Below, piece after piece: positions 1 through 64,000 of a stretch of DNA of 64,000 bases. Origin of the DNA: Rhizaria sp. SCN 62-66 (lineage: Eukaryota). Location of the stretch: contig MEDY01000132.1 in NCBI GenBank assembly GCA_001724265.1, positions 1 to 64,000 of the forward strand, written 5' to 3'. The notes under the pieces are model-generated. The model ran no database searches and had not been told where the DNA came from. It saw nothing but the letters and a program-made list of their open reading frames with translations. Within the stretch, counting starts at the first letter, position 1. Every line of letters starts with the position of its first letter. Position numbers and translations under genes: made by a program.

Positions 1-462
1 GCCACCTTTATATACCCGCCCCGAAACGACCGTGGGTGGTGTTTGTCCCAGTGTGAGCCTATGAGACTTGGTATTTTATGCAGAATGTCGGTTGTGACAA
101 TTGTTTGGTGCATTAGAGCCCAGTCACTTGAGTTCTTGTCGGTTCAGCACCCATCTCTACTGCAAATGCATTTCTTGGTTTCTTCTCCTTACCGGCCGTT
201 TCGTCTCACACTCCCGGAATTTTTGATCAAGCATACTGACGTATTCAAATCGTCAGAACATAACATCGATCGATTTCCTTATGTTCTGATATGCAATTTA
301 ACTTATTCTGTTATAGTGACTTACAAATATATTATTGTGTCTCTATCCCGCGTACTTTGCTCTAGTCCATCGAAACCCCAGCCCTCTCTCTCCCTTCGCC
401 TGCTCTGGCCGCTCGCTTCCACCCCACCTTTTTTCCGGCACCCTCCGTACCCGCAACACACG

Positions 463-3033
463 ATGGAAGCCGAGACGGGGCGTACATTCGCCGCCACGCT
501 TCGCTCCACCACCACGATCCCCGCCCTCACAGCCCGCGCCGCGCCGGCCTTGCCCCGCGAAGCCCAGCTTGCCAAGACGACCTCGCTTAACACTCCCATG
601 TTCGCCAGCCACAGCGCTGGCGCCACGCACATGCTCTCCGCGCCTGTTGTTGCTGCGGCGGTGTCGGGCCCGATGCCGGTGCTGAAGCGGCGCGGGAATA
701 TGGGCCGCACCAACCGGTTCACCGACCGTGCCCACTACACGGGACCAGTCACCAACACCACCGCGAACAAAGACGGCCTGGGCGCAAGTACCGGGTTCAA
801 CGCGACTGCGACCGGCCCCGCTGGGTACTACGCTAGCACGGCCGCTGCTTTGTCTCCGTTTGACAACCCTGTGCGTCACACTGGACCCAACGTGCACGCC
901 CATAGTCAGACCTGCAGCGACCGCAATTTCAGTCAGAGCCAGAGCCAGAGCGAGAGCCAGAGCGGCAAAACGAATGCGAACGGCACCGCAAGCGCTCGTG
1001 CGACTGTGAGCAGCGCGGGCGCGAGCGGCGACAGTGACGACTCGCTGCTGCACGCTGCCGTGACCGCCGCTGCCGCAACCGCGACCGCTACTGCAAATTC
1101 CTGCGGCTCTATGGCGGATGCCAAGGGACCGCGGACGCTGCGCCGGATCACCCAGCTGCCGTGGTCCCGCCGCGACCAGCGCCCCGCGTCGCACCTGCAC
1201 TCGCACTACGAAAACAACAACAACAATAGCAACAATAGCAATAACACCGCTCTGAGTAGTAGCTCGTCTTCTGTTGAGAGCCGATACTCAGCCGGTGATC
1301 AGGCAGCTGTGCGCACTGCTCTCGCTGCGCTGTCAAACGACGTCGGCTCGCTTAACACGCGCCACTGGTTCCGTTCGCTGAGTCAAGCCGCGTCGGCCGC
1401 CGCGGACCCCCACAACCAAAGTCAAGCCGCGGCTAATGTTAACGTGAACCCTGGCGGCCAGACGAGCACGTCGCTGCGTCCGAGTGAACTCACTGCCGCT
1501 GTCAAGGCGTGTGGTGTGGAGCTAACCGAGACGCAGAGCAAGCTCTTGCTAGAGATGTTCTTCGGCGGCCGCAAGTCGCACTCTACGAACAATAGCAGCA
1601 AAGCGACGAACAGTAACAGCAAATCCGACACTAACGCTGACGCTTCCACTGCTGCCGCTGCTGCTGCTGATGACAACAGCGCCGTTTCAGGTGACGACAT
1701 CGACTCGACCGTGCGCCCGATCGACTTCCTGCACCTGATTTCGCGCCTCAAAACCGACCGCACCGGCCTGCCCCCCGAGGCCGAGACGTACCCCGCCCGT
1801 ATGCGGCCCTTCCGCGACGCCGCGCTCGTCTCGCGTCCCGCGTGGCCGCGCTTCAGCGCCGAGTCCGCGCTAGATCTCTTGCGCGGACACATGGCGCCGC
1901 GGCGCGCACGGGCCGCGCTGCGGGCGCTGGGCGTCGGCGACCGCGCATCGCCCGGGGACTGGGTGACTGCGGTCAAGGAGCTCAACATTGCGCTTGCAAG
2001 CGAGGAGGAAGAAGCCCGGTTCAAGAGCATGATTGACCCGCAAAACACCGGGAAAGTTGAGTTCACGACGGTGTTTCCGAACGCTTCACCGAGAATCAGC
2101 TCCGGCGACGCGTCATCGGCGAAACTGGACGCTGCGTTTGACGGCAATAATAGTGCTGGCACCGGCGGCGCGTGTGTGCTGGGCGAGGTTGGCGCTTTAC
2201 CACGCAAGCGCCCCGCTGCTGCGCTCTATAACAACGCTAACAGCACTGGCAATAGTCACGCTAATAGCGCCAAGAGTGTGTATACGACGAGTGCGAGTGT
2301 TGTCGGCAGCTCTGCCAGTCACGAAAGCAGTAGCACCAGCAATAGCTTCACCGCTGATGTCCAGGTGAATCAGCTGCCCAACACGCACCTGACCTCGTCA
2401 CAGCAGCACGTGATCCCGCATTTGCTCCAGCGCAACGCCGTGCTGATGTACTCCGGCGAGAACGGAACACGTGGGGTGCCCACGGTCACCTCCGAGTACC
2501 ACACTCGCATCGGCACGAGTTCCCCCCTCAGCGCCCCGGCTCCTCACTATGAACGCACGACGCGTTTCGGTCGCACTGCAGCGGCCCGTGGCGGCAACAC
2601 TGCGCGCACGATCGTGCCGATGCTCGCCCACCCAGAGCGCAAGTGGGCCTGTGCCGAGCCCAGTGTCTCTACCGCTGCGTCTTCGGCTGCATCTGCAACT
2701 GCGACCGCTTCTGCGCCAGCGACTGTGGCGGATGGTCAGTGCTTTGACTCACATTGGAGCCGTGGCGGCGGCGACGGCGCGGCGCGCTTTGAGCCCCGCG
2801 AGAGCGCCATCCGCGGTCTCCAGCAGGCCGACGCCGCCCGCGCCCGCGCCACGCGCGATGCCAAGGCCGAGTTGCGGGCCACGCACGTCGCCGATACGGA
2901 GCGGCGCGCGGGCGAGGCCGGGGCGGAGCGCGCGCAAAGGGAAGAGGAACGCAGGCTGGGGCTTATTGGCGCCAGGACGAGGTATTATGAGAGTCTTACG
3001 GCGAACAGCTCTCATGCGGCCACGCTCGGTTGA
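463..3033 (+). CDS. Low-complexity protein with degenerate EF-hand-like helix-loop-helix pairs (~856 aa, single exon)
   Basis: GC-rich coding composition starts at ATG 463 (MEAETG), stop TGA 3031-3033. EF-hand-like segments SLRPSELTAAVKACGVELTETQSKLLLEMF...IDFLHLISRL and DWVTAVKELNIALASEEEEARFKSMIDPQNTGKVEFTTVF; C-terminal coiled coil. The 43-462 extension in the ORF track looks non-coding. Confidence 0.6.
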   Translation: MEAETGRTFAATLRSTTTIPALTARAAPALPREAQLAKTTSLNTPMFASHSAGATHMLSAPVVAAAVSGPMPVLKRRGNMGRTNRFTDRAHYTGPVTNTTANKDGLGASTGFNATATGPAGYYASTAAALSPFDNPVRHTGPNVHAHSQTCSDRNFSQSQSQSESQSGKTNANGTASARATVSSAGASGDSDDSLLHAAVTAAAATATATANSCGSMADAKGPRTLRRITQLPWSRRDQRPASHLHSHYENNNNNSNNSNNTALSSSSSSVESRYSAGDQAAVRTALAALSNDVGSLNTRHWFRSLSQAASAAADPHNQSQAAANVNVNPGGQTSTSLRPSELTAAVKACGVELTETQSKLLLEMFFGGRKSHSTNNSSKATNSNSKSDTNADASTAAAAAADDNSAVSGDDIDSTVRPIDFLHLISRLKTDRTGLPPEAETYPARMRPFRDAALVSRPAWPRFSAESALDLLRGHMAPRRARAALRALGVGDRASPGDWVTAVKELNIALASEEEEARFKSMIDPQNTGKVEFTTVFPNASPRISSGDASSAKLDAAFDGNNSAGTGGACVLGEVGALPRKRPAAALYNNANSTGNSHANSAKSVYTTSASVVGSSASHESSSTSNSFTADVQVNQLPNTHLTSSQQHVIPHLLQRNAVLMYSGENGTRGVPTVTSEYHTRIGTSSPLSAPAPHYERTTRFGRTAAARGGNTARTIVPMLAHPERKWACAEPSVSTAASSAASATATASAPATVADGQCFDSHWSRGGGDGAARFEPRESAIRGLQQADAARARATRDAKAELRATHVADTERRAGEAGAERAQREEERRLGLIGARTRYYESLTANSSHAATLG

Positions 3034-4253
3034 GTGGCCGGCAGCGAGAAACAAGATTAGAGCTCTCACTCTACAATGACAGATCTTGCATCTTATTGTT
3101 GTTTTTAAGAACACTTTATCTCTTTTTTATTTTTTTATTTCATGTGTGTGTGTTCGCTTTCACTGTCATTTGGCCGCACTGTGGCGACAGTAAGGGCCAT
3201 GTACTCGTGATTACAATTCGCAATGTTTGTATACGAAACAGGTTCTCATGCGTCAGCTGCACATGACAGACAACAAGTATTTCATAATACATTTGTACGT
3301 ACGTATATGTATATTGAAAATCAATCATGCATCGTTGATACTAAAATCATCACTACCTATCGCACGAGTGACAGTGTCCACGCGATTGGATGTGCCAGAT
3401 CCACCATGACCAGTTCCGAAAAACCCAGCAGTGCACAGATTATGAAGAGGCCTTAGACGTCTACAAAGACGAAAGGATGTCAGTAGACATCGTTCACATT
3501 GATAACACTCCACACCAACGGCAAAAACGAGACAAACACAGCAATACGGACTTCAGCGACAACAAAACTGACAAAACGTAACAACCAGCCATACTCTCAC
3601 CTGTGATGACTTGATCACCAGCCAGGTCACGCACGTGTGATACTCTTGAGTATTTTCTTTTTTGTTTGTTTTTTGTTTTCATTTTTTTATGTCTACCCAA
3701 TACCGATTCAATATATGAATAGGTGCTTATAATTACATGTACATAATGTATATTCCTACATATTAGCATACACCGCCACAGCCACCCGTTGGTTTGTATA
3801 GTTAACTTCAATTAATACAGCGCTCATGATTGAGAAACAAGACTTGTTATATAGCGTGCTAGAGCAACTTTGATGTGCATCTCGCAGTATATGTCGCAAC
3901 TTAGCGGTGTTTTGTTGTGTTCAAGTTGCACTGTGCTCACAGTCACTGCCAGCCAAGCTTTGCTGCGTGCTCGTTGCTGGTAAGGAACAGCTTCAAGTGA
4001 AAGCGTGTGCTCGCATCATGGATACCCGCTACTAGAACTTGAAACAAAAATATTCCACCATTTCAACGTGTATCTGTTATGGATATTAAATTATATTTTC
4101 ACTCACGCGAAACGGTGATGTGACTTTCGACATGTTGAAAACAACGATGATCCCACTCTTGTCACTCGCCACAACAAACCCATTCTGAACTGAGCACCGC
4201 TCTGATATCTCACAATCGCGCTCTGACCATAATGTAACTCTGTTACACAGCTC

Positions 4254-7200
4254 ATGTCCCAACAGGAGACGCGCCGCGCGACGCCGAAAACGGCGCCCGC
4301 GGCCCCCAGCAAGGCAACGCCAGCACCCACCCAGCCTCCGTCCGGCCGCAGCGGCCACGGTCCCGAGCAAGACGACGGTAAGGAAGACCACCGCCGCCAC
4401 CACTCGCCCACGACCGACGTCCCCAAGACCGCGACGGGCCGCGCGACGGAGATCTCGCTCCCGGCCTGCGCGGCCAAGGGCATTCCCGCGGCGGCCGCGG
4501 CGCTGACTCATGATATCCGCCGCACCCCGGACCACTTCTCGAAGCAGCTTGCAAGCGGCCGCAAGGCGCTCAAAAGCGTCAAGCGCAGCAGCCGCGACGA
4601 GGACCGCTGCCGTGACGCGCGTCGCGCCTGTTTTGCTAAGCACGCACGCTACCGGTACGTATATGCGATCGCATTTGTTGAAGTGAAAAGCGATCTGGAG
4701 CGACTTGAAGAAACTTGAACGTGAATGGATATTCACAATAATCAACTTGAAACAGCGTTGACTAGTCGAAGAACCGGATCAAAATGTCTAATCTTTCTTT
4801 ATCGTAATGTTTCACCTTAATTTTAGTCTGCCTGAGACGTCTGAAGTGCTTTTCCGCCGCGGCGCTGACATCCGCCACTGCCCTCGCACTTTCCTCGCCG
4901 CCATCGAGCGCGGCCGCTCCTCTCTGCACAAGTCCCCGCTGTCATCGCTCATGAGCTTCCGCGCCAGCGCTAACCCCAACGCACCGACGTGGGCCGTCCG
5001 CCCTCTTCTCTCGCGTGCGAGTGCAATCTACCCCTCGGCGCTGTCGCTGCTGCCGCCCGCCGAGCGCGCCGCGCTGCGACTGAGGCTCACGCCGCTGGGA
5101 CTCGCACCATGGTTCTCGTCCTACCCGTTTCCCGCTATTGCCGTCACCAAGGGCGGTGCGGGCGGAAAGGCGGGCTCCGCCGCGCGCGTCGAGAAGCTAG
5201 CTCAGGCCGCAGCTGACATCGAGCAAGCTGCGGTAGACACGGCACTGGCGCGTCGCAACGCAATCCAGGAGTACTTAACACAAACGCGCAAGGCCAACCC
5301 TTTCCGCACCACGCAAATTGCCGAGGTGAGTAAGGAGTGCCCTGCGGATATCCGCATCAATTCTCCGGCGTTCCTCAAGGACATCAAGGCCGCCAAGTCC
5401 AAGCTGCGCGCAATTCCCACCACCGCGAATACCAGTAACCGCAATAGCCAGGACTTTACTGCCAGCATCATCCCTTTGCCGAGCTACAAGCCCGCCGCTA
5501 TCGCGCACAACCGCGGCCGCTTCAAGACCGACCTGTGGTTTGCCCGCCGCGACCGCGCAATCCAGACGCTGCGTTGCAACCCCGCCGACCTGCGGCTTAA
5601 CTTAAAGAGCTTTACGACCGCGATTAGCAAGGGCGGCAAGTCGCTCAAGAGCGTCAACGGATCCGTGCTCGACCGGCTTAAGCGTGTCTTCAGCTCCAAG
5701 GAGAAGGAAGCACCCCCGCCTAAGACTACAGCAACGGCAGCGGCGGCGGCGGCTGCGGCGGCGGTGAGCGAGCAGCGCGTGCACTTGCCGTGGCCTATCG
5801 CGGCCTCGCGCTCAAACTTCTGCTACCGCATGCGCCACAGCCACGGCCACGGCGACAAGGACAAGGGCAAGTCCAAGCAAGAGAAGCAGCCGGAGAAGCA
5901 GAACATCGAGCGCGGTCTCGGTGCGCTGCAACTGGGCGCTAACACAAACAATAGCGGCGGCAGTGGCGGGGATAAGAGTAAGAGCAACAAGAAGCACGTC
6001 ACCCGGTAGAGTGATTTGCCCCCCAGTACTTACACCAACAACACTTACACCAATATCAACGCTACCTCCGCTCGCAGCAGCACTGCAACGACTAAGCACC
6101 ACCCGGGCACTTACACGGGCCCAGGTACTTACATGGGTGAGGGCGGGAGCAGCGGCGAAGACTACGACGAGCAGGAGCAGGAGGACGGCGTCCATCCGAC
6201 CGCGCTGGCGGCGACGGCAGCGAGCACGCAGAGTATGCGGCCGGGCGCAAAGCAGCCCAGTGCGGCGACTGCGAGTGCACCTAGTACCCTAAAGCTCGTT
6301 TCGCTGCCGTTGCCACCGCCGTCCCCAGTCGCTGCTTCTGGCAAGACACAGCTACAGCCTCAGCCCCAGTCTCAGCAACAGCAGCAACAGGTGCAGTCGC
6401 AGACTTCGCAGCAGCAACAACAGCAACAGCAGATGCTTCCGCACATCGGTCTGACCGACTGGCAGCAAAGGCGTCTTGACGTCGCAATGCACCCCGGTTC
6501 CGCGCACGTCCACATTGCAGATCGCGCCAACGCCGACGCTATGCTCGCAAGCGGGCGGGGCCGAGGCAAGGCCGCAGCCATCCCGGCAACAGCCGCCGCA
6601 GCCCTCACGGCCACTGCCACTGCCGCTGCCACTGCTGTCGCTGCGACTGCGGCGAGTGCTGCTGTACCTGATGCGCTCCGCAACGTGCCGCCGCGCAATG
6701 TCCTCTCGCCAGACACCACTCTGGCTGACCGTTACGACACCTCCGTCTTCCCTCCTGACGCGCCCTTGGTCGCACTGTGGGTGCCGCGGGTCCTCGATTC
6801 CAGGCCCTTTGACGCGCGCTGGCGGCCTCACGAGTTTGCGCGCGGAATCCAAGCCGCGCGGCTTAACTTGGCGCACGTGCGGCGCAGAGACCGTGGGCTG
6901 GAGAGGTGGGAGGCCGCGCAGAGCGAGCGCTGGAGGGAAATCGAGAAATACGGAGACGTGCACACGAAGAGCAGGCTGCTCCGGCTTGGTTCTGCTGAAT
7001 TAGCGAAGGCGCAGAAGGAGGAGCAGGCAGCAGCCGAGGCCGCGACTGGCAGTGCGGGTACGAAAGCTAAATTCGGCGACATCGGCAGTGACAGTGACAC
7101 TCTGAGCGGCCCAACCAAGCATACGCCTGCTGCTCCTGCTGCTCTTGCGAAGACGCCCGCTGGCTCCGGTGCGACCGCGAATGCGCCAGCTCTTGCGGCC

Positions 7201-10083
7201 GCAGGTGCTCTTGCAGCTGCTAGCAGCCTCGCCGCAACTGGCATCGGCACTGGCGCTGGCGCTGGCTCTACTGCTCCCGCTCGGGACTCGAGTGTAAGTA
7301 CTGGGGAGGCGTCATCTCAGGGTACGCCGTATAGGTTCGACCCACGTATAACGGACCTCGCCGCCTTCGAGCGCGGCTTAACTTCCGTCAAGAAGACCCT
7401 GCACCAAGTCGACAGCAGCAGCGGCGCTGACGACGCCCAGGGTAAGGTTAAGGCTGGGGGTGGCGTTAAGGTTGAGCATGGTGGCGACGATCCGGACAAT
7501 ATCTACCACCACCCTGAGCGGCTGCAACCGCGGTCGGATATCGACCATCTGCGCAGTCACGGCACGCACCTGGGGCCGCACTACCTCATCACCACGCCCA
7601 CGGCGCACGCTGCCACCGCCGCTCTCACTCCCGCAGCCGCGACGCTGCCGTCGCGCCATAGTGATGAGGCGGGGCGGCGCGCTGGTGCCCACGACAGCGC
7701 TAGCGGCAGCAACTTCTGGCGTGCGCAGTATACAGCGGCTGCCATGGCGGCCGCGGCAACCGCAACGCGCGCTATCGCGTATACAGCGCGTCAGCGGCTC
7801 GGCCTGTCGTTCGTACAGGCGCAGCAGCCGCAGAGCATGCGCCACGGCGCCGCTGGTGTTAGTACCCCCTTAGGCGGCGTAAGTACCCCCTTAGGTGGTG
7901 TAAGTACCCCATCAGCCGTGAGTCTGGGCCGCGGCGGCATGAGCGCGCCCGCATTGCGCGAGGCGCTGCGCGAGCAGCGCCAGGAGTACGAGCGGCAGCA
8001 TAGCAAGCCGTTTGTCCCTCGCAGCGCGAGCAAGGCGGGTGAGCCACAGGACGGCGCAGCGACGGCCGGTCCGCCTAGCGCCGTTCGCGGTCAGTCTGAG
8101 TCGCAGTCGATAGCGCAGCTGCAGGCGGAGTCCAAGTCAAAGCAGGCGCAGCCACCGTCGCAGTCGACTGCTGAGCTCGCAAGCGCCCAGAGTCACAGTG
8201 CAGCGCACCACGCGGTGCAGAAGTACCGCCGCGACATCGGCCTGCCGACGACCAACCCGCCCCATAGTAGCAAGGCGGAGGGCCTTCACGTCGCTGCTGC
8301 TGACCGCACCGCCGCCACAGAGCCTGACTACCGCAAGGGATGCTATTTACGAAAGTTTTTCGATAGCAACGAGCTCGTCGGCGCTCTCAAGTACCAGCGC
8401 ACGCGTCTGCGGCACAACAAGACCCGCCCCAGCATCCACTGCGGGTACGTGCTCGGCCGTGTGTGCCGCACACTAGAGGCGCCGGTGTACGCGAGCGCGA
8501 CGAGCGGCCAAGCGCCGGGGCTGCGAAGGGGCGGCAGTCTTAGGGGCGCGGGCTCGGTCGGAAGTCAAGCCGCCACGGGTACCGAGCACGCGGGTACCAC
8601 TGACAGCAGCAGTGGCAACGGTGGTGCGGCTAGCGGCGCGGTGACTGGTTCCCGCGCAATCATCGGCGGCTACCGAGGCGGCAATTACACTAGCGGCAGC
8701 ATTGACAGGCCGCCGTCTGTGACCCGCAAGACCAGCGTCGGTGTCTATGCGACCAACGACACTCATGCGCGCACTTTCAGCGTCCCGAGTCACCCTACCG
8801 CAGCAGCAACAACAACAGCAGCAAACACTGGCGCTGGCGCTGGTGCTGGCCACGCTGGCGCGGGCGCGAGCGCAGGTGACAGCACTGATAGTGGTGCAAG
8901 CGCCGCGTCGGTCGGCGTTCTGCCGGTCACAGTCGCCATGGCGCGCGAGAACGCAAAGCAAGCGTCGCACGCCAGCGCGAGCGGCACGGGCACTGCAGCC
9001 AGCACGGCCGCTGCCAAGGCTGCCGATACGCGCGCTAGTTCCGGTGAAGGGCTTGTGACTGTGCGCGGGGGCTCGAAGCACAGTCCAAGACTTGACGCCA
9101 CGCCGGTGACGTTCGAGCAAGCTGAGGACGACGCGCGACGCCGCTTTTTCGCACACGAGCTCGAGGGCCTCAGCGACGAAGATGGCGCTGCGCCGAGTGC
9201 CGCTGCGCTCGCGAGCAAGGCGCAGACTGTGACCGGATCCAGCGCAGATAAGGCGATGGTGTCGGCGGCGGCGACAACTGCGGCGAGTGCGGCGGGCGCT
9301 AAGACAGCGTCCAAGAACGTAGCGCAAGTGCTAGGCGCGAAGATGTGGGAAGCGCCCACCGTCTCGTCACTGAACAAGACCAAGGCCGCCGCTGGCACGA
9401 CTGCAACCGCTGTCAACATCACACCGACCAGCGCCGGCGGTACTCACACGGCCTCCCCTGCCGCCGCTGCAGCATCTAACCTTAAAAAGCAACAAGGTAA
9501 GGGCAAGAAGCAGCAGCAACACACGCAGGCACAGGCGCAGACGCAATCTCAGGCACAGACGCAGGCGCAGGCTCAGTTGCAGGCGCAGCAAGAGCGGCAG
9601 CGCAAGCAGGAGAGCGACGCTGCGACCGCCGCGTTGCTGCAGCAGGCCAAGGAGCGCGCGTTAACTCAAGAGCGCGAAGAGCAACTGCAGCGCGACCGCG
9701 ACCGCGAGCTCAGTCTGTCCTCCGAGCGCCGCCGCATCAGTCAAGAGCGTGACCGTGAGCAGCAGCAACAGCAGCGTCAGCGCGACCGTGAGCGCGACCG
9801 TGAGCAGGGCGACCGTGAGCGCAGCCGAGGCAGTGTGTCGCGTGACCGTGAGCAGCGCATGTCCATGGCACACATGATCTCTGCATTGGCCAGCGCGCCG
9901 GGCGCCAGCCACGCTCTCGGTGGCCGCAGCAACAACGCCAGCGGTGACCGCGACCGCGATCGTGACCGTGAGAGTGACAGTGAGCAAGCTGTTCCTGGTC
10001 GTGGCGGCGGCGGCGGCAGCAGCGGCGGTGGCGGTGGCAAGGCAAGGGGCAAGGGGAAGGGTAAGGGACACAAGCGCCGGTAA
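4254..10083 (+). CDS. Multi-WH2-like repeat protein (~1885 aa if read through TAG 6007-6009); exons 4254-4654, 4827-10083
   Basis: Intron 4655-4826 (GTACGT...TTTTAG) joins ORF 4254 in frame to ORF 4807. ORF 4807-6009 and ORF 6016-10083 share a frame and are separated only by TAG. About 7 helix+L[KRH]x[VI] repeats lie on both sides of the TAG. RD/RE-rich coiled C-terminus; stop TAA. Confidence 0.65.
7855..7910 (+). repeat. 21-bp tandem repeat (~2.7 copies) encoding GVSTPLG
   Basis: GGTGTTAGTACCCCCTTAGGC GGCGTAAGTACCCCCTTAGGT GGTGTAAGTACCCC. Confidence 0.9.
9691..9972 (+). repeat. Degenerate CGYGAC/CGTGAG hexamer repeats encoding RD/RE dipeptide tracts
   Basis: Repeated cgcgaccgtgagc units; translation RDRDRE...RDRERDRE...RDRDRDRE. 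Confidence 0.7.
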
Positions 10084-10794
10084 GTACTTAAGTTTAGCGT
10101 CATCCTGTGTCTTTGCACAGTCTTGCTTGGTCATGTTGTTGTCTACAGGAAAGAATATGTGTGTATTTTCACTGACACAAACAATTATAGAAAGTGATGG
10201 ACAGAAAAAAGAACAGCATTGTTTGAGAATTTACCCAATCAAACATCGTAAGTACCCAGTGTGCACTTCGCACATCCATTGTTACATTGAGAACAAGAGC
10301 AGTCCACGAAAAAAACAAACAAAATGAAAAGAGTAACGTAAAACAAATAGCAAAGTCGCAAAAACAAAAGAGAGAAGTCGAGCGTATCAAGTGATGGATG
10401 AAGAGGTTATGATTCATGACCATGCGAAAGTTGCGGGCGCTAAGTAACGTAACGGCCCGTAACTCTGGTTACACATGCACTCGAGCTAGTGCAACGTAAT
10501 GAGGCAGAATTCAAAAGATGACAGAGGAGTACGCCCATCGAGTTGGTTAAAAAAAAAGAAGACATACGAATACAAAACAAAGCAAGAACAAACAGAAAAT
10601 GCACCACTGATTTTGAATAGTCTCGACGTGAATCAATCTATAAAGTCACATTGATGAACTGCGTTACGCATCACTCAAGCACAGGAAACAAACACAAAAC
10701 ACCGTAGATTTAGTATCGAGCAGCATTTACAAACGCCTTCAGTTAGCGAGCATCAACGCACTGGACTGACACGTATTGCTGAATATAGCAGTGT

Positions 10795-13700
10795 TTACCG
10801 GTGTTGCTGTTGCTGCTGCAGCTGTTGCTGTTGTTGCTGTTGCTGCATGTACTGCATCAGCAGCAGTTGCTGCTGCAGAGGGCTCGTGCCTGCCTGCGGA
10901 AACGCGGTGCCCGCGGAGACACCGGTGTTACCAAGCGCCGCCATAGCGCCATTCGCACCTAAACCGGGAGAGACGATCGTGCCGGCGCCTGCATTCGCGT
11001 TCGCCGCCACGGCGAGGTTGCTGCGGCTCCCTAGCGCACCGCCGAGGCCGCCGCCGTTGAGGCCGCCGCCGTTGAGGCCGAGGCCGAGGCCACCTGTCGC
11101 CGAAGACGTTGAGGGGGAAAGTGTGCTCGTGGGCGCAGCGCCAACGCTGTGATTGTTGGGAACAGTGGAGTTACTATTGGATGCGCCAGAGGCGGCCGCG
11201 AGTAAGGCTTGCAGCGCGCTCATGTTGCCGCCGCTGCCACTCTGGCCGAGCGCGTGGCCGTGAGCGACCGACTGCGAGGTACTTAGACCGCCACCCAAGG
11301 CACTTAGACCGGAGCCACCGCCGCCGCCACCACTAAGTGCAAGGGTGGACAACGGCGACACAGCCGCGTTGCCGGCGGCAAACGAGCCAGGACTCGTCGC
11401 GCTCACAACGCTGCTGCTCGCCGTGCGAAGAGAAGTTAAGCCGCCGCTACCAAGAGGGGCAACGGAAGCGTTGACAGCGGAAGGGAAGCGAGTGTGGGCC
11501 ATGTTTTGATTCATGCCAGCAGCGGCGTTGGCTTGCATCTGGAGTTGCTGCTGCTGCTGCTGAAGCTGCAACTGCAACTGAAGTTGTTGCTGCTGTTGTT
11601 GTTGCTGCTGCAGCTGTTGAATCATTTGCTGCTGCTGTTGGTAAGCAATCAGCGCAGCAAGGTCGTTCGCGGAAATACCGTCAATGCCGCCGTTGCCAAT
11701 GAACGTGCCCCCACGCTGCTGTTGCTGTTGCTGCTGTTGCTGATGTTGTTGCTGCTGCTGCAAAGCGAGCGCGGCGGCGTTGACGTTGAGCGGACTGTAC
11801 GCCCCGCCACCGAACGCGCTGCCCGCGCCGGCGAATCCGCCCGTGGCTGCGCCGCCGTTACCAGTGACACCGCCCAGTGCGCCGACGCCGCTGAGCGCGC
11901 CCAGCCCGAGCCCGGACATCCCGCCCGCGAAGCCCGCGGCGGCGGCGGCGGCCATCGCGGAGGAGGGCGTCCCCATCATGTCCGCGAACGCGCCGTTGCC
12001 GCCGGGGCTGTTGGGGCCTCCGGGTGCGGCGGCCGCAGCAGCGGCGGCGGCGGCGGCGGCGGAGGCGGCGGCGGCGGCGGCGGCCTTCTGCTTGGCCGTG
12101 CCGCCCGCCGCGCCTGCGCCACGCTTCGCCCCCGTCCCGCCGCTGTTGATACTGCTGCTGCTGCCGCCGGTGCCAGTGGTGAAGCCGTCGGCGCCGGTGT
12201 TAAGCGCCGCGTGCGCTGCGGCCGACGCCGCCGCGACCAGCGCTGCGGCGCGCGTGGGCGAGACAGCACCGCGCACGAACACGCCGGTGCTGGCGCCGGC
12301 GCCTCCGCCGGCTGCGCCGCCGCCGCCCGCGGCTGCGGACGTGATGCCGGTGCACGTGCGGATGTAGAACTCCTTACCGACTTGGAGGCGGCGCGCGAGG
12401 TCGAAGGAGCCCAGGGCGTCTTTGTTCTTGCTCATGCGCTCGGCCAGCTTGTCGGAGCGCTTCTGCTGGTACGCCTTGCAGTGCAGGTACTTAAAGTTGA
12501 ACACCTAAAAACAAGAGAGAGAATTGACAACATAAATGAGTGATTATAAAATAAAAACAAAAAGTAAACTTGGAAATATATCATTATGAAAATGCTTCTT
12601 GTGAGAAATTTGGAGTTGTGACGCAGAATGTGACAGAGATAGCTTTGTTTTCGTGAGTGTACGTACCCTGCCGTCGGCGCCAATGGGGCTGGTATGGAGC
12701 AAACAGTCAACCTCTGCACCGCGGCGGAACGTGCAGCAGCACATACCGGCCTGCGGCGGGTGCAGATCCGCCCACACCATGCAGTGCAGGCAATACCACT
12801 GCTTGGCCGTGATGTCGCCGAAGACGTTGGGGAAATAGGGTCCGAAGTACTCGCTTTGCACCGCGAGGCAGTCGCCGCAGATGGCGCGATGGCTGTGGTT
12901 AACGCCGTTGCACCACAGGTTCGTGCACCACAAACGCTCGGGGAAGAGGTACGACTTGGCGAGGCAGTCGCGCCGAACTTCGTCTTCGTCGTCGTTGTCG
13001 TTGTCATCTTCGCCGCCCGCACCGACGCCGCCACCGCCGCCGTCGCCGCCGTCGCCGTCGTCGTCGATCATTTCGTAGCCCTTGCTGCCCCCGGCCGCGG
13101 CCGCGCCGCCGCGGCGCTTAGACGCGGCCGCTGTCGCCCCAGTGGCGGCAGCGGCAGTGGCAGTTGCAGCGGCAGCGCCGGCTGCCAAGCGGCCGCGAGG
13201 GACGGCGGCGGCCGCGACGGCGGCGGCCGTGGCAGCCAGTCGCCCGCCGCGGCTGGAGCGGCCCTGCCCCCGGCCCGCCACCGGCCCACCAACACCGCCA
13301 GCAGCAGCAGCAGTCGCAGCGGCGGCGGCGGCGGTGGCGGCGGTGGAGGCAGCAGCAGAGGCTTCGGTGGCGGCGGGATGCGCTGGGTCAGACGGCGACG
13401 GCGACAACGCGGTCTGCGACACCGATGCCGCCGCAGCAGCAGGAGGAGACACGGCGCCCGCGCCAGCAGCAACAGCACCAGGAGCGATCGCTGCGCCTGA
13501 CGCAGACGTCGTCGCAGTTGCCAGCGTTGCGGCCGCGGTTGCGCTGGCGCTGGCATTGGCGGTGCTGTTGGTCGAGGGCGACTGTGAGCGCGGCGAGCTC
13601 GACTTGGGCGACAGCGACCGGGGCGACTTGCCCCCGCCCGCGCCGCCCGCGCCCACAGTGGTTCCGTTCCACATCCCGCCCGTGGCGGCGGCGTCGCGCT

Positions 13701-16700
13701 TGACGCTCTGCAGCACGGTCGGCGGCAGCACGCCGCGCGCGACGAGCGCGGTGAAGCGGCGCTCGCGGCGGCGCTTGAGTATCGCCCACCCAACACCGCA
13801 GAAGGAGCAGCACGCGCGCTCGCTCTTCTCCTGCGCGACGCGGAGGTAGTGGCCCAGCAGGTGGCGCAGGGCCGCGTTGTCGTCGGCGGAGTCCCCGGGG
13901 ACGAGGGCGGGGGCGCCGGCGCCGGTCAAGGGGTCGATGGCCGCGGCGGCGGGCGAGGGTGCGCTGATGCCCGTCACGGGGGTGCTTAGGAGCGTCGGCT
14001 GCTGTTGCTGTTGCTGCTGTTGTTGCAAAGCGAGTTGTTGTTGGAGTAGAAGCAACTGCTGTTGCTGTTGCTGCTGGAGTTGCTGCTGTTGCGCTAACGC
14101 GGCCAACAAAGCACTATTCGTCGTTGCACCACCAGCACTAGCAGCAGCAGCGCCAGCAGCGTTAGCAGCAACAGAAGCAGGAAGGGGCGGGCTCACTGTT
14201 GCGTGGCGTGGAATTCCGCTCGGTGGCGACCGCGCCCTCCGGCCACTCGCAGCCGGCGCATGAAGTTCCGGCTTAACTTCCTCGCCGAGCAGCGGCTTAC
14301 CTTCCGTCTTGACCAACGCGCCGCCGCCATTCCGCTGCTGCTGTTGCAGTTGCTGGTCGATCTGCCGCTGCTCCTGCTGCGCCGCGAGCGCGAGGCTGAG
14401 CTCGCCCAGCTGCTCAGTGGCGCGCAGCACACCCTGGCTAGACGGAGAGAGGGCGCGGCGCTGGTCGAGGGGGGAGAGCGGACGCAGAGAGCGGACCTGT
14501 GCCTGCTGCGTCTGCTGCTGCTGCTGTTGCAGTTGTTGATGCTGGAGCTGGGTGAGCGCACGAGGGGAGAGCGGGGCTGCTGCGCCGCTGCCGCCGCTAG
14601 CGCCGCCCGCAGCAAGCACAGCAGGTGCAGAGTGACCATCGCTCATGTGCAGGGTCCCAACAGCAGCAGCGCTGCTGCTGCTGCTGCTGCTGTTGCTGTT
14701 GCTGCTCGCGAGTGTGCCTGCCACCACCGCGGAGGCGACGGTTTGCAGCGCCGTCACGGCCGCGGCGAGGCTGTCGGCCGTCGCGGCGTTCGCCTGCGCC
14801 GCCAGCAGCAGCAGAGGCGTTGCGCTGTCAAAGCCGCACTCGTTGTGCGCGTCGCTGTCGTAAGCCTCGCTCGCGCCGCCGCTGCTGGTGTTTCGATGCA
14901 CGCAGATACTGCTCCCACACGCACTCGCGCTGGCACTGGCGCTGGCGGTGACGGTGCTGAGACTGCGGCTACTGTTGTTGTTGTCGTTGTTGCCGTTGCT
15001 GTTGGCCGAGTTAAGGAAGCAGGAAACGGCACGGCGCACAGCCTTGAGGTCAATCCCAGCCGCAGCGGCCGCAGCAACGGCGGCATCGCTGTCACCACTG
15101 CTGCTGCTGCTGCCACTGCTGTTGTTGCTGTTGCTGCTGTTGTTGTTGTTGGTGTGGGTGAGGTCAGTGATCGCGCTCGCGTCTGCGGCCGCGATGAGCG
15201 CGTCCAGGCAGTTGCGCGCGTGCGTCAGCTCGGCCGCGCGCTGTTTCAGCGTCACCGTGACCGTGTGCGCAGTGTGCAGTGACACAAGCTCGCTCTCTTC
15301 CCCCGCAGTCAGCGGCGGCGCCTCGGCGCTATGGTCCGCCGCGTCCCCCGCCTCGCTACTATGGGCGAGGAAGCGCCGCTGCAACGCCGTGTAGCGCTCC
15401 ATCAGCGCGCGCGTGAAGGGCGGCAGCGAGGCGAGAGTGACCGTGAGCGCCGAGGAGACCGAGTCGACGGCTGAGGCGCGCGCCAGCAGACCTGGCACGG
15501 TGGCCGTGACGGTGGGCGCGGCGATGTCGTCGTCGGGGGGCAAAGACGCGAGCAAGCGGGCGGTGGTGGCGGCGGCGGTCACGGCGACGGGGGCCGACTC
15601 GTTCGGACCACTCGCACTCACACTCCCACTCGCAACTGAGGCGTCAGTCAGAATAGCAGCGCCAGCGCCAACGCCACTGTGAGTGAGGGCGTTCGCGTTA
15701 GTAGTGTTGTTGTTGTTCATGTTGCTGGGGAGAACGGAGATGGTCGCGGTGTAGGCAGAGAGGAGCGCGTGGCGGACACTTCCATCCTCGACTAAGGGGG
15801 TACTTAGACTCGACTCGGCGGGGGTATGACTGCGATTCATGGTACACGCGTCGTAGTAGCGGCTGAGAATACTGTCGCAGCCCTCATTGTTCACAGTCGA
15901 GCTCGGGCCACTGGCACCGGCGTCCGTTGTCGACGCAGGTAGCAGGGCGAACAGAGCGGGCAACACCGCTGGCGGCGCGAGGGTCGCGACTGCGACGCGG
16001 CCCACCTTCTCCGCAGCGGCGGGGCTTAGTTGGGCGGCGATGCTCCCGCAGTCGACACCGCCGCGCAAAACACGCTTTTCGACCTCGGCCCTCTCGTCAT
16101 CACTCAAAACACCCGTGCTGGCGCTGCTAGCGCCAGTCTCGAGCTTGAGGGCCACAGCGTTGCCGCCGCTGCTGTTGCTGCCGCTGCTGCTGCTGCTGTT
16201 GTTGTTGAGATTGCTCAGAGTGTGTGAAAGAGGCAAACACTCGATGATGAGTGAGACTGAGGGGGCGGCTTGACTTTGAGCAGCGCGCGCTGAAGCACGG
16301 GTCAGCGGCACTGCACCGGACCACTGCGACTGCGACTGTGAGCTGTTGTTATTGACTGTGAGCAGGCGCACGAAGTTAGGCCGCATCGCGGATACAGGGA
16401 CTGCCATCGCAGTCGCCGCCGTAGCGGCAGCCGCAGTGACAATAGCGAACAAAGCAGAGCCTAAGAACAGCTTCAGAGCAGACATTTCGCTGTCGCTGTT
16501 GTCGCAGCTCAGCACACCGCTCTCGTCAGCCGCACCAGTGGTGTTGCTGGTGCTGCTGCTGTTGTTGTTGCTGCTATCGCCGTCGTTGTCGTCGGTCATC
16601 GCCTGGCCGCGCGAGCTACTCAGCCCCAGCTGAGGGGTACTTAGACTGCCGGTACTTGCATTGCCCCCCATCGCCAAAGTCTGCTTGAACAGCGCGTCCG

Positions 16701-19665
16701 CAGTGTGGGCGCCGGACGCGTCAGTGTAAGTGGACGTGTAAGCACCGGCGACATGTGTAAATGCCTCGAGCGGGACGCCCGTGAGCAGCAACGCCGGTGC
16801 CGGCGCCAGAGCACGGCAGAGCGCCGCGGCCGCGGCCGCCGAGGGCCGCTGCCAGGGCGCGGGGGACAGGAGAGAGAGGATCAAACCGCGCAGCAGAGCG
16901 GCGTGCAGTCTAAGGGAGCTGCTCGCGCCGGCACTTACACCGCCACTTACACCTAAACCGCCACTTACACCGCCGTCCGCCATAGAGGCAGACGCAGACG
17001 CAGACGCTGAAGCAGTCTGCGACGCGGAGTCAGTAGGGGCACTTACACTGGGTAAATAGGCCGAGAACGCAGGGATCGCGCGCACAGCAGCGCCGACGAC
17101 GCTCTCACAACGCGCGTTGTCTCTACCGACGTTGTTGTTCTGGAGTGTTGTGAGCAGCGCAGATGTAAGTGCCACGCAATGGCGATAGCGCGACTGAGCA
17201 TCGTGAGGAAGACAAGCTGCCTCCGCCTCCGCAATAAGTTTAGCCGCGTCCTTGCCTTTTTGCGCTACCGGCGTGAGGGTGACCGTGGGCACCGGGGCGG
17301 GCGCGGCGCGCGCGAGCACGCTGTCGGCCGAAGCCAACACCTGCTCCGTGAAAAGCGTCAGCAGCGAGCCGTTGCGCTGCTGCACGGCGGTGATGTAGGG
17401 CCAGATAGCGGCGATCGTGCTCACAACGCTACTTGTGTGCGCGTTGAGATCCCTTGCGCTGGTGTTGGCGAGGTTAAACGGCATTTGACTGCAGGTGAGT
17501 GCCAGAGCAGCGTTTTTCGCAATGGTGCCGTTGTTGTCACCCCCGCTGCTGTTGCTGATGTTGTTGTTGATGTAGGTGCTGAGATAAGCCCCCAGCCACG
17601 TCACGGGGTCGGTCGCCAGCAAGCCAGCGCCAGCGCCAGCGCCCGCACTCGCGCTCGCACAGGCGTTGCCATTGACACCATACTTTACATTCGCGACATT
17701 CGCGCCAATGGAGTTGAGCTTGGCTGTGACGTTGCTCTTGCAGTAAACACACTCACAAACCACGTTAACAGCAACTTTGCTGTCGTCGCCGCTGCTGCTG
17801 GCACCGCCGCCGCTGTTGCCGCCGCCGCTCGTCAGCAGAACCTCGGGACTGCTGACAGCGCTGGCAATCGCCGCGCTTGCCTTGTTTGTCTTGCCGCGCC
17901 CACGACCACTGCCAGTCGCCGCAGTCGCTGCCACCACACTCGAGCTACTGTTATTCGCCGTCGCCGCCGCGGCTGATGCTGACGCTGCTGCTGATGCAGC
18001 TGCGGCGGCGGTGGCGGCGGCCGTGGCCGCAATTTGCGCCACCATCGGCGGTAAGGGCGCGATCGCGTCGACGTCGACAGCGCTCGCCACGTCGAGCAGA
18101 AGCAGCAGCTGCATTAGAACGCCGCCCGCTGCGTACAGATCCGCCCGCTGGCACGCCACAACCCCGCTCTGGCTCGCGTCCGCGCTCGCGCTCGCGATAG
18201 CGGTGCCGTTGTTGTAGTGATTGCTCTGATGCGTGAGAGAGGTAGTGGCGGCGGCGGCGGCAGCGGCGGCTGCGGAGGCGCGAGCGAGCGCGTCCGGCGC
18301 TGTCAGTAGCGACGACACAGAGAAGGCGGGGCCCCGGGCAGCGACCCAGAGTGAGAGCGCGTGCGGCGCGGAGACGAGCCGCATCATATGCAGCGACAAC
18401 GGCGACAGGGATGCCTGCGACTGCGTCTGCGCGTTGTCGCTGGCGCTAGTGGTAGCGCTGTAACTGTTGGTGTTGCTGTTGTTGTTATTTTGTTGTGTGA
18501 AGCGCAGAGTGTGGAGCGACACGGCGCCGTGCGCCGTCTGCGCGCTGTGAAGCGTTTCGAGACTCGTCATCACCGTACGCGCTAGAACGGCCATCTCGTT
18601 CAACGTGAAGCCGTCGCCTGACTGTGCGCGCGCGGAGACCAGGCTCGCCAGAGACAGAGGGGCCAGCGGGTAGCTCAGCAGCGATCGTGAGCCTGAGGGG
18701 GAGTGGGCAGCAGACCCAGAAGTTGCGTTAACAGGCGCTTGGGAGTTGTTGTGCTGTTGCTGCTGTTGTTGCTGCTGGGCGATGTGTGAGGGGGTACTTA
18801 GTTGGTGCGTGAGCTGTTCTTCCAAGTGCGAGCTACTGAGCGTGCCAAGCGGGGTGTCCAGGTAAGGATGGAACGCGCCGACCGAGGACAGAAACGCCTG
18901 CGAGAACGCAGAGACAACGCTCGAACAGACGGGCGGCACCGGCAGAGACGCAACAGCGCCAGCACCCGTCGCCGTGGCCACTGCGACTGCAGCGGTGGCG
19001 GCGACCGCGGTTGACAGAGGCAGCGGAGAGAGAGGGAACGAGATGACTGGCTGCCGGCGGTAGATATAGCCGCTGTGTGCGCCTGAGTCACGGCTTGTGG
19101 CGGCTGTTGCTGTCGAAATCATGGGGGGAAACGAACGGAGAGCGTACTCTTGGTGAGCACTGATGCCTGTGCCACTAGGAGTCACACCGCTCGCACTCGC
19201 AACCGTACTGTGTGCGTTGTTGGCGTTCAAAGCAGCAGAAGACGACGACTTGCCGGGCGTGTTGACCAGGTTGCCAGTCGAAACAACAGGCGCGGCCGAT
19301 ACGTCGATAGACACGAACCGTCCGTCTTGAGCGCTGGTGCTCGCAACCGGAGCGGTGGCGGCTGTAGTAGTCGCGGTTGTGACGGCGGTGACTGCGGTGT
19401 AGAGCCCCCCGCCCTCACAGTCATCGACACGTGCGATTTGCGCCAGCTGCGGCGGGCTAGCGAACGCGAAGGCCACCTCGGGCGCGTCGGCCGACGCGGG
19501 CGCGGGCGCGGGCGCGGCCGATGAGAGCGCAGCGGCCGAGGGCGGGAGCGCGGCGAGTGAGCTGGGCGGCGGCGAGAGCGCGGTGCGGGGTCGCACAGTC
19601 GCGTGCGGGGTCCGCGTGGTGTCACTCTGCAGCCGCTTCGAGCGGTTCGGCACGGCGGTGTCCAT
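10795..19665 (-). CDS. ~2900-aa protein: N-terminal pseudokinase-like fold, C-terminal zf-4CXXC_R1 (CDCA7-like) zinc finger, polyQ tail; exons 19665-12667, 12504-10795
   Basis: Phase-0 intron 12666-12505 (GTACGT...TTTTAG) joins the two long ORFs. Kinase-like pieces HPYL, SLETLHSAQTAHGAVS, RADLYAAGGVLMQLL, LILSLLSPAPWQRPSA. Cys cluster CSFC...CTNLWC...ICGDCL...WYCLHC...GMCCCTF. Start ATG 19665 is inferred; stop TAA. Confidence 0.7.
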
Positions 19666-21886
19666 TTCGGGCGCGAAATAGAGACCAGGGCAGGCCGGGA
19701 ATAGGATATGCAATCGGTCACTCGATAGAAAAGCGTATGGGTAATTGTTCTCAATGAGATTGGGGAGGGGCGAGTAGGGCTAGAAGGGATACAGCGGGAG
19801 GAAAAGTTGGCGTGTGGATGGTAGTAGAGGCGGTGAAGATGGTCTTCGGAGGATAGCGAGAAAAGTGCTTTTGGGTTGTTCTAAGGGCTATAATTGAAAG
19901 GACAAGCTTGCGCAAACCGTTGCGTTCTCTCATAACGCCTGACAGACACTTTCACGTTTTATTGGGACTGCTACAGCTCGCCGACAAATCGCTCTCGTGT
20001 CCAAAAGCCGCCATGTCTCCAGTTCTGCAGTCCCCACTCAGCAGCAACAAGAAAAGCTTAAGTTCGTCCAGAAATGTTACGAGCGCGTTCAAATTTAATA
20101 TCAAAATGTGAGCCATAGTAAAATACGTGATTGCAGGCGTTTATTTATGGACGTAAGTCTTGTTTTTTAGTCAAAATTTGTCACGGAATGAGCATGCCAA
20201 TCAAATGGTCAAAGCCGAAAATGAACGTATCTAGCTGACTGAACAGCTCTAACAATAAGTTTTGAGTCTAATTACGAAAGAAAAGGACATAGTGTATTGT
20301 CATTTGTCATATTAACATGATTTCTTTTCACCTGTGATTTGTTAACAGTGTCAAATTGACTCGCAATGTTACTGCCACTGCCGCTGCTGTCACTCGGTGT
20401 CAGTGTCACAACACGCAGTCACTTAGCTGCTGTAGTCGCTAGAGGTGCGTCGATGACACATCCCCAGTCACAATAGCAGCATAGAGCAACTGCAGTGTGA
20501 TTGCCACAGCAACAACAGTAGTGCGACGGTGACACGAACAGAACCAACACATTAAATCCCCTTCTCTCGCCAAATCCTCCCGAATAGCACATATTTTCCT
20601 TATTTGTTGTTTTGTTATTGGCCACATACGGCTCTTATAGTGATATAATATCTTTTTCTTTTGTTTTTGATGTTTTTTGCTGCAGGTTTGCATGCATCTG
20701 GTTGTTATTATCCCGCATGTAGCGTTGTTATGTTTTAGCTATTTGTTTTGTTTTTGGTTATTATTTGCGTGCGTTATTTCTTTTGTTTTGTTGCTGTGCT
20801 ATTCTTCACTTTTCTTCACTAAACCCCCAATGAACTTTGTTTCGGCCAAGTCTTTACTCCACAATGCAATCAAGTTAGTCAGCCTCAACCATGTTTGATG
20901 ATGAAGCAATCTCCTAAGTATGCACAAAAGTGACTGTGCCTACGTTGCTGCAAGTGTGTTGTGTCACTCGACAGCAGGCAGCAAACAGCCACTTAGAGGC
21001 GTGCATCTAAGGTAATTAGACGAAGACTTGAATTGCGACTGACGGAGTGAGGCTAAACCATTGCTCCAAGAGACTGGACTGAGACACGACTAATATGGTT
21101 ACTAGTTAGACATACTTTTACACTGACAAGGTCACCCTTAGAAATGAAGGGTACTTAGATTGAATCATACTTCGATCAACCACCGAACGGAACACAAAAG
21201 AAAACAGGCTTTCCTCAAAAATAAAATCTTGGACGGACTTGGGAGAGAGCATTTGGGCAGCTCTTAATGAAATACACGAAAAATACTTGAAACATAAAAA
21301 TACAGAACAAAATGAACTAGCGAACTATGTAACAAGACAAAATAAAAAACGTCCAAGTATAATCCCCATTATCCGTGTAAGTGTCAGTGTGTAAAGTGTT
21401 AGTAACCGATAAGTGCAAAGCAAGAGCAATGACTGAGAACAAGGCGCGATAAATCTCGCTCTATCTAAGTCCCCATGTCCTACGTACTAAGGTACTTAGA
21501 TCGGACAGTGTGTGGGAGAGAGAGTGACTAATACCTTGCTTGTGTTATAAAGAGATGATGTCAAATATAACACTACCTTCAGTCAAAACGTGATCATTTT
21601 ACCTGCGCAGATTAGGACAAATGAGACACGCTTTAAGTGCTTTCTTGCTTATTTCGAGTCACAAAATGTCGTGGTCACCGCGTCAGCTCACTGTGGTCAA
21701 AACCAGCTCTGAGGAGGTACTTAGAGAGCGGAGGAGTGCCCCATCCTTAGACATACTCTCGTTACTTTGACGCAGACAGGAGAGCTTGACTACAGTATCA
21801 GTCGATCTCAGCCTCTCGCACCCTTAGACACGCGCAATCTTCAGCAAGCACTTAGACAGCGTGGTACTTGCACCGCTAAGTGGTAC

Positions 21887-24140
21887 TTAGACGCAGTAGA
21901 GCTTGGTGTCGATCTCCGCGGGCACAGCGGTGATCTCGGTGCTGAGCTCCTGCTCGATGCGGTACAGAGCGAGGCGGTCGTCGGGCGTGATGAGGTTGAT
22001 GGCGATGCCGAGGTGGCCGAAGCGGCCAGAGCGGCCGATACGGTGGAGGTACGTCTCGGCTGACTTGGGGAAGTCGAAGTTGATCACCACGTTCACAGCC
22101 TGCGCGGCAACAACGAGAAAAAAACATGTGGATGAAATTTGAGTGAGTTGAAGCACAAGATAAAAATGACATAAACCCCAAACAAACACAATCGCGAGAC
22201 AACAACGTGGCGAACATATAAATCAATATTTCAACGATTCAGCACAGTGTCTACGTGGTTATATCTTGCTATAGGAGAAGATTGCGTACCTGGACGTCGA
22301 AGCCACGGGACAGAAGGTCGGTGGCGACGAGGTTACGCGCATTGCCCTGGCGGAAGTTGTGGAAGACCTTGTTGCGCTCCTGCTGGGTCATGCGGGCGTG
22401 GATGAAGTAGCAACTAGCGCCCATCTCAGTGATCTTCTTGGCCAGAAGCTCAACACGCTTGACAGAGTTGCAGAAAATCATCGCCTATACAGACATACAG
22501 AAGAGGAAAATACAGCACAAAAGAACCGAGAACGAGCAATAAAGTGAGAATTTAACGTCTGAGACAAACAGAGTGATAGTATCGCAAAGTGAATCAATTG
22601 GAGAGAATATTAAGTTGTTTTGTGGCGAATGCACGTACCTGGTTGATGGAGAGCTTGCTGAAGAGCGTGGCAAGGCAGTGCACCTTCTGCGACTCCTGCA
22701 AATACGCGTAAAACTGCGTAATACCCTTGAGAGTAAGCTCCTCCATGAGGTTGATCACTTCGCACTTGTCACCGAGCCACTGCTCCTGGAACTGCTGCAC
22801 CTCGGCCGGGTACGTAGCGGAGAATAGCATGATCTGACGGCCCTCCTTGGTGGCGTTGAGCACCCACTCGACGGGGGGACGGAAGTCGTCCGAAAGCAGC
22901 TTGTCGGCCTGTGAAAGAGATAATACAAAACGACAAAATGAAACAAATGGAGGGAATACAGATGTGATGGAGTGAGATAAATGGGTATGACAAAGTTAGA
23001 AGTTATGCGATGCGTATTATTTAGGCGAGATGTTGCCGCAGTAGCGTACCTCGTCGAGGACGACGGTGTGGACGTGCGACAGCAGACCCGGGATGCGCTC
23101 GGCCAGGTCCTTGAGACGCGAGGGGGTGGAGACAACGACGTGGGGCGGCACGTCAGGGTTACGGAGACGCAGGACGTCGTCCGCGGTGGATGTGCCGCCC
23201 ATGAGAGCAACGCGGTTGACGCCGACGTGGCGTGCAAGCGTCTCGACGGTGTTCGCGACCTGAAACATAGAAATCAGCGGATATAACACACAAGATGTCG
23301 GAGTGAGAAATTGAAACCAAGACATTAGAAAGAACTCGTAGGTATTCAGTACCTCATAAAGTTTCGCTTTAGATTGATGCGAAGCGATACATGGCTTCAA
23401 AACGTTGTTGTAGTTGGTAAGCGTACCTGGGTGGCGAGCTCGCGCATGGGGATGAGGATAACAGCCTGGACACGGCGAACCGAGGTGTCAATGCTCTCAA
23501 TCACGGGGATGACATACGACGCAGTCTTACCGGTGCCGTTCTTGGCACGGGCGAGGATGTTGCGGCGCAGCAGCGCGAACGGAATCGACTCAGCCTGAAC
23601 AGTTCCACAAAAGTAGCAAAATATAAAATAATGAAAGGTGAGATTTGAAACACAAGATGGCTATAGGTTGCAGTCAAACTAAGCCCGATGGTACGATTGA
23701 GGGACACCTATACGTAAAATTATCTTGTTATGTGAGTAATAATTGAACGAACCTGGACGGGGGACGGGTTCTCATAGCCGGCCTCGTAGATGGCACGGAG
23801 AACACCATCCTTGAGGTTAAAGTCCTCAAACGAGAGGTTGCGTGAGTTGATAACGTCTTCGGTCTTAACGCGCTCATCGGGAGCAGGGCGCTGGATCGAG
23901 TCGTAGAACGCCTTTGAAACGAACAAAAAATAGAACACAAAAAGTGTGAATTGACAGAAAAGATGAGTGCAATTGGTTACAAAACTCGATTACGCTGTAG
24001 TTATTAGGTCGAAACATCGCGGTGCGAGCTCTTAGCAGGATGCGGTGGGATATATGGTGTAAATAGATGTGTTTAGTGTGTTTACGTACTTGGCGATCCT
24101 CAGAGATCTGCGTCGTGGTGGCAGCAGCAGGAGCAGACAT
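21887..24140 (-). CDS. DDX6: DEAD-box RNA helicase DDX6/Dhh1 (421 aa); exons 24140-24090, 23911-23753, 23594-23427, 23259-23050, 22908-22639, 22484-22290, 22099-21887
   Basis: Q motif (GYENPSPVQ), [18 protein letters not shown] split by an intron, [57 protein letters not shown]. Six phase-0 GT-AG introns. Confidence 0.96.
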
Positions 24141-25471
24141 GTGTGTTGGACGGGGTAGACGGCGTTACCGAGAAAAACAACGTAACTGGGAGGTGGGCGT
24201 GTGTGTGTTAGAAACTATACAGAACAGAGAGTGTTTGAGCAAGTTGTGTCGGCTTACTCAAAGGACTTACGGGGGTGGGTGGGAAACAAGAGTTGTTAAA
24301 AAACAAAAACGAACGAAACGGAACGGAGCAGTGGTCTGAAGAGCAAGCTAGTGCTTTGCTCGAGAGCGGGTTTGTGTGGGGGGTTCAGTGGAGGGCCTGT
24401 GAGAGTGGAGTTGTGGGGCGTGAGTTGAGCAGCAAGACTGGTCGAACTAACGGGCTTTGAAGGTGCTTTGGGGGGCGGGGAGGGCTTGTGTGCGCTTGGG
24501 GCAGAGTCTTTCGCTTTGTGGCTTCTCAAGTGAAAGCGGAAAAAAAAGCGAACGAGAAATGATGTGCAGAACCAAAGAAGAGAGCGGAGTGGCGGTGTCC
24601 AGAGAAAAGGGCAGAGTAAAGGGCACAAGATGTGGGGGCGAAGAGTAGTCACAAGAGTTTGTTGGAATGAGATGAAGATCGAGTGTGCAAGAAAAAAAGT
24701 GTGATAATAAGGTACAATGCAACAAAAAGTCCCGTAATTTGGAGCGATGCGTCTTAGGATGGCCGATAGAGCGCGCAGGCATGGTGGGGAAGCGATGACG
24801 TCCTCGGTGGATTGCAAGGTGGCTTGGATGACAAGAAGCGAGCGGCCGCAATAGGTGTTTTCATCGCGTCATAGCCACTATTTTTTAAATCCCACTTAAT
24901 ACATACTTCAGTAAAACCCAGACGACAAACTAGATCACAAACGAACGCGTATCTCTCGCACACGATTCCCTCTTAGATTTGCTCCTCACACACTGGTGGC
25001 CAGTCTACTCGGGTTCGCCACTCTCAAAGAGCAAGCGGCGGTCGGTCGGTCGATTGTGGTTGGCTGAACTAAAACTAAGCCGTGGGCGCATGTCACCACA
25101 ATTCGATTTCAAGGTGGTTCGTGCTGACAGCCAGAATTGGGTCTGCGAGTCGAGTGTATATCTCCGGGGTCTCATCGTCAAAGTGCATTTTAATGAATTA
25201 TCCTGTTTTCATACGTATTTTATATCTTATATCTGAATTTATGTGTCTTAACCTAGCGATTATCCCGTTCATACCTTCACAGGAGTCAACCTTACTTGCA
25301 CACAGTTTCTCCTATCTCTCGAAGCCTACATTCCCAAGAGGACATCACATCACAGTTGACATAAGTTGGGCTGAAACTGAGCACACACAATTAACAAGTT
25401 GTATTCCATTGCATATCCGGTTTTCTTAACAGTAGGACTTGGTCTTGTGAAGCTATCATTTGTAGAGGGTT
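24141..25471. promoter_or_regulatory. Divergent promoter region between DDX6 (-) and MINPP1-like (+)
   Basis: Head-to-head gene arrangement; the strand upstream of DDX6 is pyrimidine-rich. No specific elements can be assigned. Confidence 0.4.
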
Positions 25472-28400
25472 ATGAATCGCGATGCTGATTCAGCTTATAC
25501 CAGAGCCCTGCCGCATCGACTGCAGCCCCAGACACGAGTGCTACGCATTATCACAGTGATCACAGCTGTTATACTCGCTGTAGCTATTCTGTCAAGCGCG
25601 TTTGTGCTGTTGAAGCTTGACCCCAGCTCGTTATCAGCACTCTCGCTCTACTCCGTGGTATCTCTTGCCGCCACCACGAACACAAACTCAAGCAGCAGTG
25701 ACGGCAAAAGCCACACACACAGCGGTAACAGCAACGACCCTGGCAACAATGACGGCCACAGTGCGGCGCTTATTAGTACGGCTGAGACTGGGGCAAAGAC
25801 TGTGACCGCGACCGCATTAACTGAGACGAAGACGGAGACAGAGACAACGACAACAGATACTGTGACTCTAGCACAATTACTCCCTGTCTTATCGAATGCT
25901 AACGCTCTGCCGCTACTGCAGACCATGTCACCACACAGAAAACGTGTCACTACTAGTCCGGACGGCAACAAAGCTGGCAGTGACCATTTGGTTGTTTATG
26001 ACTCATTTCTGTCTCATTTAGCGACAAAAACGCCGTACCGTAATCGTATTCCTCTCTTCAACTCTCAGCAGCAGCGACAGCAGCAACAGCGGCGGCGCAA
26101 ACAAGATCTCACACCGCACGATACCGCGACTCCTGGCGGCAAGGTTACGAGTACTGCGGGGCACAGCAACGACGTGCATGCGGAACCTGTGGTGACTTTA
26201 GGCCAATGCAGGCCAGTACACGTGGAGGTGGTGGCGCGGCATGGTACGCGACACATCTCGAAGCCAAAAGCGGTGCAAAGTCTGCGCGACACGGTCGCCA
26301 AAGCCATGGAAGTTAAGCCGCCTAAAGGGGATGAGAAAGCTAAGCCGCGCTTCGCTCATCTCTGCGCACAGGTGAAACTGAAACCACAGCAGGGAGCTGA
26401 TGCGATTGTTTTGAGTGACAAAGAGAAGCAACATGCGAAGAATCGGCAGCAGCGGCTTCAGCGGTACTGTGATACACTTGATGCAAGCAAGAACAAGAGT
26501 AACGATAATGACAATGACGATGACGAGAGTGATGATGACGAAGATAGCGATTATAACGACGAAGACATTGATGGCAGTCACGGCATCGCTTCAAAGACTG
26601 CTACCAACGGCTTAACTTTGAGCGATCGTGTGACGGACGCGGCTTCACTTTTCGACAAGTTCAAGGCATCCACTGTCGGCTTGCTCGCACCCGAAGGTGT
26701 GCGTGAGTTACACTCAATCGGCAAGCGGCTTATATTCGATCTCCCAACGCTTTTTACTCCATCATTACTCCTCTCCGCTCACAACGCAAGTGGCCTCAAT
26801 CTAAGCGTCCCCGTGAGTGTAAGTGTCGCGACAACGTTCAAGCAACGCACTGCCCAGTCACGCGACGCGTTTCTCGCCGGAATGTGCCACGGTGCCAACG
26901 TAACCCATGCCCAATCAGCAACGCGTGATGCCGTCACGAGTAACCACGGTGACTGTGCGTCGCTGTTGTCTGTGACAGCTGTCCCGGCGTTCACTGAGAC
27001 GTGCACTCACACGCACCACCCTCTGCCTGGCGGCCTAACTTCCCAAAGCGACGGCTTAACTTCGCGTGACAATGAGAAGTGCGCCTGGCACAACTCAAAG
27101 CTCCGGTTCTACGACCACTGCCCTCGGTATAAGCTGTATGACCAAAGTGCAGCGGTGCCGTTTGGCCGGGAGCGCAATGAACTCATCGCAAAGTACTTTG
27201 GCTCTGAAAACAGCGCGGGAGCAGCAGTGCTGCGAAGGGTGTTTAGCAAGAAGGCACTGCGTAAACTTATTGATAAGGCTGCTGCAAAACGCTATGATGA
27301 CTATATGAGCCGGTTTTGCGCCGGTCATGAGGCTGATGATAGCGAGGACAGTGACAACGCCGATGACTTCGATGACGACGAAAGCAACGACGACAACGAG
27401 GACGCCGGCGGCAATGACAGCAATGATAACGGTGATGGCGATGACGATGGGGACTATATCACCGTTTCGAATACGCGTAGCGACATGAAATTCGCTGCCA
27501 TGCGATTTCAAGACACTCTCGATACCGCGGCCCATGCCAACCAGTACCCTCTGCGTGGCGGCCACAAGTGCGGCACACACAAGCTTCACCGGCGGCTCAA
27601 CTTTCTGTCGCGCGCGCAAGCAAGGATGAAACTGCTGGAAACGATGTGGAAAGTATGTGCTGTTGAAGCTACTGCACAAGAGACATCACCACAAACTGCG
27701 AGGGCTGCGACTATGACAAGTGAGAATAGTTTGGTGACAGTATGGCAGCTGCAGCAGCAGGCGCAGTCTCCGCGGCGTTCAGCGCCTGCTTTGTGGTGCA
27801 CTGCATTCATTGACACTGCAAGCGAGTGCAAAGCCGTGGAGTCGAAGGATGGTTACGCGTATCAAGCGTTTTATGGCAACAAGCACCCACTGTTGTCATC
27901 TCGCAGAGAAGGCACTTTAACTGATCGTGGACCTGTTGGTCGTAAGAATGATGGTAACCGCAGGGATCTTGTTTCGTCGTGTCCTGGTTTAGTGACACGG
28001 CACCAACTTGAATACTTCCAAGATTTGGCTTCGTACACCCATAAGGGACCTTTGTTTGCGTCTGCGTTTGCGCATTCGTGTCCTCTTGTCACTACAATGC
28101 TTTCTGATGCTGACAATGCAGTGAGTGCGGTTGCTGCAACGACGCGGCTTGACTTTGAGCAGAGTGGCGGTCGACTTAACTACCCGGCGGCACGGCTTGA
28201 CTTTGCGCATGCAGAGACGATTATGCCGCTGTTGTCGCTCTTAGGCATCCAAAGCACCGATGTTCCGCTCCTCACGAGTCCTGACACGAGTACTGATAAT
28301 AGCCATCATGCGTTCCCTGTCGCTGTCGATGGAGGCATGGCGCATGGTCATTCGTCAGCAAGGCTTAACCTAAAGTTGCCCTTTAACCCACCATTTATGT

Positions 28401-29503
28401 CAAATTCGACACAAAATGACGACTCTGAATTCGAGCACGACCTTGAATCGGACGCAGGCACTGCTAGTGACGGCAACGACAATCGCGAGGTTGTTGTCGT
28501 CAGTGGTGACAGCTCGATATTCCCGCTGTACCCGCGATCGCTGTCACAGCAACACGGCAAGCTTTTGACTGCTGTCACTGACGCCGTCAAAGCAAAGTCG
28601 CTTGCCAATCTGCGTGCGTACATTAAAAACGTGAATAAGCACTCCAAGAAGAAGCTGCTTGTGAGTAGTGATAGCGCGAGCTTTGACTTGGCTAAAAAGC
28701 CTTTGTTTGACGCTGATGATGCCAACGACGGGGCCAGTATTCCTAAGCCACCCGTAGACTGCCGCGGTGATCTAAGTGCTCCGAGCGATCTAAGTACCCC
28801 TGGCGCGGATGTTAGTTGCCCGCCTCCGACTGCGCCGGCTGATACCCACATTGCTCTTGTCGAGCTAGCATCCGGTGTCAATGGTAGTGGCAGTAAAGCT
28901 GTCAATTCTCACAACAACGCACTTAGGACTGCTGGCCTTCATCAGTCTATGACAGAGACAAGCTCTAATGCAAACAGTAACAGCGTCAAGAGCAGCAGCG
29001 ATGCTGGCAGTAGTGTCGGCAGTGCTTTTGTCGGCCGTCAGTGGCGCATGGCATCAGCGGTACCCATGGCTGCCAACCTTCGATTCACCACTTACATCTG
29101 CGATGGCGCCTTAGACGCGGAGGGGAAACCGACAGACAGCGTCAAAGACGCTGCTTATATTCAGCTGCAGCTGAATGAAGAAGTGCTCGAGTGGACGAAA
29201 GAGCTTTTAACTCCGCATGAGCAAGCGCAGTGTGGCCTCGGCTGGCAGTATCATCATGACAAGAACCTTAACACAAGCAATAACAATAACAGCAACAGCA
29301 GTCGCGCTGGCAGCAAGAGTAACGCTGACACTGGTGATGCAAGTAGCCTTGCTGTGAATAGTCGTAAAACAGTGCCTGGTTTGTGCCCGTTATCCGTCGT
29401 GCGTACTGCACTGCAGAGGCGGCTTGACTTTTTGGGCGTTGGCGACTGCAGTCAGACGGCATGGGACGACCACTGCGCCTATGGTGCATCAGTCCTCGAG
29501 TAA
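25472..29503 (+). CDS. MINPP1: MINPP1-like histidine acid phosphatase / phytase with N-terminal membrane anchor, 1343 aa, intronless
   Basis: VVARHGTRH (RHGxR, ~26237), LRFYDHC, FAHAETIMPLLSLLGI (HAE proton-donor motif, ~28208), WRMASAVPMAANLRF..C, QLNE, LCPL. Hydrophobic segment near the N-terminus. Confidence 0.85.
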   Translation: MNRDADSAYTRALPHRLQPQTRVLRIITVITAVILAVAILSSAFVLLKLDPSSLSALSLYSVVSLAATTNTNSSSSDGKSHTHSGNSNDPGNNDGHSAALISTAETGAKTVTATALTETKTETETTTTDTVTLAQLLPVLSNANALPLLQTMSPHRKRVTTSPDGNKAGSDHLVVYDSFLSHLATKTPYRNRIPLFNSQQQRQQQQRRRKQDLTPHDTATPGGKVTSTAGHSNDVHAEPVVTLGQCRPVHVEVVARHGTRHISKPKAVQSLRDTVAKAMEVKPPKGDEKAKPRFAHLCAQVKLKPQQGADAIVLSDKEKQHAKNRQQRLQRYCDTLDASKNKSNDNDNDDDESDDDEDSDYNDEDIDGSHGIASKTATNGLTLSDRVTDAASLFDKFKASTVGLLAPEGVRELHSIGKRLIFDLPTLFTPSLLLSAHNASGLNLSVPVSVSVATTFKQRTAQSRDAFLAGMCHGANVTHAQSATRDAVTSNHGDCASLLSVTAVPAFTETCTHTHHPLPGGLTSQSDGLTSRDNEKCAWHNSKLRFYDHCPRYKLYDQSAAVPFGRERNELIAKYFGSENSAGAAVLRRVFSKKALRKLIDKAAAKRYDDYMSRFCAGHEADDSEDSDNADDFDDDESNDDNEDAGGNDSNDNGDGDDDGDYITVSNTRSDMKFAAMRFQDTLDTAAHANQYPLRGGHKCGTHKLHRRLNFLSRAQARMKLLETMWKVCAVEATAQETSPQTARAATMTSENSLVTVWQLQQQAQSPRRSAPALWCTAFIDTASECKAVESKDGYAYQAFYGNKHPLLSSRREGTLTDRGPVGRKNDGNRRDLVSSCPGLVTRHQLEYFQDLASYTHKGPLFASAFAHSCPLVTTMLSDADNAVSAVAATTRLDFEQSGGRLNYPAARLDFAHAETIMPLLSLLGIQSTDVPLLTSPDTSTDNSHHAFPVAVDGGMAHGHSSARLNLKLPFNPPFMSNSTQNDDSEFEHDLESDAGTASDGNDNREVVVVSGDSSIFPLYPRSLSQQHGKLLTAVTDAVKAKSLANLRAYIKNVNKHSKKKLLVSSDSASFDLAKKPLFDADDANDGASIPKPPVDCRGDLSAPSDLSTPGADVSCPPPTAPADTHIALVELASGVNGSGSKAVNSHNNALRTAGLHQSMTETSSNANSNSVKSSSDAGSSVGSAFVGRQWRMASAVPMAANLRFTTYICDGALDAEGKPTDSVKDAAYIQLQLNEEVLEWTKELLTPHEQAQCGLGWQYHHDKNLNTSNNNNSNSSRAGSKSNADTGDASSLAVNSRKTVPGLCPLSVVRTALQRRLDFLGVGDCSQTAWDDHCAYGASVLE

Positions 29504-30006
29504 CGATAACAAACACCGCGCTCTTCGGATCGCTTGTAGAGCAGTGAAACGGCTGTTTTAAGTCCGGTCACACAGATTTGTGGTTTGAATGAGAATCGAT
29601 GTTATACCTAGAGATTTTAGAAGCGAATACAGAAATAAAACATAAAATACGACGAATATTGCCGGTTGTAAAAAGAGATAATCACATTTACCAAGTACAG
29701 TCGGTATTCTTAGTTTCTCGATTGTACTAACCACAAATAGTTTGCAAATATCTGTTTTTCAAAATTCTGTTTTATAATTATGAACTTTTCAACAAATAGC
29801 CCACAAACCGATGATATTAAAAGAAAAAACATACATTCTACAAGATATTCAAATTTTAATTGGAATGAACACGGTTAAGCACCGCACAGAGTCTTCAATC
29901 TTCTTTGTATCTTTGTATTCAGTTAAGCTTATCGCCCATCATGCCAACCACTAAACTTCCATTGCAAACACTTCAATCTATTTCGCAAGCGCCTTTCCGA
30001 GCTTGC

Positions 30007-31260
30007 TTACTCGCGCGGGAGCTTCGCGTACGCAGCCATCGAGTTGATCCCGCAGAGCCCGTCGCCGTAAGCGAGCCGCATGTGCCCTTCCTCACCCCAC
30101 GCCTTGCCCCACGACTGGCGCAGTGTGAAATACCGGCCTAAATCCGCAGCCGCAGCCTCCGTGATGTCATATCCGATAACGGCGAGCGCGGCGTTGGGCT
30201 CGGAGTCGCAGGGTCCGTTGAAGACGCCTCCGGTGTAGAACTGCATATCAGCGGGCAGGTGCATGCCGACGGCGACGACACCGTTGTAGACGATGGCCAT
30301 GAGTGCCTCGTCGGTGGCGTTGGCGGGCGCGATATACTCGGCCATAACGCCTGCGGGCGGGGAACACTTGGACTCGTAGCAGTCGCCGCGCGTGGCCTTA
30401 TAGGGGTACGTCGCCTCGTCGCAGATGCCGTTAGCGATGGCGTATTCGAACGTGCTGTCGATGAAGCCGCCGCTGCAACCAGCGTTGCCGTAAATCTCGG
30501 AGCAGTCGACGACTTGCTGCGTGGACAGCGAGGGGAGCTGGCCCTTAGTGATGTAAGTGGCCGCCTCGAGGCTCGCCATGGTCGCGAACGCGTAGCTTGC
30601 GGAGCAAGTAGACATGTCACGGACGGGGTTCAAAGCACCGACGAGACGCCAATCCTTGATCGCACCGGGAGGGTCGTCCTTGAGGTCACTAGCGGCGGCG
30701 GCGGCGTCGGTGAGATAGGAAGGGAGAGTGTTGGTGGTGCTGATGGTGGCGCCGACGCCCTTGGGCATCAGACGCGTGCTCTTGCGCTCAGAAGAATCAG
30801 CGTTGACATTAGAGTTCATCTTAGCGAGGGCAACGATATCGCTCTCAGAGAGGTCAAACCCAGGAATATTGCTAAACGAGGACGACAACGACTGGGACGC
30901 GCTTTTGGCGGCGGCATTGGTGTTGTCCTTGCGGAAGCGCGGACGCGCGAGAGGCTGGTCGAGGCGGTACATCTGCGCGAACTCGGCGGGGGAGAGATCC
31001 GCGAAGGAGTTGATGCCGAGAGTGTACGTGGGGCGGGGAACGCGGCTGTTGTGCGCGACAATGCGCGCAAAGTTAGCCTTAAAGGTGTTGAAGCGGGACA
31101 GAACCTGGGCAGACGGGTAGGTCTTGCTGTGGGCGGAGACAAAGCGGGTGAAGAGGAGCTCAAGCTGCTCGTCCGTCACGGTCGGGGGCGCGGCCGTGGC
31201 GGAAATGGTGTGAACGCACACGAGGGCGATAGCGACAAGGAATGCGGCAATGAACTTCAT
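30007..31260 (-). CDS. Secreted papain-family (C1A, cathepsin L-like) pseudoprotease with I29 prodomain, 417 aa
   Basis: Signal peptide MKFIAAFLVAIALVC; I29-like RFNTFKANFARIVAHN and GINSFADLS; mature DWR, SLSTQQVVDCS, GCSGG, YPY, SWGKAWGEEGH, CGI. Catalytic C, H and N positions read S, A and Q. Confidence 0.9.
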   Translation of the reverse strand: MKFIAAFLVAIALVCVHTISATAAPPTVTDEQLELLFTRFVSAHSKTYPSAQVLSRFNTFKANFARIVAHNSRVPRPTYTLGINSFADLSPAEFAQMYRLDQPLARPRFRKDNTNAAAKSASQSLSSSFSNIPGFDLSESDIVALAKMNSNVNADSSERKSTRLMPKGVGATISTTNTLPSYLTDAAAAASDLKDDPPGAIKDWRLVGALNPVRDMSTCSASYAFATMASLEAATYITKGQLPSLSTQQVVDCSEIYGNAGCSGGFIDSTFEYAIANGICDEATYPYKATRGDCYESKCSPPAGVMAEYIAPANATDEALMAIVYNGVVAVGMHLPADMQFYTGGVFNGPCDSEPNAALAVIGYDITEAAAADLGRYFTLRQSWGKAWGEEGHMRLAYGDGLCGINSMAAYAKLPRE

Positions 31261-32500
31261 TCCCAGAATCACTAGACAGAGCATGCAGTCAGAGTTTGAG
31301 TGCGGAAAGGCGAGGGAATGAGGCAGGGCGCGATAGGAAAGGGTAAGGTTGCGAGTGGGTTGACGTGGGTGAGGAGGGGGATTTTAAAAGCGGCTGTACA
31401 GCTACAAATACAAGTTTTTAGGACGTTACATTTTAAATTAGAATTCAATATAGAATTTAAACCATAGGTTGTGGTCGGAATCTGGATCTACAGACGAATG
31501 ACCGAAATATGAAGGTGCTCTTTTGAGACTTCATGGTTCGGTGATGCAATAGACAGTTGTGCCTGCAGTTGCACTTTATGAGAGGCTAGCCAACGTATAT
31601 CGACCACAGTACTTTGTTTGTCACGCGGCACAGCTTGAGATACTAATTAATTTTGCACAACACGCGTGGTTTTTCTTATAACTATGATATTGTGCTGTAT
31701 TCGCTGGCTTTGATAGAGTCCCAGTGGCTTGCTTCGATAAGACGCGAGCATGTTGACTTTAAGGACGCGCCTGAGACGTTTGACCAAGGCTGTTCAACAA
31801 AAAACTCAACCACAGACTTGCAAACCCAGCATAGAGCCACCTGCCGCACTGGTATCATCTATGAGCGTCCATGTGTTGCTCTAGGCAACGGGAAGTGAGT
31901 CCGTTAGTTAGCGTGGAAAAACCGTGCAAGGCGGCTACTAATATAAGGAAAAACGCGACAGTAACAGACTTCTACAGGAGTATGCGCAACAATACTCATA
32001 CTATTGTAGCTACACTATGATATAAAAGAAGAGCTCCGAGTGAGCCCTCGATTATATAGCGCTAGCCCTCAATGTTTGGCATGCAAGCCATAGAGCATCC
32101 GCAGACTCAACATCACAAAACCAGGGCTTAGACAAGCTAAAGAAGTCCCTGAGGCGAAGGCATTTTAAAGGAATACACATACACAAATTAGAACAATCAT
32201 AACAGAAGCTTGACGCTTCTGCCCAATACCTATCTTCTGAACTCATTTATCCTTTGGTTGTTTCACGCTCCCTCTTATCTGCTCTGGGCGGTCGAGCCTC
32301 GGTCAGTCCGCAAAGAAGCCTTTCGGCAAACGCATTACACGCCTGAATTTGAACGTAAGATCCTTATAAGACACTCTACCAGAGTATTGTGACAACAAAT
32401 CTACACATGTACTAAATTAAACTCCACAAATAGCTGATACGCTCTCTATGCATTCCCTCACGTGTTTTGCGCCTGCGCCCCCCCAGAACCCAGCGATACG

Positions 32501-35500
32501 ATGGGCAAGAAGGTCACCGCCCGGTCCACCGTCTCGCGCGCCCCTACGGCCTCGGCGTCCTCCGCAGGCGCCGGCTCTTCTCCCGCCGCGTCCTCGGGCT
32601 CCGATGCCGTCACGCGCCTGCTGACGTCCCCGAACCACAACCACCGCATCGACGGCTGCAACGCCATCGCGGGCTCCGTTTCCGCGGAACACATCCCCGT
32701 GCTCCAGTCCACGGGCGCACTGCAGCTGATGGTGAAGCTGCTCGAGGACAAGATGGTGCCCGTCGCCATCGCCGCCGCGGGCGCGCTGCGCAACGTGTGC
32801 GTCGAGGGCGGCGCCGCGGCGGGCCGCTTGCTGTCGTCTCACAAGGCCACCGCGTCGCTGCTGTCGCTACTCACTTTGCTCGACGCCGCGTTCGCCGCCA
32901 CGGTCAATGAGAAGGGCCGCCTTGTGCCCGCCGACGCCGCTGCGCCGCTGCACTGGTATGCGATCACCCCGGCGCAGGCATCGTCGCTTTTCACGCAGGT
33001 CATCACGCTTTTCACTAGCCTCTGCGAGGTCGCTCCGTCCGCCTCCGACGAGTTCACCCTCGCCCAGGTACGCTTTCATGCATATATCTCCGCAGAATCA
33101 AGGATTTATAGGGATATATTATATTTCCGACTAGTTGGTCATATTTTCTTTCTATGTTTTAAGTTATTTTTCCTAAGGCTGACATCTTGTGCTTCTATTG
33201 TTTCATCCTTTTACTACTACTCGTAGGCCACCTCGAACGGTGCCCACCTGACCTTCATCCTCTCCCGCTGCGCCTGCGTGCTTCCCCCCGCCGACGGTGC
33301 CGCTCCCGCCCCTGCCTTTACGGCCGACGAGGCGACCGCGGCTATAGACGCGCTGTCTTTCCTCCGCGCGGCGACCGTGGGCAACCCCGTCCTGAGCAAC
33401 GCGCTGGCCTCGCAGCCCACAGTCATGTCCGCGCTGCTGGCCACCGCGCACGGGCTCCCGGGCGCCATGGAGTCACTTAACGCCGACCTGTACACGCCCG
33501 CGCTGGCGGCGATCCGCGACAACGTCACCAAGCAGCTCCGCAAGAAGGAGGGCGCGTTCACTGGCGCTTGCACGCTCGCTCAGCCCACCCCGCTGCCCGC
33601 CTCCGCCGCCGCCGTCGCCGCGGCCGTGGTCGTCAATGTCGCCGCGTCGCTGCTCGACGGCCCCGCCGCGGCGGCCGCGCCCGCGGAGCTGCTGTGCTCC
33701 TGGCTGCAGCCCGCCGCGGCGTCGCTCGTGGCCATCATCTCCACGTTTGACGTTAACGCCAACGTCGCGCACTTGACCCGGGCGATGGCGCGCCTGCAGG
33801 AGCTGCTGCCGGCCGCGCAGTCGGGCGCGTTGGTTGCCATGGCCGACGCTGGTACGCCGTTTGCTGTCGGGGACGCTGCGCTGGATGCGAGTGATCCTGC
33901 GACTGCCGCCGCAGCCGCCGCGGCTGCCGCTGCCGAGGTATGTATAGTCTCTTATCCTTATCGCATTAGATCTTCACGCCATGGAATTCATTCAAGATTT
34001 CAAAGAAGTATTTCGATGTATTTTTTTCTTTAAAAAAATATCTAATTTAGCTTTTCTTTTCTGACAATATCCTATTGTATTCTTGTATTATAGGCCGCGC
34101 AAGAGGAGGCCGAGGCCGAGGCGGCCATCGCCCTGCTGGGCAACGACACCGCGCCCATGCCCGACTCCGCCGCCGCGTCGACCCCGGCCGACGCCGCCGC
34201 CGCCGCCGAGGCCGCGCGCGCCGCCGGGTTCAGTCTGGAAGAGCTTGAGCACCTCGAGCAGAGCCAGCAGCAGCACCACGACGGCGGTCACGGTCACAAC
34301 GGTCCTGTGAGCAAGGATCTCCCGCTGGATATGATGTGGAGCTCGGCCTGCTCGTCGCTGGTGCGTCAGTTCGCTGCCGCCGCGAGCGCCGTCCGCAGCG
34401 CCGTTGACGCCCTCGCCACTCTGCTGTCGCTGGTTCCTCACGCCGAGCAGATGGCGGCGACCAAGCCCAGCCTCGCTCCCACCGCGGCCGCCAAGGCCAT
34501 CTACGCCCTCGTCTCGGCGCTGTATTCGACCCCCGTGCAGGCCGTGAGCTCGGGCGTGGTTTCTACGAGCAGCGTCGTTGCCGTGACGGGCTCGCTCTGC
34601 GCGCTCCGCGTGTTGCCGTCGACCGCCTTCGCGCCCGACGCCGCTGCGGCCGCCACGGCCGCGCACGGCCACGCGCACTCGCTGCTCACGTGTATCTCCG
34701 CCGAGGCCATGACGGCACTGCTGGCTGTGGCCTCGCGTCACGCTTTGCACCAGCTGGGCGAGGTCTGCGACGTCCTCCGCACGCAGGCCGCGGTGAACAT
34801 GCTCTCGGCGGCGCTGTTCCTGCCGTCTGCCGTGTTCGGCGACAGCGACGAGGCCGTCGTGCTTGCGGTCACCCCGCTCATCGCGTCCCTGGGCGCCGTG
34901 CTGCTCTCGCATGACTCCGCGCCTCTGCTCACTCTGGCGACACCCGCCGAGGCCGCCGCCAAGGCCGCCGCGGCGTCGCTGGCGCCCGCCGCGGCCGAGC
35001 CCGCCGTCGCGTACGGCGCGACGACGGCCGAGGAGGCCGAGGCCGTCACGGGCGCGCTGCTGCACCTGCTCAAGCGGCCAGAGTACAAGCGTCTCCACGA
35101 CGCCGCGTGGACGCAGCTTCACGCTGCCGCCAAGGCTCCGGGCGCGGCGACCGCTGCGGCGGCGGCGGAGGCGGGATGCCCGCTGGTGGCCGCGTCCCTG
35201 CAGGCTGAGCCCGCTCTGCTGACGCTGCTGGCGAGCATCCTCACGGCCCCCAAGCTCAGCTGCGTCACCAGCGACCTGCGCACCCACTGCGCCGGCGCGC
35301 TCGCTGTGTATGCGACGTCCCCGGCGGCGGGCGGCGAGACGGTTGCGGGCGTGACGACCGCTATGCTTGCGGGGCTAAGTCTGGCCGCCGCGTCGCACAG
35401 TCAAGCCGCGACGCTGGCGGTGAGCGCGATGGATCTGGAGCTGGTGCACGAGATCGTCATGGGGCTGATCGACATGTACAGCGAAGATGACCGCTACGTG

Positions 35501-35728
35501 GAGGAATACAAGGCCGGCAACGTGACACGCACGCTTGCGCTGTTCGCGCCAGTCTATGCGACGGCTCTCAAGGATCTCAAGAAGAGGGTTGTGGAAGTCA
35601 ACAAGCGGCGCAATGCTGCCGGCGGCAGTGAGGAAGCCGCGGCGGCGGCGGCGCTGGTCGAGAAGACGGCCGAGGGCGTTGAAAACGTGCAGGGATTCGT
35701 CGGATACAAGAAGTCCATGAAGCTGTGA
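32501..35728 (+). CDS. HEATR3: HEATR3/Syo1-like ARM/HEAT repeat protein (970 aa); exons 32501-33067, 33227-33937, 34094-35728
   Basis: MGKK N-terminus, AAAGALRNVCVEGG, C-terminal GLIDMYSED and ENVQGFVGYKK resemble HEATR3/Syo1 motifs. Two phase-0 introns (GTACGC..TAG, GTATGT..TAG). Stop TGA. Confidence 0.75.
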
Positions 35729-36236
35729 GCTCTCATCGTAGTCAAAACCACAATCACATCTGTATACGTAGCATGTGGGTGACGCCGAGAACTTGCGGTG
35801 GACGACGGATGTATGAGCTAGGGCCAGTCAGGGACTAGTTAAGTATTGTCAAAAGTCACTTTTTATAAGAATAATGAGTAGTTGTGTTTAATTCACGCTG
35901 TCGTTACCAATACAGAGACAAATCGTTAATGTCGTAACAATTCACACATTTTTCGACCTGCAGAGAAGCAGGTGTTGTTTGGTTGCTATAGAGTTCGCGC
36001 CACATAATTAAATTTGTTTCAATAAAAGGAAACTGTATTCTTGTTTATAATATCTACGTAATAAAGTGACCTCGCTTTGATGCAACCAAAGCAAGTCTAA
36101 GTAACGATTGTAACACACAGCAATTCTCTGCGTGCGTTATAGACTATATATCTTACTAAATTAAGAGCAATGCAGATATTTGCGCACCGTTCTTGCGGTC
36201 ATTGCAATGTGCGTTGTATATTTACTCTTTGCACAG

Positions 36237-39200
36237 TTATTTGCGCCCTGCTCTGCCCCGTGCGCTGCCGCCGGCGCGCCCCCCGATGCCCGCGCCGGCC
36301 GGCTTGGGCCCCGGCGGCGGCGTCGGCGTCAGCATCTGCCTCTGCTGCTGCGGGTATTGCAGGTGGTGCTGCTGTCCGTGCGGGTCTGGGCCGTGGGCAG
36401 CGGAGACAGAGGGCGCGACAGCGGCGGCAGAGGGGGGCGCGGCGGAGAGCCAGCCGTAGCCGCTGGGCCGCGGCGGCAGCTGGAACGGCACTGCGGACTG
36501 AGGGTTGAAGGTACTTACACTGGGGGCGGCAGGGGTACTGACAGCGGGAGTCATGGAGCCGGCAGTCACAGGGGTGTTTGCACCATAGGCACTCGAGCGC
36601 GAGTGCGACTGGGACTGGGGTTGCGAGCTTGAACTCATGTTTGCTTGCGCAGCGGCTGGCGTGGGCACATTGGGGGTTGCACCGACCCTGTAGCCAACAC
36701 TTAGACCGGGGGTACTTACATCGCTAGGGCTGGCACTGCTCTTGCCAAGGGTGCTTAGAATGTCTAAGGGGTTGGCGCGGAACGCGCCACCACTGCCCAA
36801 CGCGACATTCGCAGCGGCGCTAACAGCCGCAGCAGCAGCGTTGGGACTCGCACTCGTATTGGCAGCGTTAGCGTTGACAGAGCTTGAGTTTAAGCTGGGA
36901 CTAACACGGTTACTGCTGTTAATGTTCATCTGAGTGCTTTGTTGATTGTTGCCGTTGTAAGGCGGGACTGGTGTTACGCTGCTGACTGTCACAGGCGTCA
37001 GTGCCTGAGGACTCACAGGCTGTGAACTGTTCACTGATTGAGTACTGTGCACTGTGTGTAGCAGGTGAGAGTTGTTCGCAACAATAGTGCCACTTGCATG
37101 GGGCGCAGAGAGCGAAGACGAAGACTGATTGCTCGAGTAAACACTCTGCTGCTGCTGCTGCTGCTGTTGCTGTGTAGTGTACGCACGTGCGTGAGGCTGT
37201 ACTGGTGCCTGCGACTGCGGCGGCGACTGCTGTGGCTGCAAAGCATGCGCAGAGTGACCGTGGGCAGCACTCGCATTCGCACTCGCGCTTGAGTGACCGG
37301 GAGCAGCTGAGTGACCATGAGCAGCAGAATGACCGTGGGCAGCGGGCGGTAAGTGCGACGTCACATGCACAGTGCCCGTTAAGCCCGTATTTTTCGCGAA
37401 CCGCTCCAGCCTCTGCACGGGATCCATCTGCTTTACTGCCTTGCTATGCACGATTTTCTCCATCTTTTGCTGCTTTTTGCGCATCGCAGCCAGAGTCTTG
37501 GGATCAGTAATCCCCCATGCGTTGAAACTGCTGTCTTTACTCGCACCATTCGCATTGACAGCAGGATTAGCGCTCGTGCCAGCGTTAGCGTGGGAGTTCG
37601 AATTAGAACTATTTTTGTTTGTGTTCACAGTCGTGGCAGCGAGTGACTGCGACTGCGCGTCAACGGGGGTATCCCAGCCAGGAGCACTTACATTGCCGTG
37701 CGAGGTACTTACATTCGCACCATGACCCCCATACTGAGACTGTGGCTGTGGCTGTGCGTCGGCGTACGCGTTAGCGTTGGTGTAGACCGCGGCAGAAGAC
37801 TGTGCGTTTGCACTGTTGTTGTTGTTCACAGGAGTGCCCCACCCAGTCGCCGGCGACTGACCCTGTCCCTAGCTGCGACTGTGCCCGTAGCTGTGACCGT
37901 GAGCAGCGGCACCAGCAGCAGCAGCAGCGGCAGCGGCAGCGGAGGGACCGTGGGCAGCGGTGGTGTGTGCATTGGGCAACACGAACACGTTGCTCCCGCC
38001 AGCACTCTGCTCATACTCGTGATCAGCCATATTGCTGTTACTGCTGCTGTTGTTGTTGTTGTTGTTGTTCATGCGTGATTTGAGTGCATCAACACTGCTC
38101 TTGGGCACACTGAACTTCACACTCTTACTGTTCACACCGCTCCCATTAGCAGCCGCAGCAGCAGCAGTGGCATTGGTATTAGCGCCGCCGCCGACACTGA
38201 TGCTGTGGAAGTCCTCCCAGTCTGCATGCGCCTCTGCATTCGCCGCCAGACGCTCAATCTGCGCCAACTCAGCGTCCAAATCCCCTTCTGCGTCGAGATC
38301 ACCTCCCCAGTCCATGTCCTGAAGCCGCTGTCCGTTGGCCTTGGCGCGCGCAATGCGCCGCCGGAGTAAATACCCCCTTACACGCCGCTGGATCTCCACC
38401 GCGGCCGCGTGGCGCAAGTTAAGCCGCTTCTGGGCGGCCGCCTCGACCCTTAGCCGCCACTGCTGGTACTTACCCGAGCCCACCCAGTCACGCCGCCGTA
38501 CACAGCGGCCGCGCCAGTGCCGCTGCAGCGTCGCCGCAGCTTCCGCGCGCCGCTTACCCAGTGCGGCGGCCGCGGCTTCGGCGCGGGCCTGCTCCTGCTG
38601 CCTTAACACGCGCAGTTGAGCTGTACTTTGCCGTTGCTGCTGGCCGCGCCAGTGCCGCTGCAGCACTAATGCAGCCGCCGCTTTCTGCGCCGCCTCCGCC
38701 GCCGCCGCCGCTGCAGCCGCCGCAGCCTGTTTGGCTGATTTGGCGAGTGAGTCGGCTTGTTTAACAGCGACGCGGAGGGCGTCACGGCGGATACGTGCCT
38801 TGCGAGCCCACTCTTGCTCGGCCTCCCAGCGCTGCAGCCGCTCGCGCTGTTCCCGCTGCTGCCGCTCCAGCTCCTGCTGCTGCTTCACCGCTTCTTCACG
38901 GCGCTTCCGCTCAACCTCCGCCGCAGCGGCACGCTCGGCCTCAAGCGCAGCCCGCCGCAGCCGCTCCTTGTGCGCGATCAACGCCTTGGCCTCAGCGTCT
39001 GCGCCGGCCATCGCAGCTTGAGCGGCGGCGCGGCGGGCAGCGAAGGCGGCTTGACTTTGCGCGATGTCGCGCGCAAAGGCAGCCGCGGCGGTGCGCTGGA
39101 GTTCGAAGTTAAGCCGCGTCTCAAGCTCGCGTAAACGGGCGGCGGCGGCGGCTTCGGCGGCGGCGGCAGCGGCGGCCTCGGCGGCAGCGGCCTCGGCGGC

Positions 39201-41159
39201 GGCGGCGGCGCGGGCGTTGAAGGCAGCAAATTTGGCAGCGGCAGCGGCAGCGGCGGCGGCTTTGGCCTCGGCATCAGCCTTCGCTTTCGCTTTCGCCTCA
39301 GCTTGCGCCAGCGCCTGTGCTTTTGCAGCCTCAGCAGTCTTAGCATCATCAGCAGCGTCCTTAGCAGCAGGGTCTGCCGCGTGGTTCGGCGCGTCGTGGT
39401 TAGTGTTGGGAGTCAAGAGTGCACGCAACTGCTGAGGCCCAGCTGCCCCAGGCTTGTTGTCATTGCCGCTTTGCTGTTGTTGTTGTTTAGTGTTGTTTGT
39501 GGTAACAAGGTGGGACCACTCTTGCTCTGCCTTCGCATCACGCTCTTTCGCTTTCGCCATGAACTCACCCCACAGAGCAAGCTCTTCCTTCTCTTGTTCT
39601 TGCTCAGATGCAGTCACACCCACACTCGCACTGGAAGTAGCGGCCTTTGAACTCGTGTTCGCAGTGGTTGCAGCTGCAGCTGCAGCATTAGTGTTGGAGT
39701 TCAACGTGCTCGTCTTTGCAGAAGGGTTTGTGTCGCTGGCGCTCTGAGTGGGAGTGACCGTGAGCTGTAAGGACTTCTCGGGGATGACCGACTGCAGGAA
39801 CACGGACACCGGTGCTTTGTCAACTTCTAAGGGTGTGCTTAGACTCTGAACACCCTTAGTCGTCGTGGAAGATGATGCAAGTGCGGCGCCAGTCTCCTTC
39901 GTAAGTGAAGTGACAACTTTAGCCAGGGCGGATTCGATATTAGTCAATCCGCCAGATGCAGCAATTGCGTCACTGCTCACCTGATTCTTGCTCTCACTAT
40001 TACTCGCAGTCGCACTAGCATTAGGATCAACACTGCTCGTGTGAGGCCTGTAGTCGGTGTTGCTGGCGTTGTTATAGTGTGCGATTGCGTCGGCCGCCTT
40101 GGTTTGCCCCGCTGCTGCCAGTGTCACCACAAGCTCTTGCGTCAATTGCTTATGCTGCCTCTCAAGTGCCGCAGCCTCCGCTGCCGCGGCAGCCTCAGTC
40201 TCCGCCGCCGTTGTTGCGCGCGCGGCCGCCGCGGCCGTCGCGGCGGCGGCTTCGGCGGCGAACGCGCTCTGCTGCTGCACGCGGGCCGCCGTAAGCGCGG
40301 TCGGGGACGGGAGCCCTGCGAGTGTGCTGAGGGCCGCTTCGGTCTCGGCCGCGAGAGCATCTGCGTACTCGTCCTCGTTGCTGAGCGCGAAAAGAACAAA
40401 ATGGGCAGGTATACAAGCAAAATAAATACGTGTTACGTTGAGTTTAAGATAAAATATGAATGGTTGCAATTGTAGCATTTTCGTTCAGTTTCAGTTCATA
40501 AGGCAGTGGTATACAGTGTCACACCAAGTGGTACGAGTATATGCAACGTACGATTTGCTGCTCGCAGTCGTGGTGTTGAGCAGAGGTGACGGGGGACGGA
40601 AGGCGCCTGTTTCAGTGTCAAAACACGCTAAAGCAGGCGCGGCAAAGACATCGTCGCTGTCTAGGTCGTTATAGTCGCTCTTGTCGTCTGAGTCATAGTC
40701 GTAGCCATAATCGGCGGCGTTCGCACTCGCACTGGAATGGGCGGCGGGAGAGTTCGTATCAGGCGAGTGTTTGAACGTGAACTCTTCGTATTTCTTGTCG
40801 CGCATATAGCTCGCGAAATAAGCAGGCACATTCTCACTCCCACTTGCACTCGCAGTCGTACTAGCACTGGTTGCACTTGCAGCTGTGATGTTGCCACCGT
40901 TGCTGCCACCGTTGCTGCCACCGTTGCTGTTGCTGTTAGGATAGTTCGCGCGACTGTGAGACGAGGTGGATGGTTGAACCAAAGGCCCTGTCGCCACACC
41001 AGCACAGTTGTTAACGGGACCTATCGGCTGGTGTAGCTGTGGCTGCGTTGAGTGCGAGCTCGTGCTCTGGGGGACGGCGCTAGCGTTGGCATTGTTGGGG
41101 GGTTGATAAGGGTGAGGGTGAACGGGGGTATTGCCCCGACTCACCCCAAAGGCAAACAT
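36237..41159 (-). CDS. IQ-motif coiled-coil protein with LRRIQ1-like C-terminal motif (~1583 aa if read through TAG 37871-37869); exons 41159-40552, 40380-36237
   Basis: Intron 40551-40381 (GTACGT...CTCAG) is in frame. Three IQ motifs (LQRHWRGQQQR, LQRHWRGRCVR, IQRRVRGYLLR). ORFs 37869-40478 and 36237-37829 share a frame across one TAG. The downstream part carries AWGITDPKTLAAMRKKQQKM...MDPVQRLERF. The start codon is uncertain. Confidence 0.6.
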
Positions 41160-42926
41160 TGTGCACGCAAGCTCTCGCTCCCTACGTATACGTTAATTCC
41201 TTATGTCTTGATGCTGTGGTCGCGTCTCCGGGCACGCAAAAGGTGCGTCTATGGGACGCCGGGGGGGAGTTGGGGATGTCGAAACAACGGATGGATCAAG
41301 AGTGGAATAAGCAGAGCGTGTTGTGAGTGATGATGACCAAATATGAAAACATAATATCAGATATAAACTTATTTATGAAGATTAATTGACCCAAACGTGT
41401 TTTTGTTTCAATTTACAGTTGTTTGAGCGAGAGCTGGCATCCGTTTTTGACTGGGTTTGACTCCAGCCCATCGTCCCACCGTTCAAAGTCACGACACGCA
41501 AAATATGACATATTCGCACAGAGCGTCATCTTAGCAGACTTTCCTAGGTACAAAACTTCGATATATTACTGATGGCTATGCAAAGTAGTCTATATTTGAT
41601 TTTTAGGTGCATCGTCGTTTATTGGGCCCATTTTATTGTGACATTTCACTCCATGATTACGTGATGATTCTAGCACTATAGCACATCGATATGGTCAATA
41701 GTGGAGACACCAAGCGTCTATCGTAAATGACACTCTTTGACAAAAAATTAACATTGAATTCGTAGCTAGACGTAGCCATTCCTAAGACCTGACAGGTCAT
41801 CTTAACACGCGTTACTATCGTGACATTCGAGCATTGTGCGAGGTATTCTCAGCGATATGAAATAAATGAACACATATAACACAGATAGTCGTAATATTCG
41901 TAGCTGGAAATAATCAAAACCTTACAGTCTCAGTGACACTGTGCGCCAACATGGACTGTTTAAAATACAATCGTGTTTTCCAAGTAGTACTCGGGGGAGC
42001 CAGAGGCGACATAGATAAGCTCAGATGCAGGCGTAGTAATACGCCATGCGTATGTCATGATTAATAATACATATACTTGAGCATGGCATCGCATAAATAT
42101 GTTTAGACGTGCATAGTCGTGCACTTTTGATCAATTCCAAGACTGAGACGACTGCTAGAGCAGACGCGAATGTCATTGTAAGAGATACCAATTGAGCTGT
42201 AAAATAACGAAAATACTCAAACATAAAGAAAGTTTAACATATTCAATTTTTGGCAGCATAACTCTTTATTAAGTGCACCATATCAGACTTGCAGGGTCCC
42301 GCCGGTCGGTCAGTTGACTGCGAGCTCTAAGTGCAACTGCCCGTCTAAGTGGCCGGCCAGTCCGCCGAGTGCGAGCGAGTCAGGATGAGCTGAGGCGCTT
42401 TTGAAGTCTATCCATTTCCCCGGAAGATGATCGTTGCTTGCTTGCTAATGGTGTATTCCGGCTGAATGTGTTCCCAAAAGCATTCCCTCTATTTTAGAGC
42501 GGATGGTTTTGCGTTCTATCACGCGGAGTCGCTCTCGCCTAATCGACGGCAAGCTGCGTCCGCCAACTGCTTCCCTAGGTACGCTATTTTTCGCCTCAAA
42601 GACGCTCTTAATGCGCGCCCTTGTACTTTAACCAGTAACATGATGAACGAAATTATCCCTTTCTGATAATAATTGACGACAAAACAATGTAACTCTTTTT
42701 CTTCTGATACTACTTAACGCTTTAAAGCAACTTTAGCGCAACCATCGGACCTTTTTCTCACCTCAATCGCTCTTTTCGCCTCCCTGTTCGTCCCTACCTC
42801 TATTTCTCAGGAGTTTTTTGTGTGTGATATGACGTGAGAACACTTTTTTCTTCTTCCATGCACACTGATATCGTTTCTGGCCGAGTTATACTCATTGCGA
42901 GCAAGCTTGGATGATCTCAGTTCGTG

Positions 42927-42966
42927 TCAATGGTCAAGCAAGTCCTTCAATGGTCAAGCAAGTCCT
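42927..42966 (+). repeat. Perfect 20-bp tandem duplication in intergenic DNA
   Basis: TCAATGGTCAAGCAAGTCCT x2. Confidence 0.9.
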
Positions 42967-43232
42967 GCCTCTTGATGAGTCTCGAGAGGCATTTATTTGC
43001 GAGTTTTCTTATTGATTTTGTACTGGATAACAATACACAACGCTATCTTTATACTACTCCACTTTATATCCTCTCGATCAAATGAGTGCGTCAACTAAAG
43101 TTACTAGAGTAAGTGTAATCAAGTCACGTTATTGTATTGTGTAAAGGAAACACCATTCATATTCATCAAAACAAAGATTTAAAAAAAAAGTCACAGGCAA
43201 AGAAACTACATATTACCGATTAAAAAAAGTGC

Positions 43233-46200
43233 TTAGAGCTTGTGGATGTCGTTCAGCGGATCGTCCTCGTCATCAAAGTCGAACTGGTAGCCACGGGGCG
43301 TGCCATAGACATCGCCAGCGTCGGCCGCGTTCGCCGCCGTGGACGAGAACACCCCTCCCCCGGCCGCGCCGCCGTTGGCAGGCTTGACGTTGGGGTTGAA
43401 GGCGTCCGCGTCGTCGTCGTAGCCGCCGCCGTAGCCCGCACTACCGTTCTGGTTGTGGTTGCTGTTGTTGATGTGGGCCAGTGGTAGGTTGAACTGAGGC
43501 GCATTGCTGCCATAGACGCCAGCGCCGATGTGAGCGCTCCCACCGGCGTTGTGACCGTAGATGTTATTCGCGCCACTGCTATACGCATTGCCACTGAAGC
43601 CCGCGGCAGCAGCAGCGGCCGCCGCCTGAGCCGCCGCCGAGAAGCCGCCTCCGGCAGCGGAGTGACTGTGAGCAGCATGGTGACCATGAGTAGAGTGGTT
43701 GTTGCGAGGGACAATGTCCTCAGGGCCGGGGATTAGCGACGGGTTGGGCAGGTCGTCCAGTTGGGCCGAAAAAAAGTTCAGGTCATTTTCGGCCTCGGCC
43801 TCAGCGTAGGCGGCGGCAGCGGCGGAACCAGGCTGGAAGGCCCCGCCGCCGTGAGCGGTAGTCACGGAACTGTGATTCGCTTCAGCGATAGATGCGAGAC
43901 TAGACGACGAGGGCTTACCGACATTCGCACCAACCGCTGGGTTGGCGTTGTTGTTACTAAGATTGGCGTTCTTGTTGAAGTTGGGGTTGCTCGATGGTAG
44001 CATGGCCATCATATCGTCGTCATCGTCGTCAAAACCGCTGTTTTTAGTGCCTGCAGTCTTATAAGTCTTGTTGTCGTCGTCATCGTCGTCGTCGTCATCG
44101 TCCCAGATAGCGTCGCGGCCCTTAGACGGCGGCGCCCCGCCGCCTGCACCTGTCGCGGGAGCGAAGTTGGCACTATTAACGTTAGAGTTGGTATTTGCGT
44201 TCATAATGACGTTGGCATTAGTGTTGTTGTTAGCTGCGGCAGCGGCAGCAGCGGCGCCGGCGGCAGCGGCAGCGGAGAGAGCAGCCGGCGTCGGACTGTA
44301 TGGGGCTGACCACTGGCTGCCACTTACATTCCCAGCAGGAGCAGGGACAGGGGCAGGGGCAGGGAACTGCTGCTGCTGTTGCTGCTGCTGAGGCGGCATC
44401 TGCAGCTGCTGCTGAAGGTTGCTGCCGTTGTTGTTACGGGGAGTGGTGGTATTGCTAACGCTGTTGCGCGCCGCAGCAGCGACGGCCGCCGTCGCAGCCT
44501 CCGCCTCCGCCGCCGCCGCCGCCACCGTCGCGGCCACGGCGCCCGCGCCGGCGCCGACGACAGTAACGGGTGCGGCCGCGATCGTGAACGTGGCCGGCGT
44601 CAGCGAGTGCTTCGCGTCGAGCACGCCGACTGTGAGAGCGCCGCGGGAAGTTAAGCCGCCGGTCGGGGTGACGGGGATCGCGCAGAGGTGGCTTAACTTA
44701 ATGATCGCAGAGCCAAGCTGCGTGTGAGGGCAATGTGAGCTAAGCACGTCCTTGGCAGCAATAGTGACATTCTGCGCGTGGGCGGCGTGTAAGGGGGTAC
44801 TTAGACTCGCCGCGTAGAGACGCACTTGGAGGAACGGGTCAGGGCCTTGCGTGAAGTTAAGCCGCATCAGCTTCTTGAACTCGCACACACGCAGCGCAAA
44901 CACGGCCTCGTTCGGCTGGTGTGGCTTGACTTCGATGGGCGGCTTGACTTCCGTGACGACGGCCTGCCGAGCAGCGCCGGAGCCGGTGATGATGGCGACG
45001 AAGAGCGGCGGAGAAGTGTGATTGACAGCGCCAGCGGGAGACTTGAACAAGTCAGGGATGAGCTGGGCGTTGCGGAGCATGACACTGAGCATCACAGCCC
45101 ACTCGTCGTAGTTGACGTTCTCGTACAAACCAGGCTGGTCACCGCTCTTTGCAGAAGCAGTAGCTGCATTGGTGGGAGTGGTGTTGGACGAAGTGTTAGG
45201 CATGATGACGTTCGGCGCAGGCAAAGGACTCAAATCACCAGCATAGCCACCCGGTCCCTGCTGCTGCTGCTGCTGCTGTTGCTGCTGCTGAGGCTGGTGT
45301 TGATGCTGTAAAGAGGTGACTGAGAGGCGAGCGGGCGACGGCGGCGGCGGCATGCCTTGATGCTGAGTCGGCACCGGCGACTGAAGCCCGTCGACACCCG
45401 TGACTGGAGCCGCGACATTGACATTATAGCCATTAGAATCAGCGTTTGCATTGGCGGCGCTCGTGGGTGTCGGGGGCGGGCGCCGGACAGGGGTCGGCGG
45501 CCGCTGCGGCGCCTGTGACGGTACCTGTGACGGTACATGTGACTGGGGCAGCGACTGCGGTAACGGCAGTTGGTGCGATGGCGTGCCCGGTCGCGACGGC
45601 ACCTTCGGCGCAGCTGCGCTGTTGGTATTATAGCCGGTACCCGTGGTGTTCACCGTCGGCGTCTGCGGCCGCGACGGCACGGCAGGCGCAACCTGCGATT
45701 GCGGCTGCTGCTGCTGGCCCTGGAGCTGCATTTGACTGGCGGCGCCGGGGACTGGGACCGAGCGGGACAGCGGAGTCTGGGGCCGCTGGGGTGTCGGCGG
45801 CCGCTGCGGCGTCTGGGGCCGCTGGGGCACCCTCGGGGTGTTCGCCAACGCAGCATTACCACCCATTGCATTGTTGGTCGCATTGATGCTCGTGCTCATG
45901 TTGTTCATGTTGTTGTTGTTGAGAGGAGTCGGCGTGGGCACAGGCAGAGGCACCGGCCGGGCCGGCGATCGTGATTGCGAGTACGCGCGCATATTCGCCG
46001 CTGTTGGCGTCTGCGACGACAGCAAGTGACCGTGAGCAGCGTGAGTTCCGCCCAGGTGACCGTGGGCGCTGTGAGGACCGTGGGTGGCGGCGGCGACGTT
46101 GGTGTGCGAGCGTGGCAGCTGCTGCTGGGAGAAGGAGTGCTGCAACATGCTCGGCACAGTGCCAGAGCGCACAAACGCGTTATTCTGCTGCAGCTGCTGC

Positions 46201-49200
46201 TGTTGCTGTTGTTGTTGCTGCTGTTGTTGTTGTTGAAGCAGTTGCTGCTGTTGAGCGTTGGCGTTGTGATAGGGCGAAGGCGACGCCGACTGCGAGTGCG
46301 AGCGGAAAGGCGTGCCGACAGGGGTGGGGGCGCGGCGCGGGGGCACCACGGGCATACCGCCAGCACTACGTAAATGCAATAACATCAAAAGCAAAGACAA
46401 AGCAGACAACGATGAAGCGTAAGTTTGGGATCCGGTCGAGTGAAAAAATGTGAGATTTCTTGCGTTAGAGGATGTTAACAGTGCGATTTTAGAATGAAAT
46501 TAAAACATATGTGATAGCCGTTTAAAACACAAGATATGCTATAACATCAGATTATATTGGCATCCTTTGCGTGATGATATATGATGCATCATCGTACCTG
46601 GACGTGGGGCGTAGAGCAGACCCGGGCGTGCCGGGCCTCGACGGGGGCCGCACCGGTGTCGCAGGCGTCCCCCTCGCGTTAATATTAGCCGCGGTGCCCG
46701 TGACTCCCGCGTTACTGCCGTGGTACGGCGACGGCGACGGCACAGGCCGCATCGGCGACGGCGACGGTGTGTACCGTCCCGCCCCGGAAGCTAAGCCGCC
46801 ATGTGTTCCCGCGGCACGCGCGGGGTCGGCCAGCCGCTGCTGCTGTTGCTGCACGAGCTGCGTCTGCAGTGCCTGTTGCGCCTGCTGCTGCTGCGCGCGC
46901 CCGGCCTCTGCCAGCCTCCTTTGCTCCGCAAGCGCCGCCGCCTGCTGCTGCTGAATGGCGGTGGTCTCGGCGACACGGGCTTGGATGACGCCGCGCCGTT
47001 GCGCCTCGGCGTCGGCTTCGGCGCGCGCGCGGGCGGCGGCGACCGCGGCGGCGGCGCGCTGGGCCTCGGTGGCACGGAGCTGCTCGTGCTCGCGGGAAAG
47101 CGCGGCCTCGGCGACGAGGCGCTCCTGGCGCGCCAGCGCGGCTTCCTAATCATAACAAAAATGCATCAATAAACAGCAAAGATCAAGATTTAGAGCAATA
47201 AAACAACACAGAAAATGTATATAAGACAACTTTAAATAATAGCATCCGCTTTCAGATCTCTACAAGATGTTATAGGGCCTCCGTTATGGTGCTAATATGT
47301 TTTGTCGTGCGTACCTGCGTGAGGCGGGCAATGCGCGCCTCCGCCTCGCTGATCGCCGCCGTCGTCTCGGTCGTCAGGCCCGTCCGCGGGTCGACCGCGA
47401 AGTCGGCGCCGATGCCAATGCCGGAGCCGGGGCCGCCGGAGCGAGCGGGGGAGAAGCCGCCGACAGGGCGGAGCGGTGAATCTGATCGCAGTCTCTGCCT
47501 GTGGTGGGGGCTCGCCACCCCGCCCTCGCGCTCACGGTCACGGTCGCGGCCGGTGCTGCTGAGGGACGGGGGCGAGGCGGAGGGGAGGATGGAGACAGTG
47601 CCGAAACGGTTCGCGGATGGGGTGCCGTTGCCGTGCCTGCGTATATAATGTGAAAAACAGAGTGAAAGACACAAAAGTGCAGTTTGTGAACATATACGAA
47701 CTTGCTGAGACATAATTTGACAAGATTATAGTAAAGCACATTAAAAGACACACAAAAGATAAGTTTAGACTTAATATATCCACAGATTCATGAGAAATAT
47801 TGTTTTGAGTGAAGTGGTTGTCCGTACCTGTCGACAGCAGGAGTGCCTGCGCGCGAGGCTGAGCCAAACCGAGCCTCGACCGCAGAGTCTAGAATCGCAT
47901 TCACACGGGCAGCGGCAATATCGTACGGACTAGGAGGCGGCTTAAGTACCCCGCCACGCGGCTTAACTTCCGCGTCGTCGCCGGCGTCAGCGCTGGGAAC
48001 CGCTCTCCGCAAGGGAGTCGCAGGGAACGACTGTTGCTGTTGCTTGTTTGCACTTGTACTGCTACTGGTCCTGGAGCCTAATCCCTGCTGCTGCAGTTGC
48101 TGCAGCTGCTGTTCTTGCTGCTGTGCGTTAACCAGAGTGAGCGCTTCGTCTTCGTTCAGTCCCCTTACGCGCATGAGCGAAACTGCACGGAGCAGCATGT
48201 CCATATCCTGTTCTCCTCCGCCGTTGCCGTCGCCGTTGCCGTCGCCGCCGTCGTCAGAGCCGCCTTGCTGCTGGCCGCCGGCAATGCGACCCTGAAGGGC
48301 TGCAATGGCGGCGACGGTCTCAGCGTCCAAACCACCTGTGGGGTTAACGGCGATATTCGGGTTGGAGTTAGGATAGAACTGAGCACGCCCTTGAGACAGT
48401 TGCTGAGACTGCTGTTGTTGAGCCTGAGCCTGCGACTGCGACTGAGACTGCTGCAGAGCGAGCTGTTGCTGCTGCTGTTGTTGCTGCTGTTCTTCTTGCT
48501 CCTGGTGGTGCTGCAGCATCATCGCCGCAATCGTTTGCGCCACCGCCACTTGCTGCTGCTCCTGCTCCTGCTTCAGCGCCGCAATCTCAGCCCGCTGCCG
48601 CGCCAGCTCCGCCTGCTGCCACGCGACCACGGCCACGGGGTCATGCGACGCGGGGCCACTTACATTGGCATTGGCGGCACTTAGGTTCGCCAGGCTCGCG
48701 CTAGCGTTGACGCCCGCGGTGTTGCTATCGAGGATACCGATGGCGTTGCCGTTGATGTTGTTGTTTCCGGCGAGTGCGGCCATGGTTTGACTGCGCAGCG
48801 CAGCAATAGCGTCGCTCTGCGCGTTCGCCAGCGCGGACGGCAGCGCAGCAACCGCGCTCGCGGCAGCAGCGTTGTTGTTGTTGCTGTTGAGCATCTCAGT
48901 ATTGGTGCTGCTGATGTTCGGGACAGGGAGGATCAGACCTGGGGCGGCGGCGGCGGCGGCTTGGTTCAGCACCAAGGGGGGCGCAGAGTCCAGGGGCAAC
49001 GGCTCCTCCGGATGGCGGCGTTTGAAATGGCGGCAGATCGCGCTGTGGCTCGCGAAGACTGCGGTGCACAGCGTGCAGGGGTACAGCGCGGCCGGCAAGG
49101 CCCGGTCCAGTGACAGCACAACTGCCGCAGCGGACGCGTCAACAGCGCTGGCGTTGTTGTTGGCAGGAGCAGCAGAGTAGCCCGGTTGTTGCTGCTGCAG

Positions 49201-49809
49201 CTGCTGCAGCTGTTGGGGGGTGTGATGCAGGTTCTTGAGCGTGAGTTGTGCCTGCGCTAACTGCGCCGCTAATGCAAGCTTCTCACTCTCCGCCGCCGCA
49301 GCGGCAGCGCGCGCGCGCTCGGCGTCGGCGCGGGCGGCCGCAGCCTCCGCCGCGGCGGCGTCCAGCGCGGCGCGAGCCTTGACCTGCGTGGTGTCAACGT
49401 CGCGGCGGCTTGAGTCGGCTTTGGTCTCGAGATCGTCGAGCTCGCGTAAGAGAGCGTTTTGCGTGTTGATGAGGTACTCTTGCTGAAGCTGCATGAAGCG
49501 CAGCAGGTGCAGCGTGTTGGCGGGTGGCATGCCGGAGACTTCGGCGAGCGTGATGTCGGCGAAGGACGTGTGGGGCACGGAGTTGTGAAGCTGCATGAGG
49601 TCCTTGCTGGCGACGACACGGTCCAGGTCGAGGCCCAGAATGAAGTCCCAGTTCAGCGCGCCCGTGCGGCGGCGGAAGCGGATGTCGCGGGTCAGCTGCG
49701 GCATCCACGGGGGCTGCTGCTGCTGCTGTTGGGGAGCAGGGGCAGGGACTGAGTAGCCGACGCCGCCGCTGCCCTGAGGCCCCCCCATCCCTTGTCGATA
49801 GGAGCTCAT
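43233..49809 (-). CDS. DZIP1/Iguana-like protein: Dzip-like_N, C2H2 finger, coiled coils, Pro-rich region, C2-like module (~1994 aa); exons 49809-47828, 47636-47315, 47145-46598, 46365-43233
   Basis: FRRRTGALNWDFILGLDLDRVV...LLRFMQLQQEYLINTQ matches the Dzip-like N-terminal pattern; YPCTLCTAVFASHSAICRHFKRRH is a C2H2 finger. Three GTACG..AG introns join all segments in frame. Stop TAA. Confidence 0.8.
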
Positions 49810-50326
49810 TGCCGTTCGAGACAAGACTCAGTAGGAGTGATCAAACGCAACAGTTGAATAATTATAGCGGTTACTTTGTTTTCACAAACTACAGAAGGGA
49901 AAAATGCAGAAGGTAGATCATGGTTGAGTGAGAAGGAGCCGATGGGGAAAGAGCGGTTAACTGTCAAGTGCAAAGTCGATCACACGGAATACAGCAACAA
50001 AGAAATAAACAGAGAACCAAAGAGAAATACACCAGAAATCCCATAAACCATTGTATGTAATAGTTTACTGGTGATCTCTCTGACGATCATCACAACCCGT
50101 GATTCGAAATCAAACAATGAAACCGCACCGACACGAGCCTTCGGTCAGCCGATCCCGAGCACTAACGTGACACGAGACTCATAAATCACGATAGCAGGTA
50201 ATACATATCATCACTTGAGATAGTGAAAATAAACTCAAAAGATGTATTTTTACTTAAAATAAACAATTCTTTGACTGGGCTCAACACCCGATTTTATATA
50301 TACCGTTTAAAGCCGCATTTGGTTCT

Positions 50327-52391
50327 TTAATGCGTGTGGCCCGCCGCCGCCAGGAAGTGGGGCTTCTTGGGCGCCGCGCCGCTGTGTCCGTGGCCGCCGT
50401 GGCTGTGGCCATGGTCATCCAGCCCGCCGTCGAGCGCAGACACGCCGAAACCGCCATGCTTGGCCATCATCATCGGCGACCGCGTCAGCATCTCACTCAT
50501 GCTGACGTTGCCGTGGCCGTGACCGTGGCCGTGGCCGTGGCTATCGAGCGGCGCGAGCTTGGCCGAGCCGATGCGCGAGCCCGCGCGCGAGTGCGCGCCC
50601 GCAGCGGCGTTGCGGTGCAGGAACATGGGCGTGGCGGGCAGAACGTCGCGCACGCCGCCGACGAAGAGGGGGGAGTTGTCCGAAGTGAGGCCACCGTCCT
50701 GGTCGGGGATCTGCTCATAGTCGGTGGTTTTAGGCAAGCCGGGGAAGGAGAGATTGCCGTTGTACACGGCCGTGCCGTAGAAGAGGAACACCATGCCGCC
50801 GAGCTCGAGCCACGAGGCCGGGGACCAGGGCTCGCCGATGATGCCCATCGAGTAGTAGAAGACCATGCCGATGATCCAGACGGCGACGGGGCGGCAGTTG
50901 TCCATGATTGCGTGCCAGACGGAGTTGAGCAGGTACGTGATGTAGATGCAGAAGACGTTGTAGAAGAACACGATCAACGTGAAGCCAATCAGGAGCATGA
51001 AAAGCGGCAGGGATGAGAACATCATCGTGAGGGCCTCGTAGCAATCCTCGTACTTGCCGTTATCGGGACCCGGCAACACGTGCATTAAGGGGAAAACAGC
51101 GCCGAGGAAAAGGATTACTCCCCACACGCCCTCCATGCCGACCAGGACAAGGGGCGGCACGGAGTCAAATGACATGACCTTCTCTTCGAAGACATACTGC
51201 GCGCCTTGAACGAGGCAAGACGCCAGGATGAACATGATACCAATCCTATAGTGTTGTAAAAACAGCGCAAATAAGGTCAAAGAAGAGCATATGTGAGATG
51301 GCAAAGTGAAACATATACATGGAGTTATTATAGTTATTTTGGGAAACTTCAATATGATATATGCGTCGATTTAAAGCAACGTTGTTACGTTATTATTACG
51401 CACCTGGCGTCCGTGTAGTGGCCACTGCCCTCGCTAACAGCGGCGTCGGCGGGGGCGAAGAACGCCGTAGACCCGACAAGCGCCATCGCGAGCGCGTTAA
51501 TGCCGACACCGGCCCACATGTTGCCCGAAAGGCGGTGCTTGAGGACGAAAGCCTTGAGCATAGCGGTGACGATAATGACGGTGCAGCGGGAGAGCTGATA
51601 CACAGAAACGGAAGTGTAGAGCAGACCGATGGTGCTCAAAGCGGTGCCAATGAGGTCAAAAAGCGACGGAATAAGAAGGATGGCGTTGAGACGCAGCGAG
51701 AAGAGGTTGCGCCAGTCAGCAAGCGCATCCTCCTCGTCCTCATCGTCCTCGGCCGCAGACTCACAGTCGCCTCCCAGCTCACAGCCACCTGCCTGCTTGG
51801 CGTCAGCGCCGGCACCGGGGAGCTGCGGCGAAGACGCCAGGATGCTCTCGAGCTTGGAGGAGCCGAGACCCTTCTTGCCGCTGGCGGCGCCGGACTGGTA
51901 GGACGACGGGGACGACTCGGAGGCGTTGTCGCCGAAAGGGTCTGAGAGGTCGTAGGAGCGAGAACTGCTCTTGGCGAGGACGGTGCCCGAGACGTTGGGC
52001 GCGGGGCCGGCCGAGATGCGCGCGGCGGTGGCGGCGGCGCGCGCGGCGGCCTTGTTGCGGCGCTGGAAGTAGATGATGGTGTAGTAGAGCGGGAGGGCAG
52101 CTGCCATGCCGAGGAACATGAGGAAAGTCATGAAGATGGGCTTCTCGTAGTATTTCAGCTCGCCGTTGCTCGCAACGCCGCGGGTTTGGTACACGGCCTT
52201 AACCATCAGGGTACTACGCAAGGGGAAATCAAGGGCACGGCAAAAACAGAGAGAAAACGTGTGAGCTGGAGGCGTGCATACGAGTGAAAAAAAATAAATT
52301 TGCGAGGATGGGGAGGAGAGAAGACGGACCTGGCAGTACCCATGATGAGGCCGAGGAAGAAAACGGGCATTTGCCACGTTCCGGCTTTCAT
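50327..52391 (-). CDS. SLC35F6: SLC35F6-like drug/metabolite-superfamily transporter (596 aa); exons 52391-52330, 52213-51404, 51245-50327
   Basis: KPIFMTFLMFLGM, IPSLFDLIGTAL, SVSVYQLSR, QGAQYVFEEK, PLVLVGMEGVWG, IMDNCRPVAVW; about 10 hydrophobic helices; His/Gly-rich tail. Confidence 0.82.
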
Positions 52392-54027
52392 TGTAAAGCC
52401 TATAAAACCACGCAAGGTGAAATGTAGCGGGGAAGTCCGATGAGATGGTGAGGATGTGAGTGAGTTGTGGGGCAAGAGAGATCGCGGGGCAGGTGGCGTG
52501 CGCTGAGGGTTGGGACAGGAAACGATCAGCGTGAATTGCGAGGTCAAAACAAGTATTTCATCGGACAACATTATAATGAAGTAGATATAACGTAGAAAAG
52601 TAGTAAGGATCGTGTGTTGCAGATCAACTAACGATGTGAATGTATGAGTAAAAGAGACCGCAGTTAGGCCCAACATGGGCAGACCCGCGATTCCTGCCAC
52701 AGGCCCTGTCAAGCGCTTGCACTCTAGCATTTCTCAAAAATATGCGTATTAAGTGGTTCACTTTGCGGGTGGGCTTTGACATGTAGAGTCAAACATGACA
52801 CGTATGTATTTTCATAAAACTGTTCCACGATACGTCTTTGTTGTCATGCTCTCTCCGGTCATTTCGGTCATTGGGGCGACGCTTGCCCAAGGTCGCTTGT
52901 CAGAGGCGTAGCGAGGCTAGACAGAACCATATGAATACGAAGCATGGATATGGGTTGTCCAACTTACTGGCCTTTGACCCTCCATGTGTCTCACTCATAG
53001 TGAGCGCTGCTGCTGTCATTCACATACACCAACGTTGTCCAGACGGGCACCAGACGTCCACAGACACCAACGGTTGAGAAAGCTGAGGAGGCTGAGACAA
53101 TTCGTTGCTAAAGCCCCTATTGCTACTGCGAATACCGTCGACGCAACTGTGAGTGGATTTGTGACTATGACAACTGTAACCTGCGGTGTTTGACAACACC
53201 TGAATGGTAGAGTCTACTTGCTTGCAACATGCTGCGCCTCGTATATCACGACTGATTGCGAACCCACGGAGCGAATGAGCGTTGGATGTGCGACTCGCTA
53301 CTCCGAGTCAACGACAAACCGAGACACTTGGACACCTAGGGCATGAACGCGCGTTTGAGCTCCCGTGTCTTCAGCTTGCTGTTGAACGATGAGCGCGATG
53401 GTTTCAGTGGTACAGTACATGTACTAAGTTATGCGGCGGCTAGGAAGACAGTACCACTTGTTGCTTGCTGTATTGTTTCGTACATACTGTTTTTCATGTC
53501 ACTTTTGACATACTGTATTGAGTAATTTCTTTATATCCTCCGACCACCGCTTCAATTCTGAGTTTCCACACTTCCACAATCACTGCCCCACAACATGTTT
53601 TTACTCGACAAAATACAGTATAACACGCACTTGATGAAAGGTTTAGGGAGCGAATTTTAAGCATCATGTAGGATAACACGCCAACCCCAGATAAGCAAAG
53701 TCTGAATACCCGGAACATCTGTCTATGTTGTCATGCACCATGTGTAATGATGTGTATAGCCGTTTGTGGTGACCCGGCCACGCTGAGTGGCAGAGGTCGA
53801 GACTACGACCTTTGAAATAACGGCTCTTATGCTTCCCCAATCGCTTTGTAAACTCCGTCAATCAACATATCGACACCGACTTTTACTAAATTAACATCCA
53901 TTCACTTTATGTTTACAACCACAGTTTTTCAGCTCCTGCCTTAGGAGCGTATACATCGGGCAAAGTTAGCAGTGTAGCAAACTCTCAACCGTCCCACCTC
54001 CTCGCCTCTTCTGGCTTTTCTACAGCA

Positions 54028-54373
54028 ATGGTACGACTTCCCATCGCTCTTATTTTTGACTATTACACGTTATCTGTGCGTTATTACAATTATTTACTAA
54101 CGCAACTTGCATACCTATTGTTAACCTGGTTTATTTCTTGTTTTTGCGTTCCAGAGCTCGCACCACCTCACTGCTCCCAACAGCAGCAGCAGCGGCGGCA
54201 GCGGCGGCAGCGGCGGCAGCGGCACCACACACGGCCCGCCACGCGCCCCACCGCCCCCCGTGGCGCCGCAGAGGCCCACTGACTCGTCTCAGCAGCCTGC
54301 CACAGCAGCCGCCCCTGCGACTGCGACTGTGAGCGTCTCTCGACGCGGCTCGCTGGCAAACATCATCGCCGGT

Positions 54374-54419
<46 letters not shown>

Positions 54420-55368
54420 CGGCTGCAGGTATGAACGCCAGCAGCCATAGTTACGGTGGCGGTGCCAAGTCCGCTGCAAACAGCCGGCGCGGTTCTTTTA
54501 GCAGCAATAACAACAACAGTAACAACAACAGTAACAGTAACCCGATGCAACAACATCACCACGACGCGCCTGCGACGCTGCCTCCGCTCCACAACATCAA
54601 CAAGACCGACAGCGCCGCCTCGAGTGCGGGCAGCGGCGGCGGTGGCAATGGAGCCGGGCCGAAGCGCGCGCCGCTGGCGGCTGCGTCGCGAGGACTGCTT
54701 CTGAAGGCCGTCGAGCGCAGGCAGAAGGAGGCCGCCGAGAAGAAAAATCAGGCCGCGCCTGCTGCGGCAAAGGATGTAAAGACTGCACAGGATGTACGTG
54801 CGACGGGTGATGACGAGATTGACAAGTTTGTCAAGAGTAAGCTCTATCAAGACGAAGTGGCAGCCGCCGCTGAGGCCGCCGCCGCCGCCGCGGCCGCAGC
54901 CGCCGCAGCTGGAACAACGCCAACAGCGACGACCTCTGCTAAAGCACCTGCGTCAGCTGCAAAGGCTCCGACTGCCTCTGCACATGTTTCTGTCTCTGCT
55001 TCGGCTGCCGGCGTGCCAAACACGAGACCCGCTGCAGCTGCCGATGTAAGTGCGAATGTTAGTGCCGACGCTGCTGCTCCCACTGTAAAGCCGACGTCTC
55101 AGGGGGTTCACGTGCCTGAGCACGGCAACCCCAGCAGCTCTAGTCTAAGCGCCTCCTCTGACGGCGAGCCCGACGCTGAGCCCCAGGCTCAGAAGAGCGG
55201 TGCACCCAAGTCCAGTGCCACTGCGGCTGTTGCAGTGGGTGCCGCCGTCGCCGGCGCCGTCATTGGCGCGGGCGCCGGCGTCGCCGCCGCTCTGTCTCTG
55301 TCCCAGAGCTCTCATTCGACTAAGACTTGCAGTGCCGCGGCCAGTCATACTCTCAGTCATACTGAGCC

Positions 55369-55406
<38 letters not shown>

Positions 55407-58400
55407 GTGAGGCGGTCGTTCGTCGTGGCTCGCTGCCTGAGTTGCCCCCTCCGTCACCCACTGCCGCGGCCAAAGCAGACGCGACCACTCCAGCAACTGC
55501 TGCACATGCGACGGAACACACGGTAAGGACCGCGGTTACCGGCACAACTGACGCAACCGCTGTGACCGGGTCCAGCGACTCGCTGCCACAGTCGAAGGCG
55601 CAGTCTCGGACGCACTCGCGCTCACAGTCGGTGGTCAAAGTTAAGCCGCACGAGTCAGTGTTGGATGCGGTGAACAACGCTGAAATCAACGAAGCCAGCA
55701 CCATTGACGAAAACGGCGTCGTCGTCAGCAATGTCGTGGGAAGTAGCAAGAACGAGAATGCTGGGACTGTTCTTATGGTGACTCCGCCGACAGCGGCCGC
55801 GGATGTGTTCAGTCAGCAACACCAGCTCACTGTTGATGTTGCCTCGACTTCGGCGGCGACGTCATCCGCCGACAACACTCTCAACAGCAACGCCGCCAAG
55901 AACAATGCCACGAGTAACAATAACAATTATAACCTGAGTGTGGGCTATCACAACCTCAGTGGCAGTGACAAGTTTGCGACCCCATTAGACTCGCGCCAGA
56001 GCCCCTTACACGCACAGTCTGAGCACGGTGTGCAGCTGCACTCCGGCGCCGTTGATGTCAATTCGTCGCCGCTTCCGTTGCCGCAGTCGTTTAGAGCGGT
56101 GAACAACGAGCTGACCAAGAGCGCGAGCGCTGACACTGCCCTGGGCACCAATCTCACGCGCGGCAAGAACAACAGTAGCAGCGGCAGCAGCACCGCGGTG
56201 AGCACGAACGCTCACAGTGACACGCACGCGGGCTTGGTCGCCGCCAGTGACAGCGGCCTCAAGACTGCTGCTCACGGCACGGACGCTCATATCGACGGTC
56301 ACAGTAGTGAAAACAAGGACGCCGCTGCTGGAGCCACTACCACTGCTACGACGGCGTCGACTAAGGCACCCACCGAGGCGACAGCTGCGGCGGCGACGGA
56401 GGCCGCGACTGCTACTACTGCTGTTGACGGCGCTAATGGTGTTGTTTCCCCCAAGGCTAAGGGTGCCAAGTCGAAGGGCAGCGCGAAGTCGGAGTCTAAG
56501 GGTGCCGAATCCGCATCGAACGCCATTGAGGACGCTGTATCTAAGGACCCCGTGTCAAAGGGGGCCGAGTCTGAGGCTGAGTCTAAGGGCTCCAAGCCCA
56601 AGACTGGTGCTGAGAAGGCTGACCATGTAGCTGCTGACGATACCGAGAAGACTGTCGCCGCTGCCGCGACTGGCGCTGTGGCGATTGGAGCCGCTGCCGC
56701 TCTCGCAGCGACCGCCGCTACGGCCGATTCTCATGCGACCGCCACAGACTCTGCTGCCACTCCTGCCGCTGCGAATGCTGTCGCGTCCCCGACCGGCAAG
56801 AAGGCGAAGAAGGACAAGAAAGGCAAAGCCGGCCCCGCCAGCGGAAGCCCCGCGGCCTCTACAAGCGCCAGCGCCAGCGCCCGGTCCAGCCCCGCGGCCA
56901 GCACCGCCGTCTCACGCACCGCGACCGCCACCACCTCGGCACTAGCTGCGACTGCGGCCCCGGCGGTGGCGACAGCGACTGTGATCAAAGCGCCCGTGGC
57001 TCCGCATGCCGCCGCGGCAGCGGTGAACTGTTTCACCTTGCAAGATGACGAATACGCGGAGAAATACGACAAGACCAGTGCCAACGCAGCAGCAAATCAC
57101 GCGACTGAGAAGACGCCTACATCGGCGGTCAACGCCAGCTCGAGCTCTGGTGTCAGCGGCGTCACACTGGAGACGTCGTCGTCTAAGGGTGGCGTTGACG
57201 CGCGCAGTGTAAGCACCCCCTCAGTGCAGCGTAAGGGCGCGTTTGAGATCATCCCGTTAGTCAAGCCGCCCCTGACGCCGCAGGGTACTTACCCCGCGGA
57301 CGGCGCTTACGTCATCGCGACTGACCGCACTTACATCCCCGCGCCGTCTCCCGCACACAGCGATGCAAGCGCCACTTCTGACCGCATGAGCCCCAACGCC
57401 AATGATAAGAGCGTGCACACTAGTGGCCGCAGCAGCAGTCGAAGCTCTCTCAACGCGCTCATCATGCCCCTTAGTCCCAGCAACAGTGCGTACATCGCCC
57501 CCGTGGCGGAGGACGGCAACGACGACGACGCCAACCTCAACGATGACGACGACGACGACGACGACGACGGCGACGGATACGGCGGCGCCAAGGCCCCCAA
57601 GGCCCGCGCGTTTGTGTTCGCGGACGTCGCCGAAAGCAGCGCGCGCGCGGCCGACCCACGCCGCTCCTCTCTCACCACTCTTAACAGCAATAGCAACAGC
57701 AATAACTCCGCTGGCATGAGCGGCGCTACCGCGCGCACGAGCAGTGCCGCCGGCACAAGGCCCACGACGAGCGTGTCCGTTGCGACGCCGCGCAACGCCA
57801 ACGGGACTGAGAAGGTCCCTTCCGTGGCCGCTGCTGAGACTGCTGCTGCTTCGGGAGCGGTTGGCAAGACCGAAAGCACGAAGCGTGCGGCGCAGCGGCG
57901 CGCGATCGAGATCCTGCACTTGGATCCCCGCGGCGGCGTCATCCTGGCCTCGGAGGAGGAGGCCAAGGCGCTGGAGGCCGCAAAGAACATCAAGAACCCC
58001 TTCGCAACCGCACTCAGTAACGCTGCTGACGGCGCGACGGGCGACGCCGCGTCGACAACAACCAGTGTTGGCAAGGATGTCAGTGAGGCGCTCGCACTGG
58101 CGGCCGCCACTGCTAGCCGCGCCCAAACCTCCGCCAGTGCGACGGGAACGGACTCCTCGGAAAACAGCACCGGCGATAGCGGCGCTAGCAGCGGTAAGAA
58201 GAACCGCGTCGTCGTCGACGGCGCTGTGACGCTTAACGCCAGCGACTTCGCCACGGCCGACGAAGTGCTGACATGCGGGCCCAAGGGTGGGCTCGGCGAG
58301 GGCGCCTGCCTCGCCCCGTCGCTTAAGTCGTTCGTGGCGAGCTGGGACGCGCAGCTGGAGAAGAAGTTTCCCCTTGCACACGGCCCGTCGTTCGAGTCGG

Positions 58401-61400
58401 ACCTGCGCTCGCTGGCCAAGCGCCGCCAGAGCCGCAGCGTGACTCTGCAGCAGCGGCTCGCCACGGGCTCGTTACCGCCACAGACGTCTCTGCTAGTCGT
58501 GATTGCTGTGCACGGCCTGCACACGGTCGCCGCGGCAACGGAAATCGCGCGCACCGCCGCCGCCGAGGCCGCCGCGGCGGCGGTGACCGCGGCTGGCGGC
58601 AACAGCAAGAAGGCGGCGGCCGCGTTCGCCGCCGAGATGGCCAAGTCGGCCGCCCCCGGTGCCGTGGTGCCGATGGTGCCGCTGCCGATTATGGTCGAGT
58701 TCCAGCGCCTGCGCGCGCACCGCTCGACGCTGCACGACCCCAGCGGCGGGAGTAGCGCGGCGGCGGACAAGTCCGCTGTGGCGACCGAGGATTCCGAGTA
58801 TGAGACCACTGTTCGCACTCCAGGTATGTTCAATAAGTGTCCCGCTTCTACCGCTTATAAGCACCATCACTCTGTTTTCTTTTGCTATGTTGTGAAACTA
58901 ACAATGACTTATCCACCGTGTATAATTTAACTTCGAAGCCTTCATCTCATTGATATATCTTGCTTTTCTCTTTGTTTCCCGTTTGCTTCACAACAACAGG
59001 CCGCGCAGTGCCCATCTTCTCCGAGCCTGGCTCCGGCGGCTTCTTCACCGGTTCCCAGTCCTTCGCGCCGTTGTTGCTGCCCGCCTGGTCGCTGTGCCGC
59101 GACGAGCTCGACCGGCCTGTGCGCGTGCGCGTGCTGTACGCGCCGCTGTCCCCCGCGGAGAACATGCTGGCGGCGACGCTCTCGCCCCAGAGCGACACGG
59201 CGGCACTGGCGAGCGCAACCGCCGCGGCCGCCGCGAGCGCGGCGAGTGTGGGCGCCAAGTACGGCAATTTCCCCGTTATGGCGGCGGTTAAGACTAGTGT
59301 GCGTGAGATTCTGCTCAAGTCTGGCATTAGCGGCAACTTGGCGACGATGGATCTGTTGTCGCCGTTGCCGCCGTTCGTGCAGCAAGTTAAGCCGCTGGCT
59401 GATTACCACCATAAGTTGCTGCCGAACAACAATAAAAGCACGAGTACGGGTCTCGCGCTAAGTACCCCCTTAGAGGTGAACGGGTACTCAGACGGCTTGA
59501 CTTCGTGGTCTCTGCCCTTACACCACAACTCGACCCCCTTAGACGACCTCATCGCCCAGGGCCACAAGCCGGCTCGCTCCTTCCCGCTCGCTTCCTATAT
59601 CAACAACAACAGCGCCAGCGCTACTAGCTCCGGCGGCAGTAGCAAGAAGCAGAGCCCTTCTGTCACCGCGAGCGTGAGCGCGAGCAGGGCGTCGCTGACG
59701 CTGCACGTGTGCTCCCTCATGGCGCCCCGGTCGCTGCCCCTGCTCGTCACCATCGGCAACGCGCTCGCGCTGTCGCAGTCGCTCGCCGTCGTGCAGGGTC
59801 AGTGCGAGTACTTCACGCGTTCGCACGCCCGCCCGCTGGCGCTCGCTCTGCCGTCACAAGCGCAGTCACTCGTGCTGCCCTCCGCGGCCGCCGCGCGCGC
59901 CGCCGTCAGTGCGCGCGCGTTGGAGCTGCAGTTGCGTGAGATCGTCGACCTGATTGCGGCGTTGTCGCTGTTTTCGATCAAGGGACAAAGCAAGAAGGTC
60001 TGGGGCGCGCGTGCAGATGCCATGATCGCACTTAAGCAAGCCGCCGGCCCTTCGGGCACACCGGGCGGCTTAACTTTGAGCAACATCAACAGCCTCAGCG
60101 CAAGTCCCAGCGACGACGAGGACATCTACCACGACGACAACGTCAACGTCGGCGCTTACGACGACGATGACGACGGCGACGGCGATGGATACGAACGTGG
60201 TGACCGTGTGCGCGGCTTAGCTTCCAACCGCAACAGCGGACGCTTGTCGACGTCATCGCGCAAATTCCGCCCTACCACGAGCTCTTCTGCGCATTCCACC
60301 AGCTCTGACACGTATAACTCTGCGGCGTCGTCGCGTTCCTTTGCGACGCAGCGGCAGAAGCGTCTGTCAGCGCGTGCCAGCGCAGATGCCGTCGACAAGT
60401 CCAAGAAAGTCATCGAAAACGCCGCGAAAACGGCTGTTATGGTCGAGGACCCCGTTGTCAAGACACTGCGTGCGTCGTACGACCGGCTGCTAGCGCTGTT
60501 GCCGCGCGCGATGTGTGTCGGCGTTGCCGACGCGCGGGTGCTGGTCGAGCAACTGATCACTGCAATCACGAGTAGTAGCGGTGGTAGAGCAAGAAATAGC
60601 GGCGGCAACAGTGCAAACTCGGTCAAGGTCGCTGCGTACGAGAAGGTGACCGCACAGCTGAAGCTGTTGGCGCCCGCGACGATCCCGCAGACGCTGTGCA
60701 AACACCGCTGCACCGCGCATGCGCCTCTGTACGGAACCCAAGCCGCCAACCCGAACGTCCTCCCCGCGTCTTCCTCGAACAAAAGTCAAGCCGCTGTGTC
60801 CGCCTCCGGTCTCGCCGGCGCGGCGTCCGCGGGCGCGAGCGCGAGCGCCAGTGCAGGCATCAGCGTCAGCACTGGCGGCGCGCTGCTGCGGCCGGAGTGG
60901 CCGGTCTCGCGCGCGCTGCTGCTGGAGCCGGAGACGGGCGTGTTCGTCTCGACAGATCCCACCGTGACGGCGGGCGTGATCACAACAGCCGCCACGCACC
61001 GGCCGACCACTGTCCACAGCAACGCCCCGGCCGGTGCGCAGAGCGGCGGCAAGCAGCAGTTCCGCTCGGTGGTGCCCCTGCCGCTGTACACGCTGCTGAG
61101 CGGCGTCGGCCTCGGCGCGAAGCCCTTCTTGGAGCCGCTGCCAATGCCCCTGCTTGGTTTCCCTCACGTTGTGCAACTGCGCGTCAGCGGCCTGAAGTTA
61201 GGCCGCCCTCTGGCGATACAACAGGGCGTTGTGCTGACGACGGCGGCCAAGAACAAGCGCGCGCTCGAAGCCGCAGCGGCACTGACTGGCGGCGGCGCTG
61301 CTGGTGACGCCTTAAGCAACGCTAACGTTAAGGCGCTGCAGCCGCTGTGCTATTTCCTCCAGGTTCTCACTCTCGACCGCGTTGCGAATCGGACGCCGAC

Positions 61401-63576
61401 GACGGCGGCCGCGCAGCCGGAGGACCTGACGCTTGCGGCGCGCGCGCGGGCTCGGATCCCCCACGGCCAGCTCGTGTCGGCGTCCACTGCAGAGTACGTG
61501 GCCGTGGGGGACCTAGACGAGCAGGCCGAGAGTGTATACGCGCCGTCGGCCGCGGCCACTGCGGCGGCGACCAAGGCGATGGGTGGCGTGTTCTTCAACG
61601 ATTTGGTCAGCACAATGCCGCCAGTGCTGCCGATCCACGTCCGCACTGCTCTGGCCTATGAGGCTGCTGAGGCGACAAACGTCGCAGCTCCTTCCGCGTT
61701 CGCGCCGGCGCTGCTTGCTCTCCGCCAGCTTCTGCAGAGCCAGAGCCAGGATTCCTCTTCCTCCGGCGGTGTGTCGCCGCTGCTGCCGGAATCAGTTGCG
61801 ACGCCGGCGCCGTTGATCCAGGCCGTCATCCAGCAAGACGCCTCGAAACGGCTTTCGAACGGCAGCAGCGGCGCGTCCGGCAGCAACGGCGGTGGGAGCG
61901 ACGGCGCCGCGAGCGCTGACGCTGACGGCGAAGCGGCTGCTGCTGCGGCGGCCGCGGTGGCTGCCGCCGAGGCGCGTGCGTGGCTGTCGCTGTCAACAGT
62001 GCCGGCGCACGCGATGTCCAAGGGCCGCGACGCGACCGCGGCCGTGGAGGCCGCAAGCGGGCGCTGGGAGTGGCGCCAGATCCACTTCTCGGAGCTCGCG
62101 GTGTGCTTTTCCAAGGCGCAACAGCAGCACTTGCAGGCACAGGCGCTGGCGCAGAGCGGGGGCGGCGCGGGCAACGGGAGTAGTCTTTCTAATCCCGTGG
62201 CGACGGCGAACGCGACTGCGGCCAGCGGCGTAAACCCAGTGTTTGCGCCTGTGATGCTGCACACGAACATGCTCCGCGGTAACTTCTTCGCGCCGATCAT
62301 GCTCCGCGTCTTCCGCCAAAAGCCCACTGCTATTGCTGCTGCTAACAACAGCAACCGCAGTAATACTGGTGAAGACGATGACGATGAGGAGGGTGGCCGT
62401 TCTGCGCCCTCTAGAACCGGTGCTACACTGGTCGGCTATGTTATCACGACGTTATTCGAGCTGCTGACACAGCAAGCCATCACTAAGATGCAAGCTGTGC
62501 AAGATAAACTCAAGCCGCCTGCCGCCGCGAAGGCTGCCAAGTCACCCGCCAGCGCCAGCGACTCTAGCAGTCCTATCAGCGAGGTTCTCACATCGACCAG
62601 TCTAAGTACCCCGCCCTGGCGTCTAAGTACCCCGCGTCTCGCTAACGCCTTCTGGGGCGCCGACTACACGAGCTCCAGTCTGAGCACGGGCGCCGGCGCC
62701 GCCGCCCCGGCCACGGCGACGGCGGCCACCGCCGAGCCCGACGCGGAGGGCGATGCGACGGCCTACGACGCCAGCCGCGATCGCGCACTCTCGCTTGCCA
62801 AGTCCACCGCCAACGCCTCGGGCACGCCCGCCGCCGCGCAGGTCCCGTTCGAGCTTACGGAGGCGAGCGCGGCGTTCGCGGCGGCCGGTCCGGCCGCGGC
62901 GGCGCGCGCGCTAGGCGAGCGCACTAGCGGCGGCGGCGCCGTGGGCTGGGAGTCCGAGTCCGTGGCAGTCACGTTCGCGCTCGAAAACGAGGGCGACCGC
63001 AAGTTCTGGGCCAAGAAGCAGGCCGCCGCGCTGCGCAAACTGCAGAAGAAGGCTGCGGCCGCGGCGGCCAACAGCGCCAGCGGCACCAGCACTGGCACTG
63101 GCTACATCGGGGCTGGCAGCAACACGGTGACCCCGAGAGCGACTGCGGCGGCGGCGGCGGCCGCCGCGAGCGTGACCGCCGCTCCCGGCACTGCTGCGGG
63201 CACCGGGTACAGCAACAGTGGGCGGCTGCGGGTCGGCGTGTCGGTCTGGAGCGCGTGGGAGGACTGCTACACTGATGACGACGTCGCGCCCGCTGTCGTA
63301 CTCAAGTCCGCGCACGACAGGCTGGAGATCGCGCGCGCGTATGGGTGGGCGCTGGGGCTCAAGACGCCCGATGACGTCATCGGCAAAGTGGCGGAGCTGC
63401 CTGTGCGCACGCACGAGTGGACGCGCATGCAGTTACAGCAGCAGCAACAGCAGCTGCGGCGCGGCCACACCGCGGCCGCCGCAGGGGGGTCGGCGGCGGC
63501 AAGCGGGGAGTTTGACAAGAGGGAGAAGAAGGAGAAGAAAGAAAAGAAGGAAAAGAAAGAGAAGAAGCACGAGTAA
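54028..63576 (+). CDS. ~3080-aa low-complexity protein with two fragmented copine-type C2 domains; exons 54028-54030, 54155-58823, 59000-63576
   Basis: ATG-only first coding exon followed by intron 54031-54154 (GTACGA..TACTAAC..CCAG); intron 58824-58999 is in frame. C2-like FAPLLLPAWSLCRDELDRPVRVRV...TSVREIL and VQLRVSGLKL...YFLQV...NPVFAPV...PIMLRVF...LVGYVITTLFELL...YSNSGRLRV. KKE repeat at the C-terminus; stop TAA. Confidence 0.7.
54376..54418 (+). repeat. (CAG/AGC)n microsatellite read as poly-Ser
   Basis: About 14 uninterrupted AGC units. The same triplet is read as poly-Gln at 55370-55403. Confidence 0.9.
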
Positions 63577-64000
63577 TCTTGACTGACGGCAGTGAATCGA
63601 GTCAGTTAAGTTACTTTACGTAGCGATGCTTTTGTCATGTGATGCTTCGAAGTACTTCCGCTTGTATTATCTTGGTTTGATTTTTTTGTCTAATGACACA
63701 CTATGTTGTCTGGTATTGTGCTTATTTTGTAAACTACCCTTATTCATTATTACTATTATCATCACTACTATTGTCTGTTTCATTTGAAAGCCGTGTCTGT
63801 GTTTGACGATTACCAGTGGCTGCTACGTGAACTTGTTTGTTTTATAGCCACCCCTTTTGCTCATTGACAGTACTTAGTGTATTGTTTACGCATTTATTTA
63901 GCTCTTGTCTAACATCTGACGAACATTACCCATGTGTAACGTCGACTCTTACGCATCTCCTGGATTTGTATTAAGCTTAACATCTTTTGGTGCTCGATGC

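Follow-up and report, generated by a model that had tools for sequence, protein, structure and literature searches.

Two in-frame TAG codons within long genes of a wastewater eukaryote and the possible decoding of UAG

UAG in described nuclear codes and in the present window

To our knowledge, nuclear code changes restricted to UAG, with UAA kept as a stop, are known from few lineages, in each of which the change was already complete when discovered. In the rhizarian exLh, according to the cited sections of its description (PMC5304391), UAG encodes Leu and genes terminate with UAA (56), UGA (15) and never UAG (0). In the same sections, 71 genes are listed with a total of 384 in-frame UAGs, and many of these occupy conserved Leu positions. 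Highly expressed genes contain the fewest UAGs, interpreted by the authors as a sign of inefficient decoding; a tRNA-CUA was inferred and eRF1 was examined. In Iotanema spirale, UAG encodes Gln (same sections of PMC5304391). UAG has also been reassigned in ciliates, the phyllopharyngeans among them, according to the cited parts of two further reports (PMC11687900, PMC10553269). The literature yielded nothing beyond PMC5304391 on altered codes in wastewater eukaryotes or on UAG in Sainouroidea.

The stretch of DNA analyzed here (64,000 nucleotides, referred to as the window) resembles exLh and Iotanema spirale, as far as the cited sections describe them, in having in-frame UAG, UAA as the main and UGA as a minor terminator, and no UAG terminators (here 9 TAA and 2 TGA). 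In contrast to the 384 UAGs in 71 genes given for exLh, the 11 genes here hold just two TAGs, both at non-conserved positions. UAG was not found at many positions aligned to one conserved amino acid, and both TAGs lie in unalignable linkers. UAG of exLh is described as rarest in highly expressed genes; similarly, TAG is seen here only in long disordered proteins. With the ciliates, as far as described in those parts, the window shares the uncoupling of UAG meaning from UAA. The exons are GC-rich and the introns are 141–190 nt long, whereas ciliate genomes are AT-rich with tiny introns.

Coding continuity across the two TAGs

Eleven gene models with 14 introns and a total of 16,398 codons were rebuilt. 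All are frame-consistent with spliced lengths that are multiples of 3. There are just two internal stops, both TAG; internal TAA or TGA codons and frameshifts are absent (0 each). A preliminary description of this DNA had reported two TAGs in about 16,000 codons, and their number, positions, strands and peptide contexts are all recovered. The two genes are organized as follows.

4254–4654, plus strand: G2 exon 1, begins with ATG at 4254, junction frame-consistent
4655–4826, plus strand: G2 intron, GTACGT...TTTTAG, AT-rich
4827–10083, plus strand: G2 exon 2, contains the first TAG, TAA terminator at 10081–10083
6007–6009, plus strand: in-frame TAG no. 1 (site 1), codon 528 of the 1885-codon G2, context KKHVTR*SDLPPS
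40552–41159, minus strand: G8 exon 1, frame-consistent model
40381–40551, minus strand: G8 intron, GTACGT...CTCAG, 171 nt, 38% GC
36237–40380, minus strand: G8 exon 2, contains the second TAG, TAA terminator at 36239–36237
38355–38669, minus strand: IQ calmodulin-binding motifs of G8, upstream of the TAG (Pfam IQ, E 9.8e-8)
37869–37871, minus strand: in-frame TAG no. 2 (site 2), codon 1040 of the 1583-codon G8, context HGHSRS*GQGQSP
37392–37526, minus strand: conserved motif of G8, NAWGITDPKTLAAMRKK...QRLERFAK (WGITDP...QRLERF), downstream of the TAG and intact

Both TAGs are genuine fixed codons within two long, largely disordered proteins, and coding runs on past each of them. As described before, each TAG is flanked on either side by long open reading frames in the same frame. 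The open frame past site 1 comprises 1357 codons without a stop, with 25 and 67 stops in the other two sense frames; past site 2 it comprises 543 codons, with 23 and 15 stops in the other two. The codon-usage log-odds in the frame of the gene are positive both before and after each TAG.

Residues 155–187 of G8 (approximately 40599–40697) match the N-terminus of the homologue P0003 (LACFD.ETG; E 2e-4). The downstream motif is matched by P0003, P0005 and P0006, with W, G, P, L, A, K, A, Q, R and L as invariant columns. In the distant homologues P0003 and P0006, a single polypeptide carries both the IQ motifs, upstream, and the WGI(T/S)DP...QRL motif, downstream, and the G8 homologues have no stop at the TAG position. 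These homologues show that the coding sequence of G8 extended across the TAG in its ancestral form.

Site 2, like site 1, is located in a non-conserved linker that is predicted to be disordered (pLDDT 0.39 at site 1 and 0.42 at site 2), and there is no aligned residue at either TAG. In G2, a repeated motif, F..(I/L/V)....L(K/R/H).(V/I), is present in three copies before the TAG and in one after it, counted with a regular expression drawn up after the copies had been seen. A BLASTP comparison of the G2 halves with each other gave no significant match (E 0.2). Protein searches with G2 residues 1–330 and with G8 residues 560–1250 returned no homologue, either because low-complexity words swamped the candidates or because relatives are absent. 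Neither the protein searches nor the search of the full library brought up a close relative, and a cluster look-up of P0003, P0005 and P0006 returned no names. The ESM Atlas returned only the window's own ORFs, predicted to be disordered. Pieces of both genes had no relative among prokaryote genome contigs and viral contigs.

A scan of metagenomes yielded only one further contig (L001), which is identical over 4199–6505, site 1 included; hence it supplies no diverged orthologue with a residue at the TAG. Contigs of other runs were compared over a 13 kb stretch that contains site 2 (site 1 is outside this stretch). At the likeness of 90 used for matching, low-complexity, GC-rich sequence from other organisms filled the joint and loose-end tables with cross-matches, which masked any spliced joints of the true introns. 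DNA contigs of runs X2 and X3, whose identical pieces are counted as one data set, and an RNA contig (record 29 of run X5) extend over site 2 with 0 differences. The listed pieces of X4 stop short of site 2. In the covered parts of the 13 kb, X2, X3 and X4 show no base difference, apart from a 1-base deletion in a single X4 contig. X5 is an RNA run from a separate study of 2025, ten years later, and has three differences from the window, elsewhere than site 2. Past the TAG of site 2 the RNA contig reaches 12 nt and the DNA contig 28 nt, both below the 31-letter bridging criterion. Record 27 of X5 holds an unspliced intron, so that pre-mRNA or DNA may be the source of the RNA contig at site 2. 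The contigs of X2, X3 and X5 show no alternative base there, although contigs can hide minor alleles. A base or assembly error, which the preliminary description had considered, is unlikely: site 1 is the same in a second assembly and site 2 in contigs of other runs, including RNA.

Terminators and introns of the window

In addition to the TAA codons of G2 and G8, the following terminators are present.

3031–3033, plus strand: TGA of G1
10795–10797, minus strand: TAA of G3
21887–21889, minus strand: TAA of G4, a DDX6/Dhh1-like DEAD-box helicase with 7 exons
29501–29503, plus strand: TAA of G5
30007–30009, minus strand: TAA of G6, cathepsin L-like, the Pfam domain stopping 5 residues short of the terminator
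35726–35728, plus strand: TGA of G7
43233–43235, minus strand: TAA of G9/10, Dzip-like N-terminus, 4 exons
50327–50329, minus strand: TAA of G11
63574–63576, plus strand: TAA of G12

The rebuilt models reproduce the earlier count of 11 terminators, nine TAA (G2 and G8 included), two TGA and no TAG. The chance of finding no TAG among 11 terminators is 0.17, 0.086 or 0.02 if TAG accounts for 15, 20 or 30% of stops, respectively. Taken alone, the lack of TAG is a weak indication. With the cathepsin as query, the only matches were the protein of the window itself and relatives of at most 41% identity.

The GC content stays at 0.63 and 0.58 after the two TAGs, whereas it drops to 0.34–0.41 past 10 of the 11 real stops; past the remaining one, that of G4, it is 0.49. 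Transcripts that end at the TAGs, another possibility raised earlier, are unlikely because the GC content holds.

The 12 introns measured are 141–190 nt long with 27–39% GC; the pattern for introns of this genome is a GTAYG donor and a pyrimidine-rich YAG acceptor. True acceptors score 9.8–17 bits and 8 of the 12 donors 9.5–11.6 bits; three of the low donor scores result from a one-base coordinate offset. Further apparent stops were rejected. TAG at 33224–33226 (plus strand) is the acceptor of the ordinary G7 intron 33068–33226. TAG at 12507–12505 (minus strand) is the acceptor of the ordinary G3 intron 12505–12666 (minus strand), which also has an in-frame TAA. TGA at 47788–47790 lies within an intron of G9/10.

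Possible meanings of UAG

As the best explanation for the two TAGs, we tentatively propose that UAG is decoded organism-wide, as a sense codon or in a leaky manner. The preliminary description had proposed decoding of UAG as an amino acid. This is partly supported: error, splicing and transcript ends at the TAGs are unlikely. Translation of UAG itself, and what would translate it, we infer. The suggested Gln gains no discriminating support from the site 2 context, because the same S-Q-G-Q-G-Q-S pattern would arise from mutation of an ancestral CAG to TAG. tRNA and Rfam scans of the window detected no tRNA gene of any kind and no Rfam match, and eRF1 is absent from the window.

Alternatively, the TAGs could be recently fixed nonsense alleles, a possible but rather unlikely origin. 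On this view, two long disordered proteins of a nearly clonal wastewater lineage would have been cut short by two point mutations (for instance, CAG to TAG), with the downstream frames yet to decay. CAG is abundant in these genes (629 codons, compared to two TAGs), and 62% of the possible nonsense substitutions yield TAG, so that two random nonsense mutations would both give TAG with p ~0.38. As the population hardly varies, a young lesion could be carried everywhere, and truncation may be tolerated in disordered linkers. With both TAGs counted as stops, usage would be an unremarkable 9 TAA, 2 TGA and 2 TAG. A single in-frame stop that homologues lack is also what a nonsense pseudogene would have. 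Such pseudogenes differ from the present genes in several respects. Random gene-disabling lesions are expected to include frameshifts, and 38% of random nonsense lesions would be TAA or TGA, but no frameshift or other stop is found in the 16,398 codons. Both genes retain their start codons and splice sites. The motif that G8 would lose is conserved in distant homologues, yet it is intact. Usual pseudogene rates are far lower than two hits in 11 genes. Furthermore, no alternative allele appears in any run covering site 2, and L001 is identical at site 1.

Gene-specific programmed readthrough, in which UAG is a normal terminator of a short main product and some ribosomes make a long isoform, is improbable. 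It would explain the frames kept after the TAGs, and TAG would account for an ordinary 2 of 13 stops. However, no stable structure of the readthrough type and no hairpin is predicted at either site (fold z-scores of +1.12 and -1.10). The +4 bases, A and G, follow the pattern of most real terminators in the window and are a strong termination context. Known cellular readthrough extensions are much shorter than the 1357 and 543 residues required here. In addition, the G8 homologues have no stop at the site, and 2 of 11 genes would be a very high rate.

Restorative A-to-I editing, which in filamentous ascomycetes takes place in the sexual stages and would here turn UAG into UGG, is very improbable. 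Fusarium graminearum corrects in-frame UAGs in otherwise intact genes (PMC4817773, PMC10776026, PMC11156358), and the cited parts give 71 premature-stop pseudogenes restored in this way (PMC10776026), a share that we take to be well below 2 of 11. Like these cases, as far as described there, the present genes are otherwise intact with a single in-frame UAG; unlike them, they belong to a different kind of organism, with a Dzip-like ciliary protein and introns of 141–190 nt, and there is no editing in the one RNA contig. This contig (X5 record 29), from one sample and possibly pre-mRNA, reads TAG at site 2 with 0 differences, which speaks against the editing proposed earlier. The lack of a hairpin at both sites also argues against it.

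Removal of the TAGs within unusual GC-rich or very short introns, or an origin as assembly errors, is highly unlikely: although a GT overlaps the TAG of site 1 (G|GTAGAG) and AGs 21, 72 and 75 nt downstream would keep the frame, the best candidate splice sites near both TAGs score at most 3.8 bits in sequence of 57–63% GC (local GC 0.57 and 0.63), compared to 27–39% GC in true introns, the contigs are collinear through site 2 and two or more independent assemblies agree per site.

If UAG is decoded organism-wide, ribosomes of this uncultured eukaryote would insert an amino acid at UAG, fully or leakily, and UAA, less often UGA, would terminate translation. The very low usage (2 in 16,398 codons) would imply that the reassignment is young or the decoding inefficient, with UAG tolerated only in long, weakly constrained genes. 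Possibly, though this is doubtful, a flagellated, GC-rich wastewater eukaryote has entered a UAG-only stop-to-sense reassignment whose stage is still early or ambiguous, in which UAG has been purged from gene ends, is read by an inefficient suppressor-type tRNA and is tolerated in disordered proteins.

If the TAGs are plain nonsense alleles, the finding is ordinary. The organism is abundant in public wastewater DNA and polyA RNA data, enough to settle the question without culturing. If UAG is indeed decoded, the transition itself could be observed in a lineage where UAG terminators are absent and sense UAGs nearly so. Such a lineage would represent, in nature, the ambiguous-intermediate state, which is usually only inferred, and would allow a test of the order in which stop loss, suppressor tRNA and eRF1 change occur.

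Gene models and terminators

The window is eukaryotic nuclear DNA, with exons of 55–70% GC and AT-rich introns and intergenic DNA. Contigs nearly identical to it were found in bioreactor, wastewater and activated-sludge runs from 2015–2025, a polyA metatranscriptome among them, and the source is therefore an uncultured metagenomic eukaryote. Pfam detects a cathepsin L-like protease, a Dzip-like ciliary N-domain, IQ motifs and an exon of a DEAD-box helicase, as well as a weak histidine-phosphatase match. Searched against 5.8 billion proteins, the cathepsin matched itself and otherwise only relatives of at most 41% identity. No close relatives of the window's proteins were found in the large collections searched with the cathepsin, G2 and G8 (the two genes with in-frame TAGs). 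The lineage appears to be unsampled outside wastewater metagenomes.

Gene models were built from visible GTAYG...YAG introns, yielding 11 genes with 14 introns and 16,398 codons in total. Every spliced model is divisible by three and has a single terminal stop. The terminators (TAA in nine genes, TGA in two, TAG in none) reproduce the counts of the preliminary description. The 12 introns measured are 141–190 nt long with 27–39% GC. Their acceptors score 9.8–17 bits and eight of the 12 donors 9.5–11.6 bits; three of the low donor scores are due to a one-base mis-registration in scoring. TGA 47788–47790 was rejected as a gene end, as it falls within an intron of the four-exon Dzip-like gene at 43233–49809 (-). 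This gene joins the Dzip-like N-domain ORF and a downstream 1088-codon ORF across three introns into 1994 codons. The DDX6/Dhh1-like DEAD-box helicase gene at 21887–24140 (-) has seven exons; its six introns are all in phase 0, mostly after CAG, and its intron density is far above that of the neighboring long genes (0–3 introns). TAA ends nine of 11 genes despite GC-rich third codon positions (about 0.5–0.85). Since UTRs and introns have a GC content of 27–41%, that of the exons seems to reflect selection or conversion rather than mutation.

The two in-frame TAG codons

Only two internal stops are present in the 11 models:

6007–6009, +: TAG of site 1, codon 528 of G2
4254–4654 and 4827–10083, +: exons of G2 (1885 codons)
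37871–37869, -: TAG of site 2, codon 1040 of G8
41159–40552 and 40380–36237, -: exons of G8 (1583 codons)

Two further apparent in-frame TAGs (33224–33226 and 12507–12505) were rejected as internal codons because both are intron acceptors.

At site 1, the sole contig with the N-terminal part of G2 in the metagenome scan (L001, 2307 nt) is identical to window positions 4199–6505 including the TAG, but may share the window's sample. Site 2 is covered by an 800-nt DNA contig of run X2 (37179–37899, no differences) and an identical contig of run X3; these runs look like a single data set, in which the longest record read has 192,873 bases. The RNA run X5, which belongs to a separate study from 2025, contributes a 211-nt contig that matches 37673–37883 without differences. 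The contigs extend past the TAG by only 28 (DNA) and 12 (RNA) letters because a repeat at 37900–38077 cuts them, and by a 31-letter rule the codon is covered, not bridged. No alternative letter at site 2 was reported in any run, and the listed pieces of run X4 stop short of it. Since X5 has three differences from the window elsewhere, the TAG of site 2 is common to slightly diverged strains. The preliminary observation of two in-frame TAGs and no TAG terminator holds in every detail.

Another contig of X5 (polyA RNA; 33873–34138) retains intron 33938–34093 in unspliced form, which could reflect intron retention, pre-mRNA or DNA carry-over. The X5 contig at site 2 could therefore likewise stem from pre-mRNA or library DNA.

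The best candidate splice sites within 300–400 nt of either TAG score at most 3.8 bits, and the surrounding GC content is 0.57 and 0.63, compared with 27–39% in introns. A location of the TAGs inside introns was rejected accordingly, and an unusual intron or an assembly error is a highly improbable explanation.

In the ESM Atlas, 4807–6006 and 36240–37868 are present as prokaryote-style ORF calls that are split at the TAGs; one of them begins at an ATG within the intron of G2. G2 and G8 are thus already part of public protein sets, but split and mis-started.

Coding sequence beyond the TAGs

On either side of each TAG, codon-usage log-odds in the frame of the gene are positive. Downstream, this frame has no stop in 1357 codons (G2) and 543 codons (G8), compared with 25 and 67 stops in the other two frames of G2 and 23 and 15 in those of G8. 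After real terminators the GC content drops to 0.34–0.41 in ten of 11 genes (0.49 after the stop of G4, the helicase gene), whereas past the TAGs it holds at 0.63 and 0.58. G2 contains a repeated motif (e.g. DIRINSPAFLKDIKAAKSKLRAI) with three copies before the TAG and one after it (shuffle P 0.0045 for the latter, with the pattern defined once the copies had been seen). By eye we take this motif to resemble WH2; Pfam detected no WH2 in G2.

A phmmer search of the full library with residues 595–1045 of the G8 exon-2 frame (TAG as Q, table 15) gave four weak matches (E 2.4e-4 to 7.5e-4). P0004, which matched an N/S-rich stretch, was disregarded. For the other three proteins, P0003, P0005 and P0006, the match is to the motif NAWGITDPKTLAAMRKK...QRLERF downstream of the TAG. 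In P0003 (1181 aa) and P0006 (863 aa), IQ motifs lie upstream of this motif in the same polypeptide, and the N-terminus of P0003 also matches exon 1 of G8 (LACFD.ETG, E 2e-4). The TAG thus falls inside the ancestral G8 coding sequence. It is located in a disordered, non-conserved linker, so the residue at this position is not readable from the alignment.

G8 (36237–41159 (-)) and these three proteins form a eukaryotic protein family without a name in the sources. The family has an N-terminal LACFD.ETG, a coiled coil and two to three IQ motifs, with WGI(T/S)DP..L.AL.K....QRLE(R/K) at the C-terminus; Pfam has no family for either terminal motif.

Possible readings of UAG

The following estimates draw in part on general knowledge of how often pseudogenes and readthrough occur. 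It is a serious, if tentative, possibility that UAG is decoded, as a sense codon or leakily, throughout the organism. This would account for a TAG in two of 11 genes, the lack of other lesions, the intact G8 motif and the lack of TAG terminators. The terminators resemble those of exLh, the uncultured rhizarian with UAG=Leu (UAA 56, UGA 15 and UAG 0; PMC5304391). The main objection is that exLh has 384 UAGs in 71 genes and the window two in 11, so that UAG use in the window is about thirtyfold lower per gene.

Recently fixed nonsense alleles are a rather unlikely source of the TAGs. They fit a near-clonal population, and 62% of the possible nonsense substitutions here yield TAG, which explains why both codons are TAG. 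However, two hits in 11 genes are a high rate, no frameshift, TAA or TGA lesion occurs in the 16,398 codons, the conserved motif beyond the G8 TAG is intact and no gene of the window terminates in TAG. Gene-specific readthrough is improbable: RNA structure is lacking downstream (z +1.12 and -1.10), the +4 position is occupied by A and G, which is also the pattern of real stops, and the extensions would comprise 1357 and 543 residues. RNA editing is hardly to be expected.

The proposed assignment to Gln is unsupported, as the same surrounding sequence would be expected if an ancestral CAG had mutated to TAG. With several trivial explanations eliminated, a possible decoding of UAG in this organism is a testable lead.

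Follow-up and report, generated by a model that had tools for sequence, protein, structure and literature searches.

The question raised by this locus is why one short DNA word recurs in the exons of a 64,000-nt stretch of DNA (the window). The 11-mer AAGTTAAGCCG has 16 exact matches on the two strands of the window, each where the initial annotation had placed it, compared with a mean of 0.02 and a maximum of 1 in dinucleotide-preserving shuffles, none of 100 of which reached 16. The one-mismatch variants that had also been reported are real: there are 21 such copies, 10 of which are AAGTCAAGCCG (the C-variant). The T and C forms together, AAGTYAAGCCG, occur 26 times, and the family within one mismatch of the 11-mer, which we call F1, has 37 members. 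Comparison of the window copies shows that the complete unit is the 12-base [A/G]AAGTYAAGCCGC, that its boundaries are sharp, and that the flanks have no sequence in common. The word is all-or-none, with AAGTTAA followed by GCCG in 16 of 20 occurrences and TTAAGCCG preceded by AAG in 16 of 18. Two-mismatch copies number 13, which brings the sites within two mismatches to 50 versus 16.1 expected and thus leaves the two-mismatch class near chance. This absence of a decay tail argues for ongoing maintenance of F1. A repeat search of the window returned triplet-repeat families alone and no repeat of ≥22 nt that contains F1.

The source of the window is a metagenome assembly, as would suit an assembly or sequencing artefact. 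However, 4 runs from 3 studies have assemblies that contain its sequence (0.89 to 1.00 of the sampled words in each), contigs of run X3 have 0 differences from it over several kilobases, RNA contigs cross F1 copies unchanged, and all ORFs remain open through each copy. We rejected the artefact based on the 4 runs, the RNA contigs, and the open ORFs, and regard its probability as close to nil. The organism is an uncultured eukaryote of wastewater and bioreactor communities, GC-rich, with abundant CAG repeats and with cilium genes. Contig L017 is 100% identical to window positions 45499-49676, and its record-name prefix is common to L010, L012, L019, and L029, four non-overlapping contigs that carry F1 and the window's other word families. 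These four were retrieved through a search for a pair of copies, and therefore the extra copies alone count as independent: 2 AAGTYAAGCCG and 11 GGTACTTA in 25.5 kb. The DNA of this organism that we examined is thus 64 kb plus 25.5 kb, with the extra contigs located through the motif, and the enrichment outside the window that the initial annotation proposed to look for is present, if modest.

The 26 AAGTYAAGCCG copies are read in four frames and on both strands, 11 in sense and 15 in antisense orientation relative to transcription. The exact T copies encode xVKP in 5 cases, RLN in 5, and GLT in 6, and the stop-free KLS frame is used by none. The antisense R-L-N copies are at 5593..5603 (-), 6859..6869 (-), 38416..38426 (+), 39106..39116 (+), and 44854..44864 (+), and antisense G-L-T copies are at 7374..7384 (-), 11433..11443 (+), 26608..26618 (-), 44648..44658 (+), and 60066..60076 (-). 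Sense copies encode E-V-K-P at 14269..14279 (-) and at 26310..26320 (+), the latter soon after RHGTRH in a histidine-phosphatase (MINPP-like) gene, K-V-K-P at 55638..55648 (+), and Q-V-K-P at 59384..59394 (+). The two remaining exact copies, 27052 and 47959, belong to composite pairs (see below). The 10 C-variant copies are distributed differently, with 5 sense copies in the S-Q-A frame [1419..1429 (+), 8562..8572 (+), 16266..16276 (-), 39047..39057 (-), and 60783..60793 (+)], 3 antisense copies in R-L-D-F [28145..28155 (-), 28193..28203 (-), and 29420..29430 (-)], and one each in sense E-V-K-P [44940..44950 (-)] and antisense G-L-T [59493..59503 (-)]. SQA is the sole frame in which the T form yields an in-frame TAA, and there the C-variant replaces it. 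The initial annotation was right that several genes carry the word, but its figure of six unrelated genes is too low: the 26 copies fall in 10 long ORFs of our set.

F1 could in principle result from codon usage or codon pairs, from peptide motifs, or from selection for hidden off-frame stops. Its exon confinement (see below) agrees with this, as does the fact that it puts TAA on both strands, with +1-frame TAA at 72 versus 53.1 in the null (z = 3.3). Off-frame stops, however, show no general excess (+1 TGA, 201 versus 254.9; +2 TAA, 193 versus 236.2). In the null-model set of 13 ORFs (41,058 nt), which holds 16 exact and 26 Y-variant copies, after synonymous-codon shuffling the mean falls to 0.33 for exact copies, with no shuffle above 2, and to 0.79 for Y-variant copies, with none above 4. 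Codon shuffling leaves 0.02 exact copies and a Markov model of order 3 leaves 0; orders 5 and 6 give 1.9 and 5.3, but these models are circular because they were trained on data that include the motif itself. The peptides also appear mostly in this single rare-codon spelling. GLT tripeptides are spelled GGCTTAACT in 6 of 11 cases, via the rare codons TTA and ACT, and RLN is spelled CGGCTTAAC in 5 of 8, in a set where TTA and CTT make up 7% and 13% of Leu codons. The word dictates the peptides and codons, and not the reverse. Based on the synonymous shuffle, the rare-codon spelling, and the off-frame stop counts, together with the use of four frames and two strands, we rejected the codon by-product as having virtually no chance of being correct. 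A codon-preserving null does not account for the counts, and the signal is at neither the peptide nor the codon level, which agrees with the initial annotation to this extent.

Of the F1 family copies in the window, 36 of 37 lie within the GC-rich coding set and none in AT-rich introns or intergenic DNA, although base composition predicts equal numbers for the coding set and the remaining window (0.011 versus 0.010 copies). The single copy outside the ORF set is AAGCTAAGCCG at 46788..46798 (+). F1 is confined to expressed exon sequence, at a density of ~1 copy per 1.6 kb of exon, and RNA contigs X6 record 22 (38236-38470) and X9 record 28 (29381-29607) cross the exact copy at 38416 and the C-variant at 29420, respectively, unchanged. 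For two copies, an origin in place is apparent. The LMBD1 alignment is ungapped across the K-V-K-P copy; the R-L-D-F copy at 28193 immediately precedes the conserved AHAET motif, and the nearby gap in the MINPP structure alignment is 1 residue and not 4. These alignments bear on the suggestion that F1 arose as an in-frame insertion of 12 bases, or was left behind, as footprint or remnant, by a mobile element that targets TTAA or TTA. TTAA does form the centre of the word, and at 12 nt an insertion would preserve the reading frame, but the 4-residue gap is missing at both copies, the flanks are unlike one another, diverged copies are not above chance, and in the repeat search of the window F1 was part of no dispersed repeat of greater length and of no resident element. 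The TTAA-centred element footprint of the initial annotation is contradicted for these two copies, and we rejected it as very improbable.

F1 copies are clustered, with 7 family gaps of ≤60 nt versus 2.2 expected (P = 0.003). Same-strand companions of exact copies include AAGGTAAGCCG at 14293..14303 (-), 24 nt from 14269, and AAGCTAAGCCG at 26337..26347 (+), 27 nt from 26310. The other one-mismatch copies are AAGTTAGGCCG at 16373..16383 (+) and 61195..61205 (+), AAGTTTAGCCG at 17236..17246 (+), AAGTGAAGCCG at 26640..26650 (-), AAGTTGAGCCG at 27593..27603 (-), AAGTTAAGCCA at 44689..44699 (-), and AAGCTAAGCCG at 60213..60223 (-). Of the 18 same-strand neighbor pairs of F1 or the sister family F2 that are separated by no more than 60 nt, 7 have a spacing of exactly 21 nt. 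In the window, the composite F1 pairs are 27031..27062 (-), in which AAGTTAGGCCG at 27031 accompanies the exact copy at 27052 (GLTSQSDGLTS), and 47938..47969 (-), in which the hybrid GGTACTTAAGCCGC at 47938 accompanies the exact copy at 47959 (EVKPRGGVLKPP). Each of the five F1 pairs with 21-bp spacing has its perfect copy on the 5' side, and their spacers show no relationship to one another; one of these pairs, in L010, is non-coding, lying 10 nt past a stop codon. Since 21 nt is seven codons and every close spacing but one is divisible by three, diverged 7-residue tandem duplications may be involved, but two sites on one helix face fit the composite pairs better than recent duplication does.

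F1 is accompanied in the same organism by at least two further word families. F2, GGTACTTA[GC]A[CT], forms a 21-nt tandem array of 2.4 units at 7861..7910 (-) and pairs 21 bp apart at 11279..11309 (+), 37684..37714 (+), and 62600..62630 (-). At the 3' end of the DDX6/Dhh1 gene [21040..21890 (-)], GTC-TAA-GTACC contains the stop codon, and the transcribed 3'UTR holds about nine GTCTAAG-type (F2/F3) words past the stop, all mRNA-sense. These observations bear on one of the two main rivals to a DNA-binding site, an RNA-level element. F1 would then act in mature mRNA, where a small RNA or an RNA-binding protein would recognize it, or where sense copies would pair with antisense ones in the same transcript or in another. 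Such an element would account for the exon confinement, the pair just past the L010 stop codon, and the unchanged copies in RNA contigs. It is also in line with the sense bias of F2 (GT[CG]TAAGT[AG]C is on the mRNA strand in 22 of 30 genic copies), its filling of the DDX6 3'UTR in sense orientation, and five inverted F1 pairs, 41-109 nt apart, that could make 11-bp stems (for example, 39047 with 39106 and 44648 with 44689). Against this, F1 has no strand preference, so that a function would be needed for each of two distinct RNA sequences; in single-stranded RNA, a spacing of 21 nt is structurally meaningless; and the bias of F2 in frame and strand could follow from which encoded peptides are tolerated. 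We consider an RNA-level element unlikely, but worth weighing.

The other main rival is non-functional molecular drive, in which repair or conversion would favor F1, for instance by patch repair from short templates or by gene conversion biased toward the motif; by analogy, it is uptake bias that drives the spread of bacterial uptake sequences. The sharply bounded, all-or-none word and the origin of copies in place without indels in the LMBD1 and MINPP alignments are what drive would produce. So too is the 18-nt identity (TGCTCAAAGTCAAGCCGC) between the copies at 16266 and 28145, in different genes and frames, which 60066 matches except at the T/C position. Drive also suits a general excess of dispersed words (81 non-periodic 12-mers with at least 3 copies, versus 9-25 in 20 synonymous shuffles) and the finding that words other than F1 are likewise read in several frames. 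However, we observed no locus that could serve as donor or template, conversion tracts should ignore exon-intron borders 150 nt apart yet the window's non-coding DNA holds no copies, and drive does not predict pairs at a constant 21 bp whose spacers are unrelated. To our knowledge, no eukaryotic process has a comparable 12-bp specificity. Drive seems to us a minority prospect.

We give a still smaller chance to the idea that F1 mimics or complements conserved rRNA, through a protein that binds 5S rRNA or its gene or through mRNA-rRNA pairing. The comparison used the angiosperm, craniate, and universal probes printed in PMC5974128, in place of the organism's own rRNAs. Among these, 5SrDNA_ang_2 contains GAAGTTAAGC, which is F1 plus its commonest preceding base; 5SrDNA_cranial_2 ends in GGAAGCTAAGC, matching the AAGCTAAGCCG variant with its 3 window copies; GTACTTGGAT in 5SrDNA_cranial_3 differs at one base from the F2 word GTACTTAGAT; and the 18S probe 18SrDNA_UniOP_6 contains GCGGCTTAATTT, 11/12 identical to the F1 reverse complement. 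However, these probe matches span only 10-12 nt and were found by deliberate search, and the 5S match stops where F1 goes on as CGC. F1 is also present in both orientations, the enriched words include no other 5S segments, and an Rfam search of the window and the four contigs found no rRNA.

F1 is an iterated exact DNA word in exons, for which we found no described eukaryotic exon counterpart. Its anatomy resembles that of bacterial iterated words of the DUS and HIP1 type in being frame-free, strand-free, and sharply bounded, and to this extent the comparison drawn in the initial annotation appears apt; its interpretation as a whole is partly supported, with a site for a chromatin, replication, or recombination protein and a product of biased conversion as candidates. 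Our tentative preference, held at clearly less than an even chance and drawn from sequence, is that F1 is the putative site at which a sequence-specific protein binds double-stranded DNA and acts on gene bodies. Some observations run against such a site. A plain site has no obvious cause to avoid non-coding DNA, and a restriction to exons so tight that even introns of 150 nt are spared speaks for mature mRNA; the other words behave alike, so a general generative process, and not one specific reader protein, could be responsible. We nevertheless infer that a protein reads F1 on DNA and that selection, not drive, maintains it. On this reading, [A/G]AAGTYAAGCCGC is a real word of the nuclear genome under active maintenance, written into expressed exons by in-place substitution that is blind to frame and strand. 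Protein coding acts only as a filter: frames in which a stop would arise are either not used or kept open by the T-to-C change, and F1 imposes rare codons and unusual residues where the position tolerates them. A length of 12 bp would match, for example, four zinc fingers, and a strong site would often be followed by a weaker one exactly 21 bp, or two helical turns, downstream. At ~1 per 1.6 kb of exon, the copies may be held by weak selection in what we suppose to be a very large population.

The initial annotation had reported at least 16 exact copies of the 11-mer AAGTTAAGCCG, and all 16 are present where it placed them, eight on each strand, while in 100 dinucleotide-preserving shuffles the mean is 0.02 copies and the largest count is 1. 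The one-mismatch variants that it mentioned number 21 in the window, so that the F1 family (copies within one mismatch of the 11-mer) has 37 members. At two or fewer mismatches there are 50 sites where 16.1 are expected, which indicates that the two-mismatch class (13 sites) is close to chance. The one-mismatch copies are nonrandom: the change lies in the central TTAA in 19 of the 21, and in 10 it is a T-to-C change at the fifth base. A position-wise tally over the 26 copies of AAGTYAAGCCG (the 16 exact copies, or T variant, plus the 10 T-to-C copies, or C variant; together, the Y-variant) was used to define the F1 unit, which is the sharply bounded 12-base word [A/G]AAGTYAAGCCGC. The base after AAGTYAAGCCG is C in 21 of 26 copies and the base before it is A or G in 22, and the flanks of the 26 copies share nothing further except a weak upstream signal, T-G-C at −6 to −4, in 11 to 15 of them. 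AAGTTAA is followed by GCCG in 16 of 20 occurrences, and TTAAGCCG is preceded by AAG in 16 of 18; F1 is an all-or-none word. It is not a palindrome: the reverse complement of AAGTTAAGCCGC is GCGGCTTAACTT, and only the central TTAA is palindromic.

Null models were run on the coding set of 13 long open reading frames (ORFs; 41,058 nt), which contains all 16 exact copies and all 26 Y-variant copies. Shuffling of synonymous codons gives a mean of 0.33 exact copies (largest, 2) and 0.79 Y-variant copies (largest, 4), codon shuffling gives 0.02 and 0.03, respectively, and a Markov model of order 3 gives 0 and 0. The Markov models of order 5 (1.9 exact and 2.0 Y-variant copies) and order 6 (5.3 and 6.9 copies) are circular because they learn F1 itself, and even these give fewer copies than are observed. 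Thus the codon-preserving shuffled null that had been proposed as a check does not explain the F1 counts, and a codon-level reading is rejected, the counts being far above those of the synonymous and codon shuffles. The suggestion that the word is read in several frames and orientations is likewise borne out, with four frames in use and 11 sense and 15 antisense copies. The T variant is read as xVKP (5 copies), RLN (5), GLT (6), and KLS (0), and the C variant is read as SQA (5 copies), RLD (3), xVKP (1), and GLT (1). The SQA frame, which holds 5 of the 10 C variants, is the only one in which T would give an in-frame TAA. GLT is spelled GGCTTAACT in 6 of 11 cases, RLN is spelled CGGCTTAAC in 5 of 8, and VKP is spelled GTTAAGCCG in 5 of 10; for comparison, TTA and CTT make up 7% and 13% of leucine codons. 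The peptides follow from F1, not F1 from the peptides, and chance, codons, and peptides are excluded as its source.

Selection for hidden stops ("ambush" selection) is rejected as the cause of F1 because there is no general excess of off-frame stops. Separately, TAG in the third antisense frame (a2) of the coding set is strongly depleted (159, versus 269.6 in synonymous shuffles; z = −8.5). Stop-codon reassignment is also rejected as a cause, the F1 copies not being at ORF breaks. On the subject of stop codons, TAGs at 6007 to 6009 (plus strand) and 37869 to 37871 (minus strand) each connect a pair of long ORFs that share a frame (4792 to 10080 and 36240 to 40484, respectively). Reading TAG as sense makes one ORF of each pair, and no long ORFs in the window are joined when TGA or TAA is read in this way. 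These in-frame TAGs could be sense codons, readthrough sites, parts of tiny in-frame introns, or marks of pseudogenes. A third apparent case, at 33224 to 33226, resembles the 3′ end of an intron.

The window is eukaryotic nuclear DNA. Among the products of its long ORFs are a ciliary protein resembling Dzip1, a protein with IQ motifs, cathepsin L, and a histidine phosphatase; many others are of low complexity and rich in Q, N, S, and A. The minus strand carries a gene for a DDX6/Dhh1 helicase (about 21887 to 24100), whose six GT..AG introns, 141 to 190 nt long, are all spliced out of RNA contigs from runs X6 and X9. The DDX6 introns are AT rich and the exons GC rich, and the 5′ splice site is AG/GTACG[CT] in five of the six introns and AG/GTTCGT in the other. 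These splice sites are unlike F1, and a role for F1 as a 5′ splice-site decoy is rejected. Mean G+C is 63.5% in the long ORFs, whose GC3 ranges from 0.55 to 0.81, compared with 50.6% for the rest of the window, where introns and spacers are visibly AT rich. Within the set, the gene for the histidine phosphatase (MINPP-like; 25472 to 29503, plus strand) is the richest in F1-family copies (10 in 4 kb) and has the lowest GC3 (0.55); it also carries long inserts of acidic and low-complexity sequence. No close relative of the window's proteins was found in the protein collections searched: the Dzip1-like protein matches only itself there, the best match of cathepsin L is 41% identical, and a DDX6 exon is 58 to 67% identical to plant, green algal, and amoebozoan sequences alike. 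Rfam and tRNA scans of the window gave no match. At least 0.89 of sampled window words were found in each of four runs from three studies, and the runs in which the window sequence is present are labeled bioreactor, wastewater, and activated-sludge metagenomes. An assembly or sequencing artifact is rejected as the origin of F1.

F1 respects intron borders in the window. The coding set holds 36 of the 37 F1-family copies, there are no copies in introns or spacers of the window, and none of the 26 Y-variant copies lies outside a long ORF. Order-0 and order-1 models predict 0.011 and 0.013 copies, respectively, in the 22,942 nt outside the coding set versus 0.010 and 0.011 copies in the 41,058 nt inside it; base composition does not account for the exon confinement. 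By an arithmetic estimate, the probability that all 26 copies would fall in 64% of the window if evenly spread is about 1e-5, and it is about 6e-5 if copies less than 150 nt apart are counted once. On L010, another contig of the same organism, one F1 pair lies 10 nt 3′ of an ORF-ending TGA, so that F1 is not strictly coding and may instead be confined to transcript sequence. The copy at 38416 is crossed without differences by an RNA contig of run X6 (record 22; 38236 to 38470), and the copy at 29420 is crossed unaltered by an RNA contig of run X9 (record 28; 29381 to 29607). None of the 15 RNA joints listed is at an F1 copy, and GT..AG ends occur among them only at the six DDX6 introns. In these contigs, therefore, F1 is neither an intron end nor an editing site.

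Copies of F1 appear to have arisen in place. The copy on L010 that reads K-V-K-P falls within an ungapped alignment to a solved LMBD1 protein, which has K-I-R-R at this position. The window copy at 28193, which reads R-L-D-F and immediately precedes a conserved AHAET motif, aligns to N-F-R-F of a solved MINPP, and the gap nearby is one residue rather than four. No repeat of 22 nt or longer in the window carries F1, and the repeat search gives only triplet-repeat families. Based on the in-place copies and the lack of both a longer repeat and a decay tail, we reject insertion or excision footprints as the origin of F1, at least for the two testable copies. The initial annotation had proposed the footprint of a TTAA-centered element, and F1 does resemble the target sites of piggyBac (TTAA) and PIF/Harbinger (TTA) in its core. 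However, this proposal fails, as there is no indel at either testable copy and the window has no element ends, diverged relics, or resident elements.

F1 is not the only such word. Nonperiodic 12-mers with at least three copies in the coding set number 81, compared with 9 to 25 in 20 synonymous shuffles, and, triplet-repeat edges aside, they belong to three families: F1, a second family that we call F2, and GCTCAC[GA]GTC[AG]C. There are several iterated words, a vocabulary rather than one word. The F2 word is GGGGTACTTAGAC, often preceded by CTAAG, and GGTACTTA occurs 24 times in the window where 0.5 copies are expected (for example, at 11279, 15800, 16637, 44797, 62600, and 62621). F2 is mostly antisense to the gene and in one frame, with mRNA GT-CTA-AGT-ACC-CC encoding L-S-T-P, and it is more biased than F1: GT[CG]TAAGT[AG]C is on the sense strand in a single frame, read [LV]-S-[TA]-P, in 22 of 30 genic copies. 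The spelling of LSTP begins with CTAAG in 9 of 10 cases, and in 8 of these it begins with CTAAGTACC. The stop codon of DDX6 lies within GTC-TAA-GTACC, and the transcribed 3′ untranslated region (21040 to 21890, minus strand) has about nine more GTCTAAG-type words, all sense; these may serve in termination, polyadenylation, or regulation. The third family (for example, at 37290 to 37343) occurs in several frames, and its CACGGTCAC is found at 16 window sites. Hexamer-type words such as CGACTGCGA are also iterated in the window; together with the third family they are read as HGH, TVT, ATAT, or QSQ across genes, frames, and strands. A role of F1 at the level of RNA would account for the exon confinement, for the presence of the word in RNA, and for the behavior of F2, and F1 shares with exonic RNA cis-elements a confinement to the mature transcript. 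It would leave unexplained the equal use of both orientations, F1 being without strand specificity (11 sense and 15 antisense copies), and we consider it unlikely.

Copies outside the window were sought with a metagenome scan for paired F1 copies, which means that the additional contigs were ascertained through that pair. The scan gave 36 loci, which is close to chance by our estimate; five share one record prefix and were assigned to the organism of the window. L017 is identical (100%) to window positions 45499 to 49676, and L010, L012, L019, and L029 do not overlap the window and also carry its other word families; Rfam gave only subthreshold low-complexity matches on these four. The remaining loci were discarded as unrelated tandem arrays or EVKP-type peptide repeats. 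The same scan found no loci in viral contigs and 24 in prokaryote genomes, none with the combined word signature. Whether F1 is enriched outside the window had been raised at the outset, and the answer is a modest yes: beyond the ascertaining pairs there are 2 further copies of AAGTYAAGCCG and 11 of GGTACTTA in 25.5 kb. In all, the evidence comes from 89.5 kb of one uncultured organism.

Within genes, copies are clustered. Conditional on the number of F1-family copies per gene, there are 7 gaps between them of no more than 60 nt, where 2.2 are expected (P = 0.003), and 11 of no more than 150 nt, where 5.2 are expected (P = 0.0016); the close pairs within 150 nt are direct in 6 cases and inverted in 5. 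No larger composite element around the clustered copies was found. Among 18 same-strand F1/F2 neighbors no more than 60 nt apart in the window and the four contigs, the spacing is exactly 21 nt in 7 and 42 nt in 1, and all but one of the 18 spacings are multiples of three. The F1 pairs at 21 bp are 27052/27031 and 47959/47938 in the window, 1067/1088 on L010, 5755/5734 on L012, and 4988/5009 on L019. The spacing of 21 was not imposed by the search, since the pattern used to find the contigs accepted any start-to-start offset from 13 to 43. In all five pairs the perfect copy is 5′ and the weaker copy is 3′, while the 9-nt spacers are unrelated, the frames and orientations differ, and one pair is noncoding. 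F2 is paired at 21 bp like F1, and an F1/F2 hybrid, GGTACTTAAGCCGC, is located 21 bp from an F1 copy. An unrelated metagenome contig with 43% G+C, L034, has five tandem units (1309 to 1404) in DNA that looks noncoding; each begins with AAGTTAAGCCGCCC, and the unit length is also 21 bp.

Any agent responsible for F1 would have to read about 12 specific bases, be blind to strand and frame, be active now, and be tied to exons. We rank first, as a tentative choice, a sequence-specific protein that would bind F1 in double-stranded DNA, since the strand indifference and the two-turn spacing with free spacers match what this reading predicts. Exon confinement is the chief difficulty for it. Spread of the word by a nonfunctional drive would account for its exactness and for the 18 nt shared by the copies at 16266 and 28145, which differ in frame; the copy at 60066 conforms to this identity except at the T/C position. 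Such a drive leaves both the respect for intron borders and the 21-bp spacing unexplained, and we give it as little credence as an RNA-level role.

The nearest bacterial counterparts are the DNA uptake sequences, USS of Pasteurellaceae and DUS of Neisseriaceae. Each is a short exact word with a sharp core and weak flanks, enriched hundreds-fold and found inside genes in either orientation and in several frames; it originates in place, through substitutions where the protein tolerates them. They are also common in intergenic DNA, where they often form inverted pairs at terminators, and their hosts are naturally competent bacteria whose uptake machinery prefers the word. F1 is like them in its enrichment inside genes, which extends to both strands and several frames, in its origin by substitution, and in its sharp core and weak flanks. 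In contrast to them, it avoids noncoding DNA, and its host is a eukaryote with spliceosomal introns and with Dzip1-like, IQ, and cathepsin L genes; we know of no DNA-uptake bias in eukaryotes. HIP1 of cyanobacteria is a highly iterated, prokaryotic 8-bp palindrome. F1 is like HIP1 in occurring about once per kilobase in coding sequence regardless of frame, and each may be kept by a repair bias, but F1 is a 12- to 13-bp nonpalindrome that is eukaryotic, exon confined, and arranged in tandem at 21 bp. The analogy with DUS and HIP1 drawn in the initial annotation therefore stands for the coding-DNA anatomy that is common to both, although F1 belongs to neither. Chromosome-identity words, such as the 12-bp pairing-center and dosage compensation (rex/MEX) motifs of Caenorhabditis elegans, are mostly noncoding, are limited to particular chromosomes, and are bound by sequence-specific proteins that mark a chromosome or gene set. 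A further example is provided by the recognition signatures for MSL on the Drosophila X (PMC3355045). We regard these animal motifs as close to F1 (same kingdom and same length), and F1 is likewise about 12 bp, dispersed, clustered, and in either orientation, but it lies inside coding sequence. F1 is exonic and nonpalindromic and its host is a eukaryote rather than a competent bacterium, and we conclude that it belongs to none of these classes.

A link to ribosomal RNA is improbable and is offered as a lead only. The internal control region of the 5S gene comprises box A and box C and is read by TFIIIA. The probes given in PMC5974128 connect F1 with 5S and 18S rRNA through matches of 10 to 12 nt: 5S probes share GAAGTTAAGC or GGAAGCTAAGC with F1 at about 5S positions 45 to 57, F2 is one base from 5S GTACTTGGAT further downstream, and the reverse complement of F1 matches a universal 18S probe at 11 of 12 nt. 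With the 5S control region as given by these probes, the match extends over just 10 to 11 nt, and F1 and F2, unlike that region, are scattered through exons apart from each other and in either orientation. Rfam found no 5S gene in the window or the four extra contigs.

A word search of open-access papers and preprints found no description of the F1 word and no frame-independent exonic word described in a eukaryote; among the matches listed by a literature sequence search, F1 strings occur in primers or constructs. Iterated words that override codons, such as uptake sequences and HIP1, are known in bacteria, where they reveal a genome-wide reader or molecular drive. F1 imposes rare codons and unusual residues, a synonymous-like variant rescues would-be stops, and a two-turn spacing is preferred. 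It is possible, though we hold this with less confidence than the DNA-binding reading, that this protist writes a limited set of exact 10- to 13-bp words (of the AAGTYAAGCCGC, GGGGTACTTAGAC, and GCTCACGGTCAC types) into the exons of many unrelated genes, free of frame and strand and often in tandem two helical turns apart, to be read by dedicated nucleic acid-binding factors as a genome-wide "expressed self gene" mark. If these observations hold, a 33-bp probe would be a direct handle on a candidate reader protein or repair bias, and F1 would be a signature for spotting DNA of this organism in wastewater metagenomes. A 12-base word kept exact in eukaryotic exons would be a second information layer competing with the protein code, and, if the vocabulary reading is true, these words would form, within eukaryotic exons and on top of the genetic code, a counterpart of the iterated words of bacteria.
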